Below are positions 1 through 64,000 of a DNA stretch of 64,000 nt, piece after piece. The notes below the pieces were generated by a model, which was given only the letters and a program-made list of their open reading frames with translations, was not told the origin of the DNA and ran no database searches. The DNA is taken from NCBI GenBank assembly GCA_028717265.1, contig JAQUOE010000005.1, positions 4,190 through 68,189 on the forward strand, in the 5' to 3' direction. The stretch's first letter is position 1; every line of letters starts with the position of its first letter. The position numbers were made by a program, and so were the translations under genes. This stretch comes from Actinomycetota bacterium. GTDB taxonomy: Bacteria > Actinomycetota > Humimicrobiia > Humimicrobiales > Humimicrobiaceae.

Positions 1-391
1 GCCTTTATCTATCATCATGGGAGATTCAAATGGTTTAAAACTGATAAATGATACGTTTGGCCATGCAGAGGGTGACAAGTTGTTGCAAAAAACTGCAGAG
101 GTATTGAAAAATTGCACCAGAAAAGAAGATATCGTTGCCAGATGGGGAGGAGATGAGTTTTTGATACTTTTACCCAGGACAACGAAAGAAAAAACTGTTA
201 TACTTGTTAAAAGAATCAAGGGAAAATGCATTAAAGCAAATACGAAAAAAATACCAGTAAACATATCTCTTGGTGTAGCAGTTAAAGAAAAAACCACCCG
301 GAAGATAGAGAACGTAATAAAAGAAGCTGAAGATGATATGTACAAAAATAAAATTAATGATAAAAAAGATAATATTCCTTTATCATATTAA
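1..391 (+). CDS. GGDEF-domain diguanylate cyclase, C-terminal part (5' end lies outside window)
   Basis: Translation carries the RWGGDEFLILLP signature and GGDEF-domain flanks. The ORF is open to the window edge. Confidence 0.75.
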   Translation, partial: PLSIIMGDSNGLKLINDTFGHAEGDKLLQKTAEVLKNCTRKEDIVARWGGDEFLILLPRTTKEKTVILVKRIKGKCIKANTKKIPVNISLGVAVKEKTTRKIENVIKEAEDDMYKNKINDKKDNIPLSY

Positions 392-741
392 GATTCACTA
401 ATTTACTATCTCTATTAAAAAGAAGAGGCTTATTTAGGCTTATTTTTATTGAATCTTTTAAATCACTCGTCGTTTTATTTAATTTTCTGAATTTAGCATA
501 ATATGAATATAAGAATGACCTGGAATTATTATGATGGTAAAATATTATTAAGGGCAATGGGGGAACATGACTGGACCATTAAGAATCCTTAAATAGATAT
601 AAAAGATTCACAATTTATTCGGGTTTCTTTAATACTCGATTTTTTTATATAATTTAAAGCTTAATTTGCCAAATTTCAGGGAATATGGGAACATAAAATC
701 ATTAAGTTAAAAATAATTTTTGAACAAAATGGAGGTGTTAA

Positions 742-1194
742 ATGAAAACTCTGGTAGTATATGATTCTGTCTATGGGAATACGGAAAAGATTGCAAAATC
801 TATTGGAGAGGCTATCGGGGAAGACGTCAAAGTTCTTAGCACGGGTGCAGTTTCTTCTTCGGATCTGGAGTCGGTAGATCTTCTTATAGCGGGCTCTCCG
901 ACTTATGGCGGCAGACCGACACCCGGAATGCAGAATTTCCTGAACAATATCGTTGCCGGGTCTTCTCTTAAGGGTGTTAGCGTGGCTGCTTTCGATACCA
1001 GATCAACTGCAAATTGGGTAAAAATATTCGGTTTTGCTTCAGGTAGAATTGCAGGCAACCTTAAAGCAAAGGGCGGTACTCTTATTCTTACTCCCGAAGG
1101 TTTCTTTGTCACGGATACAAAAGGTCCGCTGAAAGAAGGAGAACTGGAACGAGCAGCAAGCTGGGCAAAAGAGATTGTCAGCAATAAAAAATAG
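742..1194 (+). CDS. flavodoxin-family protein
   Basis: N-terminus MKTLVVYDSVYGNTEKIAKSIGEAIG is a typical flavodoxin FMN-binding loop. 150 aa. RBS ggaggtg upstream. Confidence 0.7.
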   Translation: MKTLVVYDSVYGNTEKIAKSIGEAIGEDVKVLSTGAVSSSDLESVDLLIAGSPTYGGRPTPGMQNFLNNIVAGSSLKGVSVAAFDTRSTANWVKIFGFASGRIAGNLKAKGGTLILTPEGFFVTDTKGPLKEGELERAASWAKEIVSNKK

Positions 1195-1284
1195 TTTCAT
1201 AGGTAAAATATAGCCGGTTTATCCGGTTATAAGAATTACCTCAAAAAGAATGGTTATCATTGGGAAAAGAAAGTGCCTGAGTTA

Positions 1285-1563
1285 TTATTCTTTTATTTCT
1301 TTTTCTTCAGATTCGGTGATCATTTCGATATCTTCTACATTCAGGAATACGACTTCGTTCTTTCCGCTAATAGTCAGGTCATTTTTTGACCCACTATTTA
1401 AAGGATAAACTTCAGTATCTGTTACTGCTATGAACTTTTTATTTTGTGAATTTAAATAATCCAGGATTCTGCTGCCCGATATTATATGAATATAACCTAT
1501 TATTACCGAAGAAATGGTTTTTATCTTAACATATGTTTTTTCTTTGGGTACTCTTAAAGTCAT
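1285..1563 (-). CDS. hypothetical small protein (possible PRC-barrel-like)
   Basis: 92-aa ORF in an otherwise empty gap. No recognisable motif beyond a beta-rich composition. Confidence 0.3.
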   Translation of the reverse strand: MTLRVPKEKTYVKIKTISSVIIGYIHIISGSRILDYLNSQNKKFIAVTDTEVYPLNSGSKNDLTISGKNEVVFLNVEDIEMITESEEKEIKE

Positions 1564-1808
1564 ATTACCTGTCGCCGCTGTTAAATCAATAATATGATAT
1601 TAATTTTATACCATATCTGAGCTTATTGCAGTAAGTTTTATAACACCTGTAATAAAAAAGTCAGTCTGCTCTCCTGAAAGATTCCAATTAAAATATAAGA
1701 ATATTTATTATAATTGTATAATATTTTACATCATATGTTATTTTATGATATATTTATTAAAATTAATCATTATTTCTTTTAATAATTTGTTTAATAATTA
1801 TAGTTTGG

Positions 1809-3071
1809 ATGATGGGAAAAAGAAAAATAAAGAAAACAGATATAAGTGGATCCGTGATACTGAATGCTCTTATGGAATATATTCCGGATAGCATATTTTT
1901 TAAAGATTTGGACAGCAGATTTTTTCGGATCAACAGAGCATGTGCCGAAAAATTTGGAGTAAAGAATCCGGAAGAAGCAAAGAGAAAAACTGATTTTGAT
2001 TTTTTCAGTGAAGAGCATGCAAAACAGGCATATGAAGATGAACAGAATATAATAAAAACAGGTAAACCAATAGTAGGTTTCGAGGAAAAAGAGACTTTTG
2101 AAGATAAAGAGGATAAGTGGACCTACACGACAAAAATGCCCCTTTACAATAAGGAACGTAAAATAATAGGCACTTTTGGAATCACCAGTGATATAACCGA
2201 TAGGAAGAAATCGGAAGAAGCACTCAAAGAAAGCAGATCCAAAACAGAAGCAATACTTCATTGTACTGCAGACGGTCTTTATGCAACGGATAAAAAGGGT
2301 AAGGTTCTGATGTATAATAAAAAGTTTCTTGAGTTATGGGAAATTCCAAAGAAACTTATTGATATGGATTCGGATGAGATATTGCTGGATTTTGTTTCCG
2401 ATCAGCTTATAGAACCTCAAGTCTTTATGAAAAAAGTCTATAAACTTAATAGATCAAATAAAGAAAGCACCGATATCATCCACTTTAAAAATGGAAAAAT
2501 TTTTGAGCGTTACTCCTGCCCCCTGAAGCAGGATGGCGAGATTATCGGAAGGGTATGGGACTTCAGAGATATAACGGAGCAAAAAAAAGCAGAGGAAAAA
2601 ATCTGGTACCTGTCCTGTCACGACAAATTGACCGATCTTTATAATCGTGCTTATTTCGAAGAAGAGTTGAAAAGACTTGATACCGGGCGACAGCTTCCTT
2701 TAAGTGTTATCTTTTGTGATGTTAATGGACTCAAAGAAATGAACGATAATCATGGTTACGATAAGGGAGATCAGCTGCTCTGCAAAGTTGCGGATATTTT
2801 AAGAGGCAGTTTCAGAACCGAAGATATAGTTGCAAGGTGGGGAGGCGATGAGTTCATAATCGTACTTCCAAATACGGATAAAAAGATTGTAGATGATATA
2901 ATAGACAGAATATGTGAAGATTGTAAACTTTCAAACGAATTTGACTTTCCTATAAGTGTTTCCTTCGGAAAAGCTATAAAAAATAAAAAATCGCAGGATA
3001 TCGATTTGATCATAAGCCAGGCCGAAAAAAGAATGATTATGAATAAAAGAGCCATGAAGGCTGCGGTTTAA
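1809..3071 (+). CDS. PAS-domain sensor diguanylate cyclase (PAS-GGDEF)
   Basis: N-terminal PAS-like region followed by a C-terminal GGDEF domain (RWGGDEFIIVLP). 420 aa. Confidence 0.8.
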   Translation: MMGKRKIKKTDISGSVILNALMEYIPDSIFFKDLDSRFFRINRACAEKFGVKNPEEAKRKTDFDFFSEEHAKQAYEDEQNIIKTGKPIVGFEEKETFEDKEDKWTYTTKMPLYNKERKIIGTFGITSDITDRKKSEEALKESRSKTEAILHCTADGLYATDKKGKVLMYNKKFLELWEIPKKLIDMDSDEILLDFVSDQLIEPQVFMKKVYKLNRSNKESTDIIHFKNGKIFERYSCPLKQDGEIIGRVWDFRDITEQKKAEEKIWYLSCHDKLTDLYNRAYFEEELKRLDTGRQLPLSVIFCDVNGLKEMNDNHGYDKGDQLLCKVADILRGSFRTEDIVARWGGDEFIIVLPNTDKKIVDDIIDRICEDCKLSNEFDFPISVSFGKAIKNKKSQDIDLIISQAEKRMIMNKRAMKAAV

Positions 3072-3727
3072 GTATAAGTCAGAATCTTTTCTATTTTTTT
3101 AAATATCGTTTTAAAATCTTTTGTCTTTGAGTAGTATCTGTAATTCTTTTCAAAATCAAGCAGGATTTTTGACAGCAGATTTTCTCTTTTTATATCTTTT
3201 CCAATTATGATTTTGATGGATGTCGATTCTTTGACGACAGGCGCGATGTCTGTTGTATCAAGGTTTACATTAATCCCGATTCCTATTATTAAAAAGACAT
3301 TGTCATCTACTTTTTCAACTTCTGCAAGTATTCCACCTAATTTCGATTTCCCGCAGTATATGTCATTGGGCCATTTGATGATTGCATCGATGCCGTACCC
3401 TGCTTTTAGAACCGCTGTAACAGAATAAGCGGCGATGAGAACCACTTCGGGAAGTTCTTTTTCTTTAAGGGTCGTACGAAGTATTAAAGTGAACCACAGG
3501 CCCCCGGAAGGTGAGAGCCAGTTTCTTTCTAATCTACCCCTGCCTTTTTCCTGAGTTTCGGCAAGTATGACGGTCCCGTCGGGATTTTCATTTTCTTCTT
3601 TTCTATTTTTTATAAGCCGTAAAGCAAAATTGTTTGTTGAATCTACTTTTTTCAGGTAAATGATATTTTTTCCGATATAAGCAGTTTCAAGATATTTATT
3701 ATATCGGCTCAAATTAAAATTTATCAT
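3068..3727 (-). CDS. birA: biotin--[acetyl-CoA-carboxylase] ligase (group I, no HTH)
   Basis: GRGRLERNWLSPSGGLWFTLIL matches the BPL catalytic GRGRxGRxWxSPxGGLxFS motif. 219 aa, so too short for a DNA-binding domain. Confidence 0.8.
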   Translation of the reverse strand: MINFNLSRYNKYLETAYIGKNIIYLKKVDSTNNFALRLIKNRKEENENPDGTVILAETQEKGRGRLERNWLSPSGGLWFTLILRTTLKEKELPEVVLIAAYSVTAVLKAGYGIDAIIKWPNDIYCGKSKLGGILAEVEKVDDNVFLIIGIGINVNLDTTDIAPVVKESTSIKIIIGKDIKRENLLSKILLDFEKNYRYYSKTKDFKTIFKKIEKILTYT

Positions 3728-3746
3728 TTAGTGTTTCAGTGCGGAT

Positions 3747-3947
3747 CTAATCAACCCATTTTACATTGCTGAATTTATATTTTGTGGCAATTAGAATAAT
3801 ATCGACGAGCCACCATACACCAAAACCGCCAAAGGTTATGAGTTTTAAAATACCCAGTCCGACATGGCCCATAATGAACCTATCCACACCGAGTTGGCCA
3901 AAAACAATAGACATTACAAGCGCGAGGACCCAATTGACTTCTTTCAA
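3747..3947 (-). CDS. TM2-domain small membrane protein
   Basis: 66 aa with two TM helices. GHVGLGILKLITFGGFGVWWLVDII resembles the TM2 domain consensus. Confidence 0.55.
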   Translation of the reverse strand: MKEVNWVLALVMSIVFGQLGVDRFIMGHVGLGILKLITFGGFGVWWLVDIILIATKYKFSNVKWVD

Positions 3948-4193
3948 TTTTGCTCCTTTTTAAGATATTAAATAATAATGACTTATATTATATACAAAAA
4001 TAAAAAATAAATAATAAGAAAAACAGATTGTCTGATTACCTCTGATTGATGTCCGGTGTGAAACCATAAAAATATACCTGCGTCTATCTAAAAAGCCGTA
4101 AGGATTTATTTTGTATTCATCGGTAATATTTTTCCCATATGAGGAAAATGTCTTATTTTAAGAGAAATAATTTTTTGGAGGATATAAATTATA

Positions 4194-4619
4194 ATGGAAA
4201 TGAGCAGAAAAGATATCGAAAGCATTATTCCCCATAGAGATCCCTTTCTTTTACTGGATAAGATCGTAAAAATCGATTACGGAAAAAGAATCAAGGCCGT
4301 AAAATACGTAAAGAAGGATGAGCCTTATTTTAAGGGGCATTTTCCCGGTAGTCCCATCATGCCGGGAGTTCTCATTGTTGAAACTATTGCCCAGGCAGGA
4401 GCGGTACTTATGCTGATGATGCCTGAAAATAAAGGTAAGCTGGTGTTATTTGCCGGTATAGATAGAGCCAGATTCAAAAGGATAGTAAAGCCCGGAGATG
4501 AACTTACGATAGAACTCGAACTCAAAAATTCCAGGAGAAATATTGGGCGTGCGATAGGCAAGGCATTGGTGGGAAATGATGTTGTCTGCATCGCGGAGAT
4601 TTTGTTTGCCCTGTCATAG
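4194..4619 (+). CDS. fabZ: 3-hydroxyacyl-ACP dehydratase FabZ
   Basis: HRDPFLLLDKIV...GHFPGSPIMPGVLIVE hot-dog fold with the catalytic His. 141 aa. Confidence 0.9.
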   Translation: MEMSRKDIESIIPHRDPFLLLDKIVKIDYGKRIKAVKYVKKDEPYFKGHFPGSPIMPGVLIVETIAQAGAVLMLMMPENKGKLVLFAGIDRARFKRIVKPGDELTIELELKNSRRNIGRAIGKALVGNDVVCIAEILFALS

Positions 4620-4628
4620 AAAGGTTTT

Positions 4629-5639
4629 TTGTTGAAGAGTAAAAAAGAAGATTCCGGAGTTTTAAAAAATATTGCTCTTATGTTTCCCGGTCAGGGATCA
4701 CAATATACCGGTATGGGCAGTGAATTTTTGGGTACCGGTTACAACTGCAGGAGATATTTCGATATTTCGAGCGAAATTGCAGGGAAAGATCTATTAAAAA
4801 TAATTCAGGGCAGAGACGAAGATAATTCACTTGATGATACACGGTTCAGTCAGATTTCTATATATAGCCTGAGCTGCGCTTTGAATGATTATATTTTAAA
4901 TAATCTTTCCATAAAGAGAGAATATATACATACGGTTCTGGGTCACAGCCTGGGGGAATACAGTGCGCTTTACAGCAGCGGTGCCTATGATTTCAAACAG
5001 GGAGCGGCACTTGTGGGGTACCGTGGTATGATTATGAGTGAGGCTAACCGGGATGAAAAAGGAATGATGGCCGCTGTTCTTGGATCGGAGCCGAATGTGA
5101 TCAAAGATGTTCTTAAAAATTTTGCTGGCAGGGTGTTTATCGCAAATTATAACGACTGCTCGCAGATAGTGATAAGCGGATATGAAGGTTCAGTGAAGAA
5201 AGCAATGGAGGAGCTGAAATCAAGAGGTGCCAAAAAAATAATACCCCTTAAAGTGGGTATTGCTTCGCACTCTCCTTTAATGAAACGGGTTTCCGATGAA
5301 CTTGGCAGGTACATCGAACAAAATATCGATTTTATAGATATGAAATTTCCTTTCTTTTCCACAACCGAGATCACTTATCGTACCAGGGATGATATAGGAA
5401 GGACTCTAACGGGTCAGCTTGTCGGTCCGATAAGATGGATTGACAGTATCGAGTATCTGCTGGAAAATGGAACCGACATATTTATAGAAGTAGGGCCCGG
5501 ATCAGTTTTATCCGGATTGGTAGGAAGGATCGCTAAGAGAAACGGCAGGACCGTTACTATACTTAAAACTGACCGGATGGAGGATATAGAAAATTTAAAA
5601 ATTGTATTAGAAAAGGATGGAATTATAAATGAGGCTTGA
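4629..5639 (+). CDS. fabD: malonyl-CoA:ACP transacylase FabD
   Basis: FPGQGSQYTGMG and GHSLGEYSAL active-site motifs. Possible alternative start at the M of ...ALMFPGQG. Confidence 0.9.
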   Translation: MLKSKKEDSGVLKNIALMFPGQGSQYTGMGSEFLGTGYNCRRYFDISSEIAGKDLLKIIQGRDEDNSLDDTRFSQISIYSLSCALNDYILNNLSIKREYIHTVLGHSLGEYSALYSSGAYDFKQGAALVGYRGMIMSEANRDEKGMMAAVLGSEPNVIKDVLKNFAGRVFIANYNDCSQIVISGYEGSVKKAMEELKSRGAKKIIPLKVGIASHSPLMKRVSDELGRYIEQNIDFIDMKFPFFSTTEITYRTRDDIGRTLTGQLVGPIRWIDSIEYLLENGTDIFIEVGPGSVLSGLVGRIAKRNGRTVTILKTDRMEDIENLKIVLEKDGIINEA

Positions 5640-6375
5640 TGATAGAGTGGCCATCGTAACCGGAGGTGCCAGAGGTATTGGAAAGAAGATCTGTGAGACT
5701 TTTTTAAAAGAAGGCGCATCCGTATATATTTTCGATATCAATCCTGAGGAAGGAACGGGAGCGGTAAACGAGCTCAATTCTGCTTATAAAAACGGAAGAG
5801 TATTTTTTTTCGAGGTGGATATAACCAATGAGAAAAACGTCGAGCAGGCAATCAAAAAAGTTATAGAAGCTGAAAGCAAGATAGATATTCTGGTCAATAA
5901 TGCCGGAATCACCAGGGACAATCTTATACTGAGGATGAGTCTTGAAGATTGGCAAAAAGTTATAGATATAAACCTTACCGGGGCTTTTATATGCTCCAGG
6001 CATACGGTTAGATTTATGATAAAGAACAGAAGCGGGAAAATAATAAATATTTCGTCGATAGTAGGAGTTCATGGTAATGCGGGTCAGAGTAATTACTCCT
6101 CATCAAAGGCAGGAATAATAGGCCTTACAAAGACCCTTGCCAGAGAACTTGCCAGTAGAAACATTCTGGTAAATGCCATTGCACCGGGTTATATTGAAAC
6201 GGAGATGACAGAAAAACTCGGTGACAGTATAAAGCAAAAGCTAATAGAGCAGATTCCTACGGGGAGGCTGGGAAGTGTGGATGATGTTGCGAAGACAGCG
6301 CTGTTTCTGGCAGGCGATGATTCCAATTATATAACCGGCACCGTGATAAATCTGGACGGTGGGATGGGTATTTAA
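5629..6375 (+). CDS. fabG: 3-oxoacyl-ACP reductase FabG (SDR)
   Basis: TGGARGIGK Rossmann motif, NNAGI, YSSSKAG catalytic Tyr/Lys. Overlaps the fabD stop. Confidence 0.9.
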   Translation: MRLDDRVAIVTGGARGIGKKICETFLKEGASVYIFDINPEEGTGAVNELNSAYKNGRVFFFEVDITNEKNVEQAIKKVIEAESKIDILVNNAGITRDNLILRMSLEDWQKVIDINLTGAFICSRHTVRFMIKNRSGKIINISSIVGVHGNAGQSNYSSSKAGIIGLTKTLARELASRNILVNAIAPGYIETEMTEKLGDSIKQKLIEQIPTGRLGSVDDVAKTALFLAGDDSNYITGTVINLDGGMGI

Positions 6376-6423
6376 CCGGTAGAAATTATTATTAAAATTT
6401 TAGACTGAGAAAAGGATTTATAA

Positions 6424-7677
6424 GTGATAAAAGAGACTAAGAATAAAAGGGTTGTAGTGACTGGATTGGGAGTAATGTCGGCACTGGGGCTGGAAATCGA
6501 AAAGTTCTGGAGTAATCTGATTTCAGGAAAATCGGGTGTCTCAAGGATTGACCGATTCGATGTCGAAAAGATTGCTTCTAAAATTGCCGCACAAATAAAG
6601 GATTTCGAGTCGGAAAACTATATGGATCTCAAGCTGGCAAAAAGGATGGATAGATTTGCACAGTTTGGGGTTGCTACGGCTCAGAATGCCTTAGTTGACA
6701 GCGGTCTTAAGATCGATTCTTCAAATGAAAATGAAATTGGAGTTTATATCGGAAGCGGAGTGGGCGGACTTGCAACTCTGGAGCAGCAGTATGAGAGATT
6801 GCTCCATAAGGGTGCCGATAAGGTAAGTCCTTTTATTATTCCCATGATGATTTCCAATATGGCAGCGGCTCAGGTATCCATTATGAGTGGAGCCAGAGGA
6901 CCGGTGAGTACAACAACCACTGCATGTGCCGCAGGATCCAATTCAATCGGAGATGCATTCGAAATGATAAAAAGGGGAATTGCGGATGTCATGATTGCAG
7001 GGGGGGCCGAAGCAGCCATTACTCCTCTGGGGATGGCAGGATTTTCCAATATGCAGGCTCTTTCGAGAAGAAATGACGAACCGGAAAAGGCATCCAGGCC
7101 TTTTGACAGGGATAGGGATGGATTTGTAATGGGCGAAGGCAGTGGCATATTGATACTGGAAGAATTGAACCATGCTCTAAGAAGGGATGCAAGAATATAC
7201 TGTGAGATTTTTGGCTACGGTCTTTCCGGAGAGGCTTATCATATAACTGCTCTTGAAGAGTCAGGCGTGAATGTGGCCAGGTGCATGAAAAACTGTCTGG
7301 ACGAGGGTGGTATCGGACTTGAAGAAGTGGACCATATCAATGCCCATGGGACCTCGACCCTGCCAAATGATGTTATAGAAACCGCTGCCATCAAAAGGTG
7401 TTTTGGCGGGCATGCCTATAACATAAACATAAACTCGACTAAATCCATGGTCGGCCACTGCCTGGGAGCTTCAGGTGCCATTGAAGCAGTAGCCAGCGTG
7501 TTGGCCATAAGGGACAATATTATTCCTCCCACTATCAATCTCGATAACCCGGATGAAAAGTGCGATTTGAATTATACGGCAAAGGTCAGCCAGAGGAGAG
7601 AGGTCAATGTTGCCCTTTCCAATTCTATGGGTTTTGGCGGTCATAATGTAACCCTGGGTTTTAAAAGATATATGTAA
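6424..7677 (+). CDS. fabF: 3-oxoacyl-ACP synthase II FabF
   Basis: KAS fold with the active-site Cys in TACAAGSNSIG and the HAHGTST / GHCLGASG His-His motifs. GTG start. Confidence 0.9.
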   Translation: MIKETKNKRVVVTGLGVMSALGLEIEKFWSNLISGKSGVSRIDRFDVEKIASKIAAQIKDFESENYMDLKLAKRMDRFAQFGVATAQNALVDSGLKIDSSNENEIGVYIGSGVGGLATLEQQYERLLHKGADKVSPFIIPMMISNMAAAQVSIMSGARGPVSTTTTACAAGSNSIGDAFEMIKRGIADVMIAGGAEAAITPLGMAGFSNMQALSRRNDEPEKASRPFDRDRDGFVMGEGSGILILEELNHALRRDARIYCEIFGYGLSGEAYHITALEESGVNVARCMKNCLDEGGIGLEEVDHINAHGTSTLPNDVIETAAIKRCFGGHAYNININSTKSMVGHCLGASGAIEAVASVLAIRDNIIPPTINLDNPDEKCDLNYTAKVSQRREVNVALSNSMGFGGHNVTLGFKRYM

Positions 7678-7690
7678 CAGGAAAAAATAA

Positions 7691-8467
7691 ATGGAAAAGA
7701 ATAAATGTAAGAATTGTAATAAAGAAATAGAAAATGAGATTTTCGTTTTAAATCTCTGGGTGTGCCCATATTGCAACTATCATCATACTATAGATGCAAG
7801 AGACAGGCTGCAGATCACAGCAGACAGTAATAGTTTTAACGAACTGGGTAAAAATATAAGTTCTGTTGATTTTTTGAACTTTTATGATATAAAGTCCTAC
7901 GGTGAGAGGCTTAAAGAGACCAGACTAAAAGCCAGTCTGGATGATGCAATTATAGTAGGAGATGCGCAAATAGAAGGAAATGATGTGGCGCTGGGCATAA
8001 TGGATTTCGGTTTTATGGGAGGAAGCATGGGGAGTGTGGTAGGAGAGAAGATAAAGATATTATCGAATTACAGTATCGGAAAAAACATCCCTCTCGTCAT
8101 ATTCTGTACATCGGGAGGAGCAAGGATGCAGGAAGGTACGATATCCCTGATGCAAATGGCAAAGACGGTATCCAGTATCGGCAGAGTAAAAGAAAACAGG
8201 ATTCCTTATATAACGGTAATAACAAATCCTACTTCAGGAGGGGTCAGTGCAAGCTTTGCCACTATAGCTGACATTATTATAGCTGAACCGCATGCACTCT
8301 TTTGTTTTGCCGGACCCAGGGTCATAAAACAAACCATAAAAAAGAATCCGCCTCCGGATTTCGGAAGCGCGGAGAGAAATTTAAAAAACGGCCAGGTCGA
8401 TATGATTGTAAACAGAGGTGACCTTAAGGACACGCTGGCCAATCTATTAAGGTTATTCAGAGGTTGA
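7691..8467 (+). CDS. accD: acetyl-CoA carboxylase carboxyltransferase beta subunit
   Basis: N-terminal CxxC...CxxC zinc ribbon (CKNCNK...CPYCNYH) followed by a crotonase-like CT domain. Confidence 0.9.
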   Translation: MEKNKCKNCNKEIENEIFVLNLWVCPYCNYHHTIDARDRLQITADSNSFNELGKNISSVDFLNFYDIKSYGERLKETRLKASLDDAIIVGDAQIEGNDVALGIMDFGFMGGSMGSVVGEKIKILSNYSIGKNIPLVIFCTSGGARMQEGTISLMQMAKTVSSIGRVKENRIPYITVITNPTSGGVSASFATIADIIIAEPHALFCFAGPRVIKQTIKKNPPPDFGSAERNLKNGQVDMIVNRGDLKDTLANLLRLFRG

Positions 8468-8468
8468 T

Positions 8469-9443
8469 ATGGATCTAAAAAAACTGGAAGAAATTCCAAA
8501 GAATTATCTTAAAGAGATTTTAGGGTCATTGTCCAAACTTGAAAAATTAAAAAAGATACCCTTCTTTACGGGTATCCATTTTAAAGATGCCGAAAGAGCT
8601 CTTGAACGGAAAATTGAAACTTATAAAAGTGTAGAAAGGGACGCCAGAAGAGTCTGGAAGATTGTAGAACTTTCAAGGAATGATAACAGACCCCAGTGCC
8701 GGGATTATATAAAAGGTATATTCGAAGATTTTGTGGACCTTTCAGGTGACAGGCTTACCGGTGAAGATAAATCCATTATTGCAGGTCTGGGCAAAATCAA
8801 CGGGAGGACCGTTGCCGCTATCGGGCACAATAAAGGCAAGGATATAAAGGAGAGGATGATATATAACTTCGGTATGGGCATTCCTCAGGGATATAGGAAA
8901 TCTCAGAGGATCATGGAACTTGCCGATAGATTCGGGTTCCCCATAGTGACGTTTATAGATACGCCCGGAGCATATCCTGCAATTGAAGCTGAAGATGACG
9001 GGCAGGCCGGTGCCATTGCGAAAAGTATTTCCGTGATGTTTAAAGTTAAGGTCCCCATAATAGTCGTCCTTGTAGGTGAGGGTGGAAGCGGCGGAGCACT
9101 TGCACTTGCTATTGGAAATGAAGTGGCAATGCTCGAAAATTCAACCTATTCGGTTATTTCACCCGAAGGGTGTGCCGCAATCCTCTGGAAGAATCCATCC
9201 GGTACCAAGCTGGCCGCAAGGGAATTAAGATTGACTTCCGGAGATTTGTTAAAATTAAAGATAATAGATAGAGTTATTCCCGAACCACTGGGCGGAGCTC
9301 AAAATGCGCCGGAAAGAATGGTAAAAATTGTAAAAAGATATGTCACCGGTGCACTTGAAAGATATGTCCGTATTTCAGGAGATGAGTTAAAGTCCGCAAA
9401 AGCCAGTAAATTCGAATCAATGGGATTTTTCAATAAAGAATGA
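8469..9443 (+). CDS. accA: acetyl-CoA carboxylase carboxyltransferase alpha subunit
   Basis: FIDTPGAYPAIEAEDDGQAGAIAKS and GEGGSGGALA motifs. Start overlaps the accD stop. Confidence 0.9.
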   Translation: MDLKKLEEIPKNYLKEILGSLSKLEKLKKIPFFTGIHFKDAERALERKIETYKSVERDARRVWKIVELSRNDNRPQCRDYIKGIFEDFVDLSGDRLTGEDKSIIAGLGKINGRTVAAIGHNKGKDIKERMIYNFGMGIPQGYRKSQRIMELADRFGFPIVTFIDTPGAYPAIEAEDDGQAGAIAKSISVMFKVKVPIIVVLVGEGGSGGALALAIGNEVAMLENSTYSVISPEGCAAILWKNPSGTKLAARELRLTSGDLLKLKIIDRVIPEPLGGAQNAPERMVKIVKRYVTGALERYVRISGDELKSAKASKFESMGFFNKE

Positions 9444-9461
9444 AAAGCTTTTCACTGATGA

Positions 9462-11300
9462 TTAATTTCCTATAAACAAAATAACACTGGAAACAGGAGA
9501 AATATAGCTTTCGGCTTCAGGATTCTGGCCCAGGACCATCCCAATCTGTATCGAATAATCTGTATTTATATAACTTATTTCATAATTGATATTAACAGAA
9601 TCGAGTATACCGGCGGCCTGCTCGAGGCTGAAACGCATAAGATCGGGAACACGTACAAGATCTTCATTCGTAGAAATTACCAGTTCGACCATACTGTTTG
9701 ACTGCACTTCAGATCCGGGGGATGGAATCACATTTATAATCTTGCCGGGTCCTTTTATAGTACTCGTTTCAGTTATAGGAGCTTTGCTGCTTTTTACTAA
9801 GAGACCAAGAGACTCAAGGTAATTCGAAGCTTCTATAAAATCACGGCCAATGATATTAGGTATAAGAATAATCTCTTCACCCCTGCTGACTATCAGATTC
9901 ACGGATTCGCCTGACTCAATTTTTTCATTGAACTCCGGATCCTGGCTTATGATGAAATTTTCTTTAAAAAAATTTGAATATTCCCGGGAAATGTTACCCT
10001 GTGTGATTCCATAATCTTCCAGTACCTGCAGGGCTTCTTCCTGACTCAGACCGATCAGGTTAGGAACAAGAATATGAGTGACTTCAGGACCTTTGCTTAC
10101 AGTTACCTCGATATCACTTCCAACGGGGATGCTTTTTCCTGATTCAGGAGTCTGCTCTATAATAAATCCTTCGGGAATTTCGGAATGATATATTTCATCT
10201 TTTATAACCATGTTCAGGTCAAAAAGTGAGAGTAAGATTTCCGCATTTTCTACCGGGATATTTTCTACAGCGGGGACCGGTGCCATGGAGCTGGAAGAAG
10301 TTTCCTCGTAGTATTTGGAACTATAGATTATAAAAAGAGTCATGAATGTCAAAATAAAAATCGACATTACGACAGGTATGATAATATTTACTTTATTTAG
10401 CCGTATCTTTTCCGCAAATGCACCGGCTTTGTTTTGTTTTCCTTTCTTGATGGCGAAACCCAGAGGCCTGTCGGTTCCGTATTTTTGCAAATCTCCTATA
10501 AGCTCTCTAATATTCGGATAACGGTTCGCAGGATCTTTCTCCAGACAATGCATTATGATTTTTTCCAGTTTTTCAGGAATGTTTTCGATTAACTCCGATG
10601 GTCTTAAAGGTTTCTCATATATGTGTTTGAGGCTGATGTCAATGGAGCTGCCGCCCCTGAAAGGAACATCTGCGGTCAGCATCTCGTATAGTACTATTCC
10701 CATTGAATAAATATCGGTGCGGTGGTCCAGAATTTCTCCTCTGGCCTGTTCGGGTGAAATATAGTGGGCCGTTCCCATTATATTCAATGTCTTGGTGATA
10801 TCGGTAGAGAGAGATTTCGCAATACCGAAATCGGTTACTTTGACCTCGCCTTCCGTGGTTACCAGTATGTTCAGGGGTTTTATATCCCTGTGTATAAGAT
10901 TACTTTTATGAGCCATCAGCAGTGCACCTGCAATTTGTATTGCGTAATCGACGACTGTTTCGGGAGGAAGCGGGCCTTTTTTCTCTATGATTTCTTTTAA
11001 ATTTTCTCCTTCGATATATTCCATGCAGATAAAATAGGAACTGTCGAATTCTCCCCAGTCATAGATCTGGACAATATTCGGGTGATTGAGCTTTGCCAGG
11101 ATCTGCGCCTCGCTCTTGAATCTTGCTACAAAGTTTTTATCTGCTGCATAATTTGCAGCCAGTATTTTTACGGCAACTCTCCTATTTAGCTTCAAATCAT
11201 CTCCCAGGAAGACATCAGCCATTCCACCTGAGGCTATTTTTTTTATTATCCGGTATCTTTTTGAGATCAATTTATTTTTTTTAAAATCATTTTCAGGCAT
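9462..11300 (-). CDS. PASTA-domain Ser/Thr protein kinase (PknB/PrkC-like)
   Basis: Hanks kinase motifs (VAVKIL, HRDIKPLNIL, DFGIA, GTAHYISPE), one TM segment, and three C-terminal PASTA-like repeats. Confidence 0.85.
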   Translation of the reverse strand: MPENDFKKNKLISKRYRIIKKIASGGMADVFLGDDLKLNRRVAVKILAANYAADKNFVARFKSEAQILAKLNHPNIVQIYDWGEFDSSYFICMEYIEGENLKEIIEKKGPLPPETVVDYAIQIAGALLMAHKSNLIHRDIKPLNILVTTEGEVKVTDFGIAKSLSTDITKTLNIMGTAHYISPEQARGEILDHRTDIYSMGIVLYEMLTADVPFRGGSSIDISLKHIYEKPLRPSELIENIPEKLEKIIMHCLEKDPANRYPNIRELIGDLQKYGTDRPLGFAIKKGKQNKAGAFAEKIRLNKVNIIIPVVMSIFILTFMTLFIIYSSKYYEETSSSSMAPVPAVENIPVENAEILLSLFDLNMVIKDEIYHSEIPEGFIIEQTPESGKSIPVGSDIEVTVSKGPEVTHILVPNLIGLSQEEALQVLEDYGITQGNISREYSNFFKENFIISQDPEFNEKIESGESVNLIVSRGEEIILIPNIIGRDFIEASNYLESLGLLVKSSKAPITETSTIKGPGKIINVIPSPGSEVQSNSMVELVISTNEDLVRVPDLMRFSLEQAAGILDSVNINYEISYINTDYSIQIGMVLGQNPEAESYISPVSSVILFIGN

Positions 11301-11302
11301 AA

Positions 11303-12052
11303 TTATTTTTTAATGACTATTACCGTTATATTATCCTGGCCGCCCTTATTTATGGCGCCTTTTATGAGATTTTTTGTAATATCCCCGGCATTTTTATATT
11401 TATTGATGATGTTTGAGATCTCTATATCTTTCAACATAGAATTAAGGCCATCGGAACATATTAGTATAATGTCTTTCTTAAAGATTTTATGCGAGCTTAA
11501 GTCCGGATCAATATCTTCTGCAACGCCAAGGACCCTGGTGAGGTAATTTCTCTGAGGATGATCGAAAGTTTCGTCATAACTCATTTCGCCTCTTCTAAAC
11601 AGTTCGCCCACTATGGTGTGATCGGAAGTCAGGAGGTTGATTTCATCTCCTCTTTTTATATACAATCTGCTGTCGCCAACATGGATTATATATGCTTTTT
11701 GCCCATGGATAAAACATCCTGTAAAGGTAGTTCCCATACCGTAATATTCGGATTTCGATACAGCAGTATCAAAGACTTCTTTATTCGCGGTCCTGATGCT
11801 TCTCAGGAGCAGTTCTTCTATCTTATGAGGAGTTAAACCATCATTTTTAGCAGAAGAGGCTTTTTCTATTTTATCTTTCAGGCTCCTATCGAAATTCTTT
11901 GTAAAAACTTCAACGGCAATTCTGCTTGCAACTTCTCCGGCGTTATGTCCTCCCATTCCGTCGGCAACGATAAACAGATTATCTCCGGCGTAAAAAAAAT
12001 CCTCATTTTTTTTTCTGACTTTTCCAATATTCGTATCTGCAAAATATTCCAT
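11303..12052 (-). CDS. PP2C-family Ser/Thr phosphatase (Stp-like)
   Basis: ADGMGGHNAGEVAS, HVGDSRLY and CSDGLNSML PP2C motifs. 4-nt overlap with the downstream kinase, the classic stp-pknB arrangement. Confidence 0.8.
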   Translation of the reverse strand: MEYFADTNIGKVRKKNEDFFYAGDNLFIVADGMGGHNAGEVASRIAVEVFTKNFDRSLKDKIEKASSAKNDGLTPHKIEELLLRSIRTANKEVFDTAVSKSEYYGMGTTFTGCFIHGQKAYIIHVGDSRLYIKRGDEINLLTSDHTIVGELFRRGEMSYDETFDHPQRNYLTRVLGVAEDIDPDLSSHKIFKKDIILICSDGLNSMLKDIEISNIINKYKNAGDITKNLIKGAINKGGQDNITVIVIKK

Positions 12053-12246
12053 GTGTATTATTATATGTTATAATCTGCCATTAATAAAATTGTACATTTT
12101 GGAAAAATATATGGCACATAATCAATGATTTAAATTAGACTGTAAATAATAAATAAGGGCCGGACAGCGAAAAAAACTTGTATTATAAATATAAATAAAT
12201 GTTAGAATAAAATTAATTAAATCCGACAAAGCAGGGTGGAAATCTG

Positions 12247-13473
12247 TTGAATATTTATGAAGAGTCGCTTGAAATGCATAAGAGAAGTGCAGGCAAGATC
12301 GATGTAATAAGCAAGGTCGGGACAGCGGATGAACATGATCTGGCTCTTGCTTATTCTCCCGGAGTTGCGGAACCAAGCCGGGTAATTGCCGCAAATCCCG
12401 GGGAGTTAAATACCTATACTGCCAGGGGCAATATGATTGCGGTGGTATCCGACGGTTCAGCGGTTCTGGGTCTCGGGAACATAGGAGCAAGAGCGGCGCT
12501 TCCGGTAATGGAAGGAAAATGTGTCCTGTTCAAACAATTCGGGGGAGTATCGGCATTTCCTCTATGTATAGACAGTCAGGATAACGAAGTAATAATAAAC
12601 ACCATAAAAATACTGGAGCCGTCTTTTTCCGGAATAAACCTGGAAGATATCGCGGCGCCCGGATGCTTTGAGATAGAGGGAAGGTTAAAAAAGGAAACCG
12701 GCATGCTTATCTTTCACGATGACCAGCACGGAACCGCCATTGTAACCACGGCCGGTCTTTTTAATGCCCTGAAGATTTATGGAAAAAATATAACCGGAAT
12801 AAAAATAGTCATTAACGGAGCGGGTGCGGCCGGCACTTCAATTGTGAATTTATTAAAATACATTGGTGCGACCGATATGATCGTATGCGACAGAAGAGGC
12901 ATAATAAGCAGGGAGAGGAAGGACTTAAATAAATTCAAACAAAAAATTGCAGAATCCACCAACCCGGATAATATAACGGGGGATCTGTCCGGTGCGCTTG
13001 AAGATGCCGACGTATTTATCGGAGTATCGGCAGCAAATGTCCTGACCGCGGAAATGATAAAAAAGATGAGAAAAGAACCTGTAATATTTGCGCTGGCAAA
13101 CCCGGAACCTGAAATAAAACCCGAACTTGCCCGGGAATGCGGCGTTAAAATCATAGCAACCGGCAGGAGCGATTACCCAAATCAGGTAAATAACGTACTG
13201 GCGTTTCCCGGGATATTCCGGGGTTCTCTTGATGCAAAGGCGATAGAGATAAATATGGAAATGAAGCTTGCGGCAGCGAAAGCAATTTCCGGAATTGTAA
13301 AAAATGACCTCAGGGAAGACTATATAATTCCCAAACCTTTTGATAAAAGGATCCTTCCTGCTGTCGCAGTAAGCGTGGCAAAAGCTGCCTTTGAGACAGA
13401 TAATACCCATGGCAGTATAGACCTGGAATTCATAGAAAGAAAGTCCAGGTATATTGCAGAGAAAATGCTTTAG
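12247..13473 (+). CDS. NAD(P)-dependent malic enzyme (short form)
   Basis: LALAYSPGVAEP..., GAGAAG NAD-binding loop, FANPEPE and NNVLAFPGIFRG motifs. Apparent TTG start. Confidence 0.85.
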   Translation: MNIYEESLEMHKRSAGKIDVISKVGTADEHDLALAYSPGVAEPSRVIAANPGELNTYTARGNMIAVVSDGSAVLGLGNIGARAALPVMEGKCVLFKQFGGVSAFPLCIDSQDNEVIINTIKILEPSFSGINLEDIAAPGCFEIEGRLKKETGMLIFHDDQHGTAIVTTAGLFNALKIYGKNITGIKIVINGAGAAGTSIVNLLKYIGATDMIVCDRRGIISRERKDLNKFKQKIAESTNPDNITGDLSGALEDADVFIGVSAANVLTAEMIKKMRKEPVIFALANPEPEIKPELARECGVKIIATGRSDYPNQVNNVLAFPGIFRGSLDAKAIEINMEMKLAAAKAISGIVKNDLREDYIIPKPFDKRILPAVAVSVAKAAFETDNTHGSIDLEFIERKSRYIAEKML

Positions 13474-13528
13474 GAAAACGGGTGTATAACGAATATATAT
13501 CACATATATTTGAAGGAGGCATTTTAGT

Positions 13529-14548
13529 ATGAAAGCAGCAGTTATTGAAAAACCCGGGAAGATCTCTATTAAAGAAATACCATATCCAAAACCGGGAAGT
13601 GATGAGGTTGTTATCCAGGTAAAGAATTGCGGTATTTGCGGTACGGATTTTCATATCTATAATGGTGATTATTTAGGTTCTTATCCAATTGTCCCCGGGC
13701 ACGAAATTTCCGGTATAGTTGTCGAGGTGGGTCCGGATGTTCCCGGATTAAAAATAGGAAACAGGGTTACAGCTGATCCGAATATCTATTGTGGTGCATG
13801 CTATTTTTGCAGGACCAATCGCCCCAATCACTGTCAAAACTGGCAGGCACTGGGTGTTACCAGAAATGGCGGTTTTGCCGAATATATTGCCGTGACTTAT
13901 AAGAATGTTTATAAGATTCCGGATAATATGTCTTTTCTGGATGCTGCTTTCATAGAACCGGTATCCTGCATAGTTTATGGCTTGAGAAGATTAAAAATAA
14001 TTAGTGGTGACAACGTGTTGATATTTGGAGCCGGTCCCATCGGAATGCAAATGGCGCAGTTGGTCCAACACGGCAATGCAGCATCTGTCACTATAACGGA
14101 TTTAAATCAGGCTCGTTTGAAATTAGCAAAAAAATTAGGTATAAGCAAAACGGTACTGTCGGATGATAAGCTGTCTCAAACTCTGAAACGTATTGCACCG
14201 CTTGGATTCGATGTGGTAATAGATGCGACAGGTGTGGCTAAGGTGGCCGAGATGGCTGTTAACTTCGTTAAAAACACCGGAAAAATTATGTTTTTCGGTG
14301 TTTGCCCGCCGGAAGATAAGGTTATGATCAGCCCGTTTGAAATCTACAAGCGTGATCTTGAAATCTATGGTTCTTATGCATTATGCTATACATTTTATCC
14401 TGCACTTGATCTTATTAATAACGGGGCATTGGATGTGAAATCAATTGTTTCCAATCGTGTTAGCCTTAAGGATTTGCCAATGGTATTTAAATCAAAGAAA
14501 TTTAAAAATGATAGCATGAAGATAATGTTGGAGATTCGGATTTATTAA
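13529..14548 (+). CDS. zinc-dependent medium-chain alcohol/polyol dehydrogenase (MDR)
   Basis: GICGTDFHIY, GHEISG and CGACYFC structural-zinc motifs, GAGPIGM Rossmann. Strong RBS. Confidence 0.8.
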   Translation: MKAAVIEKPGKISIKEIPYPKPGSDEVVIQVKNCGICGTDFHIYNGDYLGSYPIVPGHEISGIVVEVGPDVPGLKIGNRVTADPNIYCGACYFCRTNRPNHCQNWQALGVTRNGGFAEYIAVTYKNVYKIPDNMSFLDAAFIEPVSCIVYGLRRLKIISGDNVLIFGAGPIGMQMAQLVQHGNAASVTITDLNQARLKLAKKLGISKTVLSDDKLSQTLKRIAPLGFDVVIDATGVAKVAEMAVNFVKNTGKIMFFGVCPPEDKVMISPFEIYKRDLEIYGSYALCYTFYPALDLINNGALDVKSIVSNRVSLKDLPMVFKSKKFKNDSMKIMLEIRIY

Positions 14549-14648
14549 ATGAAAGGAAAAAAATAAAAGCTTATAACGGAAAAAATTGATATGACATACT
14601 GCTTATATATTATAATTTTGTAAAATAAAACAGAAAGGAAATAATGCG

Positions 14649-15130
14649 ATGATTACGAATATGCAAGGCATAGGTGCCAGGTTTGATATCGGAAAAGTAG
14701 GCAGCGGATACGATACTACGGATTCACTTGCTGGAAGATTTTCTGGCAGGCAATTAATCCGGAAGAGATTGGTATTGCGTTCCTATATGAAGGAGACACT
14801 GCTGCTACTTTAAACGGTCGAGAGAATGTCTTCTGCATTGCTGTCCAAAGTCCGGACAGTGGCGTAATCGCAAAGATAAAGGAAGCATTAACTCGAAGTG
14901 AGGCGTTTAAACAAGTCTGTGCGGCTCCTATGTTTTTTGGAGGCTCATCCTGTACGGTAGAACCACTGCTTGATGCCGGTGAAATTGATACTGCGGGAAA
15001 CCTTGTTGGTGATGCTGGTGCGTCTCGTTCTGCTCCTGGTGCAGTAAAGAAAGAGCATACGGCAGAGATGGATAAAGCAGGGGATACTAAGATCCCTGGA
15101 AGGAACAAGCCAGCTTCAAAACATTACTGA
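14649..15130 (+). pseudogene. frameshifted gene fragment of unknown function, compositionally atypical (GC-richer)
   Basis: Two consecutive reading frames (MITNMQGIGARFDIGK... then ...IGIAFLYEGDTAATLNGRENVFCIAVQSPD...KHY*) read through the same stretch. It is visibly GC-richer than its flanks and has an Ala/Gly/Asp-rich tail. Confidence 0.3.
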
Positions 15131-15422
15131 TACTATATAGAAGAAAATTTTTGATGTATTTAAATTTGACTATGGTCCTAAGAAGATAACTTAGAAGAAA
15201 TATATTTCATTTGACTTTTTATTTCTGTAAAATTTTATTTATAAATCTTTATTAAATGTTTTTCTTATCATGAAATCTGGATATTTTAAAAGAGCGCAAA
15301 GCATGATTTTTTGTTATAACTAAGAAACTTATTTAAACGAAAGGAAAATAAATATTATCTAAATATATCTTATCAGCAATGAAAAAAGCAAGATATGAAA
15401 TACTTAAAGATGATAATACCTT

Positions 15423-15890
15423 TTATGGAGAGATTCCTGGATTTGAAGGTATACTGTTTTTTACCCTATTTGATATATGAAATATTTTAATAATATCAAT
15501 ATTTTCTTTAATATCCTTAAGGATTTCTTCCTGTTCCTTATGGATATGGGAAACAAGAATAATCCTTCTTTTTATTACTCCATACTTACCAATACCCGGG
15601 TTAATGACTATAAGATTACAATATAGCGATTTCGCAATCCTTATAGTCTTATCAAAAATCCTGGAAAATAAATCAAGGTTGGAAAGGCTAAATTGTGAAA
15701 AGTGTATTGATGAAGCTTTAATATTGGTTTTCTTGAAAGGTTCAAGTATATCTTTTATATCAATTTTTAAGAATAATTCAGGATTACGAAAGGCAACTTC
15801 CACAAAGCCTAAATCTTTATAAACTCCAATAGCTTCAAACCAATTATATTTTCCAGTTTCAGGATAAGAAACTCGGACTGAGAATTTCAT
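15423..15890 (-). pseudogene. truncated xylose-isomerase-like TIM-barrel protein remnant
   Basis: 155-aa ORF resembles only the N-terminal half of a sugar-phosphate isomerase/epimerase TIM barrel. No continuation downstream. Confidence 0.35.
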
Positions 15891-16046
15891 GGTCTCCTTA
15901 AAATTCTGAAATCTTAATATATTAAAATTATTTTACTATCCTGTATATCCGCATACTCTTGAACCAGAATAAAAGTTTGAAAGTTCCAACTGTATGTGAT
16001 GTTTGCAATCGAATGGAGCAAATTTGGGCGAGGGCATCAGCCCGCA

Positions 16047-16651
16047 TTATCTACCAATGGTCTCACCATATTTTACCGTTATTTTCAGCGCAAGCCTTAT
16101 CATTTCACTTTCACCATATTTTCTGTGGTTATCTTTTTCCGATTCCTTCAAAAGGATATGACTTCCTTTCCCGGGGTTATCAGATGCAAATAAAATAGAT
16201 GCTCTTTTCATCCGAAAATGTCTTGCGACTGCAAATGTAGAAGCTGTTTCCATATCAACTGCTACGTATCCTTTATTGTACCAATTTTCAAGTTCCTTCT
16301 TTCCCTCTGCAAAAAGTGCAGAAGTAGTAAAAATCGGTCCATGTGTGCTACCAGTGAAGTTCACAAAACACCAAAAACATGGGTTATTTCGGAGGCTATT
16401 GGAGAACCATATACTGATGCGTATCCAATTGGGATGCCTTCAATATCTCTTATAAAGACATCTTCTGGCGCGCCGTTCGGTGATCCCACTTCAAAAATAT
16501 TTGAAAAGAAACTTTTATGCTTTGCATATTGTATCTTCAAATTTCTCGTTCCGCGAAGGAGCAAAACTTTTAGTATAAGCTTTTCTGAGATTCCTAACAT
16601 TGAAAGCCAATCGGATTTGCTTAATTCCTTTAACATCTTTATCTCTCTCAT
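16047..16651 (-). pseudogene. PNP_UDP_1-family nucleosidase/phosphorylase (MtnN/DeoD-like), frameshifted
   Basis: Two abutting ORFs (96 aa, then 105 aa with the VAVDMETAS...FASDNP signature) overlap by 4 nt. The combined length is still short of a normal family member. Confidence 0.5.
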
Positions 16652-16731
16652 TTCTCTAAATAAATAACAGATAATGTTTTAGAAGCGTAAAACTCCAATG
16701 ACAAAATAAATATCCAAAATAAATATCCATA

Positions 16732-16771
16732 TTGACAATCATAAAAAAAAGTTGTATTTTATTATTGTCAA
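16732..16771. promoter_or_regulatory. inverted repeat TTGACAAT-N24-ATTGTCAA upstream of cyclase gene (candidate operator)
   Basis: Seen directly. Also a tandem AAATAAATATCCA x2 immediately upstream. Confidence 0.25.
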
Positions 16772-16810
16772 ATAGCATTTAGCATTATCAAACTTTTTTA
16801 TATTATCTAA

Positions 16811-17479
16811 ATGTATAAATTATTGAGTTATTATGTAAAGACAAATAACCCTAAATATCCCGGTCACCCGGGTAATGAGTTTGAAAGTGTATTGAAAATA
16901 GAAAAAGGGAATATTTGTAATTCAACAAGAATAAAACTATTTACTCATAACGATACGCATATTGATTCGCCATATCATTACAATACAAATGGCATAAAAG
17001 TCCATGAAATTAGCCCCGATAATTTTTTCTATAACAAAGTAGCAGTTGCAAACCTGGAAGGTAAAATTGGTAAAGAAATTACTATTTCTGATGTGGGAAA
17101 AATATCAGATGATGCTGATATGCTAATGATCCATACAGGCATTTCCAGATATTGGATTAATTCTCCCGAGGAATATGTTGCAAAAGAAAATCAACCCTGG
17201 ATATCAAGGGAACTTACAGATTATTTGATAAGGGAGAGCAATATAAAGGGCATAAGTGTCGATTTTATGAGCGTCGATAATATAGATGATATCGAAAATA
17301 AAGATCCTTTCGTACATCGGGTTTTTTTAGGTATGAATGATTTATCGAAAATCATTTTTATTTATGAAAATGTCAATATTAAAACAATATTGAATGAGAG
17401 TGTAAAAAAGATATATGCGTTCCCGCTGTTACTTTATGGATTAGATGGTGCGCCTGTTACTATGGTAGCTGAAATTTAA
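16811..17479 (+). CDS. cyclase-family protein (kynurenine-formamidase-like metal hydrolase), paralogue 1
   Basis: YPGHPG...HNDTHIDSPYH matches the HxGTHxDxPxH metal-binding motif of the PF04199 'putative cyclase' family. Confidence 0.75.
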   Translation: MYKLLSYYVKTNNPKYPGHPGNEFESVLKIEKGNICNSTRIKLFTHNDTHIDSPYHYNTNGIKVHEISPDNFFYNKVAVANLEGKIGKEITISDVGKISDDADMLMIHTGISRYWINSPEEYVAKENQPWISRELTDYLIRESNIKGISVDFMSVDNIDDIENKDPFVHRVFLGMNDLSKIIFIYENVNIKTILNESVKKIYAFPLLLYGLDGAPVTMVAEI

Positions 17480-17516
17480 TGTGTTACTAATTAAAAACGA
17501 TTATTTTATTTAAAGA

Positions 17517-18764
17517 ATGAAAAGTATTAAATTACCGCAAGGCGGAATATTCGATAAAAAAGACATAAAGCTTGATTTCCCAAAAAACTGGGATGTGGAG
17601 GTTTGCGATTCTCCTGCAAATAAAATGAAGGCCATTACTTCAAAAAAAATGTCTGATTTAATTAATAGTCCGGTTGGGTCCAGGACTATCAGAGAAGCTG
17701 CCCGTGATAAAAGTAAAGTGGTACTAATTATCGAAGATATCAGCCGTGGTACCAGGATAGATAAAGTTATCAAATTTATTCTTAAAGAGTTGATTTCAAC
17801 AGGCATAAGAGAAGATGAAATTGAAATAATTTGTGCCGTCGGGGCCCATGGTGCGCATGATCGTATAGATTTCGTTAAAAAGTTAGGTAAGGAAGTAGTA
17901 GAAAAATTTCCTGTTTATAATCACAATCCTTTTTTTAATTGTAAATATATAGGAAAAACAAGTAGAGGAACAAGAGTTCTGATAAATCCCGAGGTTCTGG
18001 AATGTGATTTAAAAATATCTGTCGGTACCATTGTTCCGCACCCTTTATTCGGATTTAGCGGAGGAGGAAAAATAATCCTTCCGGGCATATCGTCCATAGA
18101 AACCATATACAGCAATCATATATTAGAATCAGATTCCTTAAAAGGGATAAAGGGAAATTTTGTTGATGGATTGGGAAGAATTGAAAATAATGTAATGCAG
18201 AGAGAAATGGAAGAAGTATGTGAAATGGTCGGGATTGATTTTCTGGTCAACGCACTCGTGGATTATAATGGTGAAATCGTTGATCTGGTAGCCGGTCATC
18301 CTATTTATGCACATAAGGAAGGAGTTAAAAAAGCGAAGGAGATTTATGGCACAAGTTATAAATCAAAAGCAGATTTAGTTATAGCTAATGCTAATTTTAA
18401 AATCAATGAAGCGAATATAGCTCTGGCATTTGGAAAAAAGAGTCTGAAGAATAACGGAGATATTGTAATAATAAACCATTCAAGAATAGGCCAGGTTACA
18501 CATTATTTGTGTAGTGGGTTTGGATATAATTATGGAGGTAAATTCTGGAGTAAAGATAAAGGTAATACCACCAAAAATATAAATAAAGTAATTTTATTCA
18601 ATCCTTATATTAATAAAATAGATGAGGATTGGTTCGGAGGATTTGGAAAAGTCAAGTGGGCATCCGAATGGCAGGAAGTTATAAATTTATTGGATTATGA
18701 TTCTGATAATAACGTTTCGGTTAATTTATTTACAGATGCAACAATTCAATATTTCTTGAATTAA
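17517..18764 (+). CDS. LarA-family (lactate-racemase-like, DUF2088) protein, paralogue 1
   Basis: 415 aa. Conserved GTIVPHPLFGFSGGGKIILPG block (the GFSGGxK lysine region of LarA) and histidines in AVGAHGAHD. Confidence 0.7.
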   Translation: MKSIKLPQGGIFDKKDIKLDFPKNWDVEVCDSPANKMKAITSKKMSDLINSPVGSRTIREAARDKSKVVLIIEDISRGTRIDKVIKFILKELISTGIREDEIEIICAVGAHGAHDRIDFVKKLGKEVVEKFPVYNHNPFFNCKYIGKTSRGTRVLINPEVLECDLKISVGTIVPHPLFGFSGGGKIILPGISSIETIYSNHILESDSLKGIKGNFVDGLGRIENNVMQREMEEVCEMVGIDFLVNALVDYNGEIVDLVAGHPIYAHKEGVKKAKEIYGTSYKSKADLVIANANFKINEANIALAFGKKSLKNNGDIVIINHSRIGQVTHYLCSGFGYNYGGKFWSKDKGNTTKNINKVILFNPYINKIDEDWFGGFGKVKWASEWQEVINLLDYDSDNNVSVNLFTDATIQYFLN

Positions 18765-18826
18765 AAATTTAACCAATGTAGTTTTTAAAAACTATTTAAT
18801 TATAAAATATTATAGGAGAGTTTATT

Positions 18827-19585
18827 TTGGAATTTGATGAGAAAGTAATAGCCATAACAGGAGGAGGAACAGGAATAGGCAGAGCCATTGCCACCGGCTT
18901 TGCTAAAGAGGGTGCAAAAGTTATTATTTCCGGGAGACGGGAAAAACCTTTAAAGGAAATAAAATCCTTGATTGAAAAAATCAATAAAAATATTGAATAT
19001 ATGCAGGCTGACGTTAGTGATTCAGCTATGGTCGATAATTTTATTAATAAAGCAATTAAGCTTTATGGAAGTCTGGATGTCTTTATAAACAATGCAGCTG
19101 TAAGTATAGGTAAAAGCATAGTGGACACTACCGATGAAGATCTGGATTATGTGCTTTCGGTAAATTTGAAGGGTTATTTTTACGGAATGAGATCTGCTAT
19201 AAAAAAGTTTATAGAACTTAATAAAAAAGGCGTGATTATAAATATATCGTCGATTCTTGGACTGAAGGGTCATTTATACAGAGGTGCTTACTGTGCATCA
19301 AAAGCGGCAATAAATAATCTAACCAGATGTGCCGCCATGGAATATGCCGATAAGAATATAAGAATAAATGCAATATGCCCAGGAGTAATTGAAACAGATA
19401 TGGTCAAAACGCAGTGGGATTCACCGCCGGATCCTGTTAAAGAAATGTTAAAAGGCATACCAATGAATAGGATGGGAAGTTGTGATGAAGTCGCAAAATT
19501 GGTTTTGTTTCTTTCTTCAGAATCTTCTTCCTATATAACGGGTTCTGTTATCACGGTTGACGGAGGTTGGTCTGCAGGAAAATAA
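18827..19585 (+). CDS. SDR-family oxidoreductase
   Basis: ITGGGTGIGRAIA, NNAAV, YCASKAA motifs. TTG start with an aggag RBS. Confidence 0.85.
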   Translation: MEFDEKVIAITGGGTGIGRAIATGFAKEGAKVIISGRREKPLKEIKSLIEKINKNIEYMQADVSDSAMVDNFINKAIKLYGSLDVFINNAAVSIGKSIVDTTDEDLDYVLSVNLKGYFYGMRSAIKKFIELNKKGVIINISSILGLKGHLYRGAYCASKAAINNLTRCAAMEYADKNIRINAICPGVIETDMVKTQWDSPPDPVKEMLKGIPMNRMGSCDEVAKLVLFLSSESSSYITGSVITVDGGWSAGK

Positions 19586-19651
19586 TACTATTGGAAGATG
19601 AATATTTAAAAATTTAGAAATGATTATCAAACAAATTTATTATATGGTCCG

Positions 19652-20401
19652 ATGAAAGTTTTAAGTAAATGTTTCGGCATAATTGATTTAATAAAAAGCA
19701 AAGACATGAATTTGACTGAAATATCAAAAGAATTAAATATTAATAAAAGCACCGCTTATTCAATATTAAAAGATTTACAAAAATTTGGTTATGTATATAA
19801 GCTCAACACTAATAAGAAATACAGGCTTGGCTATAAGTTTTTTGAGATTTACAACTATTTAATAACTAAGATAGATTTAATGAAGGAAGCAGAGAAAATA
19901 GCCGATGAGTTAAATATATTGACAAATGAGACGATACACGTTGGAACCTTTATCAGCTCTAAAGTATATAATATTTATAAAAAAGAGAGCGATAAGCCGA
20001 TAAGAGTATATATCGAAGGATTCAAAGAAGTACCAATATATTGTACAGGTATCGGTAAAGCTATATTAGCAAATCAAAAAAAAGAAAAGATAGATGAAAT
20101 ATTAAATAAACTGGAATTTAAAAAATATACTAAAAATACAATTACTGATATGGATGATTTGAGAAGAGAATTAGAAAAAATAAAAAATTCCGGATATGCA
20201 ATTGACAACGAAGAGCATCAGGAAAATGTATGTTGTATTGCAACTCCTGTTAGAAATTATACAAATGAAGTAGTGGCTTCGATAAGTATCACATCGATTA
20301 AATATAAAACAGATGTTGATTATTTAGTGGATAAATACAAAAGTTTAATAATGCAAAAGGGTTTCGAGCTGTCTTTAAGGTTAGGTTACAATAATGATTA
20401 A
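19652..20401 (+). CDS. IclR-family transcriptional regulator
   Basis: N-terminal wHTH (LTEISKELNINKSTAYSILKDLQKFGYV) and a C-terminal IclR effector domain. Confidence 0.75.
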   Translation: MKVLSKCFGIIDLIKSKDMNLTEISKELNINKSTAYSILKDLQKFGYVYKLNTNKKYRLGYKFFEIYNYLITKIDLMKEAEKIADELNILTNETIHVGTFISSKVYNIYKKESDKPIRVYIEGFKEVPIYCTGIGKAILANQKKEKIDEILNKLEFKKYTKNTITDMDDLRRELEKIKNSGYAIDNEEHQENVCCIATPVRNYTNEVVASISITSIKYKTDVDYLVDKYKSLIMQKGFELSLRLGYNND

Positions 20402-20424
20402 ATTGAGTAAGGATAAAAAATAAT

Positions 20425-21960
20425 ATGAAAGTAAAAGAAAATAACTCTCTGGAACTGAAAAATATCAGTAAGCTTTACCCGGGAACGATAGCTTTAAGAA
20501 ATATTAACTTATCGATAAGCGGGGGATATATCCATGGCATAATTGGGAAAAATGGAGCCGGAAAATCAACATTAATAAACATTATTTCCGGCCTGACTTA
20601 TCCTTCCGAAGGCCTCATTTCTATAAATGGAAAAGAATATCCAAGACTTAGTAGGATTCTGTCTAAAAAGGAAAATATTGCTGTAATTACTCAAGAACCG
20701 CAATTAGTTCCCGAACATACAATTGTTGAGGCTTTATTCAGCCCTAATTATATCCAGAAAAACGGTATTATAAACTGGAAAAAGATGAAAGAGAAATCTG
20801 TTTCAATGCTCAATTCACCATTATTAAAAAAAATAAAAGGTAAAAGGGCTATTAGAGATTTAACAATAAGTGAGCAGCAATTGCTATTGGTTTTTAAAGC
20901 CATTAACCTGGAAGGTGCCAATATAATAATTTTAGATGAAACGACTGCTTCGTTGACGCAGGACGATCAGAATCTTCTATATGAATTCATAATAAATCAG
21001 AAAAATATGGGCAAATCAATAATTTTTATTACCCATAGGATGCAGGAGATTTTGGATATATGCGATAAAGTTTCTGTATTGCGTGATGGTGAGCTCATTA
21101 ATACCATTTCAACCAAAAATCTTAATATGGGAGAATTGTCCTCTTATATTATTGGGGATAGCAAGTTGGCAGAGATCGATAGTACAGATAGGAAAAAAAC
21201 AAAAAAGAAGATTTCCGATGAAACTGTATTACAGCTGAAAGATTTAAGCAAAATGGGCGATTTTATGAATATCAATTTGGAAATTAAAAGAGGAGAGATT
21301 GTTGGTCTTGCCGGTTTGAGAGGTAGCGGAAGGACGGAGTTATTTAATTCAATTATTGGTATAAATAATTTTGATACGGGTGTCTTAAAAGTAAAGAATG
21401 TGGAGAAAAAATTTAAAAGTCCTTCCGAGGCATTGGCCGGTGGGATAGCATATCTACCGGAAGAGAGAGATAGGGAGGGTATAGTAAATGAATTGGGAGT
21501 AATGGATAACCTGGTTTTAAGCTGTTTAAAAAAACTATGCGTTTTTAAAAATGTGGGAATTATCAAAGATAGCAAAAAGCGAGATCTGGCAAAAAATTTA
21601 ATAAAAAAACTATCCATAAAAACTATCTCACTTGATCAAAAAGTAAAGGATTTAAGCGGCGGCAATAAACAAAAAGTTGTTGTGGGAAAAATACTTTCCG
21701 TTATGCCGGATATATTTATATTGGACGAGCCAACCAAAGGAATAGATATAGAAGCAAAAAATAGCATATTAAATATAATTGAAAAAGACTTAAGCAGGGA
21801 AGCCGGTATTTTAATTACCTCACCGGGACTTGGAGATCTTATAAAAATTTGCGATAGGATAATAGTTCTTTTAAATGGGGAAATAGTTGAGGAAGTTGAG
21901 AGTAATAAATTTAATGAAAATAAAATTTATTTAGCGATGCAGGGTAAAATAAATTCATGA
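20425..21960 (+). CDS. sugar ABC transporter ATP-binding protein with duplicated ABC domains (CUT2; RbsA/MglA-like)
   Basis: Walker A GKNGAGKST in domain 1, LSGGNKQKV signature in domain 2. 511 aa fused tandem ATPase. Confidence 0.85.
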   Translation: MKVKENNSLELKNISKLYPGTIALRNINLSISGGYIHGIIGKNGAGKSTLINIISGLTYPSEGLISINGKEYPRLSRILSKKENIAVITQEPQLVPEHTIVEALFSPNYIQKNGIINWKKMKEKSVSMLNSPLLKKIKGKRAIRDLTISEQQLLLVFKAINLEGANIIILDETTASLTQDDQNLLYEFIINQKNMGKSIIFITHRMQEILDICDKVSVLRDGELINTISTKNLNMGELSSYIIGDSKLAEIDSTDRKKTKKKISDETVLQLKDLSKMGDFMNINLEIKRGEIVGLAGLRGSGRTELFNSIIGINNFDTGVLKVKNVEKKFKSPSEALAGGIAYLPEERDREGIVNELGVMDNLVLSCLKKLCVFKNVGIIKDSKKRDLAKNLIKKLSIKTISLDQKVKDLSGGNKQKVVVGKILSVMPDIFILDEPTKGIDIEAKNSILNIIEKDLSREAGILITSPGLGDLIKICDRIIVLLNGEIVEEVESNKFNENKIYLAMQGKINS

Positions 21961-22006
21961 CCATATTTCAATAAATATAAATAAGAAAGTATTCAGGAGG
22001 ATTACT

Positions 22007-23023
22007 ATGTCAAAGTTTTCAAAAATTTCATTGTGGTTAATTGAAAATATGATTTGGGTCATACTGTTAGTGTATGTTGTGATAAATATTTTTGTTACAC
22101 CAAAATTTGTGACTTATGGAAACATCACTAACATATTCTACCATTCTTCCGTATTAAGCATGTTGGTTTTAGCACAGGGGCTGGTTCTTTTATTGGGCTA
22201 TATGGATCTTTCAATAGAATCTACATTGGCTTTCGCACCGGTGATATCAGTACTATTGCTGGTTAAGTATATTCCGTGGATTACACCTGTTGGGGCAATC
22301 GTCTTGACTTTGCTTCTGGGATGTTTGGTTGGTGCATTTAACGGAACAATGATTACAAGATTTGGTATAAACCCTTTTTTACAGACATTATCACTTTTGA
22401 TAATACTCAGGGGCATTGTAATCTTCCTTTTACCGGTGTCGATATTTGAATTTAGTGATGTTTATAGTGCACCTGGAGCTTTGAGAACAATATTTAATAT
22501 TCCGGTGGCTGTTTTCATCATGATATTCGTATTCATAATTTTTCATTTTGTTCTAAATAAAACAATATTTGGCAGGCACCTTATTGCCACAGGCGGAAAT
22601 AATCTATCAGCATATATTTCCGGTGTAAATACAAAAAGAGTAGTATTTATAACATTTGTTATTAGTGGATTGCTGGCCGCATTAGCAGGTCTTATAATGG
22701 CAGGCAGGCAACAGGCTGTGACAAATGCGATGGGTGATGGAATGGTTTTTGAATCTTTTGCCGGGGCTATTTTAGGTGGAGTTAGTTTAAAAGGAGGCGT
22801 AGGTAAAGTTTCCGGAATGCTGGGAGGAGTCTTGCTGTTGGGTGCGATAGATAACTCATTAAATCTACTGGGCATTAACGTATTTTTAATCTATGCATCC
22901 AAAGGATTATTAATATTTGTTGCAATTGTATTGGATCAGGCAAAAGTTAAGCTGAAAAATTATATTTATTACCGTGAAGATATGAGAAGGTTTAAAGAAA
23001 CTAAGGAAATAGCAGGTGTTTAA
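22007..23023 (+). CDS. sugar ABC transporter permease (CUT2; RbsC-like)
   Basis: Polytopic membrane protein of the BPD_transp_2 type. Confidence 0.8.
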   Translation: MSKFSKISLWLIENMIWVILLVYVVINIFVTPKFVTYGNITNIFYHSSVLSMLVLAQGLVLLLGYMDLSIESTLAFAPVISVLLLVKYIPWITPVGAIVLTLLLGCLVGAFNGTMITRFGINPFLQTLSLLIILRGIVIFLLPVSIFEFSDVYSAPGALRTIFNIPVAVFIMIFVFIIFHFVLNKTIFGRHLIATGGNNLSAYISGVNTKRVVFITFVISGLLAALAGLIMAGRQQAVTNAMGDGMVFESFAGAILGGVSLKGGVGKVSGMLGGVLLLGAIDNSLNLLGINVFLIYASKGLLIFVAIVLDQAKVKLKNYIYYREDMRRFKETKEIAGV

Positions 23024-23148
23024 AAGCTTTATAAAAGTATATTTATATATTTAAGATTTTTATGAAATTTATTTACAAATCATTATATGTGAATGGCGAA
23101 AGTAAAAGAAGAAAGTTATGGATTCCGGTTCTAAAAGCCATAAAACTT

Positions 23149-23181
23149 CTTACTCCCTGCAATCATGTTATCGGGAGTAAG
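23149..23181. repeat. hairpin CTTACTCCC-N15-GGGAGTAAG in the permease-SBP spacer
   Basis: Seen directly. The same stem sequence recurs in the hairpin downstream of the SBP gene (24591..24626). Confidence 0.3.
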
Positions 23182-23408
23182 ATTTGAAATAAAACAATTA
23201 TTTTAATAGTCTAATACATAGTATAGGGGGAGGTGGTAAAATTTTAATTAAAAATAATATTATTAAAAATAAGAGTGTATTAAAAGGAGATGATAGTAAG
23301 AATAAAAAAATGAGATTTGCTTTAAATTTGTGTAGCGCATGCTCCATTTAAAAACAAATCTCGAGGATATTATAATAATGGGTCACAATTAAATCAAGGA
23401 GTATCAAA

Positions 23409-24566
23409 ATGAAAAAGTTATTAATTACATTAGTTATAGTGTGCTTGGTTTCTTCCATAATATTTATAGGTTCAGGGTGTAAGGCAGAGGAAACTCAGGC
23501 AGAAGAAGTTGGAGAGGAAACTCAAGCAGAAGAAACTCCGGCAGAAGAAGTCACTGAGGCAGATATTGGTGATGAAGATATAGTGATCGGAGCCAGTTTC
23601 CGTGTATTGACCACAGAGTTCCATAATGCTATTAACGTTGCTGCAGAGAAAAAAGCTGAAGAGCTGGGAATAGGATATTTGAGTGTAACAAGCGGGAATT
23701 CTCCGGAGAAACAAATTTCACAAATGGAGAACTATATTTCTCTTGGAGTTGACGGATTTCTTCAGGGCGGAACTATTGATAATAGAGCCATTGTCCCGGG
23801 TATCGAGGCATTGAATGCAGCAAATATTCCAGTAGTTGGTGTTGATTCAAAGCCAGCTGGTGGAAAAATGGAATTGTTTATCAGTTTTGATAATGTAAGA
23901 GCTGCTGAACAGGCTGGTGAAGCGATGATCAAAGTATTAAAAGAGGAAAATGGCGGTGTGTTGCCTGAAAAAGGTGTGATAGTAGAAATTACCGGAGATT
24001 TGAGGGATACTGCGCAAGCTTTGAGGCATGAAGGTTTTGATAATGTCGTTAACGAAGATTTATATCCACAGTTTACAATTGTTCAGGGTGAAGGTAAATG
24101 GAATCCAGATGAGGCATTTCAAGTTACTTCTGATATATTCACAAAATATGGCGACGATATAATAGCCTTATATGCACATACAGACCAAATGTTTTCGGGT
24201 ATATTTTCAGCAATCGAACAGGCAGGTTATGATCCTGCAGATTTAGTGGTAACCAGTATGGATGCTAATTCAGCTGGTCTGACTTATATGGAAGAAGGTT
24301 TAATTGATGCATTACCTATTCAGGATGCTGCATCTTATGGCGCTCTGGCAGTAGAATATCTGTATAAGAAAATAATGGGAGAGGAGATGCCGGAAGTCGG
24401 TGATACAGTTACAGTAGAAGGCGAATTGTGGTCACCTGCCATGATAGTAGAAGATGAAGAAGGTGTATGCCCAATAATGCTTCTGAACAGTCCTATCGTT
24501 CCCTGGGATGTGCCTACAACTGATCCCAGAATATGGGGTAATATAGCAAGAGGAATAACCGAATAA
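23409..24566 (+). CDS. sugar ABC transporter substrate-binding lipoprotein (CUT2; RbsB-like PBP)
   Basis: Signal peptide with a FIGSGC lipobox, then an acidic EETQAEE repeat linker, then a type I periplasmic binding protein fold. Confidence 0.8.
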   Translation: MKKLLITLVIVCLVSSIIFIGSGCKAEETQAEEVGEETQAEETPAEEVTEADIGDEDIVIGASFRVLTTEFHNAINVAAEKKAEELGIGYLSVTSGNSPEKQISQMENYISLGVDGFLQGGTIDNRAIVPGIEALNAANIPVVGVDSKPAGGKMELFISFDNVRAAEQAGEAMIKVLKEENGGVLPEKGVIVEITGDLRDTAQALRHEGFDNVVNEDLYPQFTIVQGEGKWNPDEAFQVTSDIFTKYGDDIIALYAHTDQMFSGIFSAIEQAGYDPADLVVTSMDANSAGLTYMEEGLIDALPIQDAASYGALAVEYLYKKIMGEEMPEVGDTVTVEGELWSPAMIVEDEEGVCPIMLLNSPIVPWDVPTTDPRIWGNIARGITE

Positions 24567-24590
24567 CATTCATTAGCTATATATTAGATA

Positions 24591-24626
24591 CTTACTCCCC
24601 ATCAGTATAAACTGATGGGGAGTAAG
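24591..24626 (+). terminator. GC-rich stem-loop after SBP gene (putative intrinsic terminator / REP-like hairpin)
   Basis: CTTACTCCCCATCAG-tataaa-CTGATGGGGAGTAAG followed by a partial T-run. Confidence 0.45.
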
Positions 24627-24694
24627 GGGATAAGTAATTTTAAATTTTCAGCTTTAGATATTTAAAAAATGAAAAAAAGGATTTAAGTTTTATT

Positions 24695-25726
24695 ATGAAA
24701 GCTGTATTTTTGGAAGAACCAAAAAAAATATCAATACGGGAAATACCTGAGCCAACTTGTTCTGATGATAAGGTGATCATCAGAATAAAGAGGGTCGGGA
24801 TATGTGGAAGTGATGTACATTTTTTTAATGATGGCAGAGTAGGCGATTTCGTTATGAAAGAGCCTTACATATTGGGCCACGAGAGTTCAGGAGTAATAGA
24901 AGAAGTTGGAAAAAACGTTAAAAATTTTAAAGTTGGTGATCGTGTAAGCATAGAGCCGGGTGTTCCTTGTTATAAATGTAATTTCTGCCTGGAAGGCAGA
25001 TATAATTTGTGTAAAAAAGTCGTATTTATGGATGTTCCTGGATGTGACGGAGCTTTAAGAGAATTGATAGAATATGATCCTAATTTTATTTATAAAGTAT
25101 CAGATAATGTAAGCCTTACGCAGGCAGCTCTGGTTGAGCCCCTTGCAGTTGGATATTTTGCTATATCAAAAGCAAAAATATTACCGGGGGACAAAATTTT
25201 TATATTGGGGTCCGGACCAATTGGTATAGCTATTTTAGAGATGGCAAGGATTGCCGGTGCTTCTGAAATATTTATTTCAGATATAAATGAATATAGATTG
25301 AAAGTTGCGAAGGAGCATGGTGCAAAATATACATTAAATCCCGGTAAGATAGATATAGAAAAATTTGTTTCGGACAAAACAGAAGGCCTCGGGGCAGATG
25401 TTGCAATCGAAGCTGCGGGTTCAGAAGAAACTATCAGGCAATCTTTAAGAGTTGTAAAAAGTGGCGGTAAAGTAGTATGGGTAAGTGTAGGAAAAGAGGA
25501 AATAACTATTCCTTTTCAAAAGATTATTTTTAATGAGCTAAGAGTGGAAGGAATAAATAGATATGCTAATTCATATAAAAGAGTTATTGAATTATTGGAA
25601 AATGGATTAGTTAATTTCGAATCATATGTATCAAAAAGAATTAAATTAGAAAACGTAGAGGAAGCTTTTAAGATTGCAAATGATCCTGAAGCTGAAGTTA
25701 TGAAAATAGTTATAGAAATAGATTAG
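24695..25726 (+). CDS. zinc-dependent MDR dehydrogenase (sorbitol/threonine-DH-like)
   Basis: GICGSDVHFF, GHESSG and CYKCNFC motifs, GSGPIGIA Rossmann. Confidence 0.8.
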   Translation: MKAVFLEEPKKISIREIPEPTCSDDKVIIRIKRVGICGSDVHFFNDGRVGDFVMKEPYILGHESSGVIEEVGKNVKNFKVGDRVSIEPGVPCYKCNFCLEGRYNLCKKVVFMDVPGCDGALRELIEYDPNFIYKVSDNVSLTQAALVEPLAVGYFAISKAKILPGDKIFILGSGPIGIAILEMARIAGASEIFISDINEYRLKVAKEHGAKYTLNPGKIDIEKFVSDKTEGLGADVAIEAAGSEETIRQSLRVVKSGGKVVWVSVGKEEITIPFQKIIFNELRVEGINRYANSYKRVIELLENGLVNFESYVSKRIKLENVEEAFKIANDPEAEVMKIVIEID

Positions 25727-25785
25727 GGGAGTATTAGCTTAAAGTTGTTAATGCATCGAATAGTTCTTACTGAAAGGAGGAAATT

Positions 25786-26556
25786 TTGAAAGAATTTTTT
25801 GACATTAAAGATTATTGCGTAATTATTACGGGTGCAAATAGGGGCCTGGGGAAAGAAATGGCATTAGCATTTGCGGATTGCGGAGCAAATGTAGTAATAA
25901 CTTGCAGAGACCTGAACTCAGTTGCAGAGTTAGTTAAGGTTATTGAAAAGAAAAATGTGCAAGTATTACCAATAAAAATGGATGTGAGAAATGAGGATGA
26001 AATCAATCAGATGGTTGAGGATGTCATGGAAAAATTTGGAAAAATTGATGTTCTGGTTAATAATGCTGCTATTTGTCAGACCGTAGAAGTGGAAAATATG
26101 AAGACAAGTGATTGGAATGAGACAATAGATGTTAATTTAACCGGTGTTTTCCAGGTTTCAAAAGCTGTCGGGAGGAAAATGATTCTACGAAAAAAAGGAT
26201 CAATTATAAATATATCATCAATTTCTGGATTTATTATGAATCATCCTCAGAAGCATACTGCATATTGTGTATCCAAAGCCGGCGTTATTATGCTTACGAA
26301 AGGTATGGCTGCCGAATGGGCCGAATATAATATAAGAGTCAATAGTGTCGCACCGGGTTACACAACCGGAGGGATGGCTAAGCCATCAGTAGAAGAGGGT
26401 GGAGAAATGGCTGAAAGATGGCGGTCATTAATACCTATGCATAGATTTGGAAAACCTGGTGAACTAAGCGGTATTTTAATTTATCTTGCTTCGGAAGCTT
26501 CGACGTATACCACAGGAGCTACTTTTTTGATAGATGGTGGTTTTACTGTTTGGTAA
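25786..26556 (+). CDS. SDR-family oxidoreductase (KduD/gluconate-5-DH-like)
   Basis: ITGANRGLGKEMA, NNAAI, YCVSKAG motifs. Confidence 0.85.
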   Translation: MKEFFDIKDYCVIITGANRGLGKEMALAFADCGANVVITCRDLNSVAELVKVIEKKNVQVLPIKMDVRNEDEINQMVEDVMEKFGKIDVLVNNAAICQTVEVENMKTSDWNETIDVNLTGVFQVSKAVGRKMILRKKGSIINISSISGFIMNHPQKHTAYCVSKAGVIMLTKGMAAEWAEYNIRVNSVAPGYTTGGMAKPSVEEGGEMAERWRSLIPMHRFGKPGELSGILIYLASEASTYTTGATFLIDGGFTVW

Positions 26557-26600
26557 AAAATATAATTTCAATGGTCATAGAGCATCTGGGAGTGTAAAAA

Positions 26601-28268
26601 ATGAAATTTGGTGATGATAACAGGCGTATACTTGAAGGAGATGAAGGAGCCCAATTAAGGTCTTTGTATAAAAGCATGGGTTATACCAATGACGATTTAA
26701 GAAGGCCAATGATTGGAGTAGTCAATTCGTGGAATACAGCATGTTCCGGTCAATTTAATCTGCGCGCAGTTGCAGAATCTGTAAAAAATGGGATTTATAG
26801 AGCTGGAGGTACGCCAGTCGAGTTCGGTACCATAGGGCCATGTGATGGTATTGGAATAGGTAACAATGGAATGAAATATATTTTACCGTCCAGGGACCTG
26901 ATCGCACAGAGTGTAGAAGTTATGGCATCAGCACATTCATTGGATGCTGTAGTTTTATTGGGAAGCTGCGATAAGATAGTGCCCGGATTATTAATGGCAG
27001 CCGCAAGGTTAAATATACCCGCGATTTTAGTGCCCGGTGGTCCAATGCTGCCCGGTAAATTTGAAAATAAATTTATTGATGTAAATCAGGTAATGATTAA
27101 TTTAGGTGCACTTTATTCAGGAAAATTGACAAAAGAAAAATTTAAAGAATTAGAGAGGGTTGCATGCCCTACTTCAGGTTCCTGCCAGATGATGGGTACA
27201 GCAAATACTTTTTGTAGTTTTTCAGAAGCTATTGGTATGAGTTTACCATCGAGCGCAGCTATACCTGCTGTTTATTCTGAAAGATTACATTCGGCGCAAG
27301 ACGCTGGGAAAAAAATACTGGAATTATTCCAAAAGAATATTAGACCAAGAGACATAATGACCAAAGAAGCAATAATCAATGGCATAAGAGTTGCGATGGC
27401 AGTAGGGGGTTCCACTAATTTAATATTGCATACAATGGCTCTGGTAAATTCTCTGGATATAGATTTTAAAATTGATGAATTTAATGATATCAGTGACAGT
27501 ACGCCTTATTTATGTTCTCTGGCACCTGCCGATAATTCAAAAACCATGATTGATTATTATTTTGCAGGAGGTGCCGCTGTTGTTATGAAGGAATTGGAGA
27601 GTTTACTTGATTTAAATTGTATTACAGTAAGCGGTAATACACTGAAGGAAAACTTGAAGGTTATTATAAATAAGGACAATGAAATGATAAGACCGATCAG
27701 CCGGTCTTTTAGAAATACAGGTGGTCTGGCGATTTTGAGAGGTAACCTTGCTCCGGATAGTGCGGTTACGAGACCCGCCGTGATTGCAAAAGAATGCAGA
27801 CAAATGTGCGGTCCGGCAAAAGTATTTAATTCGGAAAATGAGTTTTTTAAAGCAATTAATAAAAGTGCCATTAAAGAGGGCGATGTCATAGTTGTGAGAT
27901 ATGAGGGTCCCAGAGGTGGTCCGGGAATGAGAGAGATGTTCATACCTCTGGAAATTATAAAGGGTATGGGTCTTGAGGGAAAAGTAGCCATTATTACTGA
28001 TGGCCGTTTTTCCGGTTCTAATTCTGGCAGCTTTGTCGGACATATTTGTCCTGAAGCTGCCGATGGTGGCCCGATAGCTTCCGTGAAAGATGGCGATATT
28101 ATCGACATTGATATAGATAAAAAAACAATAAATATGAGAGTCTCTGATGATGAGATAAAAAATAGACTTAAAAATATTTCCGAAGTAAAAAGGGATATAG
28201 GCAACGGCTACTTATCATTTTATGTAAAACATGTGAGTCCATCCTCAAAAGGTGCGGTTTTAATATAG
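26601..28268 (+). CDS. IlvD/EDD-family dehydratase (dihydroxy-acid / sugar-acid dehydratase)
   Basis: CDGIGIG and LLGSCDKIVPGLLMAAARLNIPAILVPGGPM motifs, with C-terminal ITDGRFSG. Confidence 0.85.
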   Translation: MKFGDDNRRILEGDEGAQLRSLYKSMGYTNDDLRRPMIGVVNSWNTACSGQFNLRAVAESVKNGIYRAGGTPVEFGTIGPCDGIGIGNNGMKYILPSRDLIAQSVEVMASAHSLDAVVLLGSCDKIVPGLLMAAARLNIPAILVPGGPMLPGKFENKFIDVNQVMINLGALYSGKLTKEKFKELERVACPTSGSCQMMGTANTFCSFSEAIGMSLPSSAAIPAVYSERLHSAQDAGKKILELFQKNIRPRDIMTKEAIINGIRVAMAVGGSTNLILHTMALVNSLDIDFKIDEFNDISDSTPYLCSLAPADNSKTMIDYYFAGGAAVVMKELESLLDLNCITVSGNTLKENLKVIINKDNEMIRPISRSFRNTGGLAILRGNLAPDSAVTRPAVIAKECRQMCGPAKVFNSENEFFKAINKSAIKEGDVIVVRYEGPRGGPGMREMFIPLEIIKGMGLEGKVAIITDGRFSGSNSGSFVGHICPEAADGGPIASVKDGDIIDIDIDKKTINMRVSDDEIKNRLKNISEVKRDIGNGYLSFYVKHVSPSSKGAVLI

Positions 28269-28386
28269 TTCTTTGTCAATTTATAGTCATATAAATGTAT
28301 TTATTGAAATTTATTTTATGTTTTTATGAAATTATTATTATAGCTAATTAATTTAATGAATAAGTCCTGATCCTGGAGGTATATTA

Positions 28387-29268
28387 ATGAAGAAAATAAA
28401 AGGTGTAGTACCCCCGATGATTACACCGTTTAAAAAAAATGGGGATTTAGATGTTGAGAACTTGAAAAAACTCATCAGGTTTTTAAAAAATGAAGTTGAT
28501 GGATTGTTTATAACCGGTTCTTATGGCTCGGGAGCCCTGATGAATTTAGAAGAGAGAATGAAAGTAGCTGAAATAACATCAGAAATATTGGAAGGTAAGA
28601 TACCATTTATCACTATGGTCGGGACTACGAATAATAGAGACTCGGTTGAGCTGGCAAAACATTCAGAGAGGTCCGGTGCGACCGCAGTAGCAGCTACCGG
28701 TCCTTATTATTATAAGCACAACAAAGAAGATTTAATGAGATTTTATACAGATTTAATAGAATCTGTTAGTATTCCGGTTTATTTATATAATAATCCAAAG
28801 TTTCAGGGTTATGAAATTAGCTTATCAACTATAAAAGAATTAAAGAAAATAGGTTTAAGAGGTATAAAAGACGCAACTTTTGATATCCTGGTTCATGCCA
28901 ACTACCACAGGGTTTTAAAGGACAATGAATTTGATATTGTTTTAGGAACGGAAGCAATGTGGCTGGCCGCAAGAACCCTGGGTTGCGAAGCTTTTATACC
29001 GGGACTCGCAAATGTGTTTCCTGAAATAAATAGAAAAATGTATAAAGAGGGTATGTGTAACAATATTGAAGCATGCAGGGAAACTCAATTTATGGTAAAT
29101 AGAATCCGCGAGATAATGTACCTGGCAAGATCCACACAATTAGCGGTATATGCCATGTTAGACATAAGAGGTATTGTTAAATGCTATCCCAGAGCGCCGT
29201 TCGTGGAGGCGACAGGAGAAGAAAAAAAGAAAATAAAGGTTGAATTAAAGAAAATAAAAATGATTTAA
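28387..29268 (+). CDS. DHDPS/NAL-family class I aldolase (2-keto-3-deoxy-acid aldolase candidate), paralogue 1
   Basis: VPPMITPF..., GLFITGSYGSG, and the Schiff-base Lys context GIKDATFD. Confidence 0.8.
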   Translation: MKKIKGVVPPMITPFKKNGDLDVENLKKLIRFLKNEVDGLFITGSYGSGALMNLEERMKVAEITSEILEGKIPFITMVGTTNNRDSVELAKHSERSGATAVAATGPYYYKHNKEDLMRFYTDLIESVSIPVYLYNNPKFQGYEISLSTIKELKKIGLRGIKDATFDILVHANYHRVLKDNEFDIVLGTEAMWLAARTLGCEAFIPGLANVFPEINRKMYKEGMCNNIEACRETQFMVNRIREIMYLARSTQLAVYAMLDIRGIVKCYPRAPFVEATGEEKKKIKVELKKIKMI

Positions 29269-29314
29269 ATTTTAATTAAATTAGTGACTTTACTTATTTA
29301 TATTCAAAAAAGAT

Positions 29315-30337
29315 ATGTATGCAGCTATAGACACAGGTACTACAAATACAAGGATTTATATTATTGATGATAATTATAGGGTAGTAAATAAGGCTGAAAA
29401 AAAAATTGGCGTTAGAGAAACTGCCATTACAGGTTCAAAAAAGAAACTCAAAGAAGGACTGTTATCATGTTTTGAAGATGCAGTAAGAAATTCCGGAGTT
29501 GGTACCAGTGATATAAAATTTATTTTAATCTCCGGTATGTTAACTTCAGAAATTGGCTTATTGGATATTCCTCATTTAAAAGCGCCTGTTGGGATCCAGG
29601 AGCTGGTTAGTAATGTTAAAATCATAAAGGATACAGAAATTTTTCCGGTTAGCATACCATTAATATTTATTCCCGGTATAAAAAATAATATAAAAGATAT
29701 GAATATTACAAATATTCGAAAAATAGATTTTATGAAAGGCGAAGAGACACAGGTATTTGGGATTCTTCAAAAGCTGAAACCTGAGTTACCATGTAACGTA
29801 ATATTTTTCAGCTCACACACAAAACTAATTCATATAAGTATAGGAGAAAAGATTGCAGGTAGTATCACTACACTCAGCGGGCAGATTTACGAAGCGATAA
29901 AAAAGCAAACGTTTATAGGGAAAAGTATTACTCATAACGATTATGGCGTGGTTGATGATTTCTTTTCTGCAAAACTTCTAAAAATTGCGCTGGAAAGTGT
30001 CGAAAATGCTGGATTTTTACGTTCATTGATGATGCCGCGTTTCATGGAAGTATTAATGGATACCACGAGTTACGAAAGGGAATTTTTCGTAAATGCAGTG
30101 ATCTCATCGGAAGACATAAAAATTTTGCATGAAGCAAAAAAATTAATGGGTTTTGATATTAATAATGCCCCGGTTATTCTTATCGGAAACAAAACAAGAT
30201 GCAGAATTTTTAAAGAGTTACTTAAGATTAATAAATTAAATCTTTCAGTTCGAAGTATTTGTGATAATGATTCAATAGATGAGTTCGTCGTTGAAGGTGG
30301 GAAAATGGTCGTTAAGCAAATGATCGATAGACCATGA
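29315..30337 (+). CDS. 2-dehydro-3-deoxygalactonokinase-like (DgoK family) sugar-acid kinase
   Basis: N-terminal AIDTGTTNTRIY and IFIPGI...MKGEETQVFGIL align with the DgoK AIDWGSTNLRAW / IIPGL...MRGEETQLIG blocks. Confidence 0.65.
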   Translation: MYAAIDTGTTNTRIYIIDDNYRVVNKAEKKIGVRETAITGSKKKLKEGLLSCFEDAVRNSGVGTSDIKFILISGMLTSEIGLLDIPHLKAPVGIQELVSNVKIIKDTEIFPVSIPLIFIPGIKNNIKDMNITNIRKIDFMKGEETQVFGILQKLKPELPCNVIFFSSHTKLIHISIGEKIAGSITTLSGQIYEAIKKQTFIGKSITHNDYGVVDDFFSAKLLKIALESVENAGFLRSLMMPRFMEVLMDTTSYEREFFVNAVISSEDIKILHEAKKLMGFDINNAPVILIGNKTRCRIFKELLKINKLNLSVRSICDNDSIDEFVVEGGKMVVKQMIDRP

Positions 30338-30476
30338 TTTTATGAATTTTTAAATGATTTAATTCTATTATCTTTTATCATTTAAGAAAACATTTTTTAA
30401 TCACTTTAAAAAATATCCTGTAACTTATATTGATAAAGGTAGTGCGATTAATAAATATGATATGAGTGAGAAAAAA

Positions 30477-31973
30477 TAATGCTAAATTGTGATGTTTTAA
30501 TAGTGGGCAGTGGTGTCGTAGGTTCCAGCGTTGCAAGAGAACTTTCTAAATATGAAATAGAAATAATATCAGTCGAGAAAAATTCTGATGTCGGATTCAG
30601 CAATACAAGCAGAGGAAGTGCCGGTTGGATTCATTCAGGTATTGGTTCCGGAGTCGGATTTTTTGGTGACCTTGCCAACAAATTGATAGTGCCTGGAAAT
30701 AGGATGATGGATCGGTTATGTAAAGAATTAGAGGTACCTTTTGCGCGAAAGGCCGAGATCTTCGTAGCAAGAAGCGAAGAAGCAGAAAAAGTTTTTAAAG
30801 ATTTCGAATCACAGGGTTTGAAAAACGGAGTAAAGGGCATAAAGATATTAAAGAAAGACGAACTTGTAGAAATAGAACCATATATAACGGAAAAAGCCAG
30901 ATCAGGTTTTTTCTCCCCGTCATCAGGAGTGGTCTCGCCCTGGGAACTAATATATGCTCAAGTCGAGAATTCTAAGGAAAATGGAGCCGAAGTTCTTTCA
31001 GGCACCGAAGTAAGAAATATTACCAGAGATAACAATGGAAAGTTAATCGTAGAAACGACTGATGGCGAAATAAGCACAAAATATGTAATAAATTCAGCAG
31101 GTCTGTGGGCAGATACTGTTGCCAGCATGGTCGGCGATAACACTTTCGAAATAATTCCAAGAAAAAGCCAGGCACTGATCACCGATAAGATATCAGGGAA
31201 ATTAGTGAAGAATATATTTTTTGATGCCAGCCAGTGGATAAAACCATATACAGGAACTTGTATCGGACCCTCAACAGAAGGCAATATTTTCATTACCGGA
31301 AATGATGCGGAGGCAAATTCAAAAACCGATATTGCTGACAGCGCCGGTGCCATAAAGAATATGATAAAATACGCGAGAGACCTGTTTCCTTCAATAACAT
31401 CTAAAGATATCATTAGATATTATACAGGTATTCGTGCCTTAAATACCCTGAAAAATGATTTTATCATTGAGCCATCAAAAGTATTGCCCCAGCTAATAAA
31501 TGTCCAGGCCGGGAGCGGGGGCATGACCTGTTGCATAGCTATAGCAAAATATGTGGCAGAGATATTAAAAAAAGAAGGCTTGAACCTGGTCAATAAATCC
31601 GATTTCAATCCAAATAGAAAAGCCATACCCAGACCAGTAGAGTCATCAGAAGAGGAAATTACGGAACTTATAAAGAAAGACCCAAGATATGGGCATATCG
31701 TTTGTCGCTGTGAGCATGTTAGCGAAGGAGAAATTGTAGAGGCTATAAAAAGGGGAGCCAGGACTGTGGACGGTATAAAATTCAGGACAAGAGCCGGGAT
31801 GGGTCGCTGTCAGGGTGGCTTCTGCTCTTCCCGTATTCTTAAAATCATTTCGCGTGAATTAAATGTTCCGGTGACCAGCATCAATCAAAAAGAAAAGGAT
31901 AGTGAACTTGTCTTATTTAAGACTAAAGATTTACTGACAATCGGAAAGAAAGATGGTCATGAATAGTAAAAAA
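30477..31973. repeat. ~1.5 kb perfect direct repeat, copy A
   Basis: Sequence identical to 34395..35891 (offset 3918). Spans the entire glpA-like ORF plus the first ~20 nt of the partner gene. Confidence 0.9.
30479..31966 (+). CDS. FAD-dependent oxidoreductase with C-terminal BFD-like [2Fe-2S] domain (GlpA-like), copy 1
   Basis: VLIVGSGVVGSSVA dinucleotide fold. C-terminal CRCEHVSEGEIVEAIKRG...GRCQGGFC BFD-like cysteine motif. Confidence 0.75.
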   Translation: MLNCDVLIVGSGVVGSSVARELSKYEIEIISVEKNSDVGFSNTSRGSAGWIHSGIGSGVGFFGDLANKLIVPGNRMMDRLCKELEVPFARKAEIFVARSEEAEKVFKDFESQGLKNGVKGIKILKKDELVEIEPYITEKARSGFFSPSSGVVSPWELIYAQVENSKENGAEVLSGTEVRNITRDNNGKLIVETTDGEISTKYVINSAGLWADTVASMVGDNTFEIIPRKSQALITDKISGKLVKNIFFDASQWIKPYTGTCIGPSTEGNIFITGNDAEANSKTDIADSAGAIKNMIKYARDLFPSITSKDIIRYYTGIRALNTLKNDFIIEPSKVLPQLINVQAGSGGMTCCIAIAKYVAEILKKEGLNLVNKSDFNPNRKAIPRPVESSEEEITELIKKDPRYGHIVCRCEHVSEGEIVEAIKRGARTVDGIKFRTRAGMGRCQGGFCSSRILKIISRELNVPVTSINQKEKDSELVLFKTKDLLTIGKKDGHE

Positions 31974-33230
31974 TTAGATATGTTAATCATAGGCGGAGGT
32001 CCGGCCGGATTAGCTGCAGCTATTAAAGCTAAAGAAAGCGGGATTGATAATTTAATGGTAATAGAGAGATCCGAGGAATTAGGAGGTCTGTTACATCAAT
32101 GCATACACAACGGATTCGGATTGCACTATTTCAAAGAAGATCTAACAGGTCCTGAATATGCTTTAAAGTTTATAAACAAAGTAGATAAACTTGGTATCAA
32201 TTATCTTTTAAAGACAATGGTATTGGATATTACACCTGATAAAAATGTGTTTGCCATTAATTCTGAAAATGGATTAATAAAATTTTCACCTAAGACTATT
32301 GTACTGGCTATGGGTTGCAGAGAAAGAACGAGATACAACATATTAATACCCGGTACAAGACCGGCGGGTATTTTTACGGCCGGTAATGCCCAGAGACTGA
32401 TTAATGTCGAAGGTTATATACCTGGCGATCAAGTTGTAATCTTAGGATCCGGTGATATCGGTATGATAATGGCACGCCGATTGACACTTGAGGGGGCCGA
32501 AGTTAAAGCTGTTGTAGAAATTTTACCATACATAGGCGGTCTTATTAGAAATGAAGTTCAGTGTTTGAATGATTTTAATATCCCTACTTTTTTGGAACAT
32601 ACGGTCACTGAGGTTTATGGATCAGACAGGATAGAAGGTGTAGAAATAAATCGTATCGATAAAAATGGGAAAAAAACACTCAGTACGGGTAGATACATAA
32701 AATGCAATACTCTTCTTCTGTCTGTCGGTTTGATACCGGAAAACGAGCTTTCGATTAAGGCAGGGGTAGAAATCGACCAGGTAACAGGCGGGCCTATTAT
32801 AGATGAAAATATGCAGACAAATGTTCCAGGAATATTTGCCGGTGGTAATGTTGTTCACGTTCTTGATTTAGCAGACAATGTAAGCCTGGAATCAGAAATT
32901 GCCGGATTAAGTGCTTCAAAGTATTTATCGGGCGAACTTCACCGTTCACATAAAAAAATAAAAGTAAGTGCCGGCAAAGGTATAAGATATGTTGTCCCTC
33001 ATTACATAAGCGGCAAAGAGGGGATCAATCTGTATATGAGAGTCTCAAATCCGGAAGAAAATGCAACTCTTAAAATTACGGATAAATTTAATAATAAAAT
33101 TATTTATGAGAAAAAATTTCAAGCTTTAAAGCCCAGCGAAATGGTATGTACCATGATTACTGAAGATAATATTAATCTTATAAATAATGAATCCGGTGAA
33201 ATTATCATATCCTGTAATAAGAAAGAATAA
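31953..33230 (+). CDS. NAD(P)/FAD-dependent oxidoreductase (pyridine nucleotide-disulfide family) partner subunit
   Basis: IIGGGPAGLAAA and ILGSGDIGM dual dinucleotide folds. Start overlaps the upstream gene's stop. Confidence 0.7.
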   Translation: MVMNSKKLDMLIIGGGPAGLAAAIKAKESGIDNLMVIERSEELGGLLHQCIHNGFGLHYFKEDLTGPEYALKFINKVDKLGINYLLKTMVLDITPDKNVFAINSENGLIKFSPKTIVLAMGCRERTRYNILIPGTRPAGIFTAGNAQRLINVEGYIPGDQVVILGSGDIGMIMARRLTLEGAEVKAVVEILPYIGGLIRNEVQCLNDFNIPTFLEHTVTEVYGSDRIEGVEINRIDKNGKKTLSTGRYIKCNTLLLSVGLIPENELSIKAGVEIDQVTGGPIIDENMQTNVPGIFAGGNVVHVLDLADNVSLESEIAGLSASKYLSGELHRSHKKIKVSAGKGIRYVVPHYISGKEGINLYMRVSNPEENATLKITDKFNNKIIYEKKFQALKPSEMVCTMITEDNINLINNESGEIIISCNKKE

Positions 33231-33232
33231 AA

Positions 33233-33604
33233 ATGAATATAAAAAAAATCATATGTCTGGGGTGTCCCCTTGCTTGTAATATTAACGTAGAAATTAATAA
33301 AGATGAGATAATGAGAGTCAGGGGAGCTAAATGTAAAGTTGGGAAAAAGTATGCAATTCAGGAGTGTAAAGAACCAAGGCGCGTACTCACAACTACCATA
33401 AGGACTACAGAAGCAGACAGACCTCTTTTACCGGTAAGGACCGGAGATTCCATACCGAAAGAATCGATCGCTGAATGCATGAAAATTATGTCAAAGAAGA
33501 TAATAAGTCCGACTATAAAAGCCGGTGATATTGTAATAGAAAATATATCAGGTACCGGCGTGAATGTAATAGCGACCGGAAATCTTTTTGGTTCAGAAAA
33601 GTAA
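33233..33604 (+). CDS. DUF1667-like Cys-rich small subunit
   Basis: CLGCPLAC...C..G motif. Third member of the GlpA-like triad seen in anaerobes. Confidence 0.6.
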   Translation: MNIKKIICLGCPLACNINVEINKDEIMRVRGAKCKVGKKYAIQECKEPRRVLTTTIRTTEADRPLLPVRTGDSIPKESIAECMKIMSKKIISPTIKAGDIVIENISGTGVNVIATGNLFGSEK

Positions 33605-33639
33605 GAATATTTTAAAAATAAAAAAAGTAGGAGGTAATC

Positions 33640-34305
33640 ATGTTTGCATTAATTTCTTACCCGATCGGGGAAAAAGAGACCGTTCCATATAAAATAGAGC
33701 CCAAACCAAAATTAATCCCTAAAGCACGAATTTCAAAAGGTGATATAAATAATACAAGTATGCTGGAAATGAGTGTTCATGGGGGTACTCATATTGACGT
33801 TCCTTTTCATACAGACCCAAACGGATTGACGATAGATAAAATGGATATCCAGGATTTTATATTTGAAAGTCCTCTGCTGATAGAATGCCGGAAAAGTGAT
33901 TTTGAAACAATAACCAGGGAAGATTTGATCCCATTTTGCAAAGATTTAGAAAAAGCCGATTTTTTAATGATATATTCAGGTTTTAGTGAGTACAGATTTA
34001 CTGATTCAGATAGGTTTATCAATAACTCATGCGGTATTTCAAAAGATGGAGCTGAATATCTCGTAAATAATTTTAATTTAAGAGGCGTGATGGTTGATTT
34101 TCTTGGAGTCGAGAATATAAATGAAGGTCTTGAAAAAGGTTTCAAGGCTCATGAGGTATTCTTAGCAAGGGGAAAGAAATTTATTGTTGTAGAAGATGGA
34201 AATTTTAAGCATATTTTAAATAAAGAAATAAAAAGAGTATTTATCATACCTTTGATGCTGGTAGGTGCAGAAGCGTCTCCGGTTACTGCATTTGTTGAAA
34301 TATAA
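33640..34305 (+). CDS. cyclase-family protein, paralogue 2
   Basis: HGGTHIDVPFH motif. Strong RBS ggagg. Confidence 0.75.
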   Translation: MFALISYPIGEKETVPYKIEPKPKLIPKARISKGDINNTSMLEMSVHGGTHIDVPFHTDPNGLTIDKMDIQDFIFESPLLIECRKSDFETITREDLIPFCKDLEKADFLMIYSGFSEYRFTDSDRFINNSCGISKDGAEYLVNNFNLRGVMVDFLGVENINEGLEKGFKAHEVFLARGKKFIVVEDGNFKHILNKEIKRVFIIPLMLVGAEASPVTAFVEI

Positions 34306-34338
34306 AAAACAGTGTGAATGTTTGTAGTAAGATTTTTA

Positions 34339-34358
34339 TACTCCGGATATCCGGAGTA
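34339..34358. promoter_or_regulatory. perfect 20-bp palindrome TACTCCGGATATCCGGAGTA at the junction upstream of repeat copy B
   Basis: Seen directly. Confidence 0.3.
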
Positions 34359-34394
34359 GATACTTAAAGCAATGAATAAAATTAGAACGAGTTA

Positions 34395-35891
34395 AAATGC
34401 TAAATTGTGATGTTTTAATAGTGGGCAGTGGTGTCGTAGGTTCCAGCGTTGCAAGAGAACTTTCTAAATATGAAATAGAAATAATATCAGTCGAGAAAAA
34501 TTCTGATGTCGGATTCAGCAATACAAGCAGAGGAAGTGCCGGTTGGATTCATTCAGGTATTGGTTCCGGAGTCGGATTTTTTGGTGACCTTGCCAACAAA
34601 TTGATAGTGCCTGGAAATAGGATGATGGATCGGTTATGTAAAGAATTAGAGGTACCTTTTGCGCGAAAGGCCGAGATCTTCGTAGCAAGAAGCGAAGAAG
34701 CAGAAAAAGTTTTTAAAGATTTCGAATCACAGGGTTTGAAAAACGGAGTAAAGGGCATAAAGATATTAAAGAAAGACGAACTTGTAGAAATAGAACCATA
34801 TATAACGGAAAAAGCCAGATCAGGTTTTTTCTCCCCGTCATCAGGAGTGGTCTCGCCCTGGGAACTAATATATGCTCAAGTCGAGAATTCTAAGGAAAAT
34901 GGAGCCGAAGTTCTTTCAGGCACCGAAGTAAGAAATATTACCAGAGATAACAATGGAAAGTTAATCGTAGAAACGACTGATGGCGAAATAAGCACAAAAT
35001 ATGTAATAAATTCAGCAGGTCTGTGGGCAGATACTGTTGCCAGCATGGTCGGCGATAACACTTTCGAAATAATTCCAAGAAAAAGCCAGGCACTGATCAC
35101 CGATAAGATATCAGGGAAATTAGTGAAGAATATATTTTTTGATGCCAGCCAGTGGATAAAACCATATACAGGAACTTGTATCGGACCCTCAACAGAAGGC
35201 AATATTTTCATTACCGGAAATGATGCGGAGGCAAATTCAAAAACCGATATTGCTGACAGCGCCGGTGCCATAAAGAATATGATAAAATACGCGAGAGACC
35301 TGTTTCCTTCAATAACATCTAAAGATATCATTAGATATTATACAGGTATTCGTGCCTTAAATACCCTGAAAAATGATTTTATCATTGAGCCATCAAAAGT
35401 ATTGCCCCAGCTAATAAATGTCCAGGCCGGGAGCGGGGGCATGACCTGTTGCATAGCTATAGCAAAATATGTGGCAGAGATATTAAAAAAAGAAGGCTTG
35501 AACCTGGTCAATAAATCCGATTTCAATCCAAATAGAAAAGCCATACCCAGACCAGTAGAGTCATCAGAAGAGGAAATTACGGAACTTATAAAGAAAGACC
35601 CAAGATATGGGCATATCGTTTGTCGCTGTGAGCATGTTAGCGAAGGAGAAATTGTAGAGGCTATAAAAAGGGGAGCCAGGACTGTGGACGGTATAAAATT
35701 CAGGACAAGAGCCGGGATGGGTCGCTGTCAGGGTGGCTTCTGCTCTTCCCGTATTCTTAAAATCATTTCGCGTGAATTAAATGTTCCGGTGACCAGCATC
35801 AATCAAAAAGAAAAGGATAGTGAACTTGTCTTATTTAAGACTAAAGATTTACTGACAATCGGAAAGAAAGATGGTCATGAATAGTAAAAGG
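34395..35891. repeat. ~1.5 kb perfect direct repeat, copy B
   Basis: Identical to 30477..31973. Confidence 0.9.
34397..35884 (+). CDS. FAD-dependent oxidoreductase with BFD-like domain (GlpA-like), copy 2
   Basis: Protein 100% identical to copy 1. Followed only by a vestigial 'MVMNSK...' start of the partner gene. Confidence 0.75.
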   Translation: MLNCDVLIVGSGVVGSSVARELSKYEIEIISVEKNSDVGFSNTSRGSAGWIHSGIGSGVGFFGDLANKLIVPGNRMMDRLCKELEVPFARKAEIFVARSEEAEKVFKDFESQGLKNGVKGIKILKKDELVEIEPYITEKARSGFFSPSSGVVSPWELIYAQVENSKENGAEVLSGTEVRNITRDNNGKLIVETTDGEISTKYVINSAGLWADTVASMVGDNTFEIIPRKSQALITDKISGKLVKNIFFDASQWIKPYTGTCIGPSTEGNIFITGNDAEANSKTDIADSAGAIKNMIKYARDLFPSITSKDIIRYYTGIRALNTLKNDFIIEPSKVLPQLINVQAGSGGMTCCIAIAKYVAEILKKEGLNLVNKSDFNPNRKAIPRPVESSEEEITELIKKDPRYGHIVCRCEHVSEGEIVEAIKRGARTVDGIKFRTRAGMGRCQGGFCSSRILKIISRELNVPVTSINQKEKDSELVLFKTKDLLTIGKKDGHE

Positions 35892-35996
35892 CGGAAATTT
35901 TTGTATTTTATTGTATAAGCGAGAAAGGACAAAAATTTTATTTCCAGACATATTTAAAACTAATTTGAAAAATAAATCATAGGGAAATATATTGAG

Positions 35997-36887
35997 ATGG
36001 TATTGATATCAGCTTTTCCAAAATGTTGGTTAGAAGACATTTCAGAAGGAAGGATGGATTTATTTGAGTGGATAGAAATCTCAAAAAATCTTGATTGCGA
36101 TGGTTTAGAAATTTATTATCGTTTTTTGAAATGTTTGAAATCGGATTATTTAAAAAGAGTCAGGAGGAAAGTCGAAGAACTCAATATGACTATCCCTATG
36201 ATATGTTATTCTTCTGATTTTACAAATCCGGAAAGAGGTATCAGAAAAAAAGAAATAAAAAAGCAGATAGATTTTATCAAGATTACCTCCGAACTTGGCG
36301 GCAGTTATTGCCGTATTCTTTCGGGTCAGGGGCGCCCGGGAGTGTCAGATGAACTGGCCACAAAATGGGTGATTGATTGCATTGAGTCATGTTTGGGAGC
36401 TGCCGAGGATAATGATATTTGCCTGGTTTTAGAAAATCACTATAAAGACAGTTATTGGAAGTTTAAGGAATTTGCCCAAAAAAAAGATATTTTCTTAGGA
36501 ATAGTCAATAGAATCGATTCACAATATTTTGGAGTTCAATATGATCCCTCTAATGCAATTGTAGCCGGTGAGGACCCGATAGATCTTTTGGATGAAGTAT
36601 TGGATAGAGTTAAAACAATGCACGCCAGTGATAGATATCTGAGACCAGGTTTTTCTTTGGATGACATTATTAAGGCAGATGGGGATCCCGGTTACTCCAA
36701 AGGTCTCGTGCATGGTGTTGTTGGTGAAGGACTGAATGATTATGACGCCATATTTAGCAGATTATCCGGTGTAAAATTTAACGGCTGGATTTCAATAGAA
36801 GATGGCATGAATGGTTTTCACGAAATGGAAAAATCAGTTAAGTTCTTAAAAAAAATGAGAGATAAATATTTTGCCGGTAATGTCTGA
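35997..36887 (+). CDS. xylose-isomerase-like TIM-barrel sugar (phosphate) isomerase/epimerase, family A paralogue 1
   Basis: AP_endonuc_2-like TIM barrel. ~60% identical paralogue of 62195..63085 (shared SAFPKCW...ISIEDGMNGF). Confidence 0.75.
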   Translation: MVLISAFPKCWLEDISEGRMDLFEWIEISKNLDCDGLEIYYRFLKCLKSDYLKRVRRKVEELNMTIPMICYSSDFTNPERGIRKKEIKKQIDFIKITSELGGSYCRILSGQGRPGVSDELATKWVIDCIESCLGAAEDNDICLVLENHYKDSYWKFKEFAQKKDIFLGIVNRIDSQYFGVQYDPSNAIVAGEDPIDLLDEVLDRVKTMHASDRYLRPGFSLDDIIKADGDPGYSKGLVHGVVGEGLNDYDAIFSRLSGVKFNGWISIEDGMNGFHEMEKSVKFLKKMRDKYFAGNV

Positions 36888-36998
36888 TAATCTATGGCCA
36901 TTATAACTGTTCCTGATTTCAGTTTATCCCGATACTTTCATTCATCACCAGCTTTGAACCATTTTTCCGGCATCTTTGAGCCAGTTATTTGCTCTATA

Positions 36999-37478
36999 TT
37001 AAGAATTAATAAGTTCGTAACTGTGGCTATATATTTCAAATACTATTCCAAAAGGGTCTTCCACAAAACACATTCTATAAGAATTTTTACCTTTATTAAA
37101 ATATCTTACAGGCATCCTTTGCTTACCACCGGATTCCACAATCTTCTTTATAAGTTCTTCAAGGTCAGGATCTTTTATGCAGAAGTGAAACAGGCCTGTT
37201 TTTGAGTAGCTAAAACTGTCGGTTGTCGGTTTATTATCGGAAAATTCGAATATCTCTATACCTATGCCATCACCGGTTGACATATGGGCAACTTTAAATT
37301 TGGACCATTTTTCCCCGAATACGTCTCTTGCCATTAAACAATCCTCTGAATCGGTATTTTCAATTGTTTCCGGCTCCTTTATGATGTACCAGCCCATAAC
37401 TTCATTATAAAATTTTAAAGCCTTGTCTAAATTCGGTACGGAAAGACCAATATGGGCGAGTGTTCTGGGATAAGTCAT
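36999..37478 (-). CDS. VOC-family (glyoxalase/bleomycin-resistance fold) protein, paralogue 1
   Basis: AHIGLSVPNLDKALKFY start and paired beta-alpha-beta-beta-beta modules. Confidence 0.7.
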   Translation of the reverse strand: MTYPRTLAHIGLSVPNLDKALKFYNEVMGWYIIKEPETIENTDSEDCLMARDVFGEKWSKFKVAHMSTGDGIGIEIFEFSDNKPTTDSFSYSKTGLFHFCIKDPDLEELIKKIVESGGKQRMPVRYFNKGKNSYRMCFVEDPFGIVFEIYSHSYELINS

Positions 37479-37611
37479 ATTGCAGCTCCTTTTCTTATAG
37501 AGGTTAATAATATATACGAACTTTTTACTTAAAGCTAATTAATAAGAATCAATTCTGATTAAAAAACTTTTTGTGCTTCTTTTTTATAATAGTATTGAAT
37601 TTTGTATAAAC

Positions 37612-38361
37612 TTATATTACTTCAACCCCAAGATCTGTTATTTTTTTATATAAATTCTCGGGAAGGTTTGAGTCAACGATTACCTTATCGAAAATAGAAA
37701 TACTGCCAATGCTGCTTATATTTATTTTACTGAATTTTGTACTATCTGCTATTAATACTTTATATTCTGCTTTCATAAGCAGCTTCATTTTTAAATTGGC
37801 TAATTCAAAACTTGTAATCATAACATTCATTTCTGAAGATATTGAATCGCATGCCATAAAGGCTATATTAGCATGTATTTCTTCAATAGTTTTTTCAGCT
37901 AACGGACCTATAAGACTATTTGTATCTAAATGCAATTTACCTCCCGTAAGTATTACAACCACGTTTTTTACATTAGATAATTGTCTTGCAATATAAATAG
38001 AAGGAGTTATTACTGTTAATTTTTTAACTTCTCTTATATTTCTGGCCAGCATAGATGATGTTGAGCCTGAATCAATTATTATAATTTGGTTGTCTTTTAT
38101 TAATTCGGCTGCTTTTCTGGCTATTTCCTCCTTTTTCTCCCTGTTAATATTCAATCTGCTTTCAAAGGAAGGTCTGGCATAGTCGAGTGATGTTGCACCA
38201 CCGTGCCATCTTTCAATCAGGCCTATCTTTTCCAAGTCCAATAGATCACGCCTGAGGGTAGAAGTGGGTATGTCTGTTTCTTTTTTCAAATTTTGGATTG
38301 TTATGAAACCTTTTTCAATTATAGTTGTTTTTAATTTGTCCAGCCTGTCTTTTTTCTTCAA
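37612..38361 (-). CDS. DeoR/GlpR-family transcriptional regulator
   Basis: N-terminal DeoR HTH (ITIQNLKKETDIPTSTLRRDLLDLE) and a C-terminal DeoR sugar-binding domain. Confidence 0.8.
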   Translation of the reverse strand: MKKKDRLDKLKTTIIEKGFITIQNLKKETDIPTSTLRRDLLDLEKIGLIERWHGGATSLDYARPSFESRLNINREKKEEIARKAAELIKDNQIIIIDSGSTSSMLARNIREVKKLTVITPSIYIARQLSNVKNVVVILTGGKLHLDTNSLIGPLAEKTIEEIHANIAFMACDSISSEMNVMITSFELANLKMKLLMKAEYKVLIADSTKFSKINISSIGSISIFDKVIVDSNLPENLYKKITDLGVEVI

Positions 38362-38635
38362 TTTTCAATAAATTTTGTAAAAATGATAAATTTTAAATAA
38401 TAAAATATTATACATGTGTTATTAATATTGACAAGTATTTTGACAATTATTATTATTTATGATATATATTATAACTAATTAGTTCATAAATGTGAATAAA
38501 TTAGTTAATAATTCTTGATTATCTGATTTTGTTTTTAAATAGGAGCTTCATGTCTGATTTAACATATGGTTTAAAATAATATTCCTTTATTATCTAAAGA
38601 AGATTAATAACATATTTAAAATAAAGAGGCAGAAA

Positions 38636-39517
38636 ATGAGTAAAGAAATTAAAGGGATTATCCCGCCATTATTAACCAGTTTTGATAAGAATGGCAATAT
38701 ATATAAAAAGGGACAGAGAGAAATAATAGAATTCATATTGCCATACATCGATGGCGTGTATCCGTGTGGAACATATGGCTCTGGCCCTCTCATGAGTTCT
38801 GATGAGCGCAAGACAGTTGCAGAGATAATTATTGAACAAATAAACGGAAGAGTTCCCGTCATTATACATGTTGGAGCTGCAAGCACGAGAGAAACGGTTG
38901 AACTGGCAAAACATGCCGCAAAAGCTGGCGCAGATGCAGTGGGTGCTATTGCCCCTTACTATTACAGTTATAATGAAAAGGAATTATTAAATCATTATAA
39001 AATATTAATCGACTCGGTGAATATACCTGTATTTTTGTATAATAATCCACATACTTCAGGTAATAGTATTTCTCCCGGGGTATTGAACGAGCTGGCAAAA
39101 TATAATCTTGCGGGGATAAAAGATAGTGCTTTTGACCTGGTTAATTTTTATTTATACCAGATTGAAGTAGATAATCCGAATTTCAAATTTATTATTGGAA
39201 CTGAAGCTATAGCAATGGCTTCTTTCATGTCCGGCGCAAAAGCAGCAATTTGTGGCGTTGCCAATGTGATACCGGAACCGCTTCATAAATTTTGGGAATT
39301 AGTTCAGAGAAAGGAATGGGAAGAAGCACAAAAATTTCAGATGGAAATACTTAAAATAAGAAAAGTTATGAAAATGGGATCAACACTCACAAATTGTTAT
39401 GCTATTTTAAAAATCAGGGGCATAGATAGCGGTTGGCCGCGGATGCCATATCTTCCGGTAGATGATATGCTGCAGAATAAAATAAAAGCTGAATTGTTAA
39501 AGCTTAATGTTATTTAA
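38636..39517 (+). CDS. DHDPS/NAL-family class I aldolase, paralogue 2
   Basis: IIPPLLTSF, GVYPCGTYGSG, and the Lys context GIKDSAFD. Confidence 0.8.
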   Translation: MSKEIKGIIPPLLTSFDKNGNIYKKGQREIIEFILPYIDGVYPCGTYGSGPLMSSDERKTVAEIIIEQINGRVPVIIHVGAASTRETVELAKHAAKAGADAVGAIAPYYYSYNEKELLNHYKILIDSVNIPVFLYNNPHTSGNSISPGVLNELAKYNLAGIKDSAFDLVNFYLYQIEVDNPNFKFIIGTEAIAMASFMSGAKAAICGVANVIPEPLHKFWELVQRKEWEEAQKFQMEILKIRKVMKMGSTLTNCYAILKIRGIDSGWPRMPYLPVDDMLQNKIKAELLKLNVI

Positions 39518-39545
39518 GCCGGATAAATGAAAAAATATTAAAAGT

Positions 39546-40538
39546 ATGGATTTTCTTATGGATAAAGTTTTAATTTGTTCGAGTTCTTTCGGAAAATTTA
39601 CGGATATAGGTTTAGGTTTATTGAAGAAAAATAATTATAAAATTATAATCAATGAGCTCGGAAGAGGTTTCAAAGAAGATGATTTTTTCCCTTATATCAA
39701 AGACATTGAAGGCATGATTGTGGGGAGTATGGATGAAGTCACTAAAAAGGTGATCGAGGCAGGTAAAAGATTAAAGGTTATATCTGTTCATGGCAAGGGA
39801 ACTGATAATATTGACATCGAATGTGCGACTGATCATGGTGTTTATGTTGCTAATGCAGGTAAATCAGAGAATAATAAAATAGCAGTTGCAGACTTAACAT
39901 TTGGTTTGATTTTATCGATTGCTCGAAATATTCCTACTGCCAATGAAATGGTAAAAAACTGTGTTTGGCAAAGAATAGTCGGGAAAAATGTGGGCAAAAA
40001 AGTTATTGGAATAATTGGTGCCGGTGAAATTGGGAAAGAAGTAATAAAGAGAGCAAAAGGATTTGAAATGGAGGTACTGGTAAATGATTTATTCGAGGAC
40101 CAATATCTGCTGAAGAACTATAAAGTAAAATACACGACTTTGGATTATTTATTAAAAAATTCAGATTTCATATCAATAAACGTAACACTGACAAGTGATA
40201 CTGAAAAATTAATTAGTGATAGAGAATTTAACTTAATGAAGCCCGGTGCTTTCCTGGTTAATACATCCAGGGGTAAAGTAATCGATGAGAAAGCTTTGTA
40301 CAATGCTTTAAAGGAGAATAAAATAGCAGGTGCGGCTATAGATGTTTATAACGCCGAGCCTATAAAAGCGACGGATCCTTTACTTAAACTTGATAATATA
40401 ATCACCACTCCGCACTATGGATTACACACTATTGAATCTCTTGAAGAAGTTGATTATATTTCAGCGAAAAATGTAGTTGATGCATTAAGAGGTGAAAAAC
40501 TGATAAATGCGCTAAATGATCCGATTAGTATTGATTAA
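39546..40538 (+). CDS. D-isomer-specific 2-hydroxyacid dehydrogenase (PGDH-like)
   Basis: GIIGAGEIGKEV NAD-binding loop and the catalytic region ...TPHYG. Confidence 0.8.
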   Translation: MDFLMDKVLICSSSFGKFTDIGLGLLKKNNYKIIINELGRGFKEDDFFPYIKDIEGMIVGSMDEVTKKVIEAGKRLKVISVHGKGTDNIDIECATDHGVYVANAGKSENNKIAVADLTFGLILSIARNIPTANEMVKNCVWQRIVGKNVGKKVIGIIGAGEIGKEVIKRAKGFEMEVLVNDLFEDQYLLKNYKVKYTTLDYLLKNSDFISINVTLTSDTEKLISDREFNLMKPGAFLVNTSRGKVIDEKALYNALKENKIAGAAIDVYNAEPIKATDPLLKLDNIITTPHYGLHTIESLEEVDYISAKNVVDALRGEKLINALNDPISID

Positions 40539-40573
40539 CATGGCAAACGATGAGTTTTTTCAAGGAGGAAAAA

Positions 40574-41248
40574 ATGATAGTCGAATTATCGTATTTAATT
40601 GGCGATTTGAATCCGGTTGAAATGTTAGGATTGTTAAAACCCGATATTAAATGGAGAGCAAGGTTTGGAGATGGTCAGGGCAAAAGCAATCAAACAAGTA
40701 ATATAGAAATGTCCAGTCATAATGGTACACACATAGATGCTCCATTTCATGTTTTAGAGAATGGAAAAAAAATAACGGATTTCGATATTTCCAATTTTTA
40801 TTTCGAAAAGGTTTTAGTTATTGATTGCGAAAAGAAAGACCTTGAAAAAATAGAGATAAATGACCTGAAACCTTATGAGAAGAATTTAAAAAATATTCAA
40901 TTATTGTTGATTTATACTGGTTTTAGCAAGTACAGATTTACGGAGACGGAAAGATATATAAAAAAATCACCGGGCTTTTCAATTGAAAGTGCTAAATTTA
41001 TTAAAAACAATTTTCCGAATATTAGATGTATCGGCGTTGATCTTATGGGTATTGAGAATATTATTGAAGGTAGGGAATCAGAATGGGTAATTCATAAAAT
41101 ATTATTTGAGGGTAATTCTAATTATTTTCATATTGAAGATATGAATGTTAAACCTGTTGCAGATAAAGAAGTTAAGAGAGTATTCATAGGACCAATCAGG
41201 TTTATTGGGTTGGAAGCTTCTCCCGTTACGATTATGGCAGAAATCTAG
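40574..41248 (+). CDS. cyclase-family protein, paralogue 3
   Basis: HNGTHIDAPFH motif. Start placed at the ATG six nt after the aaggagg RBS (the ORF track's upstream start is less likely). Confidence 0.75.
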   Translation: MIVELSYLIGDLNPVEMLGLLKPDIKWRARFGDGQGKSNQTSNIEMSSHNGTHIDAPFHVLENGKKITDFDISNFYFEKVLVIDCEKKDLEKIEINDLKPYEKNLKNIQLLLIYTGFSKYRFTETERYIKKSPGFSIESAKFIKNNFPNIRCIGVDLMGIENIIEGRESEWVIHKILFEGNSNYFHIEDMNVKPVADKEVKRVFIGPIRFIGLEASPVTIMAEI

Positions 41249-41289
41249 ACTGATAAATATTATTTGAGAAAGAATAGGATAAATAAGGC

Positions 41290-41691
41290 ATGAAGAAACT
41301 TTTTAAGACTGTTGAGCATATAGGGATTTATTCTTCTGATACAACCAGATTAGCAAATTGGTACATTGAGCTATTCGGATTAGAATTATTATTAAAGATC
41401 GAAAAAAGACCTGAGAGTAAATCAGTATATTTTTTAAAATCTAATGGAACGGTCATTGAAGTCTTGCCCGCAAAAAGTGATGCCGGCATGGAGAGGGAAA
41501 TCGGTGATACGGGCATAAACCATATCGGAGTCATAGTAGAAAATTTCGATGAGGCTGAAAAATATTTTGAAAAAAGAGGAGTCGTGTTAAGCGATATAAG
41601 AGAAACCAGCCTGGGCTGGAAGATCGGATACCTGAGAGACCTGGAAGATAATATAATTGAGGTTATCCATAAACCGGAAAATCATTTTTAA
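41290..41691 (+). CDS. VOC-family protein, paralogue 2
   Basis: VEHIGIYSSD...GINHIGVIVENFDEA. 133 aa. Confidence 0.7.
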   Translation: MKKLFKTVEHIGIYSSDTTRLANWYIELFGLELLLKIEKRPESKSVYFLKSNGTVIEVLPAKSDAGMEREIGDTGINHIGVIVENFDEAEKYFEKRGVVLSDIRETSLGWKIGYLRDLEDNIIEVIHKPENHF

Positions 41692-41788
41692 TAAAATACG
41701 AATGTAGAATTAGGAAAAAGATATCCGGAAAGAAATCTATACAAATTTTATTGAATTGAATAAGAATTATAATAAGGAAAATTTATAG

Positions 41789-42175
41789 ATGGATTTTAAA
41801 AGGATTATGCATGTAGGAATAATGGCCAAGAATACCGGTTCTTTATGTAATTGGTATATAAAGAAATTGGGCTTTAAAAAAGTATATCAGTTGCCGGCTA
41901 CCATGGAAAGATCTGAAGTGTATTGGTTGAAATTTGAAAACAACATGATTGAGATAGTACCCGCAAATAATAATATGAGACGCAATCGTTCAATAAAAGA
42001 TCCGGGTATCAGCCATTTCTCGATAACTGTCGAATGTTTTGACGAATATCTGGAAAAAATAATTAAAAAGGGAATAAAAGTAGAGGATATACATGAATTT
42101 AAAGAGTTCAAATGTGGTTTTTTTAATGATGGGGAAGGAAATCTTGTAGAAATTTTGTCCTTCACGAAATTATGA
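41789..42175 (+). CDS. VOC-family protein, paralogue 3
   Basis: IMHVGIMAKN...GISHFSITVECFDE. 128 aa. Confidence 0.7.
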   Translation: MDFKRIMHVGIMAKNTGSLCNWYIKKLGFKKVYQLPATMERSEVYWLKFENNMIEIVPANNNMRRNRSIKDPGISHFSITVECFDEYLEKIIKKGIKVEDIHEFKEFKCGFFNDGEGNLVEILSFTKL

Positions 42176-42954
42176 GGATTGTTAGGAGGTATATATTGGA
42201 TAAAATTGAATTGGCTATAGGAGTTCCTGATGTTTGTAAGAAAATTACAATTTTTACGAAAACAGGAGAATTAATAAGTAAAGTTGATAAAAAGAAAATC
42301 GATCAACTTGGGAAAAAAGCCAGAGAAATGGCAGCCTCGTATTCTGCACCAGGTTGTGCTACCGATGCTTTTCTGGGTATTACGGAAGCCCTGGAAATAA
42401 AAGGCCGGGAAGAAGTATTTAAAGCTACCTTAGGATTGTCCGGCGGATGCGGTCAAATGGTAAGGGGAACATGTGGTGCCATATTGGGTATGGCAATGGC
42501 AATATCTTTAAGTTTTGGTATCGATAAAAAAATAAACGATGAAATAAGAAAAGACAGTGAAACGATGGTCCCTTTTTATAAGAGAAGGATGCCAAAGTGG
42601 AGATATATAATGTTCAATAAAATTTTGTATGTGATTGACAGAGTTAAAGATAAATATGGCGGAACCACCTGTGCCGATATACAATTCGAACGACACGGCC
42701 AAACCTTTGATTCCAGAGATCCCAGAATAAGAGAGTTATGGCATGCTGATATCCAGAAATGCAGAGAAGTTGAAGGAGATATTGCGGAGTGGGGAGTTTT
42801 TTCACTGCTGCAGTCAACAAAATGGGATGAGGGTCTGAAGGAATGGGATCTGCCAAAAGAGATCCTTAAAAGGGGAGATCAATATTTTAAAGAAGAGGAA
42901 GGATTTGATTTACCGCCAAGATGGGAGGATAACTGGGATAGACATAAATATTGA
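42172..42954 (+). CDS. C_GCAxxG_C_C-family putative redox-active protein with long C-terminal extension
   Basis: PGCATDAFLG...GLSGGCGQMVRGTCGA matches the C_GCAxxG_C_C family cysteine pattern. ~110 extra C-terminal residues rich in W/D/E. Confidence 0.5.
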   Translation: MRIVRRYILDKIELAIGVPDVCKKITIFTKTGELISKVDKKKIDQLGKKAREMAASYSAPGCATDAFLGITEALEIKGREEVFKATLGLSGGCGQMVRGTCGAILGMAMAISLSFGIDKKINDEIRKDSETMVPFYKRRMPKWRYIMFNKILYVIDRVKDKYGGTTCADIQFERHGQTFDSRDPRIRELWHADIQKCREVEGDIAEWGVFSLLQSTKWDEGLKEWDLPKEILKRGDQYFKEEEGFDLPPRWEDNWDRHKY

Positions 42955-43150
42955 CGGCTTATTTTAAGAGTTACTATGTAAAAAATTTATTTACCGATTC
43001 TATAGTTAATATCTTTGTAATAACCTTAATTTGCATTGTTAAATGTTGCCAGTATGATTTGTTCAATAAAAAATAATATTCTATTCAGTATTGAAATTTT
43101 TAAATTATTAGATAGTTATTGTCTATAAACAATATCAGGGAGGAATGTAA

Positions 43151-43636
43151 ATGGAAAAAGAAATATGGCTGCAACACGTTGGTATAGGAGCAAAGGATGC
43201 GAATAAACTTGTTGATTGGTACTGTGATGTTTTAGGGCTTGAAAAGGTCTATGAAATTCCTGCTACAGAATATAGATCCGGCATGCCCTGCATAGGTATA
43301 GGGAAAAAAGATAAAATAGTAATTGAAATTTTCCAGAATGGAGAATTTAATCCATTGACGGGAAAACCATTAACCGAAGATGAAAAATCAAGAGTTTTTG
43401 ATAAAAATGGAGAAATTAAGGATATAAAACGTGATTTAATTGATCAGGGCATAAATCATATAGGTTTTAGAGTGGATGACTTTAAAAAATTCTCAAAGAA
43501 TTTGGAAAAAAAAGGAGTAAATTTTATAAAAGAAAGAAAAACATCCAAGGGCTGGACAATGGGTATGTTATCAGATCCGGAAGGTAATCTGATTGAAATA
43601 TTTTGGGCCGATGAGCTGCTTCCATATGAAAAATAA
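43151..43636 (+). CDS. VOC-family protein, paralogue 4
   Basis: LQHVGIGAKD...GINHIGFRVDDF. 161 aa. Confidence 0.65.
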   Translation: MEKEIWLQHVGIGAKDANKLVDWYCDVLGLEKVYEIPATEYRSGMPCIGIGKKDKIVIEIFQNGEFNPLTGKPLTEDEKSRVFDKNGEIKDIKRDLIDQGINHIGFRVDDFKKFSKNLEKKGVNFIKERKTSKGWTMGMLSDPEGNLIEIFWADELLPYEK

Positions 43637-43691
43637 TTTTTTAATTCGGCATTGTTTATTATATGTAAAAAATTCTATATAAAAAGGAACA

Positions 43692-44456
43692 TTGAGAATG
43701 AATGAAGAATTTTCCAATAAAGTATGTATTGTAACCGGGGGAGCAACAAATATCGGGAAAGTTACAGCTCTGTCGTTTGCCAGAGGAGGCGCTAAAGTAG
43801 CAATTATCGATATCAAAGAGAAGGAAGGTAAAGAGACCTTAAAGGAAATCGAGCAGTATTCGGAAGGTTTATTCATTAAAACCGATATAGCTCTGTGCGA
43901 TAATGTAAAGAAATCGGTGAAAGAAGTATATGATAAATTCGGACATATTGATATCCTGGTCAATAACGCTGTTATTTGTTTGCATTGTTACGGCAAGGAT
44001 GTTTCAGAGGAAGTATGGAATAAAATGACGGATGTCAATCTTAAGGCCTTATTCTTTTTTTCACAGGAAGTATCGAAAATAATGAAAATCCAGAAGAGCG
44101 GAAGAATTATTAATACGGCATCTTCAACCGGGGTAGCTGCGAGAAAAGATTATTTAGTATATACCGGTCAGAAAGCAGGAGTGATCGGTCTTACTAAAGC
44201 ACTGGCATTAGAATTAGCAGAATATAATATTCTGGTCAATTCAGTTTCACCTGGTTATGTTTTAACAAAGGCAAAAGAGAAATTGGTTAAAGATAGGAAA
44301 TTTATGAATTGGCTAAAAACAAGAATACCAATTGGAAGATTTATATCTATGCAGGAAATTGCTAATGTGTATTTATTTTTAGCATCCGATAGATCTTCCG
44401 CCATAACTGGCCAGAATATTATTGTTGATGGAGGCTGGCTTATTAATCAAGGATAA
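43692..44456 (+). CDS. SDR-family oxidoreductase (tandem copy 1)
   Basis: VTGGATNIGK, NNAV, Y..K motifs. Full-length classical SDR. Confidence 0.85.
   Translation: MRMNEEFSNKVCIVTGGATNIGKVTALSFARGGAKVAIIDIKEKEGKETLKEIEQYSEGLFIKTDIALCDNVKKSVKEVYDKFGHIDILVNNAVICLHCYGKDVSEEVWNKMTDVNLKALFFFSQEVSKIMKIQKSGRIINTASSTGVAARKDYLVYTGQKAGVIGLTKALALELAEYNILVNSVSPGYVLTKAKEKLVKDRKFMNWLKTRIPIGRFISMQEIANVYLFLASDRSSAITGQNIIVDGGWLINQG
43705..43972. repeat. 268-nt identical segment shared by the 5' halves of the two tandem SDR genes (copy A)
   Basis: Identical to 44502..44769. A second ~50-nt identical patch lies at ~44043..44092 vs ~44840..44889. Confidence 0.85.
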
Positions 44457-44491
44457 ATGATAGTTTAATTTAATTATAAGGATGAAGAAAT

Positions 44492-45241
44492 ATGGATCAA
44501 AAAGAATTTTCCAATAAAGTATGTATTGTAACCGGGGGAGCAACAAATATCGGGAAAGTTACAGCTCTGTCGTTTGCCAGAGGAGGCGCTAAAGTAGCAA
44601 TTATCGATATCAAAGAGAAGGAAGGTAAAGAGACCTTAAAGGAAATCGAGCAGTATTCGGAAGGTTTATTCATTAAAACCGATATAGCTCTGTGCGATAA
44701 TGTAAAGAAATCGGTGAAAGAAGTATATGATAAATTCGGACATATTGATATCCTGGTCAATAACGCTGTATTAATAATTCCCAAATCCGTTCTGGATATT
44801 TCGGAAGAAGAATTTGATAGAATGCATAATATAATTTGCAAAGCATCATTCTTTTTTTCACAGGAAGTATCGAAAATAATGAAAATCCAGAAGAGTGGGA
44901 AAATCGTTAATATAGCAACCAGTCCTGGAGAAAACAAAAAGCATACCTACCATATTCCAAAAGCCGGGGTTATAAGAATGACCCAGGCATTTGCAGTTAA
45001 ACTTGCAGAATTTAACATAAATGTTAATTCGGTTTCACCAAATTTCACTCTCACTGACAGGCATATACCGGGGGTTTGTCCTGAAAAAACTTTGGAATTT
45101 TATAAAGAAAGAGCACCCATGGGCAGATTTGTTACAATGGAAGATGTTGCAAATGCAGTTTTATTTTTTGCATCAGAAAAGTCTTCAATCATAAATGGGC
45201 AGGATCTGGTTTTAGATGGTGGCTGGTCCATACACGCTTAA
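44492..45241 (+). CDS. SDR-family oxidoreductase (tandem copy 2, divergent substrate-binding half)
   Basis: First ~94 residues identical to copy 1, then divergent. Confidence 0.8.
   Translation: MDQKEFSNKVCIVTGGATNIGKVTALSFARGGAKVAIIDIKEKEGKETLKEIEQYSEGLFIKTDIALCDNVKKSVKEVYDKFGHIDILVNNAVLIIPKSVLDISEEEFDRMHNIICKASFFFSQEVSKIMKIQKSGKIVNIATSPGENKKHTYHIPKAGVIRMTQAFAVKLAEFNINVNSVSPNFTLTDRHIPGVCPEKTLEFYKERAPMGRFVTMEDVANAVLFFASEKSSIINGQDLVLDGGWSIHA
44502..44769. repeat. 268-nt identical segment (copy B)
   Basis: See copy A. Confidence 0.85.
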
Positions 45242-45268
45242 ATTACAAAGTAATTATTGTTTTACAAT

Positions 45269-46831
45269 ATGAGTAAAAAATATATTATCACTTATGATAT
45301 AGGTACTACAGGTGCTAAGGCATGTTTATTCGATCAAAACTTAAATGTTATCGCATCTGATTTCGTTTCTTATAGAACTTATTATCCTAAAGAAAATTTA
45401 TCGAATCAAAAACCAACTGAATGGTGGAATGCTGTTTGTAAAAGTACAAAGAGATTAATTGATGTTTCTAAAATAGATAACAAAGAAATAGTTGTTATCG
45501 GAGTTGCCGGGCAGTACCCTGTTATAGTACCAATCGATAGAAACAATGAATTGCTAACTGACGATGTCCCCGTATTTTCCGATATAAGGGCTATCAAGCA
45601 GGCTGAAAGATTAGTCAACGGAATTGGAAGTTCTGATGGTTTATATAAAATAATTGGAAGTGGCAGACAGGCTATGTTAAGTGTATGTAAGGCTATGTGG
45701 ATTAAAGATAATTATCCTGGTACATTTAAAAAAGTACATAAATTCGTAGCGACGAAAGATTATATAAATATGAAATTAACCGATGTTCTTAGTACCGATT
45801 ATAGCGATTTTTGTGCCAGTGGTTTTATGGATATAAGTAAAAGGCAATTTTCAGATGAAATTTTAGATGTATCAGGTATCAAAATTGATAAAATTCCGGA
45901 AATACGTAAGTCACATCATATTATTGGGGGTGTTAGCAAAAAAGCTGCAGGAAGCACCGGTCTGAAAGAGGGCACCCCGGTTATAGCGGGAGCTGCAGAT
46001 GCGCTGTGCGCCTGTATAGGTTCAGGAGTAATTGAAAAAGGGGAAGCATGCATGAGCATTGGCTCTGTAAACTGGACCAGTATAGTAGCGGGTGAGCCTT
46101 TTTTAAATACAAATTATAAGGTTTCCAGTCAATTACCTTTTCCATGGGAAAATGCTTATAATCCCTTGATTGATACTTATGCAGGTGGTTTAAGTCAGGA
46201 ATGGTTTAAAAACAAAATTTATAAGACTGAAGAATTGATATTTAAAGAATTGAATTTGAATATTTATGATTTCATGAATAAAAAAGTCGAGGAAATTAAT
46301 CCCGGATCGGATGGATTATTATTTTTGCCTTATTTAAAAGCTGAAGGTCCGCCTTATTATAATCCGAATATGAGAGCATCTTTTATAGGATTAAGTATGT
46401 ATCATAATAGGGAACATATGCTCAGATCAGTATTTGAAGGAACTTGTTTAAACATGAAACTTCTTTTAGAGATATTTAATAAAAATGGTGTAACAGTAAA
46501 TGACTTTAAAGAAATCAAGGTTGTAAGTGGTGGGGTAACTTCCAGAAATTGGATGCAGTGTTACTCGGATATTCTAAATATGCAATTAGCAGTAGTCAAG
46601 GATCCCAGGCAGGCAACGACAAAAGGTATAGCGATTGTAGCAGGTGTAGGGGCTGGAATTTGGAAAAGCTTTAAAGATGCCACTGCCCTGACTGGAATTA
46701 GTGAAATTTATGAACCTCAAATAAAATTTCAGGAAAAATATAGAAAATTATTTGAAGTTTATAAAAAATGTAGTTTAAAAATGGTAGAGATTTGCAATGA
46801 TCTGGCAGATTTTAGGGAAGATAAAAAATAA
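45269..46831 (+). CDS. FGGY-family carbohydrate kinase (xylulokinase/glycerol-kinase-like)
   Basis: YIITYDIGTTGAKACLFD N-terminal ASKHA motif. The ORF-track start at 45257 is a TTG; ATG at 45269 preferred. Confidence 0.8.
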   Translation: MSKKYIITYDIGTTGAKACLFDQNLNVIASDFVSYRTYYPKENLSNQKPTEWWNAVCKSTKRLIDVSKIDNKEIVVIGVAGQYPVIVPIDRNNELLTDDVPVFSDIRAIKQAERLVNGIGSSDGLYKIIGSGRQAMLSVCKAMWIKDNYPGTFKKVHKFVATKDYINMKLTDVLSTDYSDFCASGFMDISKRQFSDEILDVSGIKIDKIPEIRKSHHIIGGVSKKAAGSTGLKEGTPVIAGAADALCACIGSGVIEKGEACMSIGSVNWTSIVAGEPFLNTNYKVSSQLPFPWENAYNPLIDTYAGGLSQEWFKNKIYKTEELIFKELNLNIYDFMNKKVEEINPGSDGLLFLPYLKAEGPPYYNPNMRASFIGLSMYHNREHMLRSVFEGTCLNMKLLLEIFNKNGVTVNDFKEIKVVSGGVTSRNWMQCYSDILNMQLAVVKDPRQATTKGIAIVAGVGAGIWKSFKDATALTGISEIYEPQIKFQEKYRKLFEVYKKCSLKMVEICNDLADFREDKK

Positions 46832-46899
46832 GCATAAAATTTCTTAAAATCCGAATATTTTTATAAAGATAATTTTACCCTGAATACGGAGTTGATTTA

Positions 46900-47748
46900 T
46901 TGGATCTAATTTGTTATTCATGTTTGTTAAGACAGTTAATAGATTTATTATCATGTGCAAAAGTAAGTTCTGAAAAAAGTCACGAAGTCTTTTTTAAAGT
47001 ATATGATTACATAAAAAACAGGCCGTTAGATGAATTATGTCTACAGATTGGGAATGAGATATATTTAATTCTAAAAGAAGAAACGGGAATCGGGGACCCA
47101 TGCAGGGAAATTAAAGATATTAGCAATAAGTTATCATTAGAGATTTATCCCTGGTTAAAAAAAATTGTACAAAATTCGAAGAATAAGCTCGAAACGGCAT
47201 TAAAAATTGCGATAGCAGGTAATGTCATAGATGTTGGGGCGGGCATAGATCTGGACTTAAGGAAAGCAGTTGAACAAACCATAATCCAGGATATAGATGA
47301 AAGATATTATCGCGATTTTGTTAGCCTTATTTCGAATGCAAATAATATAATATTTCTGGCAGATAATGTAGGAGAGGTTGTTTTTGATAGAGTTTTTTTA
47401 GAAGAAATAAAAAAAGTTAATAAAAATAAAATTTATTATGTAGTAAAAGATAAACCATATCTTAATGATGCTCTCAGAAATGATGCAATCTGTGCCAGAA
47501 TAGATAAGATCGCAGAAGTCATTTCAAATAGCTCCGACTATGCAGGGACACAATTAGATAAATGTCATAGCAGTTTCTTGAAAGAATTCAATAAAGCCGA
47601 TTTGATTATTTCTAAGGGTTATGCGAATTATATGAGCTTAAAGAATATTGAAAAGCCTATTTTTTTTCTTTTTAAAATAAAGTGTCCGTTAATGCAGGAT
47701 GAATTTAATGTAAAAAAAGGCTCTATAATATTTAAAAATAATCTGTAA
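46900..47748 (+). CDS. DUF89 / ARMT1-like metal-dependent sugar-phosphate phosphatase (candidate)
   Basis: FLADNVGEVVFD matches the DUF89 DNxGxExxxD metal-site motif. Upstream IAGNVIDVGAG. Confidence 0.5.
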   Translation: MDLICYSCLLRQLIDLLSCAKVSSEKSHEVFFKVYDYIKNRPLDELCLQIGNEIYLILKEETGIGDPCREIKDISNKLSLEIYPWLKKIVQNSKNKLETALKIAIAGNVIDVGAGIDLDLRKAVEQTIIQDIDERYYRDFVSLISNANNIIFLADNVGEVVFDRVFLEEIKKVNKNKIYYVVKDKPYLNDALRNDAICARIDKIAEVISNSSDYAGTQLDKCHSSFLKEFNKADLIISKGYANYMSLKNIEKPIFFLFKIKCPLMQDEFNVKKGSIIFKNNL

Positions 47749-48267
47749 GTAACTCTGGTAACGATACTTCTTATAGAATAACTTTTTGATAAACTCTATT
47801 AAACCGGTCAGTATAAAAAAGGAATCCATAGTCTCTGAAAGCTTATTTTTAAAAGCAAAGAAAAGTCTGCTGCCAATAGATGTGACCACAACAGAAGAGA
47901 AAAAAATAATGTATATTTTATTTGGAAAACTCTTTTGCCATAGAGTGGAAAAGGTCTAAACAATGACTTTTAAATTATTGAAATTGAAAATAAAAAAGAG
48001 AAAATTAATAAAGAAATTGATATACTGGCGAAAATGTAGATAAAATTGCCACCGATGGGCTAATGGCAGAGGCAGTTCACCCGGCTTCTACCTTAAAAAC
48101 CCCAGGGATTTAGTACAGGATTTAATCAATGCTGAGGATAATCTAGCTAGTTCAGGTGTTACATTCAGGAAGAAAATTAAAGTTATTTAAGTATAAAAGC
48201 TCGGTATAATTTAAACCACTGGCTAATAATTATAACAAGTTAAAATCTTATTAGTTCTAATTATAAT

Positions 48268-49233
48268 TTATATAGGCATAGCAATATTACTAAAATCCTT
48301 CAATTTTTTAATAGCCAATATTATTGCTCCTTCTACCGGGCTTCTCACAAGTGGTTTAAAATTAATATGTGGAAACTTTTCCTTTAATTTATTTACTACG
48401 ATATTTTTAAAATACCTTTTACAATTGAATAAGCCACCAACAAAAACAAGATCAAACTCCTTATTTTTAAAGCCAAGCTTATTAGCAACAGCAGTAACAG
48501 AAATTACGGCTTCCTCCGCTTCACCGGTTAATATATCAATACTTATCCTGTCTTTTATTTGTGCAGTCGTACATACTATTTTAGCCAGTGAGCTAATTCT
48601 TTGTTTTGAAAATGTTTCTTTATATACCCAATTGGGTATATCCAATACTTCTTTTAAGTTCAAATTTTCCAATATTATTTTAGACAGCAAAGTTTCTTCA
48701 CCGCGCCCGTCATAGGCTCTCATAACTGCTCTTAAAGCTTTAAGACCTACATTGTAGCCGCTGCCTTCATCTGCAAGAATATAATCCCAGCCAGTCGATA
48801 CTACATTTTCCCCTTCTTCATTAATTCCAAAACAGTTGGAACCAGCCCCAGCAATAATTATTATCTTATTTTTACTTTCACTTCCTGCCTCAAGACCAAT
48901 TCTTGTATCATTACAGATAATAGTTCTTTTTGGATAAAGAAAACTTCTTAATCTGCTGTTAAATGCAATTTTCTTATAAATTTTAGAGTCCTTTTCTGTG
49001 TTGTTACCTGCAAAACCGAAACAAGAACTTATAAAATGAACTTTTCCATATACTTCTAAATTTTTAACGGCATCAAAAATAGCTGTATTAAGATTTTTTA
49101 TCGCATTATTTATTCCAACACTTTTACAATTACTTGAACTTGAAATGGCTTCGCTAACGACTTTTCCATTAGTTTCTGCAATTTGTACAGTGGTTTTTGA
49201 GCCACCTCCATCAACTGCTAAGATATACTTCAT
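48268..49233 (-). CDS. BadF/BadG/BcrA/BcrD-type ATPase (GlcNAc-kinase-like ASKHA)
   Basis: ILAVDGGGSKTT N-terminal phosphate-1 motif. 321 aa. Confidence 0.7.
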   Translation of the reverse strand: MKYILAVDGGGSKTTVQIAETNGKVVSEAISSSSNCKSVGINNAIKNLNTAIFDAVKNLEVYGKVHFISSCFGFAGNNTEKDSKIYKKIAFNSRLRSFLYPKRTIICNDTRIGLEAGSESKNKIIIIAGAGSNCFGINEEGENVVSTGWDYILADEGSGYNVGLKALRAVMRAYDGRGEETLLSKIILENLNLKEVLDIPNWVYKETFSKQRISSLAKIVCTTAQIKDRISIDILTGEAEEAVISVTAVANKLGFKNKEFDLVFVGGLFNCKRYFKNIVVNKLKEKFPHINFKPLVRSPVEGAIILAIKKLKDFSNIAMPI

Positions 49234-49312
49234 TTTTACCCTGATACCTGATTTATTAAGAACAACTAAAGCTTTTTTATAAAATATTTATATGAAATTC
49301 AGTAATTATATT

Positions 49313-49489
49313 GACACACGCATGTAGTAGTATGCGCTTAGTCCTGTATGAAAAGAAATGTCAAGTATAATACCCGCATTCTTAAACAAGACGGTCTAAG
49401 ATTAGTGAAGGGAGGCTAATCCTAACCATTTGACCACTACATACGTGTGTCTATGGCATAATTACTTAAAATTTTTCAGTAATTATGCC
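49313..49489. repeat. nested inverted repeats in the BadF-Gfo spacer
   Basis: Outer imperfect inverted repeat (GACACACGCATGTAGTAG / CACTACATACGTGTGTC), an inner perfect 12-bp hairpin (GGCATAATTACT...AGTAATTATGCC), and a flanking direct repeat TTCAGTAATTAT. Confidence 0.3.
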
Positions 49490-49501
49490 CTGTGAAACAT
49501 T

Positions 49502-50650
49502 TTATTTAACTTCTTTCCACTTTTCTTTTAGCGCACTGTCAAATATAACATCGCAAAGAATCAATTCTCTGTACCCATCTTCGAAAGTTGGAAAATCAAA
49601 CCCGGGTTCTTTTCCTGCTGAGATTTGTTTATATACGTTATTGAATAGTTGTTTTGACGTATCCGGAAATCCTTCAGCATGACCGCCAGGATAACTTGAA
49701 TATTGTCTTACTGAACTATTCATTATGGAAGGATCTTTTATTAACAGCTCATTTTTAGAATCTCTTTTCCCGATCCACATTTCATTGGGATTTTCACTAT
49801 TCCACGCTATTGACATCTTCGTCCCATATAATTCAAAGGCTAATCTATTCTTTCTACCTGCCGCAGCCTGATTAACTGTCATCGAACCATGTGCCCCGTT
49901 ATTAAATCTTAAAAGAACTGTTGCGTAATCTTCTGTATTTATCTTTATATCTTTGTAGTCCGAAGACTTAAGAATTTTCCCGGTATAAGTCTCAATAGAC
50001 TTTACAGGTTTTTTTCTTGTTTTGAAAAACGTGCAAAAATCTGCGTATACCTTTTCTATTTTTATTCCACTAATATACTCGACCATATCCAGCCAATGAG
50101 AGCCTATATCTACCACTGCTCTGGATTTGCCACTAAATTCCGATTCCAATCTCCAGTTATAATCTGTCCGATAAAGTAGCCAGTCCTGCTGATAAGAACC
50201 ATTTATTGCCAATATATCTCCTATTTCTCCGGCTTCTATCATTGCTTTTGCTTGCTGCACTAAAGGATAGAACCTCAGGTTAAAATGCACTGCTGCCACA
50301 AGTCCTGTTTTTTTTACCAGCTTCAACAAATCTCTACCTTGCTCAGGATTGATGGCTAATGGTTTTTCACATACAACATGCTTTCCAGCCAGTAATACTT
50401 CTTTTACAATAGGGTAGTGCAGATGGTTTGGTGTACATACATGAACAACTTCTATAGATTTCTCCGCAAGTAACTCTTTATAGTCTCCATAAAATTTATC
50501 CACATTTAACTGTTCTGCTTTTTCTTTTGCCACTTTTTTATTTATGTCAGCCGTAGCAATTATATTTACATATCCCAGGCGTCTTAAAGCTTCAATATGA
50601 GATGGTCCGATAAACCCGGTTCCTATTACTCCTGTATTAATTTTTTTCAT
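49502..50650 (-). CDS. Gfo/Idh/MocA-family NAD(P)-dependent oxidoreductase
   Basis: IGTGFIGPSHIEAL Rossmann start and the EKPL motif. 382 aa. Confidence 0.85.
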   Translation of the reverse strand: MKKINTGVIGTGFIGPSHIEALRRLGYVNIIATADINKKVAKEKAEQLNVDKFYGDYKELLAEKSIEVVHVCTPNHLHYPIVKEVLLAGKHVVCEKPLAINPEQGRDLLKLVKKTGLVAAVHFNLRFYPLVQQAKAMIEAGEIGDILAINGSYQQDWLLYRTDYNWRLESEFSGKSRAVVDIGSHWLDMVEYISGIKIEKVYADFCTFFKTRKKPVKSIETYTGKILKSSDYKDIKINTEDYATVLLRFNNGAHGSMTVNQAAAGRKNRLAFELYGTKMSIAWNSENPNEMWIGKRDSKNELLIKDPSIMNSSVRQYSSYPGGHAEGFPDTSKQLFNNVYKQISAGKEPGFDFPTFEDGYRELILCDVIFDSALKEKWKEVK

Positions 50651-50689
50651 ATTAATTCCAACTTTTAGTATTAATCTTGATCTATTTTT

Positions 50690-51664
50690 CTATGCCCAGT
50701 ATATTTCAGCAGGTTTTTCCTTTATCACCACTTCCTTTAAGAATTCAATAGTCTTTCTCATTCCTTCTTCACCGGACATAAGGGCATCTTCATGTTCAAT
50801 GCTTAAAACATAATCATAATTTTCCTTGGACAGCTGTGATACAAAATTTTTCCACCAATCATATCCATTGCCGTAACCAACGACTCTAAACAACCATGAT
50901 CTATTCTTTACATTTACAAATGATTTAGTGTCCAGAACTCCATTTAGCGCAGTATTGTAATTATCAATTTTTGTATCTTTGGCATGTACATGAAACAGTG
51001 CTCCTGCCTCAGATATTTTTTTCATTGAAACAATAGGGTCAATTCCCTGCCAGAATAAGTGGCTTGGATCAAAGTTTGCTCCAATTACATCTCCCACATT
51101 TTCTCTCAGCTTAAGAAGAGTCTCAGTATTATAGACAACAAATCCTGGATGCATTTCAAAGGCCAGTCGGACTCCGTGATCTTTTGCAAATTTACCAATT
51201 TTTTTCCAATAGGGGATTACTTTCTTCTCCCACTGCCAATTTAAAATTTTAGGATAATCATTTGGCCAGGAGCAAGTTACCCAGTTAGGATATTTATCAT
51301 TTTCGGAACTACCGGGACACCCGGAAAGTAAGGTAATTGTTGATACACCAAGCTTTTCCGCTAAAAGAATTGCGTTGTTTGTCTTCTCATTATGTTCTCT
51401 GGCTATGGATTCATCAGGGTGAAGAGGATTCCCATGTACGGCTAATGCACTTATTAGAAGATCTCTTTTTTCTACTTCCTCTTTATATAATTTTAATTTT
51501 TCATTACTTTTTAAAAGTTCTCGAGAGTTACAATAAATACTACCCGGGTAATTTCCCGCACCCAGCTCCACTGCTTCCAATCCTAAATTTTTAACTTTAT
51601 CTAACATATCCTCTAATCTGGGATATGAATTATAAAAAACAGCTGTTATTACTCCTACTTTCAT
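50690..51664 (-). CDS. xylose-isomerase-like TIM-barrel protein, family B paralogue 1
   Basis: Paralogue of 58669..59610 (shared LGLEAVELGAG...HVHAKD...EHED). Confidence 0.8.
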   Translation of the reverse strand: MKVGVITAVFYNSYPRLEDMLDKVKNLGLEAVELGAGNYPGSIYCNSRELLKSNEKLKLYKEEVEKRDLLISALAVHGNPLHPDESIAREHNEKTNNAILLAEKLGVSTITLLSGCPGSSENDKYPNWVTCSWPNDYPKILNWQWEKKVIPYWKKIGKFAKDHGVRLAFEMHPGFVVYNTETLLKLRENVGDVIGANFDPSHLFWQGIDPIVSMKKISEAGALFHVHAKDTKIDNYNTALNGVLDTKSFVNVKNRSWLFRVVGYGNGYDWWKNFVSQLSKENYDYVLSIEHEDALMSGEEGMRKTIEFLKEVVIKEKPAEIYWA

Positions 51665-52130
51665 TTTAACTCTTCCTTTTTTAATGTTTTTTATTTATTA
51701 TGGCGTTTTTATTGCTAGTAGTGTAAAACTGGTTCATACTGTCAAATGAGTCTATTTTTTCTCCTGGTTTTTTATACTCTCAATAAACTTTTTAATATCA
51801 AATAAAAAAATGCCGTTTTCACAGAATTGTTTTTTAATATATTAAATTACTTCCCAATAATATAAATTTAAAATATAACAACTTAAAGAAAGGTTATATT
51901 AATTAATCTTTTTATAATTAAGATATTATTTACAAATAATAGCAAAATGTTTTTCACAAGTAAATATAAAATGTCAAAATAATATGTAAATGGTTATATA
52001 ATTTTCTGTAAATTTATTAATTTATAAGTAGGGAAACACTTAAGTTTTAATGAAAATAATAAAAAGGAAATAAAGGAAAGAGTAGATGATAAGATAAAAA
52101 AGAATACGTCACCTTGGTCAACAGTTATAT

Positions 52131-53174
52131 TTATTCGATTAATGATGTAATCACAGAGGACTCTCGAATTATAAACTCTACATCAAGTAATATTTTACGT
52201 AAAGCTACATTTGGGTCAGAAATTTTTTCGATCAGCAATTCGCAAGCTCTAAAACCTAGCTGGAATTTAGGCTGTTTTACGGTTGTAATAGTCGGATTAG
52301 TCATTATTGCAATGTCGACGTCATCGAAACCAACAACAAGCAAATCCTGGGGGATTCTGAGTCCCACATTTGAGGAGGCTTTAATCGTTGCTGCTGCAAA
52401 AACGTCTGAAATAGCAAAAATTGCATTTGGTCGATTAGACAAATTAAGTAGGTGAGAGCAGGCGGAAACAGCCATGCTGTAATCAATTTCCGGTAAGTTT
52501 ACAATCCAGTTATTTTCAATTGGTATATTTGCGTTTTTGAGTGCATTCAGATACCCGCTAAGCCGATGCTGCGCATATTTATAATGCATCGGGCCGTTAA
52601 TTAGTGCAATTTTTCTCCTATTGTTAGATAAAATATACTCCATAACCCTTTTGCTGGCCAGAGTATCATCAATGCTGACATATGAAATATCTGAATCTTC
52701 ATTATATTCACAACACTGAACCAGAGGAACAGTTGAGTTCAATTTATCAAGTAATTCTGAAGATAAGTAGTTTGAGATTATTAATCCTGCTACATTAAAT
52801 TTTTTTAAAACATCTAATAAATGATTGAAATTCCACAGGTTAATATCGCTCTCGTTAATAAGGATATGATACCCGTGACGGGTGGCTGCAGCTTCTGCAC
52901 CATTTACAATTTGACTGTAAAAAGGATTATTTAAAGAAGGTATATTGAATATTATCAAGCTACTATTTTTAGGTTTAGGCTTAATAACAATTTCATTTGT
53001 ATCAAACCCCAGCATATTCATGGAATCTATAACTTTTTTTACTGTTTCATGTTTTACATGAGGATAATTATTCAGTATTCTTGAAACTGTTGCAATGGAT
53101 ACTCCTGCTTCTTGAGCTATTCTGACATAATTTGCTTTCTTTTTATTTCCCTTATTCTTTTTGATTCTATACAT
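52131..53174 (-). CDS. LacI-family transcriptional regulator
   Basis: HTH NYVRIAQEAGVSIATVSRILN plus a periplasmic-binding-fold effector domain. N-terminal ~14 aa extension, so start uncertain. Confidence 0.85.
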   Translation of the reverse strand: MYRIKKNKGNKKKANYVRIAQEAGVSIATVSRILNNYPHVKHETVKKVIDSMNMLGFDTNEIVIKPKPKNSSLIIFNIPSLNNPFYSQIVNGAEAAATRHGYHILINESDINLWNFNHLLDVLKKFNVAGLIISNYLSSELLDKLNSTVPLVQCCEYNEDSDISYVSIDDTLASKRVMEYILSNNRRKIALINGPMHYKYAQHRLSGYLNALKNANIPIENNWIVNLPEIDYSMAVSACSHLLNLSNRPNAIFAISDVFAAATIKASSNVGLRIPQDLLVVGFDDVDIAIMTNPTITTVKQPKFQLGFRACELLIEKISDPNVALRKILLDVEFIIRESSVITSLIE

Positions 53175-53494
53175 ATCTGCATTATATCATATTATTTTTG
53201 ATTTTTTCATAATATTATAATTTTTTGAATAGAAATACATAAATATAATTGGGATTAGTATATATATTTACAATATTAATATGAAAAAACTTGACAAATT
53301 TTATGTAAATGTTTTAAAATTTAAAAACATTATCTAAGGTTAATGATATATTTTTAGGGGCAAGGCAGTATAGTTCATATCACTTAGTTTTGCAGTACGT
53401 TTCTGATTGTAAATATTAAATTATCTTAAGGTGATAATAATAAAAAGGAACTAAATTTATAAAAAAGATCGCAGGGTTAATAATTCTTAAATAG

Positions 53495-54091
53495 GACAAA
53501 TGGAAAAAAAGATATTTTAAAATCAATAAAAAAGAAAAACTAAAAGAAGGAGAGAAGTTTTACACTGAAAAATAATTATCTGAAAAATTTAATATTAACC
53601 GTAACACAACAAAGTAAGCGATAAAGAGACTAATACAAAAAGAATCTTTAGTAAAAGGAGAATGTAACTATTTTATAATATCTAGACCGACCGCAAAAGG
53701 TTTAATGGTTTCTTTAATGAGTATAATTAACTTCAAAGAAAAAGATAATAAAAATTTAATTGAGGTAAGAAAACTTTTAGAAGCATATGTTACAACCACG
53801 GCTATTGGTCGAGCATTAAAGGATAATATTAAGGAGCTATCCGAGATAATTAATAGGATGGAAGAAAATATTAATAATTATGATATTTTCTCTGACTATG
53901 ATTATCATTTTCACATTAGGCTAGCAAAAGCATCAAATAATCCTATCTTTTATGAACTGATAAAAGGTATAAGTGAATTATTGAAAAAAGAGATAAAAGA
54001 ATTTTCCATATTTAAAAGGGATAGAAAGAAAGCGCAAAGACTTCATAAAGCTCCGTTAGAAGTGTTAGTGGTAAAAGATAAGGGTCAATGA
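53495..54091 (+). pseudogene. GntR/FadR-family regulator with decayed HTH (three in-frame stops) and intact FCD ligand domain
   Basis: One frame reads ...YTEK*LSEKFNINRNTTK*AIKRLIQKESLVKGECNYFII..., which aligns to the GntR HTH. Stops are TAG 53492-94, TAA 53573-75 and TAA 53615-17. The FCD domain is intact as the 128-aa ORF 53705..54091. Confidence 0.55.
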
Positions 54092-54343
54092 TTAAAAATA
54101 TGAACCTACACTTTGATAATATTGAAGCATGTTTCCAAATATTAAATCTTTAAGCAAAAAGGATGAATAATTCTAACATGTCTTAGTAAGATTATAGAAT
54201 TAGGTTTAGACAGTATTATATGAAAGGAGGAGTGTTAAGAAATTTAGAAGTAATATTCTTTAATAAAGGAGGTGGTGTGTATTTGCTTAGAAAAAAACAA
54301 GGTTTGTTTGTAAATATAGAATACTTAGTTTTATTAGGGAGGT

Positions 54344-55744
54344 TTGAAATTGAAAACATTTAAGATGCTAGCTTTATTTGTAATCGTAGTGTTAATGATG
54401 ATTATGGGGGTTTCAGGTTGTAAAGATACAGAAACTTCAACAAGTACTGCAGTAGAAGAAACTGCAGAATCAGAGGAATCAACAACAGAAACTGCAGAAC
54501 CAGAAGAACAACAAATTGTTCTGAAAATATGGGATATGTACACAGATGTAGGCCATGGTTCTGGTGGGGAAGCGATGGAAACACTTATTGACATGTATAA
54601 AAAAGCTAATCCTAATGTAGAAATTGAAAGAACTGTTATCGGTAGTGAGAATATGCAAGACCAAGTAAGTTTATCAATGGCTGGGGGAACAATGGCAGAT
54701 TTAGTTGAAACTTGGCCGGCATGCGGTGTTTTATCTGGTTATGCACAGGATGGAGAAGTTTATGATATGACTGATAAAGCAGAAGAATTTGGATGGTTTG
54801 AGCTTATGAATAGTTATTTAATGCTCGAGTGCTCAACTAAAGGAAGGCTTTATGGTTTACCATGGGAATTTGATCGTCCTGTTATATATTACAATAAGAC
54901 CATCTTTGAAGAATTAGGATTGAGCGAACCAAATAATTATGATGATTTCATTACTATTCTAGATACAATAAAAGCTGATGGTAAATATGATCCAATAACA
55001 ATAGGAAATGGAAATAGATGGCCGATTTGTAATTTATATGATGAAATACGTGCAGTCACAGTCGGTAAAGAAAAAGTATCAGATCTTTTCTTTGGAGATG
55101 CTGATTGGGATGATCCGGAATTCGTTGAAGCATGGACAATCCTGCTGGATTGGATAGAAAAAGGGTATTTTATTGATGGCTTTAATGGAGTAAAATATGG
55201 AGATTCAAACAGTAATTTTATAATGAAAAATGCTGCTATTAGCATAGATGGTAGTTGGATTTTAAGTAATTTAGTTGAAGCAGAGGTTGAAGGCGAATTT
55301 GAGGTAGGAGTATTTCCTTTTCCGATGATTAATGAAGATTTACCTCCAACGAGTCTAGCGGGTAGTGGGGCAAATTGGATTATTTCATCAAAATCTGCGC
55401 CTGAGGTTCAGGAAGAAGCTATGAATTTCCTTAATTTTATATTATCGGATGAAGCAGCTCAAATATGGATTGATGGTGCTTCCGTAATACCCGGTTACAG
55501 TGACATTGATTGGGATAGATTCACTGTAGATCCCTTAATGGCCGAGGTCTATGAGATAAATGAAGGTAAGGAAGATACAACATGGTCGCATGTGACAGTT
55601 CCAGAAAGTGTAGCGGAGACTCTTTATTCAACTTTTCAGAGTGTAGCAGGGCTGACTATGACTCCTGAAGAAGCTTTAAATCAGATTGAAGAGGATTGGG
55701 AAGAAGCGAAAGCTGAAGGCAGAGTCTGGAATCCGCTTCAGTAG
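54344..55744 (+). CDS. ABC transporter substrate-binding lipoprotein (CUT1, SBP family 1; oligosaccharide/glycoside type)
   Basis: Signal peptide with a VSGC lipobox, an acidic TETS/EE linker, then an SBP_bac_1-like fold. Confidence 0.8.
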   Translation: MKLKTFKMLALFVIVVLMMIMGVSGCKDTETSTSTAVEETAESEESTTETAEPEEQQIVLKIWDMYTDVGHGSGGEAMETLIDMYKKANPNVEIERTVIGSENMQDQVSLSMAGGTMADLVETWPACGVLSGYAQDGEVYDMTDKAEEFGWFELMNSYLMLECSTKGRLYGLPWEFDRPVIYYNKTIFEELGLSEPNNYDDFITILDTIKADGKYDPITIGNGNRWPICNLYDEIRAVTVGKEKVSDLFFGDADWDDPEFVEAWTILLDWIEKGYFIDGFNGVKYGDSNSNFIMKNAAISIDGSWILSNLVEAEVEGEFEVGVFPFPMINEDLPPTSLAGSGANWIISSKSAPEVQEEAMNFLNFILSDEAAQIWIDGASVIPGYSDIDWDRFTVDPLMAEVYEINEGKEDTTWSHVTVPESVAETLYSTFQSVAGLTMTPEEALNQIEEDWEEAKAEGRVWNPLQ

Positions 55745-55821
55745 TAAAATATAGGAAAATGGTTGAATAATATAATTTTAACAATATCTTATAAGGATGT
55801 ATCTCTCTGTAGCATTTAGCT

Positions 55822-56703
55822 ATGGAGAGATACATAAAAAAAATGAAAAACTTAAGAAACAATTTACTTGGCTATACATTAGTTCTACCTGCTTTTTTAA
55901 TTTATGGTCTTATTGTTCTTCTTGCAGTTTTTCAGAACTTTTATTACAGTTTTTTCAAGTTTACCAATATAACTTCTTACGAGTTTGCAGGTCTGGATAA
56001 TTATATCAATATGTTCAAAGATAAAGTATTTTATACTGCCATTGGGCATAATCTTTTATGGGCTTTTATGATTATAATTCTGCTGTTTTTATTTTTAACC
56101 ATAGCAGTTTTCTTATCAAAAATTAAGTCTCGCACCATTCTTGGTGCCATATACTTTTTACCAGCTACTATACCTTTTGTAGTAAGTGCAATAATGTGGG
56201 GCTGGATATATAATCCTAATTTTGGAATACTGCAAAGTATTGCAGATTTACTTAAATTAAATTTTTTAAGACAGCAATGGCTAGGAGATCCTAAACTAGC
56301 TTTTTATTCATTATTTTTAATTGGAGTATGGACCTATTTTGGTTTTACGGTTATTATTTTTTTAAGTGCTCTTCAGAATATTGATAGAAGTATCTACGAT
56401 GCAGCGAGAATTGACGGAGCGACAGAAACAAAAATCTTTTTTCATATAACGTTGCCTGCTATTAGAAATACATTGTCTTTCTTGATAGTGTTCTCAATCA
56501 TCATGTCAATGAAAGTTTTCGATATAATTTATGTTATGACACAAGGTGGACCTGGTTATTCTACAGAAGTAATGTCCACTTATATATTCAAATTAGCTTT
56601 TAGAGGACAGAATATTGGTTATTCTTCCGCTATATCTATAATTTTAATTATATTGGTATTAAGCTTGGCGGTTACTGTCTTAAGGAGAAATCAAAAGGAA
56701 TAA
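55822..56703 (+). CDS. sugar ABC permease (MalF/UgpA-like)
   Basis: Six-TM BPD_transp_1 protein with the EAA-like loop ...DAARIDGA. Confidence 0.85.
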   Translation: MERYIKKMKNLRNNLLGYTLVLPAFLIYGLIVLLAVFQNFYYSFFKFTNITSYEFAGLDNYINMFKDKVFYTAIGHNLLWAFMIIILLFLFLTIAVFLSKIKSRTILGAIYFLPATIPFVVSAIMWGWIYNPNFGILQSIADLLKLNFLRQQWLGDPKLAFYSLFLIGVWTYFGFTVIIFLSALQNIDRSIYDAARIDGATETKIFFHITLPAIRNTLSFLIVFSIIMSMKVFDIIYVMTQGGPGYSTEVMSTYIFKLAFRGQNIGYSSAISIILIILVLSLAVTVLRRNQKE

Positions 56704-56708
56704 AAAAG

Positions 56709-57518
56709 ATGAAAAAGACTTTTATATGGTTGTTTCTATTTGCATTTATTTTATTTTCAATATTACCATTTATAATTGTTATTTTTACTAGCCTTAAAAC
56801 TAATCAAGAAATGTACGCTAATGTACTTGCACCACCATCTTCGTTTTATTTGGATAATTATTTATTTGTATTGTCTGAGGCTAAATTTTATTTAAATTTT
56901 TTAAATAGTTTGTATATTTCTATTCCAGTTGTAATATCTATATCAGTTCTTTCTACTTTAGCTGGTTATGCGTTTTCGAAGATTAATTTTTGGAAAAAAA
57001 ATATTCTTTTTTTCATAATTTTAATAGGATTAATGCTGCCATTGCCCTCAATTATTATTCCCATATATTTAAATTTAGCTAAATTAGGTTTTTTAAATAC
57101 TCGTATTGGAGTAATTTTAACGCAAATTGGAATCGATCTTCCGTTTGCTATTTTTTTTATGAGGTCATTCTTTAATGATGTCCCTAATGAAATTATAGAA
57201 TCAGCTCGGATTGATGGTGCAAATGATTTGCAAATAATAATGAAGGTGATGGTTCCATTATCTAAATCTTCATTGGGAGCTTTAAGCTTAATACTATTTA
57301 TGTGGTCTTGGCAGAGCTATATAGTTCCTTTAGTGATTATTACTGATAATAACCTGAGACCTTTAACGGTAGCATTAACTGATTTTGTAGGTAGGTATAT
57401 TACAGCTTATACGTATATTGCTGCTGCTTCAGTTCTCATTTTCTTACCAATAACAATTTTATTTATAATTACTCAAAGAAGGTTTATTGAAGGCATCACT
57501 GCCGGATATGGCAAATAA
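56709..57518 (+). CDS. sugar ABC permease (MalG/UgpE-like)
   Basis: BPD_transp_1 protein with the ESARIDGAN EAA loop. Confidence 0.85.
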   Translation: MKKTFIWLFLFAFILFSILPFIIVIFTSLKTNQEMYANVLAPPSSFYLDNYLFVLSEAKFYLNFLNSLYISIPVVISISVLSTLAGYAFSKINFWKKNILFFIILIGLMLPLPSIIIPIYLNLAKLGFLNTRIGVILTQIGIDLPFAIFFMRSFFNDVPNEIIESARIDGANDLQIIMKVMVPLSKSSLGALSLILFMWSWQSYIVPLVIITDNNLRPLTVALTDFVGRYITAYTYIAAASVLIFLPITILFIITQRRFIEGITAGYGK

Positions 57519-57577
57519 TAAAAGTTTAAAAATGTATCTAAAGATTTTAGTGAAACTGGAAGAGGGGAGCATAATAA

Positions 57578-58603
57578 ATGTTAGGTGTTAAATTCTTAGG
57601 AAAGGAAAAGGTTGATGTAATTGAATACCCAGATCCTGAGCCAGGATTCAGGGAGGTTGTGGTAAGAATAAAGGCTTCTGCACTATGCCGAAGTGATTTA
57701 AATATCTATCATGATGTGAATCTAGATAGGAAAAGAAAAATGAATGTGATCCCCGGGCACGAAGCTTGTGGGGTAGTCGATATTTTAGGCGATGGTATTT
57801 CTGAGAATGAAATTAAAGTAGGTGATAGAGTAGCGATTTATCTTGGCGTTGGTTGCGGATATTGTGAATACTGTCGAAAGGGTTGGTATATTTTTTGTTC
57901 ACAGAGGAAGATTCTGGGCTTTGATATTAATGGAGGACATGCAGAGTTTATTAAAATTCCTGCAGAAAATTGCTTAAAAATCCCAGAAAAAATAAGTTTC
58001 ATTGAAGGAGCATTGTCTACCGATAAATTCGGTGGGTTGTATCATGCCCAAAAAACCCTAGAAGTTTCAGGGAAAGATACGGTAGCGATATTTGGCATAG
58101 GACCAATGGGCCAGATGGCTGTTCTAATGGCCAAAGCTTTAGGGGCAAAAGTAATTGCAGTGGATGTTGTGGGGAGCAGGCTGGAATTCGCAGAAAAAGA
58201 GGGAGCAGATTATATAGTTAATGGTAAAAAAAAGGATGTTATATATGAAATAAATAAATTGACCAACAAAGTTGGGGCGGATATAGCTATTGATTGTTCC
58301 GGAAATCCTATTGCCCAAAGCAATGCAATTGATTGTATAAAAAAAGAAGGTAGTGTTGCTTTTATAGGTGAGTCGAAAGTTTTACAAATTAATCCAAGTA
58401 AGCAGTTCATAAGAAAGCAGATAAAAGTTATAGGATCATGGTACTTTCCTGTTTGGGAATATAGTGAAATCGTGAATTTAATTATATCTAAAAATTTAAA
58501 TTTGGAAAAATGGGTTACAAATAAATTTAAAATTGAAGAAGCAAAAAAAGCTTATACACTTTTTGATAAATATCAAGCTGGGATAACAGTATTTACTATG
58601 TGA
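57578..58603 (+). CDS. zinc-dependent MDR dehydrogenase
   Basis: ALCRSDLNIYH, GHEACG and CGYCEYC motifs, GIGPMGQM Rossmann. Confidence 0.8.
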   Translation: MLGVKFLGKEKVDVIEYPDPEPGFREVVVRIKASALCRSDLNIYHDVNLDRKRKMNVIPGHEACGVVDILGDGISENEIKVGDRVAIYLGVGCGYCEYCRKGWYIFCSQRKILGFDINGGHAEFIKIPAENCLKIPEKISFIEGALSTDKFGGLYHAQKTLEVSGKDTVAIFGIGPMGQMAVLMAKALGAKVIAVDVVGSRLEFAEKEGADYIVNGKKKDVIYEINKLTNKVGADIAIDCSGNPIAQSNAIDCIKKEGSVAFIGESKVLQINPSKQFIRKQIKVIGSWYFPVWEYSEIVNLIISKNLNLEKWVTNKFKIEEAKKAYTLFDKYQAGITVFTM

Positions 58604-58668
58604 AAGTTCTTTGATTTTTATCAGGAAGGTGTAACCGATTATTATATTTTTGTAGTGAAAGGTAAATT

Positions 58669-59610
58669 ATGAAATTAGGAATGATGGCAAATTGTTTTTC
58701 AGATAAAACATTGGAAGAAGTTTGCATAATCGCAAGGGAAGAAGGCCTACAGGCAATTGAACTTGCTGCTGGTTGCTATGTTGGTAAAGCGCATTGTAAT
58801 CCAGAGATACTTTTGGGGGATAAAGGTGCGCTTGAAAAATTTAATAAAACAATTTCATCATATAAGTTGGAATTGAGCTCACTATCATGTCATGGAAATC
58901 CAGTTCACCCAGACAAAAGAATAGCAGATAAGCATACTGCTGACCTTAAAGCAGCTTTAGAACTGGCTGGCAAGTTGGGAGTGAAGGTAGTGACTACATT
59001 GGCAGGCTGTCCAGGGGCTGCTGATGATGAAAAATATCCTAATTGGATAACATGTCCAACCCATTTTGAGGAGCTAGTAAAATGGCAATGGGAGGAAAAA
59101 ATATTACCATTTTGGAATGAAATGATTAAAGTGGCTAAAAAATTTAATGTACGTTTTGGTTTTGAAATGGCCCCCGGAGATGTAGTATATAATCCTGAGT
59201 TATTACTTAAGCTACGTGAGAAAGTTGGTGCTGAGGAAATTTCCTGCAACTTTGATCCAAGCCACTTATTTTGGCAGGGTATTGATCCGTTAAAGGTCAT
59301 CAGGCGTCTTGGAAATGCAATTGTTCATGTTCATGCAAAAGACTGTAGGATAGATTCCGCTGTGGCTGAATGGAGAGGTGTATTGGATTGGAAAAATTTC
59401 GATGATGTGTCAAACAGAGCCTGGTATTTTTCTACATGTGGATATGGTCATGATGTTTTGTTCTGGAAGGATTTTATGAGTAATCTAAGGTTGATTGGTT
59501 ATGACGGAGTTATTAGTGTAGAACAAGAAGATCCCACCATGTCGATAAATGAAGGCTTAAAAAAGTCTATTAGCTTTCTAAAGAATATTTTATTTTATGA
59601 AGAGAGCTAA
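58669..59610 (+). CDS. xylose-isomerase-like TIM-barrel protein, family B paralogue 2
   Basis: Paralogue of 50690..51664. Confidence 0.8.
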   Translation: MKLGMMANCFSDKTLEEVCIIAREEGLQAIELAAGCYVGKAHCNPEILLGDKGALEKFNKTISSYKLELSSLSCHGNPVHPDKRIADKHTADLKAALELAGKLGVKVVTTLAGCPGAADDEKYPNWITCPTHFEELVKWQWEEKILPFWNEMIKVAKKFNVRFGFEMAPGDVVYNPELLLKLREKVGAEEISCNFDPSHLFWQGIDPLKVIRRLGNAIVHVHAKDCRIDSAVAEWRGVLDWKNFDDVSNRAWYFSTCGYGHDVLFWKDFMSNLRLIGYDGVISVEQEDPTMSINEGLKKSISFLKNILFYEES

Positions 59611-59685
59611 AGTCTTAATAAATGGTAATAATTAATATTGATAAACATATTTAGTGATGCGTTGGACTTAATAATAAACTTTTAA

Positions 59686-61014
59686 TTGGAATTTATTAAA
59701 AAGATATTAATTATAGAGAATGATTTTATGATTTTTCAAGAGGATTTAAAAAAGGGACTGAATGATTGCGAGATAGATAATCTTGTAAAAAAATCATTAG
59801 CGAAATTTAACAAATTAAATAAAATACTTATTATACATCCGGATTCCACAAGAAATGATTTTACGGATAAAATTGTTAAAGCCATATTAAATAGTATTGA
59901 AGAAAGAGAATATGAACACATTCACTTTTTAAACGCCTGTGGGACTCATGGGATTATGACAAAAAAAGAATTTTTGAACAAATTAGGTTTGGAAACAATT
60001 GGAAAAAACATGTTTTTTTTTAATCATATATTTAATGACAAAAGTAATCTCCGAGTTGTTGGTGAAGTTCCTTCTTCTTTTATTTCGAAAATAACTAATG
60101 GAAATTTAAAGCAGGAGATACCAGTTACTATAAATAAAATGATTCTTGAAAACTATGATGTCATCCTGACAATTGGGGGGACAGTACCTCATGAGGCAGC
60201 AGGTTTTTCCGGAGGACTGAAAATTTTTTTTCCGGGCGTTTCCGGTTCAGAAGTGATAGATCTCTTTCACTGGGTCGGCGCATTGATTGGGATTCCAAAT
60301 ATTATAGGGACAATTAATAATTATGTGAGAGAAGTGATTAACGTAGCTTCCAAATTCATATTCAAGGTGCTAAAAAAACCGGTACTATGTTTTAATATGA
60401 TTTATGATGGAACAGGCGATAAAGTAAGACCTTTAGGACTATATATAGATTATGGTTTTAAGGGTTTTATAAATGCTTATAAAAAAGCGGCTTCTGCCAG
60501 TTTCAAGATTCATATCAAATATTTGGATAAACCCATAGATATTGCTGTGCAAGAAATTCCGAAATATTATAGTTCCGTTTGGACAGCTGCAGGAAAAAGT
60601 TCTTCAAAGTTGCAAAGAAAAGGGGTCATAAAAGGGGGGGGAGCAATAATTATTTATGGTCCTCATATAAAATGTTTTCATTCCAATAAATACATGGACG
60701 AAATGATAAAACTTATCGGATATCATTGCAAAGATTTCGTATTAGATTTTCTAAAAAAAAATCCGGAGTTTTCAAGGAATATAGCTTCTCATGTAATTAA
60801 TGTAAACGGACCCGGATATTTTGATCGTTTATCTAAAAAGGAAATATCTGATTTGAAGATTATCTTAGCTACCTCGATATCGAAAGATGTTTGTGAGTCA
60901 GTTAATCTTGGTTATATTGACCATGAAACTCTAAGAAGAGAAGACTTTCAGACATCTGAAAAATTATGGATAAAAGAAGGGGGAAGGTATCTTTATAACT
61001 TAAAAGGCAGATAG
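59686..61014 (+). CDS. LarA-family (DUF2088) protein, paralogue 2
   Basis: GTVPHEAAGFSGGLKIFFPG block homologous to paralogue 1 and the LarA lysine region. 442 aa. Confidence 0.65.
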   Translation: MEFIKKILIIENDFMIFQEDLKKGLNDCEIDNLVKKSLAKFNKLNKILIIHPDSTRNDFTDKIVKAILNSIEEREYEHIHFLNACGTHGIMTKKEFLNKLGLETIGKNMFFFNHIFNDKSNLRVVGEVPSSFISKITNGNLKQEIPVTINKMILENYDVILTIGGTVPHEAAGFSGGLKIFFPGVSGSEVIDLFHWVGALIGIPNIIGTINNYVREVINVASKFIFKVLKKPVLCFNMIYDGTGDKVRPLGLYIDYGFKGFINAYKKAASASFKIHIKYLDKPIDIAVQEIPKYYSSVWTAAGKSSSKLQRKGVIKGGGAIIIYGPHIKCFHSNKYMDEMIKLIGYHCKDFVLDFLKKNPEFSRNIASHVINVNGPGYFDRLSKKEISDLKIILATSISKDVCESVNLGYIDHETLRREDFQTSEKLWIKEGGRYLYNLKGR

Positions 61015-61100
61015 AATAATCAGTAGCATTGTTTTTTAAATTTGAAATACTAAAAAAGTGTAATCTAAAAGGATGGTTAGGTCTATAAGGTGATTTTATT

Positions 61101-62117
61101 ATGAATAATAAGCCTAAGTTTTTATTGAATATGCATAGAGATATGTTTGATTATTGTTTTAGTTCCGAGGATAGAAAGAAATTATCGCTGTTAGTGGAAT
61201 TAATAGGAGGAATTCCATCTAAGAGTATGTATACAAAAGAATGGATTCGAGCAAACATTAAAGAAGCTGAGGGATGTATAACCGGCTGGGAATCAATACC
61301 TATAGATGAGCATATAATTAATTGTTCGAAATCTTTAAAGATAATTTTTCATACCGCAGGGACTGTCAGGGGAATTTTTAATAATATGAATATAAAAAAT
61401 TATAATTTAAGGATTGTGTCAAACGCAGGAGTTATAGCGATATATGTTGCAAGATTTACTCTAGGACTTATATTAAGCGGTCTAAAGGGAGTTTATTATT
61501 ATAATAATAAATTACATAAATTTGGAAAGGGGGGTTGGGATATAAAAAAGAATTTATCTCACGGATACTATAAGAAGAAAATAGGAATAATCAGTCTGGG
61601 ACATATAGGGTATAGACTAATAGGTCTACTAAAAAACTTTGATTTTGAAGTCTTGGTTTATTCTAATCACCTCACTGATAAAAAGGCAAATGAGCTTGAA
61701 GTATATAAAACAGAATTAGATGAATTAATGGCACATGCAGATGTTGTGGTATTACTAGCCCCAGATCTACCTAACTATCATCATATGATAAATGGGAAAA
61801 ATATACAACTATTGAAAAACAATGCTATTTTCATAAATGTAGCAAGAGGTGGACTTGTTGAGGAAAAAGCTTTAATAAAAGAATTAAGAAAGGGTTTTAT
61901 TACCGCTTTTTTAGATGTTACTGATCCGGAGCCCCCGGAAGATCATAGCCCCTTTTATGATATCCCAAATTGCATTCTTACTCCACATATTGCTGGTTGC
62001 ATCGGGAATGAATGTTATAAACTTGGAGAGAATACTCTGGAAGAAATAAAGCTATATATGAAGAATGAACCTTTAAAATATGAGATGTCAAATGAAGAGC
62101 TGAATTATAGAGCATAA
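61101..62117 (+). CDS. D-isomer-specific 2-hydroxyacid dehydrogenase family protein
   Basis: GIISLGHIGYRL NAD-binding loop and the catalytic region ...LTPHIAG. Confidence 0.75.
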   Translation: MNNKPKFLLNMHRDMFDYCFSSEDRKKLSLLVELIGGIPSKSMYTKEWIRANIKEAEGCITGWESIPIDEHIINCSKSLKIIFHTAGTVRGIFNNMNIKNYNLRIVSNAGVIAIYVARFTLGLILSGLKGVYYYNNKLHKFGKGGWDIKKNLSHGYYKKKIGIISLGHIGYRLIGLLKNFDFEVLVYSNHLTDKKANELEVYKTELDELMAHADVVVLLAPDLPNYHHMINGKNIQLLKNNAIFINVARGGLVEEKALIKELRKGFITAFLDVTDPEPPEDHSPFYDIPNCILTPHIAGCIGNECYKLGENTLEEIKLYMKNEPLKYEMSNEELNYRA

Positions 62118-62194
62118 TTAATATTTTAGATATGTATCATAAATAGTAATAGATTTGGAAGTTATTATAAAGTTATAAAGGATAGGAAATTAAG

Positions 62195-63085
62195 ATGGTA
62201 AATTTATCTGCTTTCCCAAAATGTTGGATAGAAGATATCACTAAAGGGAAAATGACTCTTTATAAGTGGATGGAAATTTCTACAGAACTAAAATGTGATG
62301 GTCTGGAAATGTATTTTAGATTTTTAAAATCACATGAGATCGAATACCTGAAAGATTTAAGAAATAAGGCTGAATCCTTGGGTATGGAAATACCGATGAT
62401 GTGCTATTCTCCTGATTTTACTTTCCCTGACAAAGACTTAAGAAAAAAAGAGGTTAAGAAACAAATCGAGATGATAAAGGTGATAGCGGAGCTTGGAGGA
62501 AAATATTGCAGAACTCTTTCCGGGCAGTTTAGACCTGAAATAACCATTACCGAAGGTATCAAATGGGTAGTTGAATGTATCGAATCCTGTCTTCCTACTG
62601 CTGAAAAATATGGAGTAAATCTAGTGATAGAAAATCATTATAAAGATGATTTTTGGAAAAACAAAGAATTTGCCCAGAATAAAGAGATATTTTTAAGTAT
62701 AATAAATCGAATAGAATCCCCATATTTTGGAGTTCAGTATGATCCTTCTAATGCAATTGTTGCTGGAGATGACCCAATCGATTTGCTTAAGATACTAATT
62801 AATAGAGTAAAGACCATGCATGCAAGTGACCGAAGTATATCAGATGGTAATTCCATTGAGCATATTCAACAATACAATGGAAAAATAGGATACCCTGATG
62901 AACTTATCCATGGTGTCATAGGAGAGGGTGTAATTGATTATGATTCTATTTTTTCAATTCTTTCAAACTCAAAATTTAATGGATGGATATCAATTGAAGA
63001 TGGAATGAATGGTTTTGAAGAAATGAAGAAATCAGTTATTTTCCTAAAAAAAATGATAAAGAAATATTTTAAAAGTGACAAATAA
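62195..63085 (+). CDS. xylose-isomerase-like TIM-barrel protein, family A paralogue 2
   Basis: Paralogue of 35997..36887. Confidence 0.75.
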   Translation: MVNLSAFPKCWIEDITKGKMTLYKWMEISTELKCDGLEMYFRFLKSHEIEYLKDLRNKAESLGMEIPMMCYSPDFTFPDKDLRKKEVKKQIEMIKVIAELGGKYCRTLSGQFRPEITITEGIKWVVECIESCLPTAEKYGVNLVIENHYKDDFWKNKEFAQNKEIFLSIINRIESPYFGVQYDPSNAIVAGDDPIDLLKILINRVKTMHASDRSISDGNSIEHIQQYNGKIGYPDELIHGVIGEGVIDYDSIFSILSNSKFNGWISIEDGMNGFEEMKKSVIFLKKMIKKYFKSDK

Positions 63086-63275
63086 ATTATAGATAATCAG
63101 TGCAGCAAAGAGATATCGGAGAAATCTTTTATATAGAAGTTCTATGGATTTCTATTCATGTCATGTTTTTATTGTGGATAAGGTTTTAATTAAAGCAAGA
63201 TAGATTATTGTTTTATTTACATTTCATTATACTGTTTTTAATAATGTAATACTAAAAAAATCATGGAGTTGCATA

Positions 63276-63677
63276 ATGAAAAAGATAACTACAGGTGTCG
63301 CAGGTACTGGTTTTATAGAACCAGTTCATGTTGCAAATTCAAGGAGGATCCCTAGCGTAGACGTTAAAGCTATTGTGAGTCATAGCATAGATTGGGCAGC
63401 TGCATTGGCTGAAAATCTATGTATAATGAAATTTTATGGTAATTGGGAAGAAACGATTAAAGACAATACCATGGAAGTAGTGTATATTGCTACATTAAAT
63501 GATTTGCATTACCCTATCGCGAGAATGTGTTTAGAGTTTGGAAAACATGTAATTTGTGAAAAACCATTTGAGGATCCACCGAAAACTAGTCTACCCATAA
63601 TGTTAAGATTTGGGGCTATTGAGGGGCCCTGTCAAGTAAAAATATTAAAGAGCGTAAATAAAAATAAGTCTATTTGA
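63276..63677 (+). pseudogene. Gfo/Idh/MocA oxidoreductase truncated after ~100 residues
   Basis: N-terminus VAGTGFIEPVH...HVICEKPF parallels 49502..50650 up to the EKPL motif. It then diverges and stops at 133 aa, with transposase-like sequence following. Confidence 0.55.
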
Positions 63678-64000
63678 ATTTGATAGCATGAAAATCCAGG
63701 GATGTTAACATATTAAAAAACAAAGTACTCCTCCTTTAAAAGGCCTATGATAAACTTAATTTATCAATAACCTGAGTTTATGCCAAAGGCGGTACACGGT
63801 GAAATACATAGGATTAGATTTGTACAAAAAAAGTATTTTTGCAACAGTTTTAGGAGGAGACGGTAAAATTTTATCAAGACCAAAATAGAGCCAACCACCA
63901 GAGATATCTGCTACTACCTTAAAAACGAGGGCAGAAGAGATGAACTCTCTATGGCTATGGAAGCATCATATAATTGGCCCTACTACTACCGCGCAGTTGA
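63578..64000 (+). mobile_element. IS110-family-like insertion sequence (partial; transposase N-terminus with in-frame TAG)
   Basis: From GTG 63799 the frame reads VKYIGLDLYKKSIFATVLGGDGKILSRPK*EPTTRDICYYLKNEGRRDELSMAMEASYNW... This resembles the IS110 (DEDD) transposase N-terminus and its MEAT-like block. The frame runs off the window. The left end is inferred at the point where the Gfo homology stops. Confidence 0.4.

Follow-up and report, generated by a model that had tools for sequence, protein, structure and literature searches.

Relatives of the last two levoglucosan-pathway enzymes as the predicted core of two gene units in a Humimicrobiaceae genome

Described 3-keto-sugar systems and reference clusters

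The principal comparator for the region is the LGDH pathway of Bacillus smithii S-2701M, comprised of LgdA, LgdB1, LgdB2, and LgdC (Kuritani et al. 2020, PMC7676230; Kaur et al. 2023, PMC10066097). The published masses of the Lgd proteins are 44, 30, 36, and 43 kDa; LgdB2 is a Mn2+-dependent hydratase that is weakly bifunctional as an eliminase, and LgdC is an NADH-dependent 3-keto-glucose reductase. The reaction assigned to LgdB2 is also that of AtHYD from Agrobacterium tumefaciens (PDB ID 8RO4), the 2-hydroxy-3-keto-glucal hydratase of an oxidative O-/C-glycoside deglycosylation route (Kumpf et al. 2023, PMC10628242). A broad-specificity oxidative glycosidase cluster is known from Bacteroides and Alistipes (BT2156-2160/AL1-AL5; Nasseri et al., bioRxiv 10.1101/2024.03.25.586180). 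In Escherichia coli, YcjQ, YcjR, and YcjS, with YcjNOP and YcjW, convert D-gulosides to D-glucosides via 3-keto intermediates. Thermotoga maritima GntE2 (LarAH20, PDB ID 4NAR) has been shown experimentally to be an NPN-dependent D-gluconate/D-mannonate 2-epimerase (Desguin et al. 2020, PMC7583248).

True lgd clusters were picked independently by the levoglucosan-dehydrogenase equivalog model (cut-off 650 bits), on which Gfo394 of Bacillus taeanensis scores 749 bits and Gfo390 of Caldanaerobius 760 bits. Their gene order is LacI, TIM270, SBP, LgdA, ATPase, permease, Gfo, and TIM323. The sizes and termini of the encoded proteins agree with those of the B. smithii proteins as deduced from published cloning primers and masses (LgdB2, MKLGVFTVLY...VEEMWWA; LgdC, MEKIKVGIIG...; LgdB1, M-KFGYQTNT...; LgdA, M-KKLNVGMIG...). 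One protein from a Logan assembly, P0150, was the sole one of 120 homologs to match both primer-derived termini of LgdB2 and serves here as its proxy. Recognition of LgdB2 and LgdC depends on termini of 7-10 residues, on gene order, and on this proxy.

Organization of the region

The window, meaning the whole 64-kb stretch of DNA that was analyzed, carries at 48-64 kb what the original prediction described as a single locus for oxidative (3-keto) glycoside cleavage. The open reading frames named there are all present at the coordinates and with the families given for them (ORF list, Pfam). The region as a whole is best explained, and probably so, as two independent units with one enzymatic core in common, an LgdB2-type TIM barrel and an LgdC-type Gfo/Idh/MocA oxidoreductase, which would place relatives of the final two levoglucosan (3-keto-sugar) pathway enzymes at the center of both gene sets. 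Unit A (53174 to 48268, minus strand) comprises LacI, TIM1, Gfo1, and a BadF-type hexose kinase. Unit B (plus strand) comprises a CUT1 importer, an MDR dehydrogenase, TIM2, LarA2, a 2-hydroxyacid dehydrogenase, TIM3, and a cut Gfo2. The single-locus reading did not hold up: synteny with a 93%-identical relative, the nearest, is confined to 48057-53333, which covers unit A, a CUT2 monosaccharide-type binding protein replaces the CUT1 cluster beside unit A in that relative, and a search for an operator common to units A and B found none. Unit A is a discrete 5.3-kb block that is kept in related MAGs while its flanks differ. That the two halves are not conserved as one unit had been overlooked.

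Searches of the entire window, by Pfam for every ORF of at least 250 aa and by phmmer with numerous TIM-barrel queries, gave four TIM barrels, one fewer than the five paralogs predicted. They do form two subfamilies, as proposed, with TIM1 and TIM2 46% identical, TIM3 and the TIM barrel at 35997-36887 63% identical, and only ~22% identity between the subfamilies. With the exception of the solute-binding protein, the proteins of the region appear cytoplasmic, and the analyses of the region brought up no oxidoreductase that is secreted or bears a Tat signal.

Unit A and the 3-keto-sugar core

The genes of unit A, in order of transcription, are as follows.

52131..53174, minus strand: LacI-family regulator (Pfam LacI and Peripla_BP_1/3), first gene of the unit
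50690..51664, minus strand: TIM1, LgdB2-like xylose-isomerase-fold TIM barrel (Pfam AP_endonuc_2)
49502..50650, minus strand: Gfo1, LgdC-like Gfo/Idh/MocA oxidoreductase (Pfam GFO_IDH_MocA, N- and C-terminal domains)
48268..49233, minus strand: BadF/BcrAD-type sugar (hexose/N-acetylhexosamine) kinase (Pfam BcrAD_BadFG, 136 bits), last gene of the unit

The regulator is 91% identical and conserved in position in the relative L004, where synteny stops ~160 bp upstream of the LacI gene, at 53333. Comparison with characterized enzymes places Gfo1 with LgdC and TIM1 with LgdB2 and AtHYD. Gfo1 and TIM1/TIM2 have their homologs at the LgdC and LgdB2 positions, respectively, of the true levoglucosan clusters, and reciprocal phmmer scores are consistent with these identities. 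TIM1 is 55% identical over 325 aa to the LgdB2 proxy. In a Foldseek search with its AF2 model (pLDDT 85.7), the top characterized match is AtHYD (8ro4; TM 0.80, E 4e-17), preceded in the list by the uncharacterized 2zds; IolE is clearly lower at TM 0.60-0.64, and YcjR has TM 0.63. AtHYD is thus the closest functionally characterized structure, although its sequence identity to TIM1 is only 17-18% (29 bits, phmmer). The putative metal ligands Glu-170, Asp-199, His-227, and Glu-290 of TIM1 are invariant. TIM1 is therefore a candidate 2-hydroxy-3-keto-D-glucal hydratase (3-keto-glucose 1,2-dehydratase).

Gfo1 shares 49% full-length identity with genes at the LgdC position (B. taeanensis and Neobacillus loci) versus 32% with LgdA. 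On the NCBIfam levoglucosan-dehydrogenase model it scores 210 bits against the cut-off of 650, much like the Neobacillus LgdC-position protein (208 bits), and its top PDB match is the LGDH structure 6a3f (167 bits). Glu-95 and His-185 are invariant across the Gfo1 family, and the catalytic residues named for LgdC of Paenarthrobacter LG01 carry the numbers E95 and H185 too. These features point to Gfo1 being an NAD(H)-dependent 3-keto-D-glucose reductase or glucose(-side) 3-dehydrogenase. Members of the family are found in at least 596 species genomes, with highly varied neighbors, making a single function for all of them unlikely.

The kinase, a member of the minus-strand operon, had been overlooked in the original prediction. 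Its position is conserved in the relatives L004, L005, and L007 (92% amino acid identity). The best PDB match is the MurNAc/GlcNAc kinase 8zo3 (164 bits), followed by the Sulfolobus hexokinase 2e2n (100 bits), so an amino-sugar substrate could be meant.

As in the B. smithii pathway, LgdB2-type TIM1/TIM2 and LgdC-type Gfo1/Gfo2 occur in a region where LacI heads an operon; by the predicted chemistry, 2-hydroxy-3-keto-glucal would be hydrated and the resulting 3-keto-glucose reduced to glucose with NADH. Unlike that pathway, the region has a dedicated hexose kinase attached, and counterparts of the initiating C3 oxidase LgdA and the β-eliminase LgdB1 were found nowhere in the 64-kb window (NCBIfam, phmmer, and identity comparisons). 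Transporters also differ: unit A has none and unit B is of the CUT1 type, compared with CUT2 in the true lgd clusters, from which unit B is further set apart by its MDR dehydrogenase, NPN epimerase, 2-HADH, and additional TIM barrel. These differences make levoglucosan an unlikely substrate. The oxidation, elimination, hydration, and reduction logic of BT2156-2160/AL1-AL5, with its Gfo/Idh/MocA enzymes and sugar-phosphate-isomerase-fold protein, resembles the present case, but here there is no DUF1080 protein and Gfo1 reaches only 60 bits on the model for BT_2158 (cut-off 750) and 56 on that for BT_2159 (cut-off 650). The window likewise differs from the AtHYD route in lacking an OGE/CGE-type eliminase and an FAD-dependent glycoside 3-oxidase, and searches of it returned no DUF1080, DgpBC, BT2158/2159-type, or OGE enzymes. 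The homologs cover the last two steps, hydration and then reduction to glucose. Of the predicted oxidative glycoside cleavage, the 3-keto chemistry is supported by a Gfo/TIM pair of the characterized 3-keto-sugar route, and cleavage of the glycosidic bond is not. The catalytic activities are predicted through 46-55% identity to proxies of characterized enzymes, a level that leaves substrate specificity unfixed.

Unit B and alternative readings

The features of unit B, with a regulator remnant at its head and a transposase fragment at its end, are listed below.

53705..54091, plus strand: GntR/FadR-family regulator remnant, FCD effector domain without HTH (Pfam FCD, 57 bits; 128 aa)
54344..57518, plus strand: CUT1-type ABC importer (Pfam SBP_bac_1/8 and two BPD_transp_1)
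54344-55744, plus strand: lipoprotein solute-binding protein of the importer (SBP_bac_1/8; lipobox VSGC)
55822-56703 and 56709-57518, plus strand: the two CUT1 permeases (BPD_transp_1)
57578..58603, plus strand: Zn-dependent MDR polyol/sugar dehydrogenase (Pfam)
58669..59610, plus strand: TIM2, second LgdB2-like TIM barrel (Pfam AP_endonuc_2)
59686..61014, plus strand: LarA2, homolog of GntE2-type nickel-pincer (NPN) hexonate 2-epimerases (Pfam Lar_N)
61101..62117, plus strand: D-isomer-specific 2-hydroxyacid dehydrogenase, 2-HADH (Pfam 2-Hacid_dh_C, 159 bits)
62195..63085, plus strand: TIM3, "family A" xylose-isomerase-like TIM barrel (Pfam AP_endonuc_2)
63276..63677, plus strand: Gfo2, pseudogene of a second LgdC-like oxidoreductase (Pfam N-terminal Rossmann domain only)
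63799..64000, plus strand: probable IS110-family transposase fragment, which interrupts Gfo2 and runs off the window

The FCD-only ORF was not part of the original prediction; no HTH-bearing ORF lies upstream of it, and the 128-aa call recurs in the independent assembly L087. The importer was correctly predicted to have no ATPase of its own, with no ABC_tran gene in 48-64 kb (Pfam). The closest structures to its binding protein are oligosaccharide binders (4g68 and chitin-oligosaccharide NagB1/B2, ~100 bits). The MDR dehydrogenase is 52% identical to that of C. saccharolyticus and 50% to that of Neobacillus, both of which adjoin LgdC/LgdB2-like genes, and it matches Tdh, ADH, and IolM only generically. 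TIM2 shares 46% identity with TIM1, 46.5% with the LgdB2 proxy, and 50% with C. saccharolyticus TIM323; its top PDB sequence match is 2zds (81 bits). Gfo2 is 43-49% identical over ~100 aa to Gfo1 and C. saccharolyticus Gfo; homology ends near 63570, just past a CEKP motif, the protein being cut after residue ~98. The predicted truncation is real, with an identical 133-aa call in two independent Logan assemblies (L087 and L088), whose contigs end ~150 bp past the window end, soon after the Gfo2 call. Its attribution to an insertion sequence is less firm: the N-terminal part of the fragment (KYIGLDLYKKSIF...) is followed by an in-frame stop, and the next ORF matches DEDD_Tnp_IS110 weakly (E=0.024), making disruption by an IS110-family element probable. 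With its Gfo2 pseudogene and GntR remnant, unit B is partly decayed; it would be a second copy of the core and, without its Gfo and regulator, may be non-functional.

LarA-type epimerases had been taken as signs of an elaborated glycoside pathway. LarA2 is a close relative of GntE2, matching 4NAR nearly full length (448 bits, E 3e-133), which together with the adjacent 2-HADH points to sugar-acid chemistry instead. Its true start is likely near 59728, and in L087 the gene is called at 428 aa; the window showed no larB, larC, or larE genes for cofactor synthesis. All NCBIfam matches of the 2-HADH are sub-threshold (PGDH 136 bits, glyoxylate reductase 112, GhrB 90), and the Foldseek list of the TIM3 model (pLDDT 91.5) is undifferentiated, with Art22, 2zds, AtHYD, IolE, and ketose epimerases at TM 0.70-0.78. 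It is possible, if less likely than a unit built on the shared core, that LarA2, the 2-HADH, TIM3, and perhaps the MDR dehydrogenase form an ordinary hexonate/sugar-acid module placed beside 3-keto-sugar genes by accident of rearrangement. The similarity of LarA2 to a D-mannonate/D-gluconate 2-epimerase fits such a module, as does the GntR/FCD remnant at the head of the unit. The 63%-identical paralog of TIM3 belongs to another sugar-acid cluster, at 36 kb, in a part of the window (16 to 47 kb) rich in IlvD/EDD dehydratase, DHDPS-type aldolase, DGOK kinase, SDR, and LarA1 genes, and TIM3 homologs elsewhere, in otherwise unrelated contexts, adjoin 2-HADH or SDR genes and not Gfo genes. However, MDR, TIM2, LarA2, 2-HADH, TIM3, and Gfo2 lie on one strand with tight spacing and with TIM2 and Gfo2 interleaved among the others. 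LarA2 itself sits between an LgdB2-like TIM barrel and the 2-HADH, unlike GntE2. LarA2-like genes also adjoin LgdC-like/TIM pairs in an Atribacteria and a Spirochaete MAG (L061 and L062), which hints at a functional link.

The combination of CUT1 importer, MDR dehydrogenase, TIM barrel, Gfo oxidoreductase, and LacI is also that of the E. coli ycj cluster, in which case the MDR, TIM, and Gfo proteins would interconvert epimeric glycosides (e.g. guloside to glucoside) via 3-keto intermediates, without cleavage, and pass the product to ordinary enzymes. We consider this unlikely. Similarity is significant but weak (YcjS-Gfo1, 31% over 176 aa; YcjQ-MDR, 37% over 92 aa; YcjO/P-permeases, 27-29%), and for YcjQ and YcjS is at the superfamily level only. 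An LgdC-like Gfo adjoins strong YcjNOP homologs in Mediterraneibacter (L010), and TIM278, the partner of the MDR dehydrogenase in other genomes, is epimerase-like, with IolO, psicose-epimerase, and YcjR-type matches; yet an epimerase of the YcjR/TIM278 type is missing from the window, TIM1 and TIM2 belong to the LgdB2/AtHYD type without a BLAST match to YcjR, and a phosphorylase or hydrolase that would use the epimerized glycoside is absent.

Inositol catabolism, an outcome that would have refuted the original prediction, with Gfo1 as IolG (inositol 2-dehydrogenase), the TIM barrels as IolE (inosose dehydratase), and the MDR dehydrogenase as IolM as in the Thermotoga variant, is highly improbable and was rejected because the IolG and IolE models score far under their curated NCBIfam cut-offs (126 bits versus 355 and 44-45 versus 290), as do IolM (165 versus 450) and IolO (43 versus 300); the MDR, TIM, and Gfo genes that adjoin a CUT2 transporter in C. 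saccharolyticus and Neobacillus belong to families with the same sub-threshold IolM/IolO/IolG matches, but Gfo1 prefers the LGDH model, TIM1 resembles the LgdB2 proxy in sequence and AtHYD more than IolE in structure, and Pfam scans of the window showed no genes of the iolB, iolC, iolD, or iolJ type.

Proposed roles of the two units

In the two-unit reading, unit B would link a core copy (MDR, TIM2, and the IS-disrupted Gfo2) with a CUT1 importer of the oligosaccharide type and with hexonate enzymes, namely the GntE2-like 2-epimerase, the 2-hydroxyacid dehydrogenase, and TIM3. Unit A is most likely a LacI-controlled cytoplasmic trunk. TIM1, probably metal-dependent, would hydrate 2-hydroxy-3-keto-D-glucal to 3-keto-D-glucose, and may add a slow β-elimination on a 3-keto-glucoside or 3-keto-anhydroglucose, as B. 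smithii LgdB2 does. Gfo1 would then reduce 3-keto-glucose to glucose with NADH; in reverse it could oxidize C3 of the incoming sugar, making the cycle redox-neutral, and the BadF-type kinase would phosphorylate the released hexose. Since initiating enzymes of the LgdA, LgdB1, DUF1080, OGE, and DgpBC types are absent, the module may merely salvage 3-keto sugars produced elsewhere.

Gene content and independence of the two units

The genes considered here lie in an AT-rich part of the window (48-64 kb, GC ~0.29-0.34) and are divided into a minus-strand unit A and a plus-strand unit B. All ORFs named in the original prediction were found at their coordinates with the Pfam families assigned to them; the kinase gene that ends unit A had not been described there.

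Features of unit A (in order of transcription) and unit B
52131-53174, minus, LacI regulator (Pfam), first in unit A
50690-51664, minus, TIM1, xylose-isomerase-like TIM barrel (Pfam), 324 aa, second in unit A
49502-50650, minus, Gfo1, Gfo/Idh/MocA oxidoreductase (Pfam), third in unit A
48268-49233, minus, BadF/BcrAD-type ATPase (kinase; Pfam), last in unit A
53705-54091, plus, ORF with an FCD domain only (Pfam)
54344-57518, plus, family-1 solute-binding lipoprotein and two BPD_transp_1 permeases, without ATPase
57578-58603, plus, Zn-MDR dehydrogenase (Pfam)
58669-59610, plus, TIM2, 313 aa
59686-61014, plus, LarA2, LarA homologue
61101-62117, plus, 2-hydroxyacid dehydrogenase (2-HADH)
62195-63085, plus, TIM3
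63276-63677, plus, Gfo2, N-terminal fragment of a Gfo protein, 133 aa

CUT1 importers (TCDB 3.A.1.1) are comprised of a family-1 solute-binding protein and two permeases, often sharing an MsmK/MsmX-type ATPase encoded elsewhere. The importer of unit B has this Pfam architecture, with a family-1 binding protein and two BPD_transp_1 permeases, and no ABC_tran gene was found by Pfam within 48-64 kb. TIM1 and TIM2 share 46% identity and TIM3 is 63% identical to the TIM barrel at 35997-36887, with ~22% identity between the two subfamilies. A Pfam scan of every ORF of at least 250 aa and a phmmer sweep with many TIM queries located four TIM barrels in the window rather than the five paralogues previously counted, and the elaborated variant of a glycoside route that had been built on five was not borne out.

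The nearest relative of Gfo1 with genomic context, 93% identical, occurs in loci from a JGI metagenome (3300029288; L004) and an ENA contig (L005). The LacI, TIM, Gfo and BadF-kinase genes of this relative are arranged in an order identical to that of unit A. Next to its LacI gene lies a gene in divergent orientation for a Peripla_BP_4 (CUT2-type) binding protein, and unrelated genes flank the opposite end. In a third relative (L007, 87% identical) the TIM, Gfo and kinase are kept together. Because nucleotide synteny with the 93%-identical relative is confined to 48057-53333 and the relatives keep the block, unit A is a discrete block of ~5.3 kb, and its position beside the CUT1 cluster is peculiar to this genome. 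The single locus that had been proposed is not supported, and a search for inverted repeats and conserved blocks found no operator of the LacI-TIM1 spacer that recurs ahead of the plus-strand genes and would link LacI to unit B. The inverted repeats of the intergenic regions were AT-rich, low-quality palindromes only. The LacI-TIM1 spacer holds a block conserved between the window and L004. The one further occurrence of its 19-mer lies in the coding sequence of TIM2 and has 3 mismatches; it is taken to be fortuitous (2 matches were reached in 1 of 100 shuffles). Promoter-like sites (98 versus 81 expected) and terminator-like sites (9 versus 7) were at the background level of AT-rich DNA.

Unit B is probably decaying, unless Gfo1 stands in for Gfo2, because its Gfo and its regulator are inactivated. 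Homology of Gfo2 ends just after a CEKP motif, near 63570, and 3' of the break lie an IS110-like N-terminus with an in-frame stop and an ORF with a weak DEDD_Tnp_IS110 match (E 0.024). An assembly artefact was considered and rejected: two independent Logan assemblies carry the identical truncation, which is therefore real. Their contigs stop ~150 bp beyond the window end, and the sequence flanking the break is probably a repeat. The FCD ORF is a remnant of a GntR-family regulator: it lacks an HTH domain, and none of the ORFs upstream could supply one.

Several further features of the window were observed outside the two units. Ordinary housekeeping genes at 4194-12052, comprising a fatty-acid synthesis cluster (FabZ/FabA-like, FabD, FabG, FabF, AccD, AccA) and after it, on the other strand, genes for a PASTA Ser/Thr kinase and a PP2C phosphatase, form the left border of a large carbohydrate and sugar-acid gene island (~16800-47750). 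Besides the first LarA homologue (17517-18764), the island contains an IclR regulator, a CUT2 ABC system, MDR and SDR dehydrogenases, an IlvD/EDD-family dehydratase, two DHDPS-type aldolases, a DGOK-type kinase, an FGGY kinase, three "putative cyclase" genes, five glyoxalase-fold genes, and an ARMT1-type damage-control phosphatase. A stretch of 1,494 bp that holds the whole gene of a 495-aa GlpA-like FAD oxidoreductase with a BFD [2Fe-2S] domain occurs twice as a direct repeat (30478-31971 and 34396-35889; 100% identity, copies 3.9 kb apart), reflecting a duplication of very recent date or an artefact of the assembly. The two neighbouring SDR genes at 43692-44456 and 44492-45241, ~62% identical overall in a rough ungapped comparison, share a 268-nt stretch of 100% identity (43705-43972 and 44502-44769), which suggests gene conversion between the tandem paralogues. 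The source MAG and its relatives (P0001, P0241, L007) are labelled "Actinomycetota bacterium" by NCBI; the window has a GC content of ~33% and its closest homologues in cultured organisms belong to Clostridia and Bacilli, so that the label may need checking.

Relationship of Gfo1, TIM1 and TIM2 to the levoglucosan pathway

In the levoglucosan (lgd) pathway of Bacillus smithii, LgdA oxidises C3 of levoglucosan, LgdB1 (30 kDa) carries out the β-elimination step, LgdB2 (36 kDa) hydrates 2-hydroxy-3-keto-D-glucal to 3-keto-glucose, and LgdC (43 kDa) reduces 3-keto-glucose to glucose with NADH; LgdB2 requires Mn2+ and has a weak second activity as an eliminase (Kuritani et al., PMC7676230). The termini of the B. 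smithii proteins were deduced by translating the cloning primers (Table S2, PMC7676230).

Primer-derived termini of the B. smithii proteins and matching homologues
LgdB2: M-KLGVFTVLY ... VEEMWWA; B. taeanensis TIM323, MKLGVFTVLYQD...GEMWWA
LgdC: M-EKIKVGIIG ... VKVKAD; Neobacillus Gfo, MEKIKVGIIGTGFIG...KWVKVQ..., shared start MEKIKVGIIG
LgdB1: M-KFGYQTNT ... FEKTNQV; TIM273, MKLGYQTNTW...FEKANKA
LgdA (N-terminus): M-KKLNVGMIG; Gfo394, MKTLNVGLIG

The gene order in Bacillaceae and Caldanaerobius is LacI, TIM (~270 aa), CUT2-type binding protein, Gfo (~390 aa), ATPase, permease, a Gfo of the Gfo1 family, and a TIM (~323 aa) of the TIM1/TIM2 family. The ~390-aa Gfo proteins exceed the levoglucosan dehydrogenase (LGDH) equivalog cut-off (749 and 760 bits versus 650), and these loci are therefore true lgd clusters. 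The full levoglucosan-type cluster of the anaerobic thermophile Caldanaerobius polysaccharolyticus (KE386495.1; LgdA 760 bits) has its LgdB2 gene in two ORFs of 135 and 176 aa, likely a frameshift or pseudogene.

The top curated model for Gfo1 is likewise LGDH (NF052479), matched over the full length at 210 bits, far below the cut-off of 650, and Gfo1 is 32% identical to B. taeanensis LgdA; it is thus not an LgdA. True LgdA proteins are ~70% identical among themselves (Kaur 2023, PMC10066097). Gfo1 is instead 49% identical to the LgdC-position proteins of the verified lgd clusters, placing it in the LgdC family, and it shares its NCBIfam profile with the LgdC-position protein of Neobacillus (210 and 208 bits, respectively, on the LGDH model). 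The only other Gfo of the window, the Gfo2 fragment, likewise resembles LgdC more than LgdA. Both E95 and H185, invariant across the Gfo1 family, are present in Gfo1, and the catalytic residues are E95/H185 in LgdC compared with E103/H193 in LgdA (PMC10066097).

The PDB sequence matches of TIM1 and TIM2 are limited to the uncharacterised SCO6571 (2ZDS) and, weakly, the Agrobacterium tumefaciens 2-hydroxy-3-keto-glucal hydratase AtHYD (8RO4). Over their full length, TIM1 (55% over 325 residues) and TIM2 (46.5%) group with LgdB2, these identities referring to a proxy homologue, P0150, and not to the deposited LC529899 sequence; P0150 was chosen as the sole one of 120 B. taeanensis TIM323 homologues with both primer-derived LgdB2 termini. 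Reciprocal phmmer scores agree with the placement of an LgdC-type Gfo and an LgdB2-type TIM. An AlphaFold2 model of TIM1 (pLDDT 85.7) gave SCO6571 and AtHYD as its two leading Foldseek matches, AtHYD being the leading characterised one (TM 0.80, E 4e-17), with IolE (TM 0.60-0.64), YcjR (0.63) and ketose 3-epimerases clearly lower. The residues Glu-170, Asp-199, His-227, and Glu-290 are invariant in TIM1, TIM2 and 26 LgdB2-family sequences and are likely to be metal ligands, the usual metal site of this fold being Glu-Asp-His-Glu.

The first two enzymes of the lgd pathway have no counterpart here. LgdB1, a ~275-aa TIM-barrel 3-keto-levoglucosan β-eliminase, adjoins 253 of 265 LgdA genes (Kaur 2023, PMC10066097). 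The window ORFs reached at most about 20-39 bits against LgdB1-position proteins, and NCBIfam models, identity comparison and phmmer found neither LgdA nor LgdB1 among them. The window homologues correspond to the last two steps of the pathway, and the enzymes that cleave the glycosidic or anhydro bond, an oxidase and an eliminase, are absent. The similarity to LgdB2 and LgdC upholds the original assignment of the Gfo/TIM pair to the oxidative 3-keto-sugar pathway family; the glycoside cleavage also predicted is not supported by the window, in which the bond-breaking enzymes were not found.

A Gfo/TIM pair without LgdA and LgdB1 is also present in Neobacillus and Caldicellulosiruptor saccharolyticus, where the accompanying genes encode a LacI regulator, a CUT2 transporter, an MDR dehydrogenase and a ~278-aa epimerase-like TIM. 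Because of this occurrence, with which published counts agree (LgdB2 near 57 and LgdC near 151 of 265 LgdA genes; Kaur et al., PMC10066097), LgdC and LgdB2 look like a general trunk that receives specific front ends. That published network analysis covered neighbours of LgdA only. The conserved cluster of C. saccharolyticus (CP000679.1, 427632-448792) and Neobacillus bataviensis, with LacI, LgdB2-like TIM, CUT2 ABC transporter, MDR, ~278-aa epimerase-like TIM and LgdC-like Gfo, suggests a 3-keto-sugar pathway, not yet characterised, in organisms that can be cultivated.

Associated components and related systems

The unit A kinase scored 164 bits against a MurNAc/GlcNAc kinase (8ZO3) and 100 bits against the broad-specificity Sulfolobus hexokinase, a similarity that fits phosphorylation of a released hexose and also allows an amino-sugar substrate. 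In unit B, the nearest structures to the CUT1 binding protein are oligosaccharide binders (4G68 and chitin-oligosaccharide NagB1/B2, ~100 bits). The MDR is 50-52% identical to MDRs accompanying LgdC/LgdB2 in other genomes and is otherwise generic (Tdh and ADH ~157 bits, IolM 165 bits).

LarA2 matches PDB 4NAR nearly over its full length (448 bits, residues 33-442). This structure is T. maritima GntE2/LarAH20, for which interconversion of D-mannonate and D-gluconate was shown experimentally (Desguin et al., PMC7583248). No larB, larC or larE genes for NPN biosynthesis were seen in the window. The 2-HADH gave sub-threshold matches only, to phosphoglycerate dehydrogenase, glyoxylate reductase, and 2-ketoaldonate reductase models. 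Assignment of TIM3 from its structure failed, since the Foldseek list of the model (pLDDT 91.5), led by Art22, was undifferentiated, including isomerases, epimerases, dehydratases and the hydratase, and its homologues of 55-65% identity lie in heterogeneous, unrelated genomic contexts. It is plausible that LarA2, 2-HADH and TIM3 are an ordinary sugar-acid module, the surrounding window being rich in sugar-acid genes. LarA2/GntE-like genes in an Atribacteria MAG (L061, ~12239, 220 bits) and a Spirochaetaceae MAG (L062, ~7420, 100 bits), from two unrelated phyla, directly adjoin LgdC-like Gfo and TIM pairs, which hints at a recurrent link of NPN epimerases with the LgdC-like/TIM module.

A route by 3-keto-glycoside epimerisation like that of the Escherichia coli ycj cluster would draw on the same set of families. 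However, the likeness is at the superfamily level only (YcjS-Gfo1, 31% over 176 aa; YcjQ-MDR, 37% over 92 aa), no window TIM had a BLAST match to YcjR, whose structure reached TM 0.63 with TIM1, and a YcjR-type epimerase is absent from the window, setting these genes apart from the YcjQRS system. In the gut Firmicute Mediterraneibacter hominis NSJ-55, strong YcjN/YcjO/YcjP homologues (285-320 bits) and a YcjW-like LacI are encoded within a few kb of an LgdC-like Gfo, tying the LgdC family to a Ycj-type transporter. The genes also differ from those for C-glycoside deglycosidase (DgpA/DgpB-DgpC): against 167 bits for its best solved structure, LGDH 6A3F, Gfo1 scored 88 bits with DgpA, and inositol dehydrogenases and glucuronide 3-dehydrogenase were also far below; the DgpB-C lyase was a distant Foldseek match of TIM3 only (rank 32, TM 0.66), outside the top 50 for TIM1. 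For the Bacteroides BT2156-2160 system, Gfo1 gave 60 and 56 bits with the glycoside and disaccharide 3-dehydrogenase models BT_2158 and BT_2159, compared with cut-offs of 750 and 650, and DUF1080 (PF06439) had no match in any scanned window ORF. Inositol catabolism, for which the original prediction had named grouping with IolG and IolE as the decisive sign, is rejected, as both models are far under their cut-offs (IolG, TIGR04380, 126 versus 355; IolE, TIGR04379, 37-45 versus 290), the structural match of TIM1 to IolE is weaker than that to AtHYD, and Pfam scans of the window contained no iolB/C/D/J families.

Proposed function and distribution

On the best-supported reading, unit A would be a LacI-controlled cytoplasmic module in which TIM1 hydrates 2-hydroxy-3-keto-glucal to 3-keto-glucose, Gfo1 reduces this to glucose with NADH, and the kinase phosphorylates and thereby traps the hexose. 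Alternatively, Gfo1 could act oxidatively and TIM1 as a bifunctional eliminase, so that the pair would produce its own 3-keto substrate as a redox-neutral, two-enzyme "GH4 in trans", or unit A may merely salvage 3-keto sugars made elsewhere. Unit B carries the core a second time, as MDR, TIM2 and the disrupted Gfo2, together with an oligosaccharide-type importer and hexonate enzymes.

A wider and, in our estimation, improbable proposal is that an LgdC-like Gfo and an LgdB2-like TIM, in unit A with a kinase and a LacI repressor of their own, form a self-sufficient, redox-neutral "glycosidase in trans", with the unit B core coupled to a hexonate epimerase. In this cycle a glucoside or anhydro-sugar would first be oxidised at C3 by the Gfo. 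Elimination of the aglycone and hydration of the glucal would both fall to the bifunctional TIM, and the same Gfo would reduce 3-keto-glucose, LgdA and LgdB1 being later additions for levoglucosan. The core of unit B together with an NPN-dependent hexonate epimerase would then suit cleavage of an aldobionic-acid-type glycoside (e.g. cellobionate) entering by the oligosaccharide-type CUT1 importer.

For the Gfo1 family, GTDB species genomes yielded at least 596 matches; members from Caldicellulosiruptor, Caldanaerobius, Thermoanaerobacter, Pelosinus, and Christensenella are 60-66% identical. The best 80 of these matches, 47-87% identical to Gfo1, come from Bacillota, Bacteroidota, Planctomycetota, Spirochaetota, Chloroflexota, Atribacterota, and Acidobacteriota. 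A TIM-barrel homologue lies within 2 kb of the Gfo in 38 of these 80 loci and is directly adjacent on the same strand in 26, both counts being lower bounds from single-sequence phmmer. With orthologues in so many species and phyla, the "glycosidase in trans", if true, would be a very widespread and unrecognised sugar-processing route.

The chemistry and both core enzyme families are already known from the 2020-2024 literature. What appears undescribed is the stand-alone block of LgdB2/LgdC with kinase and LacI, its very wide distribution, and its combinations with MDR, epimerase-like TIM and NPN-epimerase genes. The window locus is a modest example, one of its two copies being decayed. If the assignment of TIM1 and Gfo1 as hydratase and reductase holds, this trunk with its kinase stands alone in anaerobic low-GC bacteria, untied from levoglucosan. 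The presence of the Gfo family, often with an adjacent TIM, in at least 596 species genomes makes the substrate range of the chemistry directly testable.
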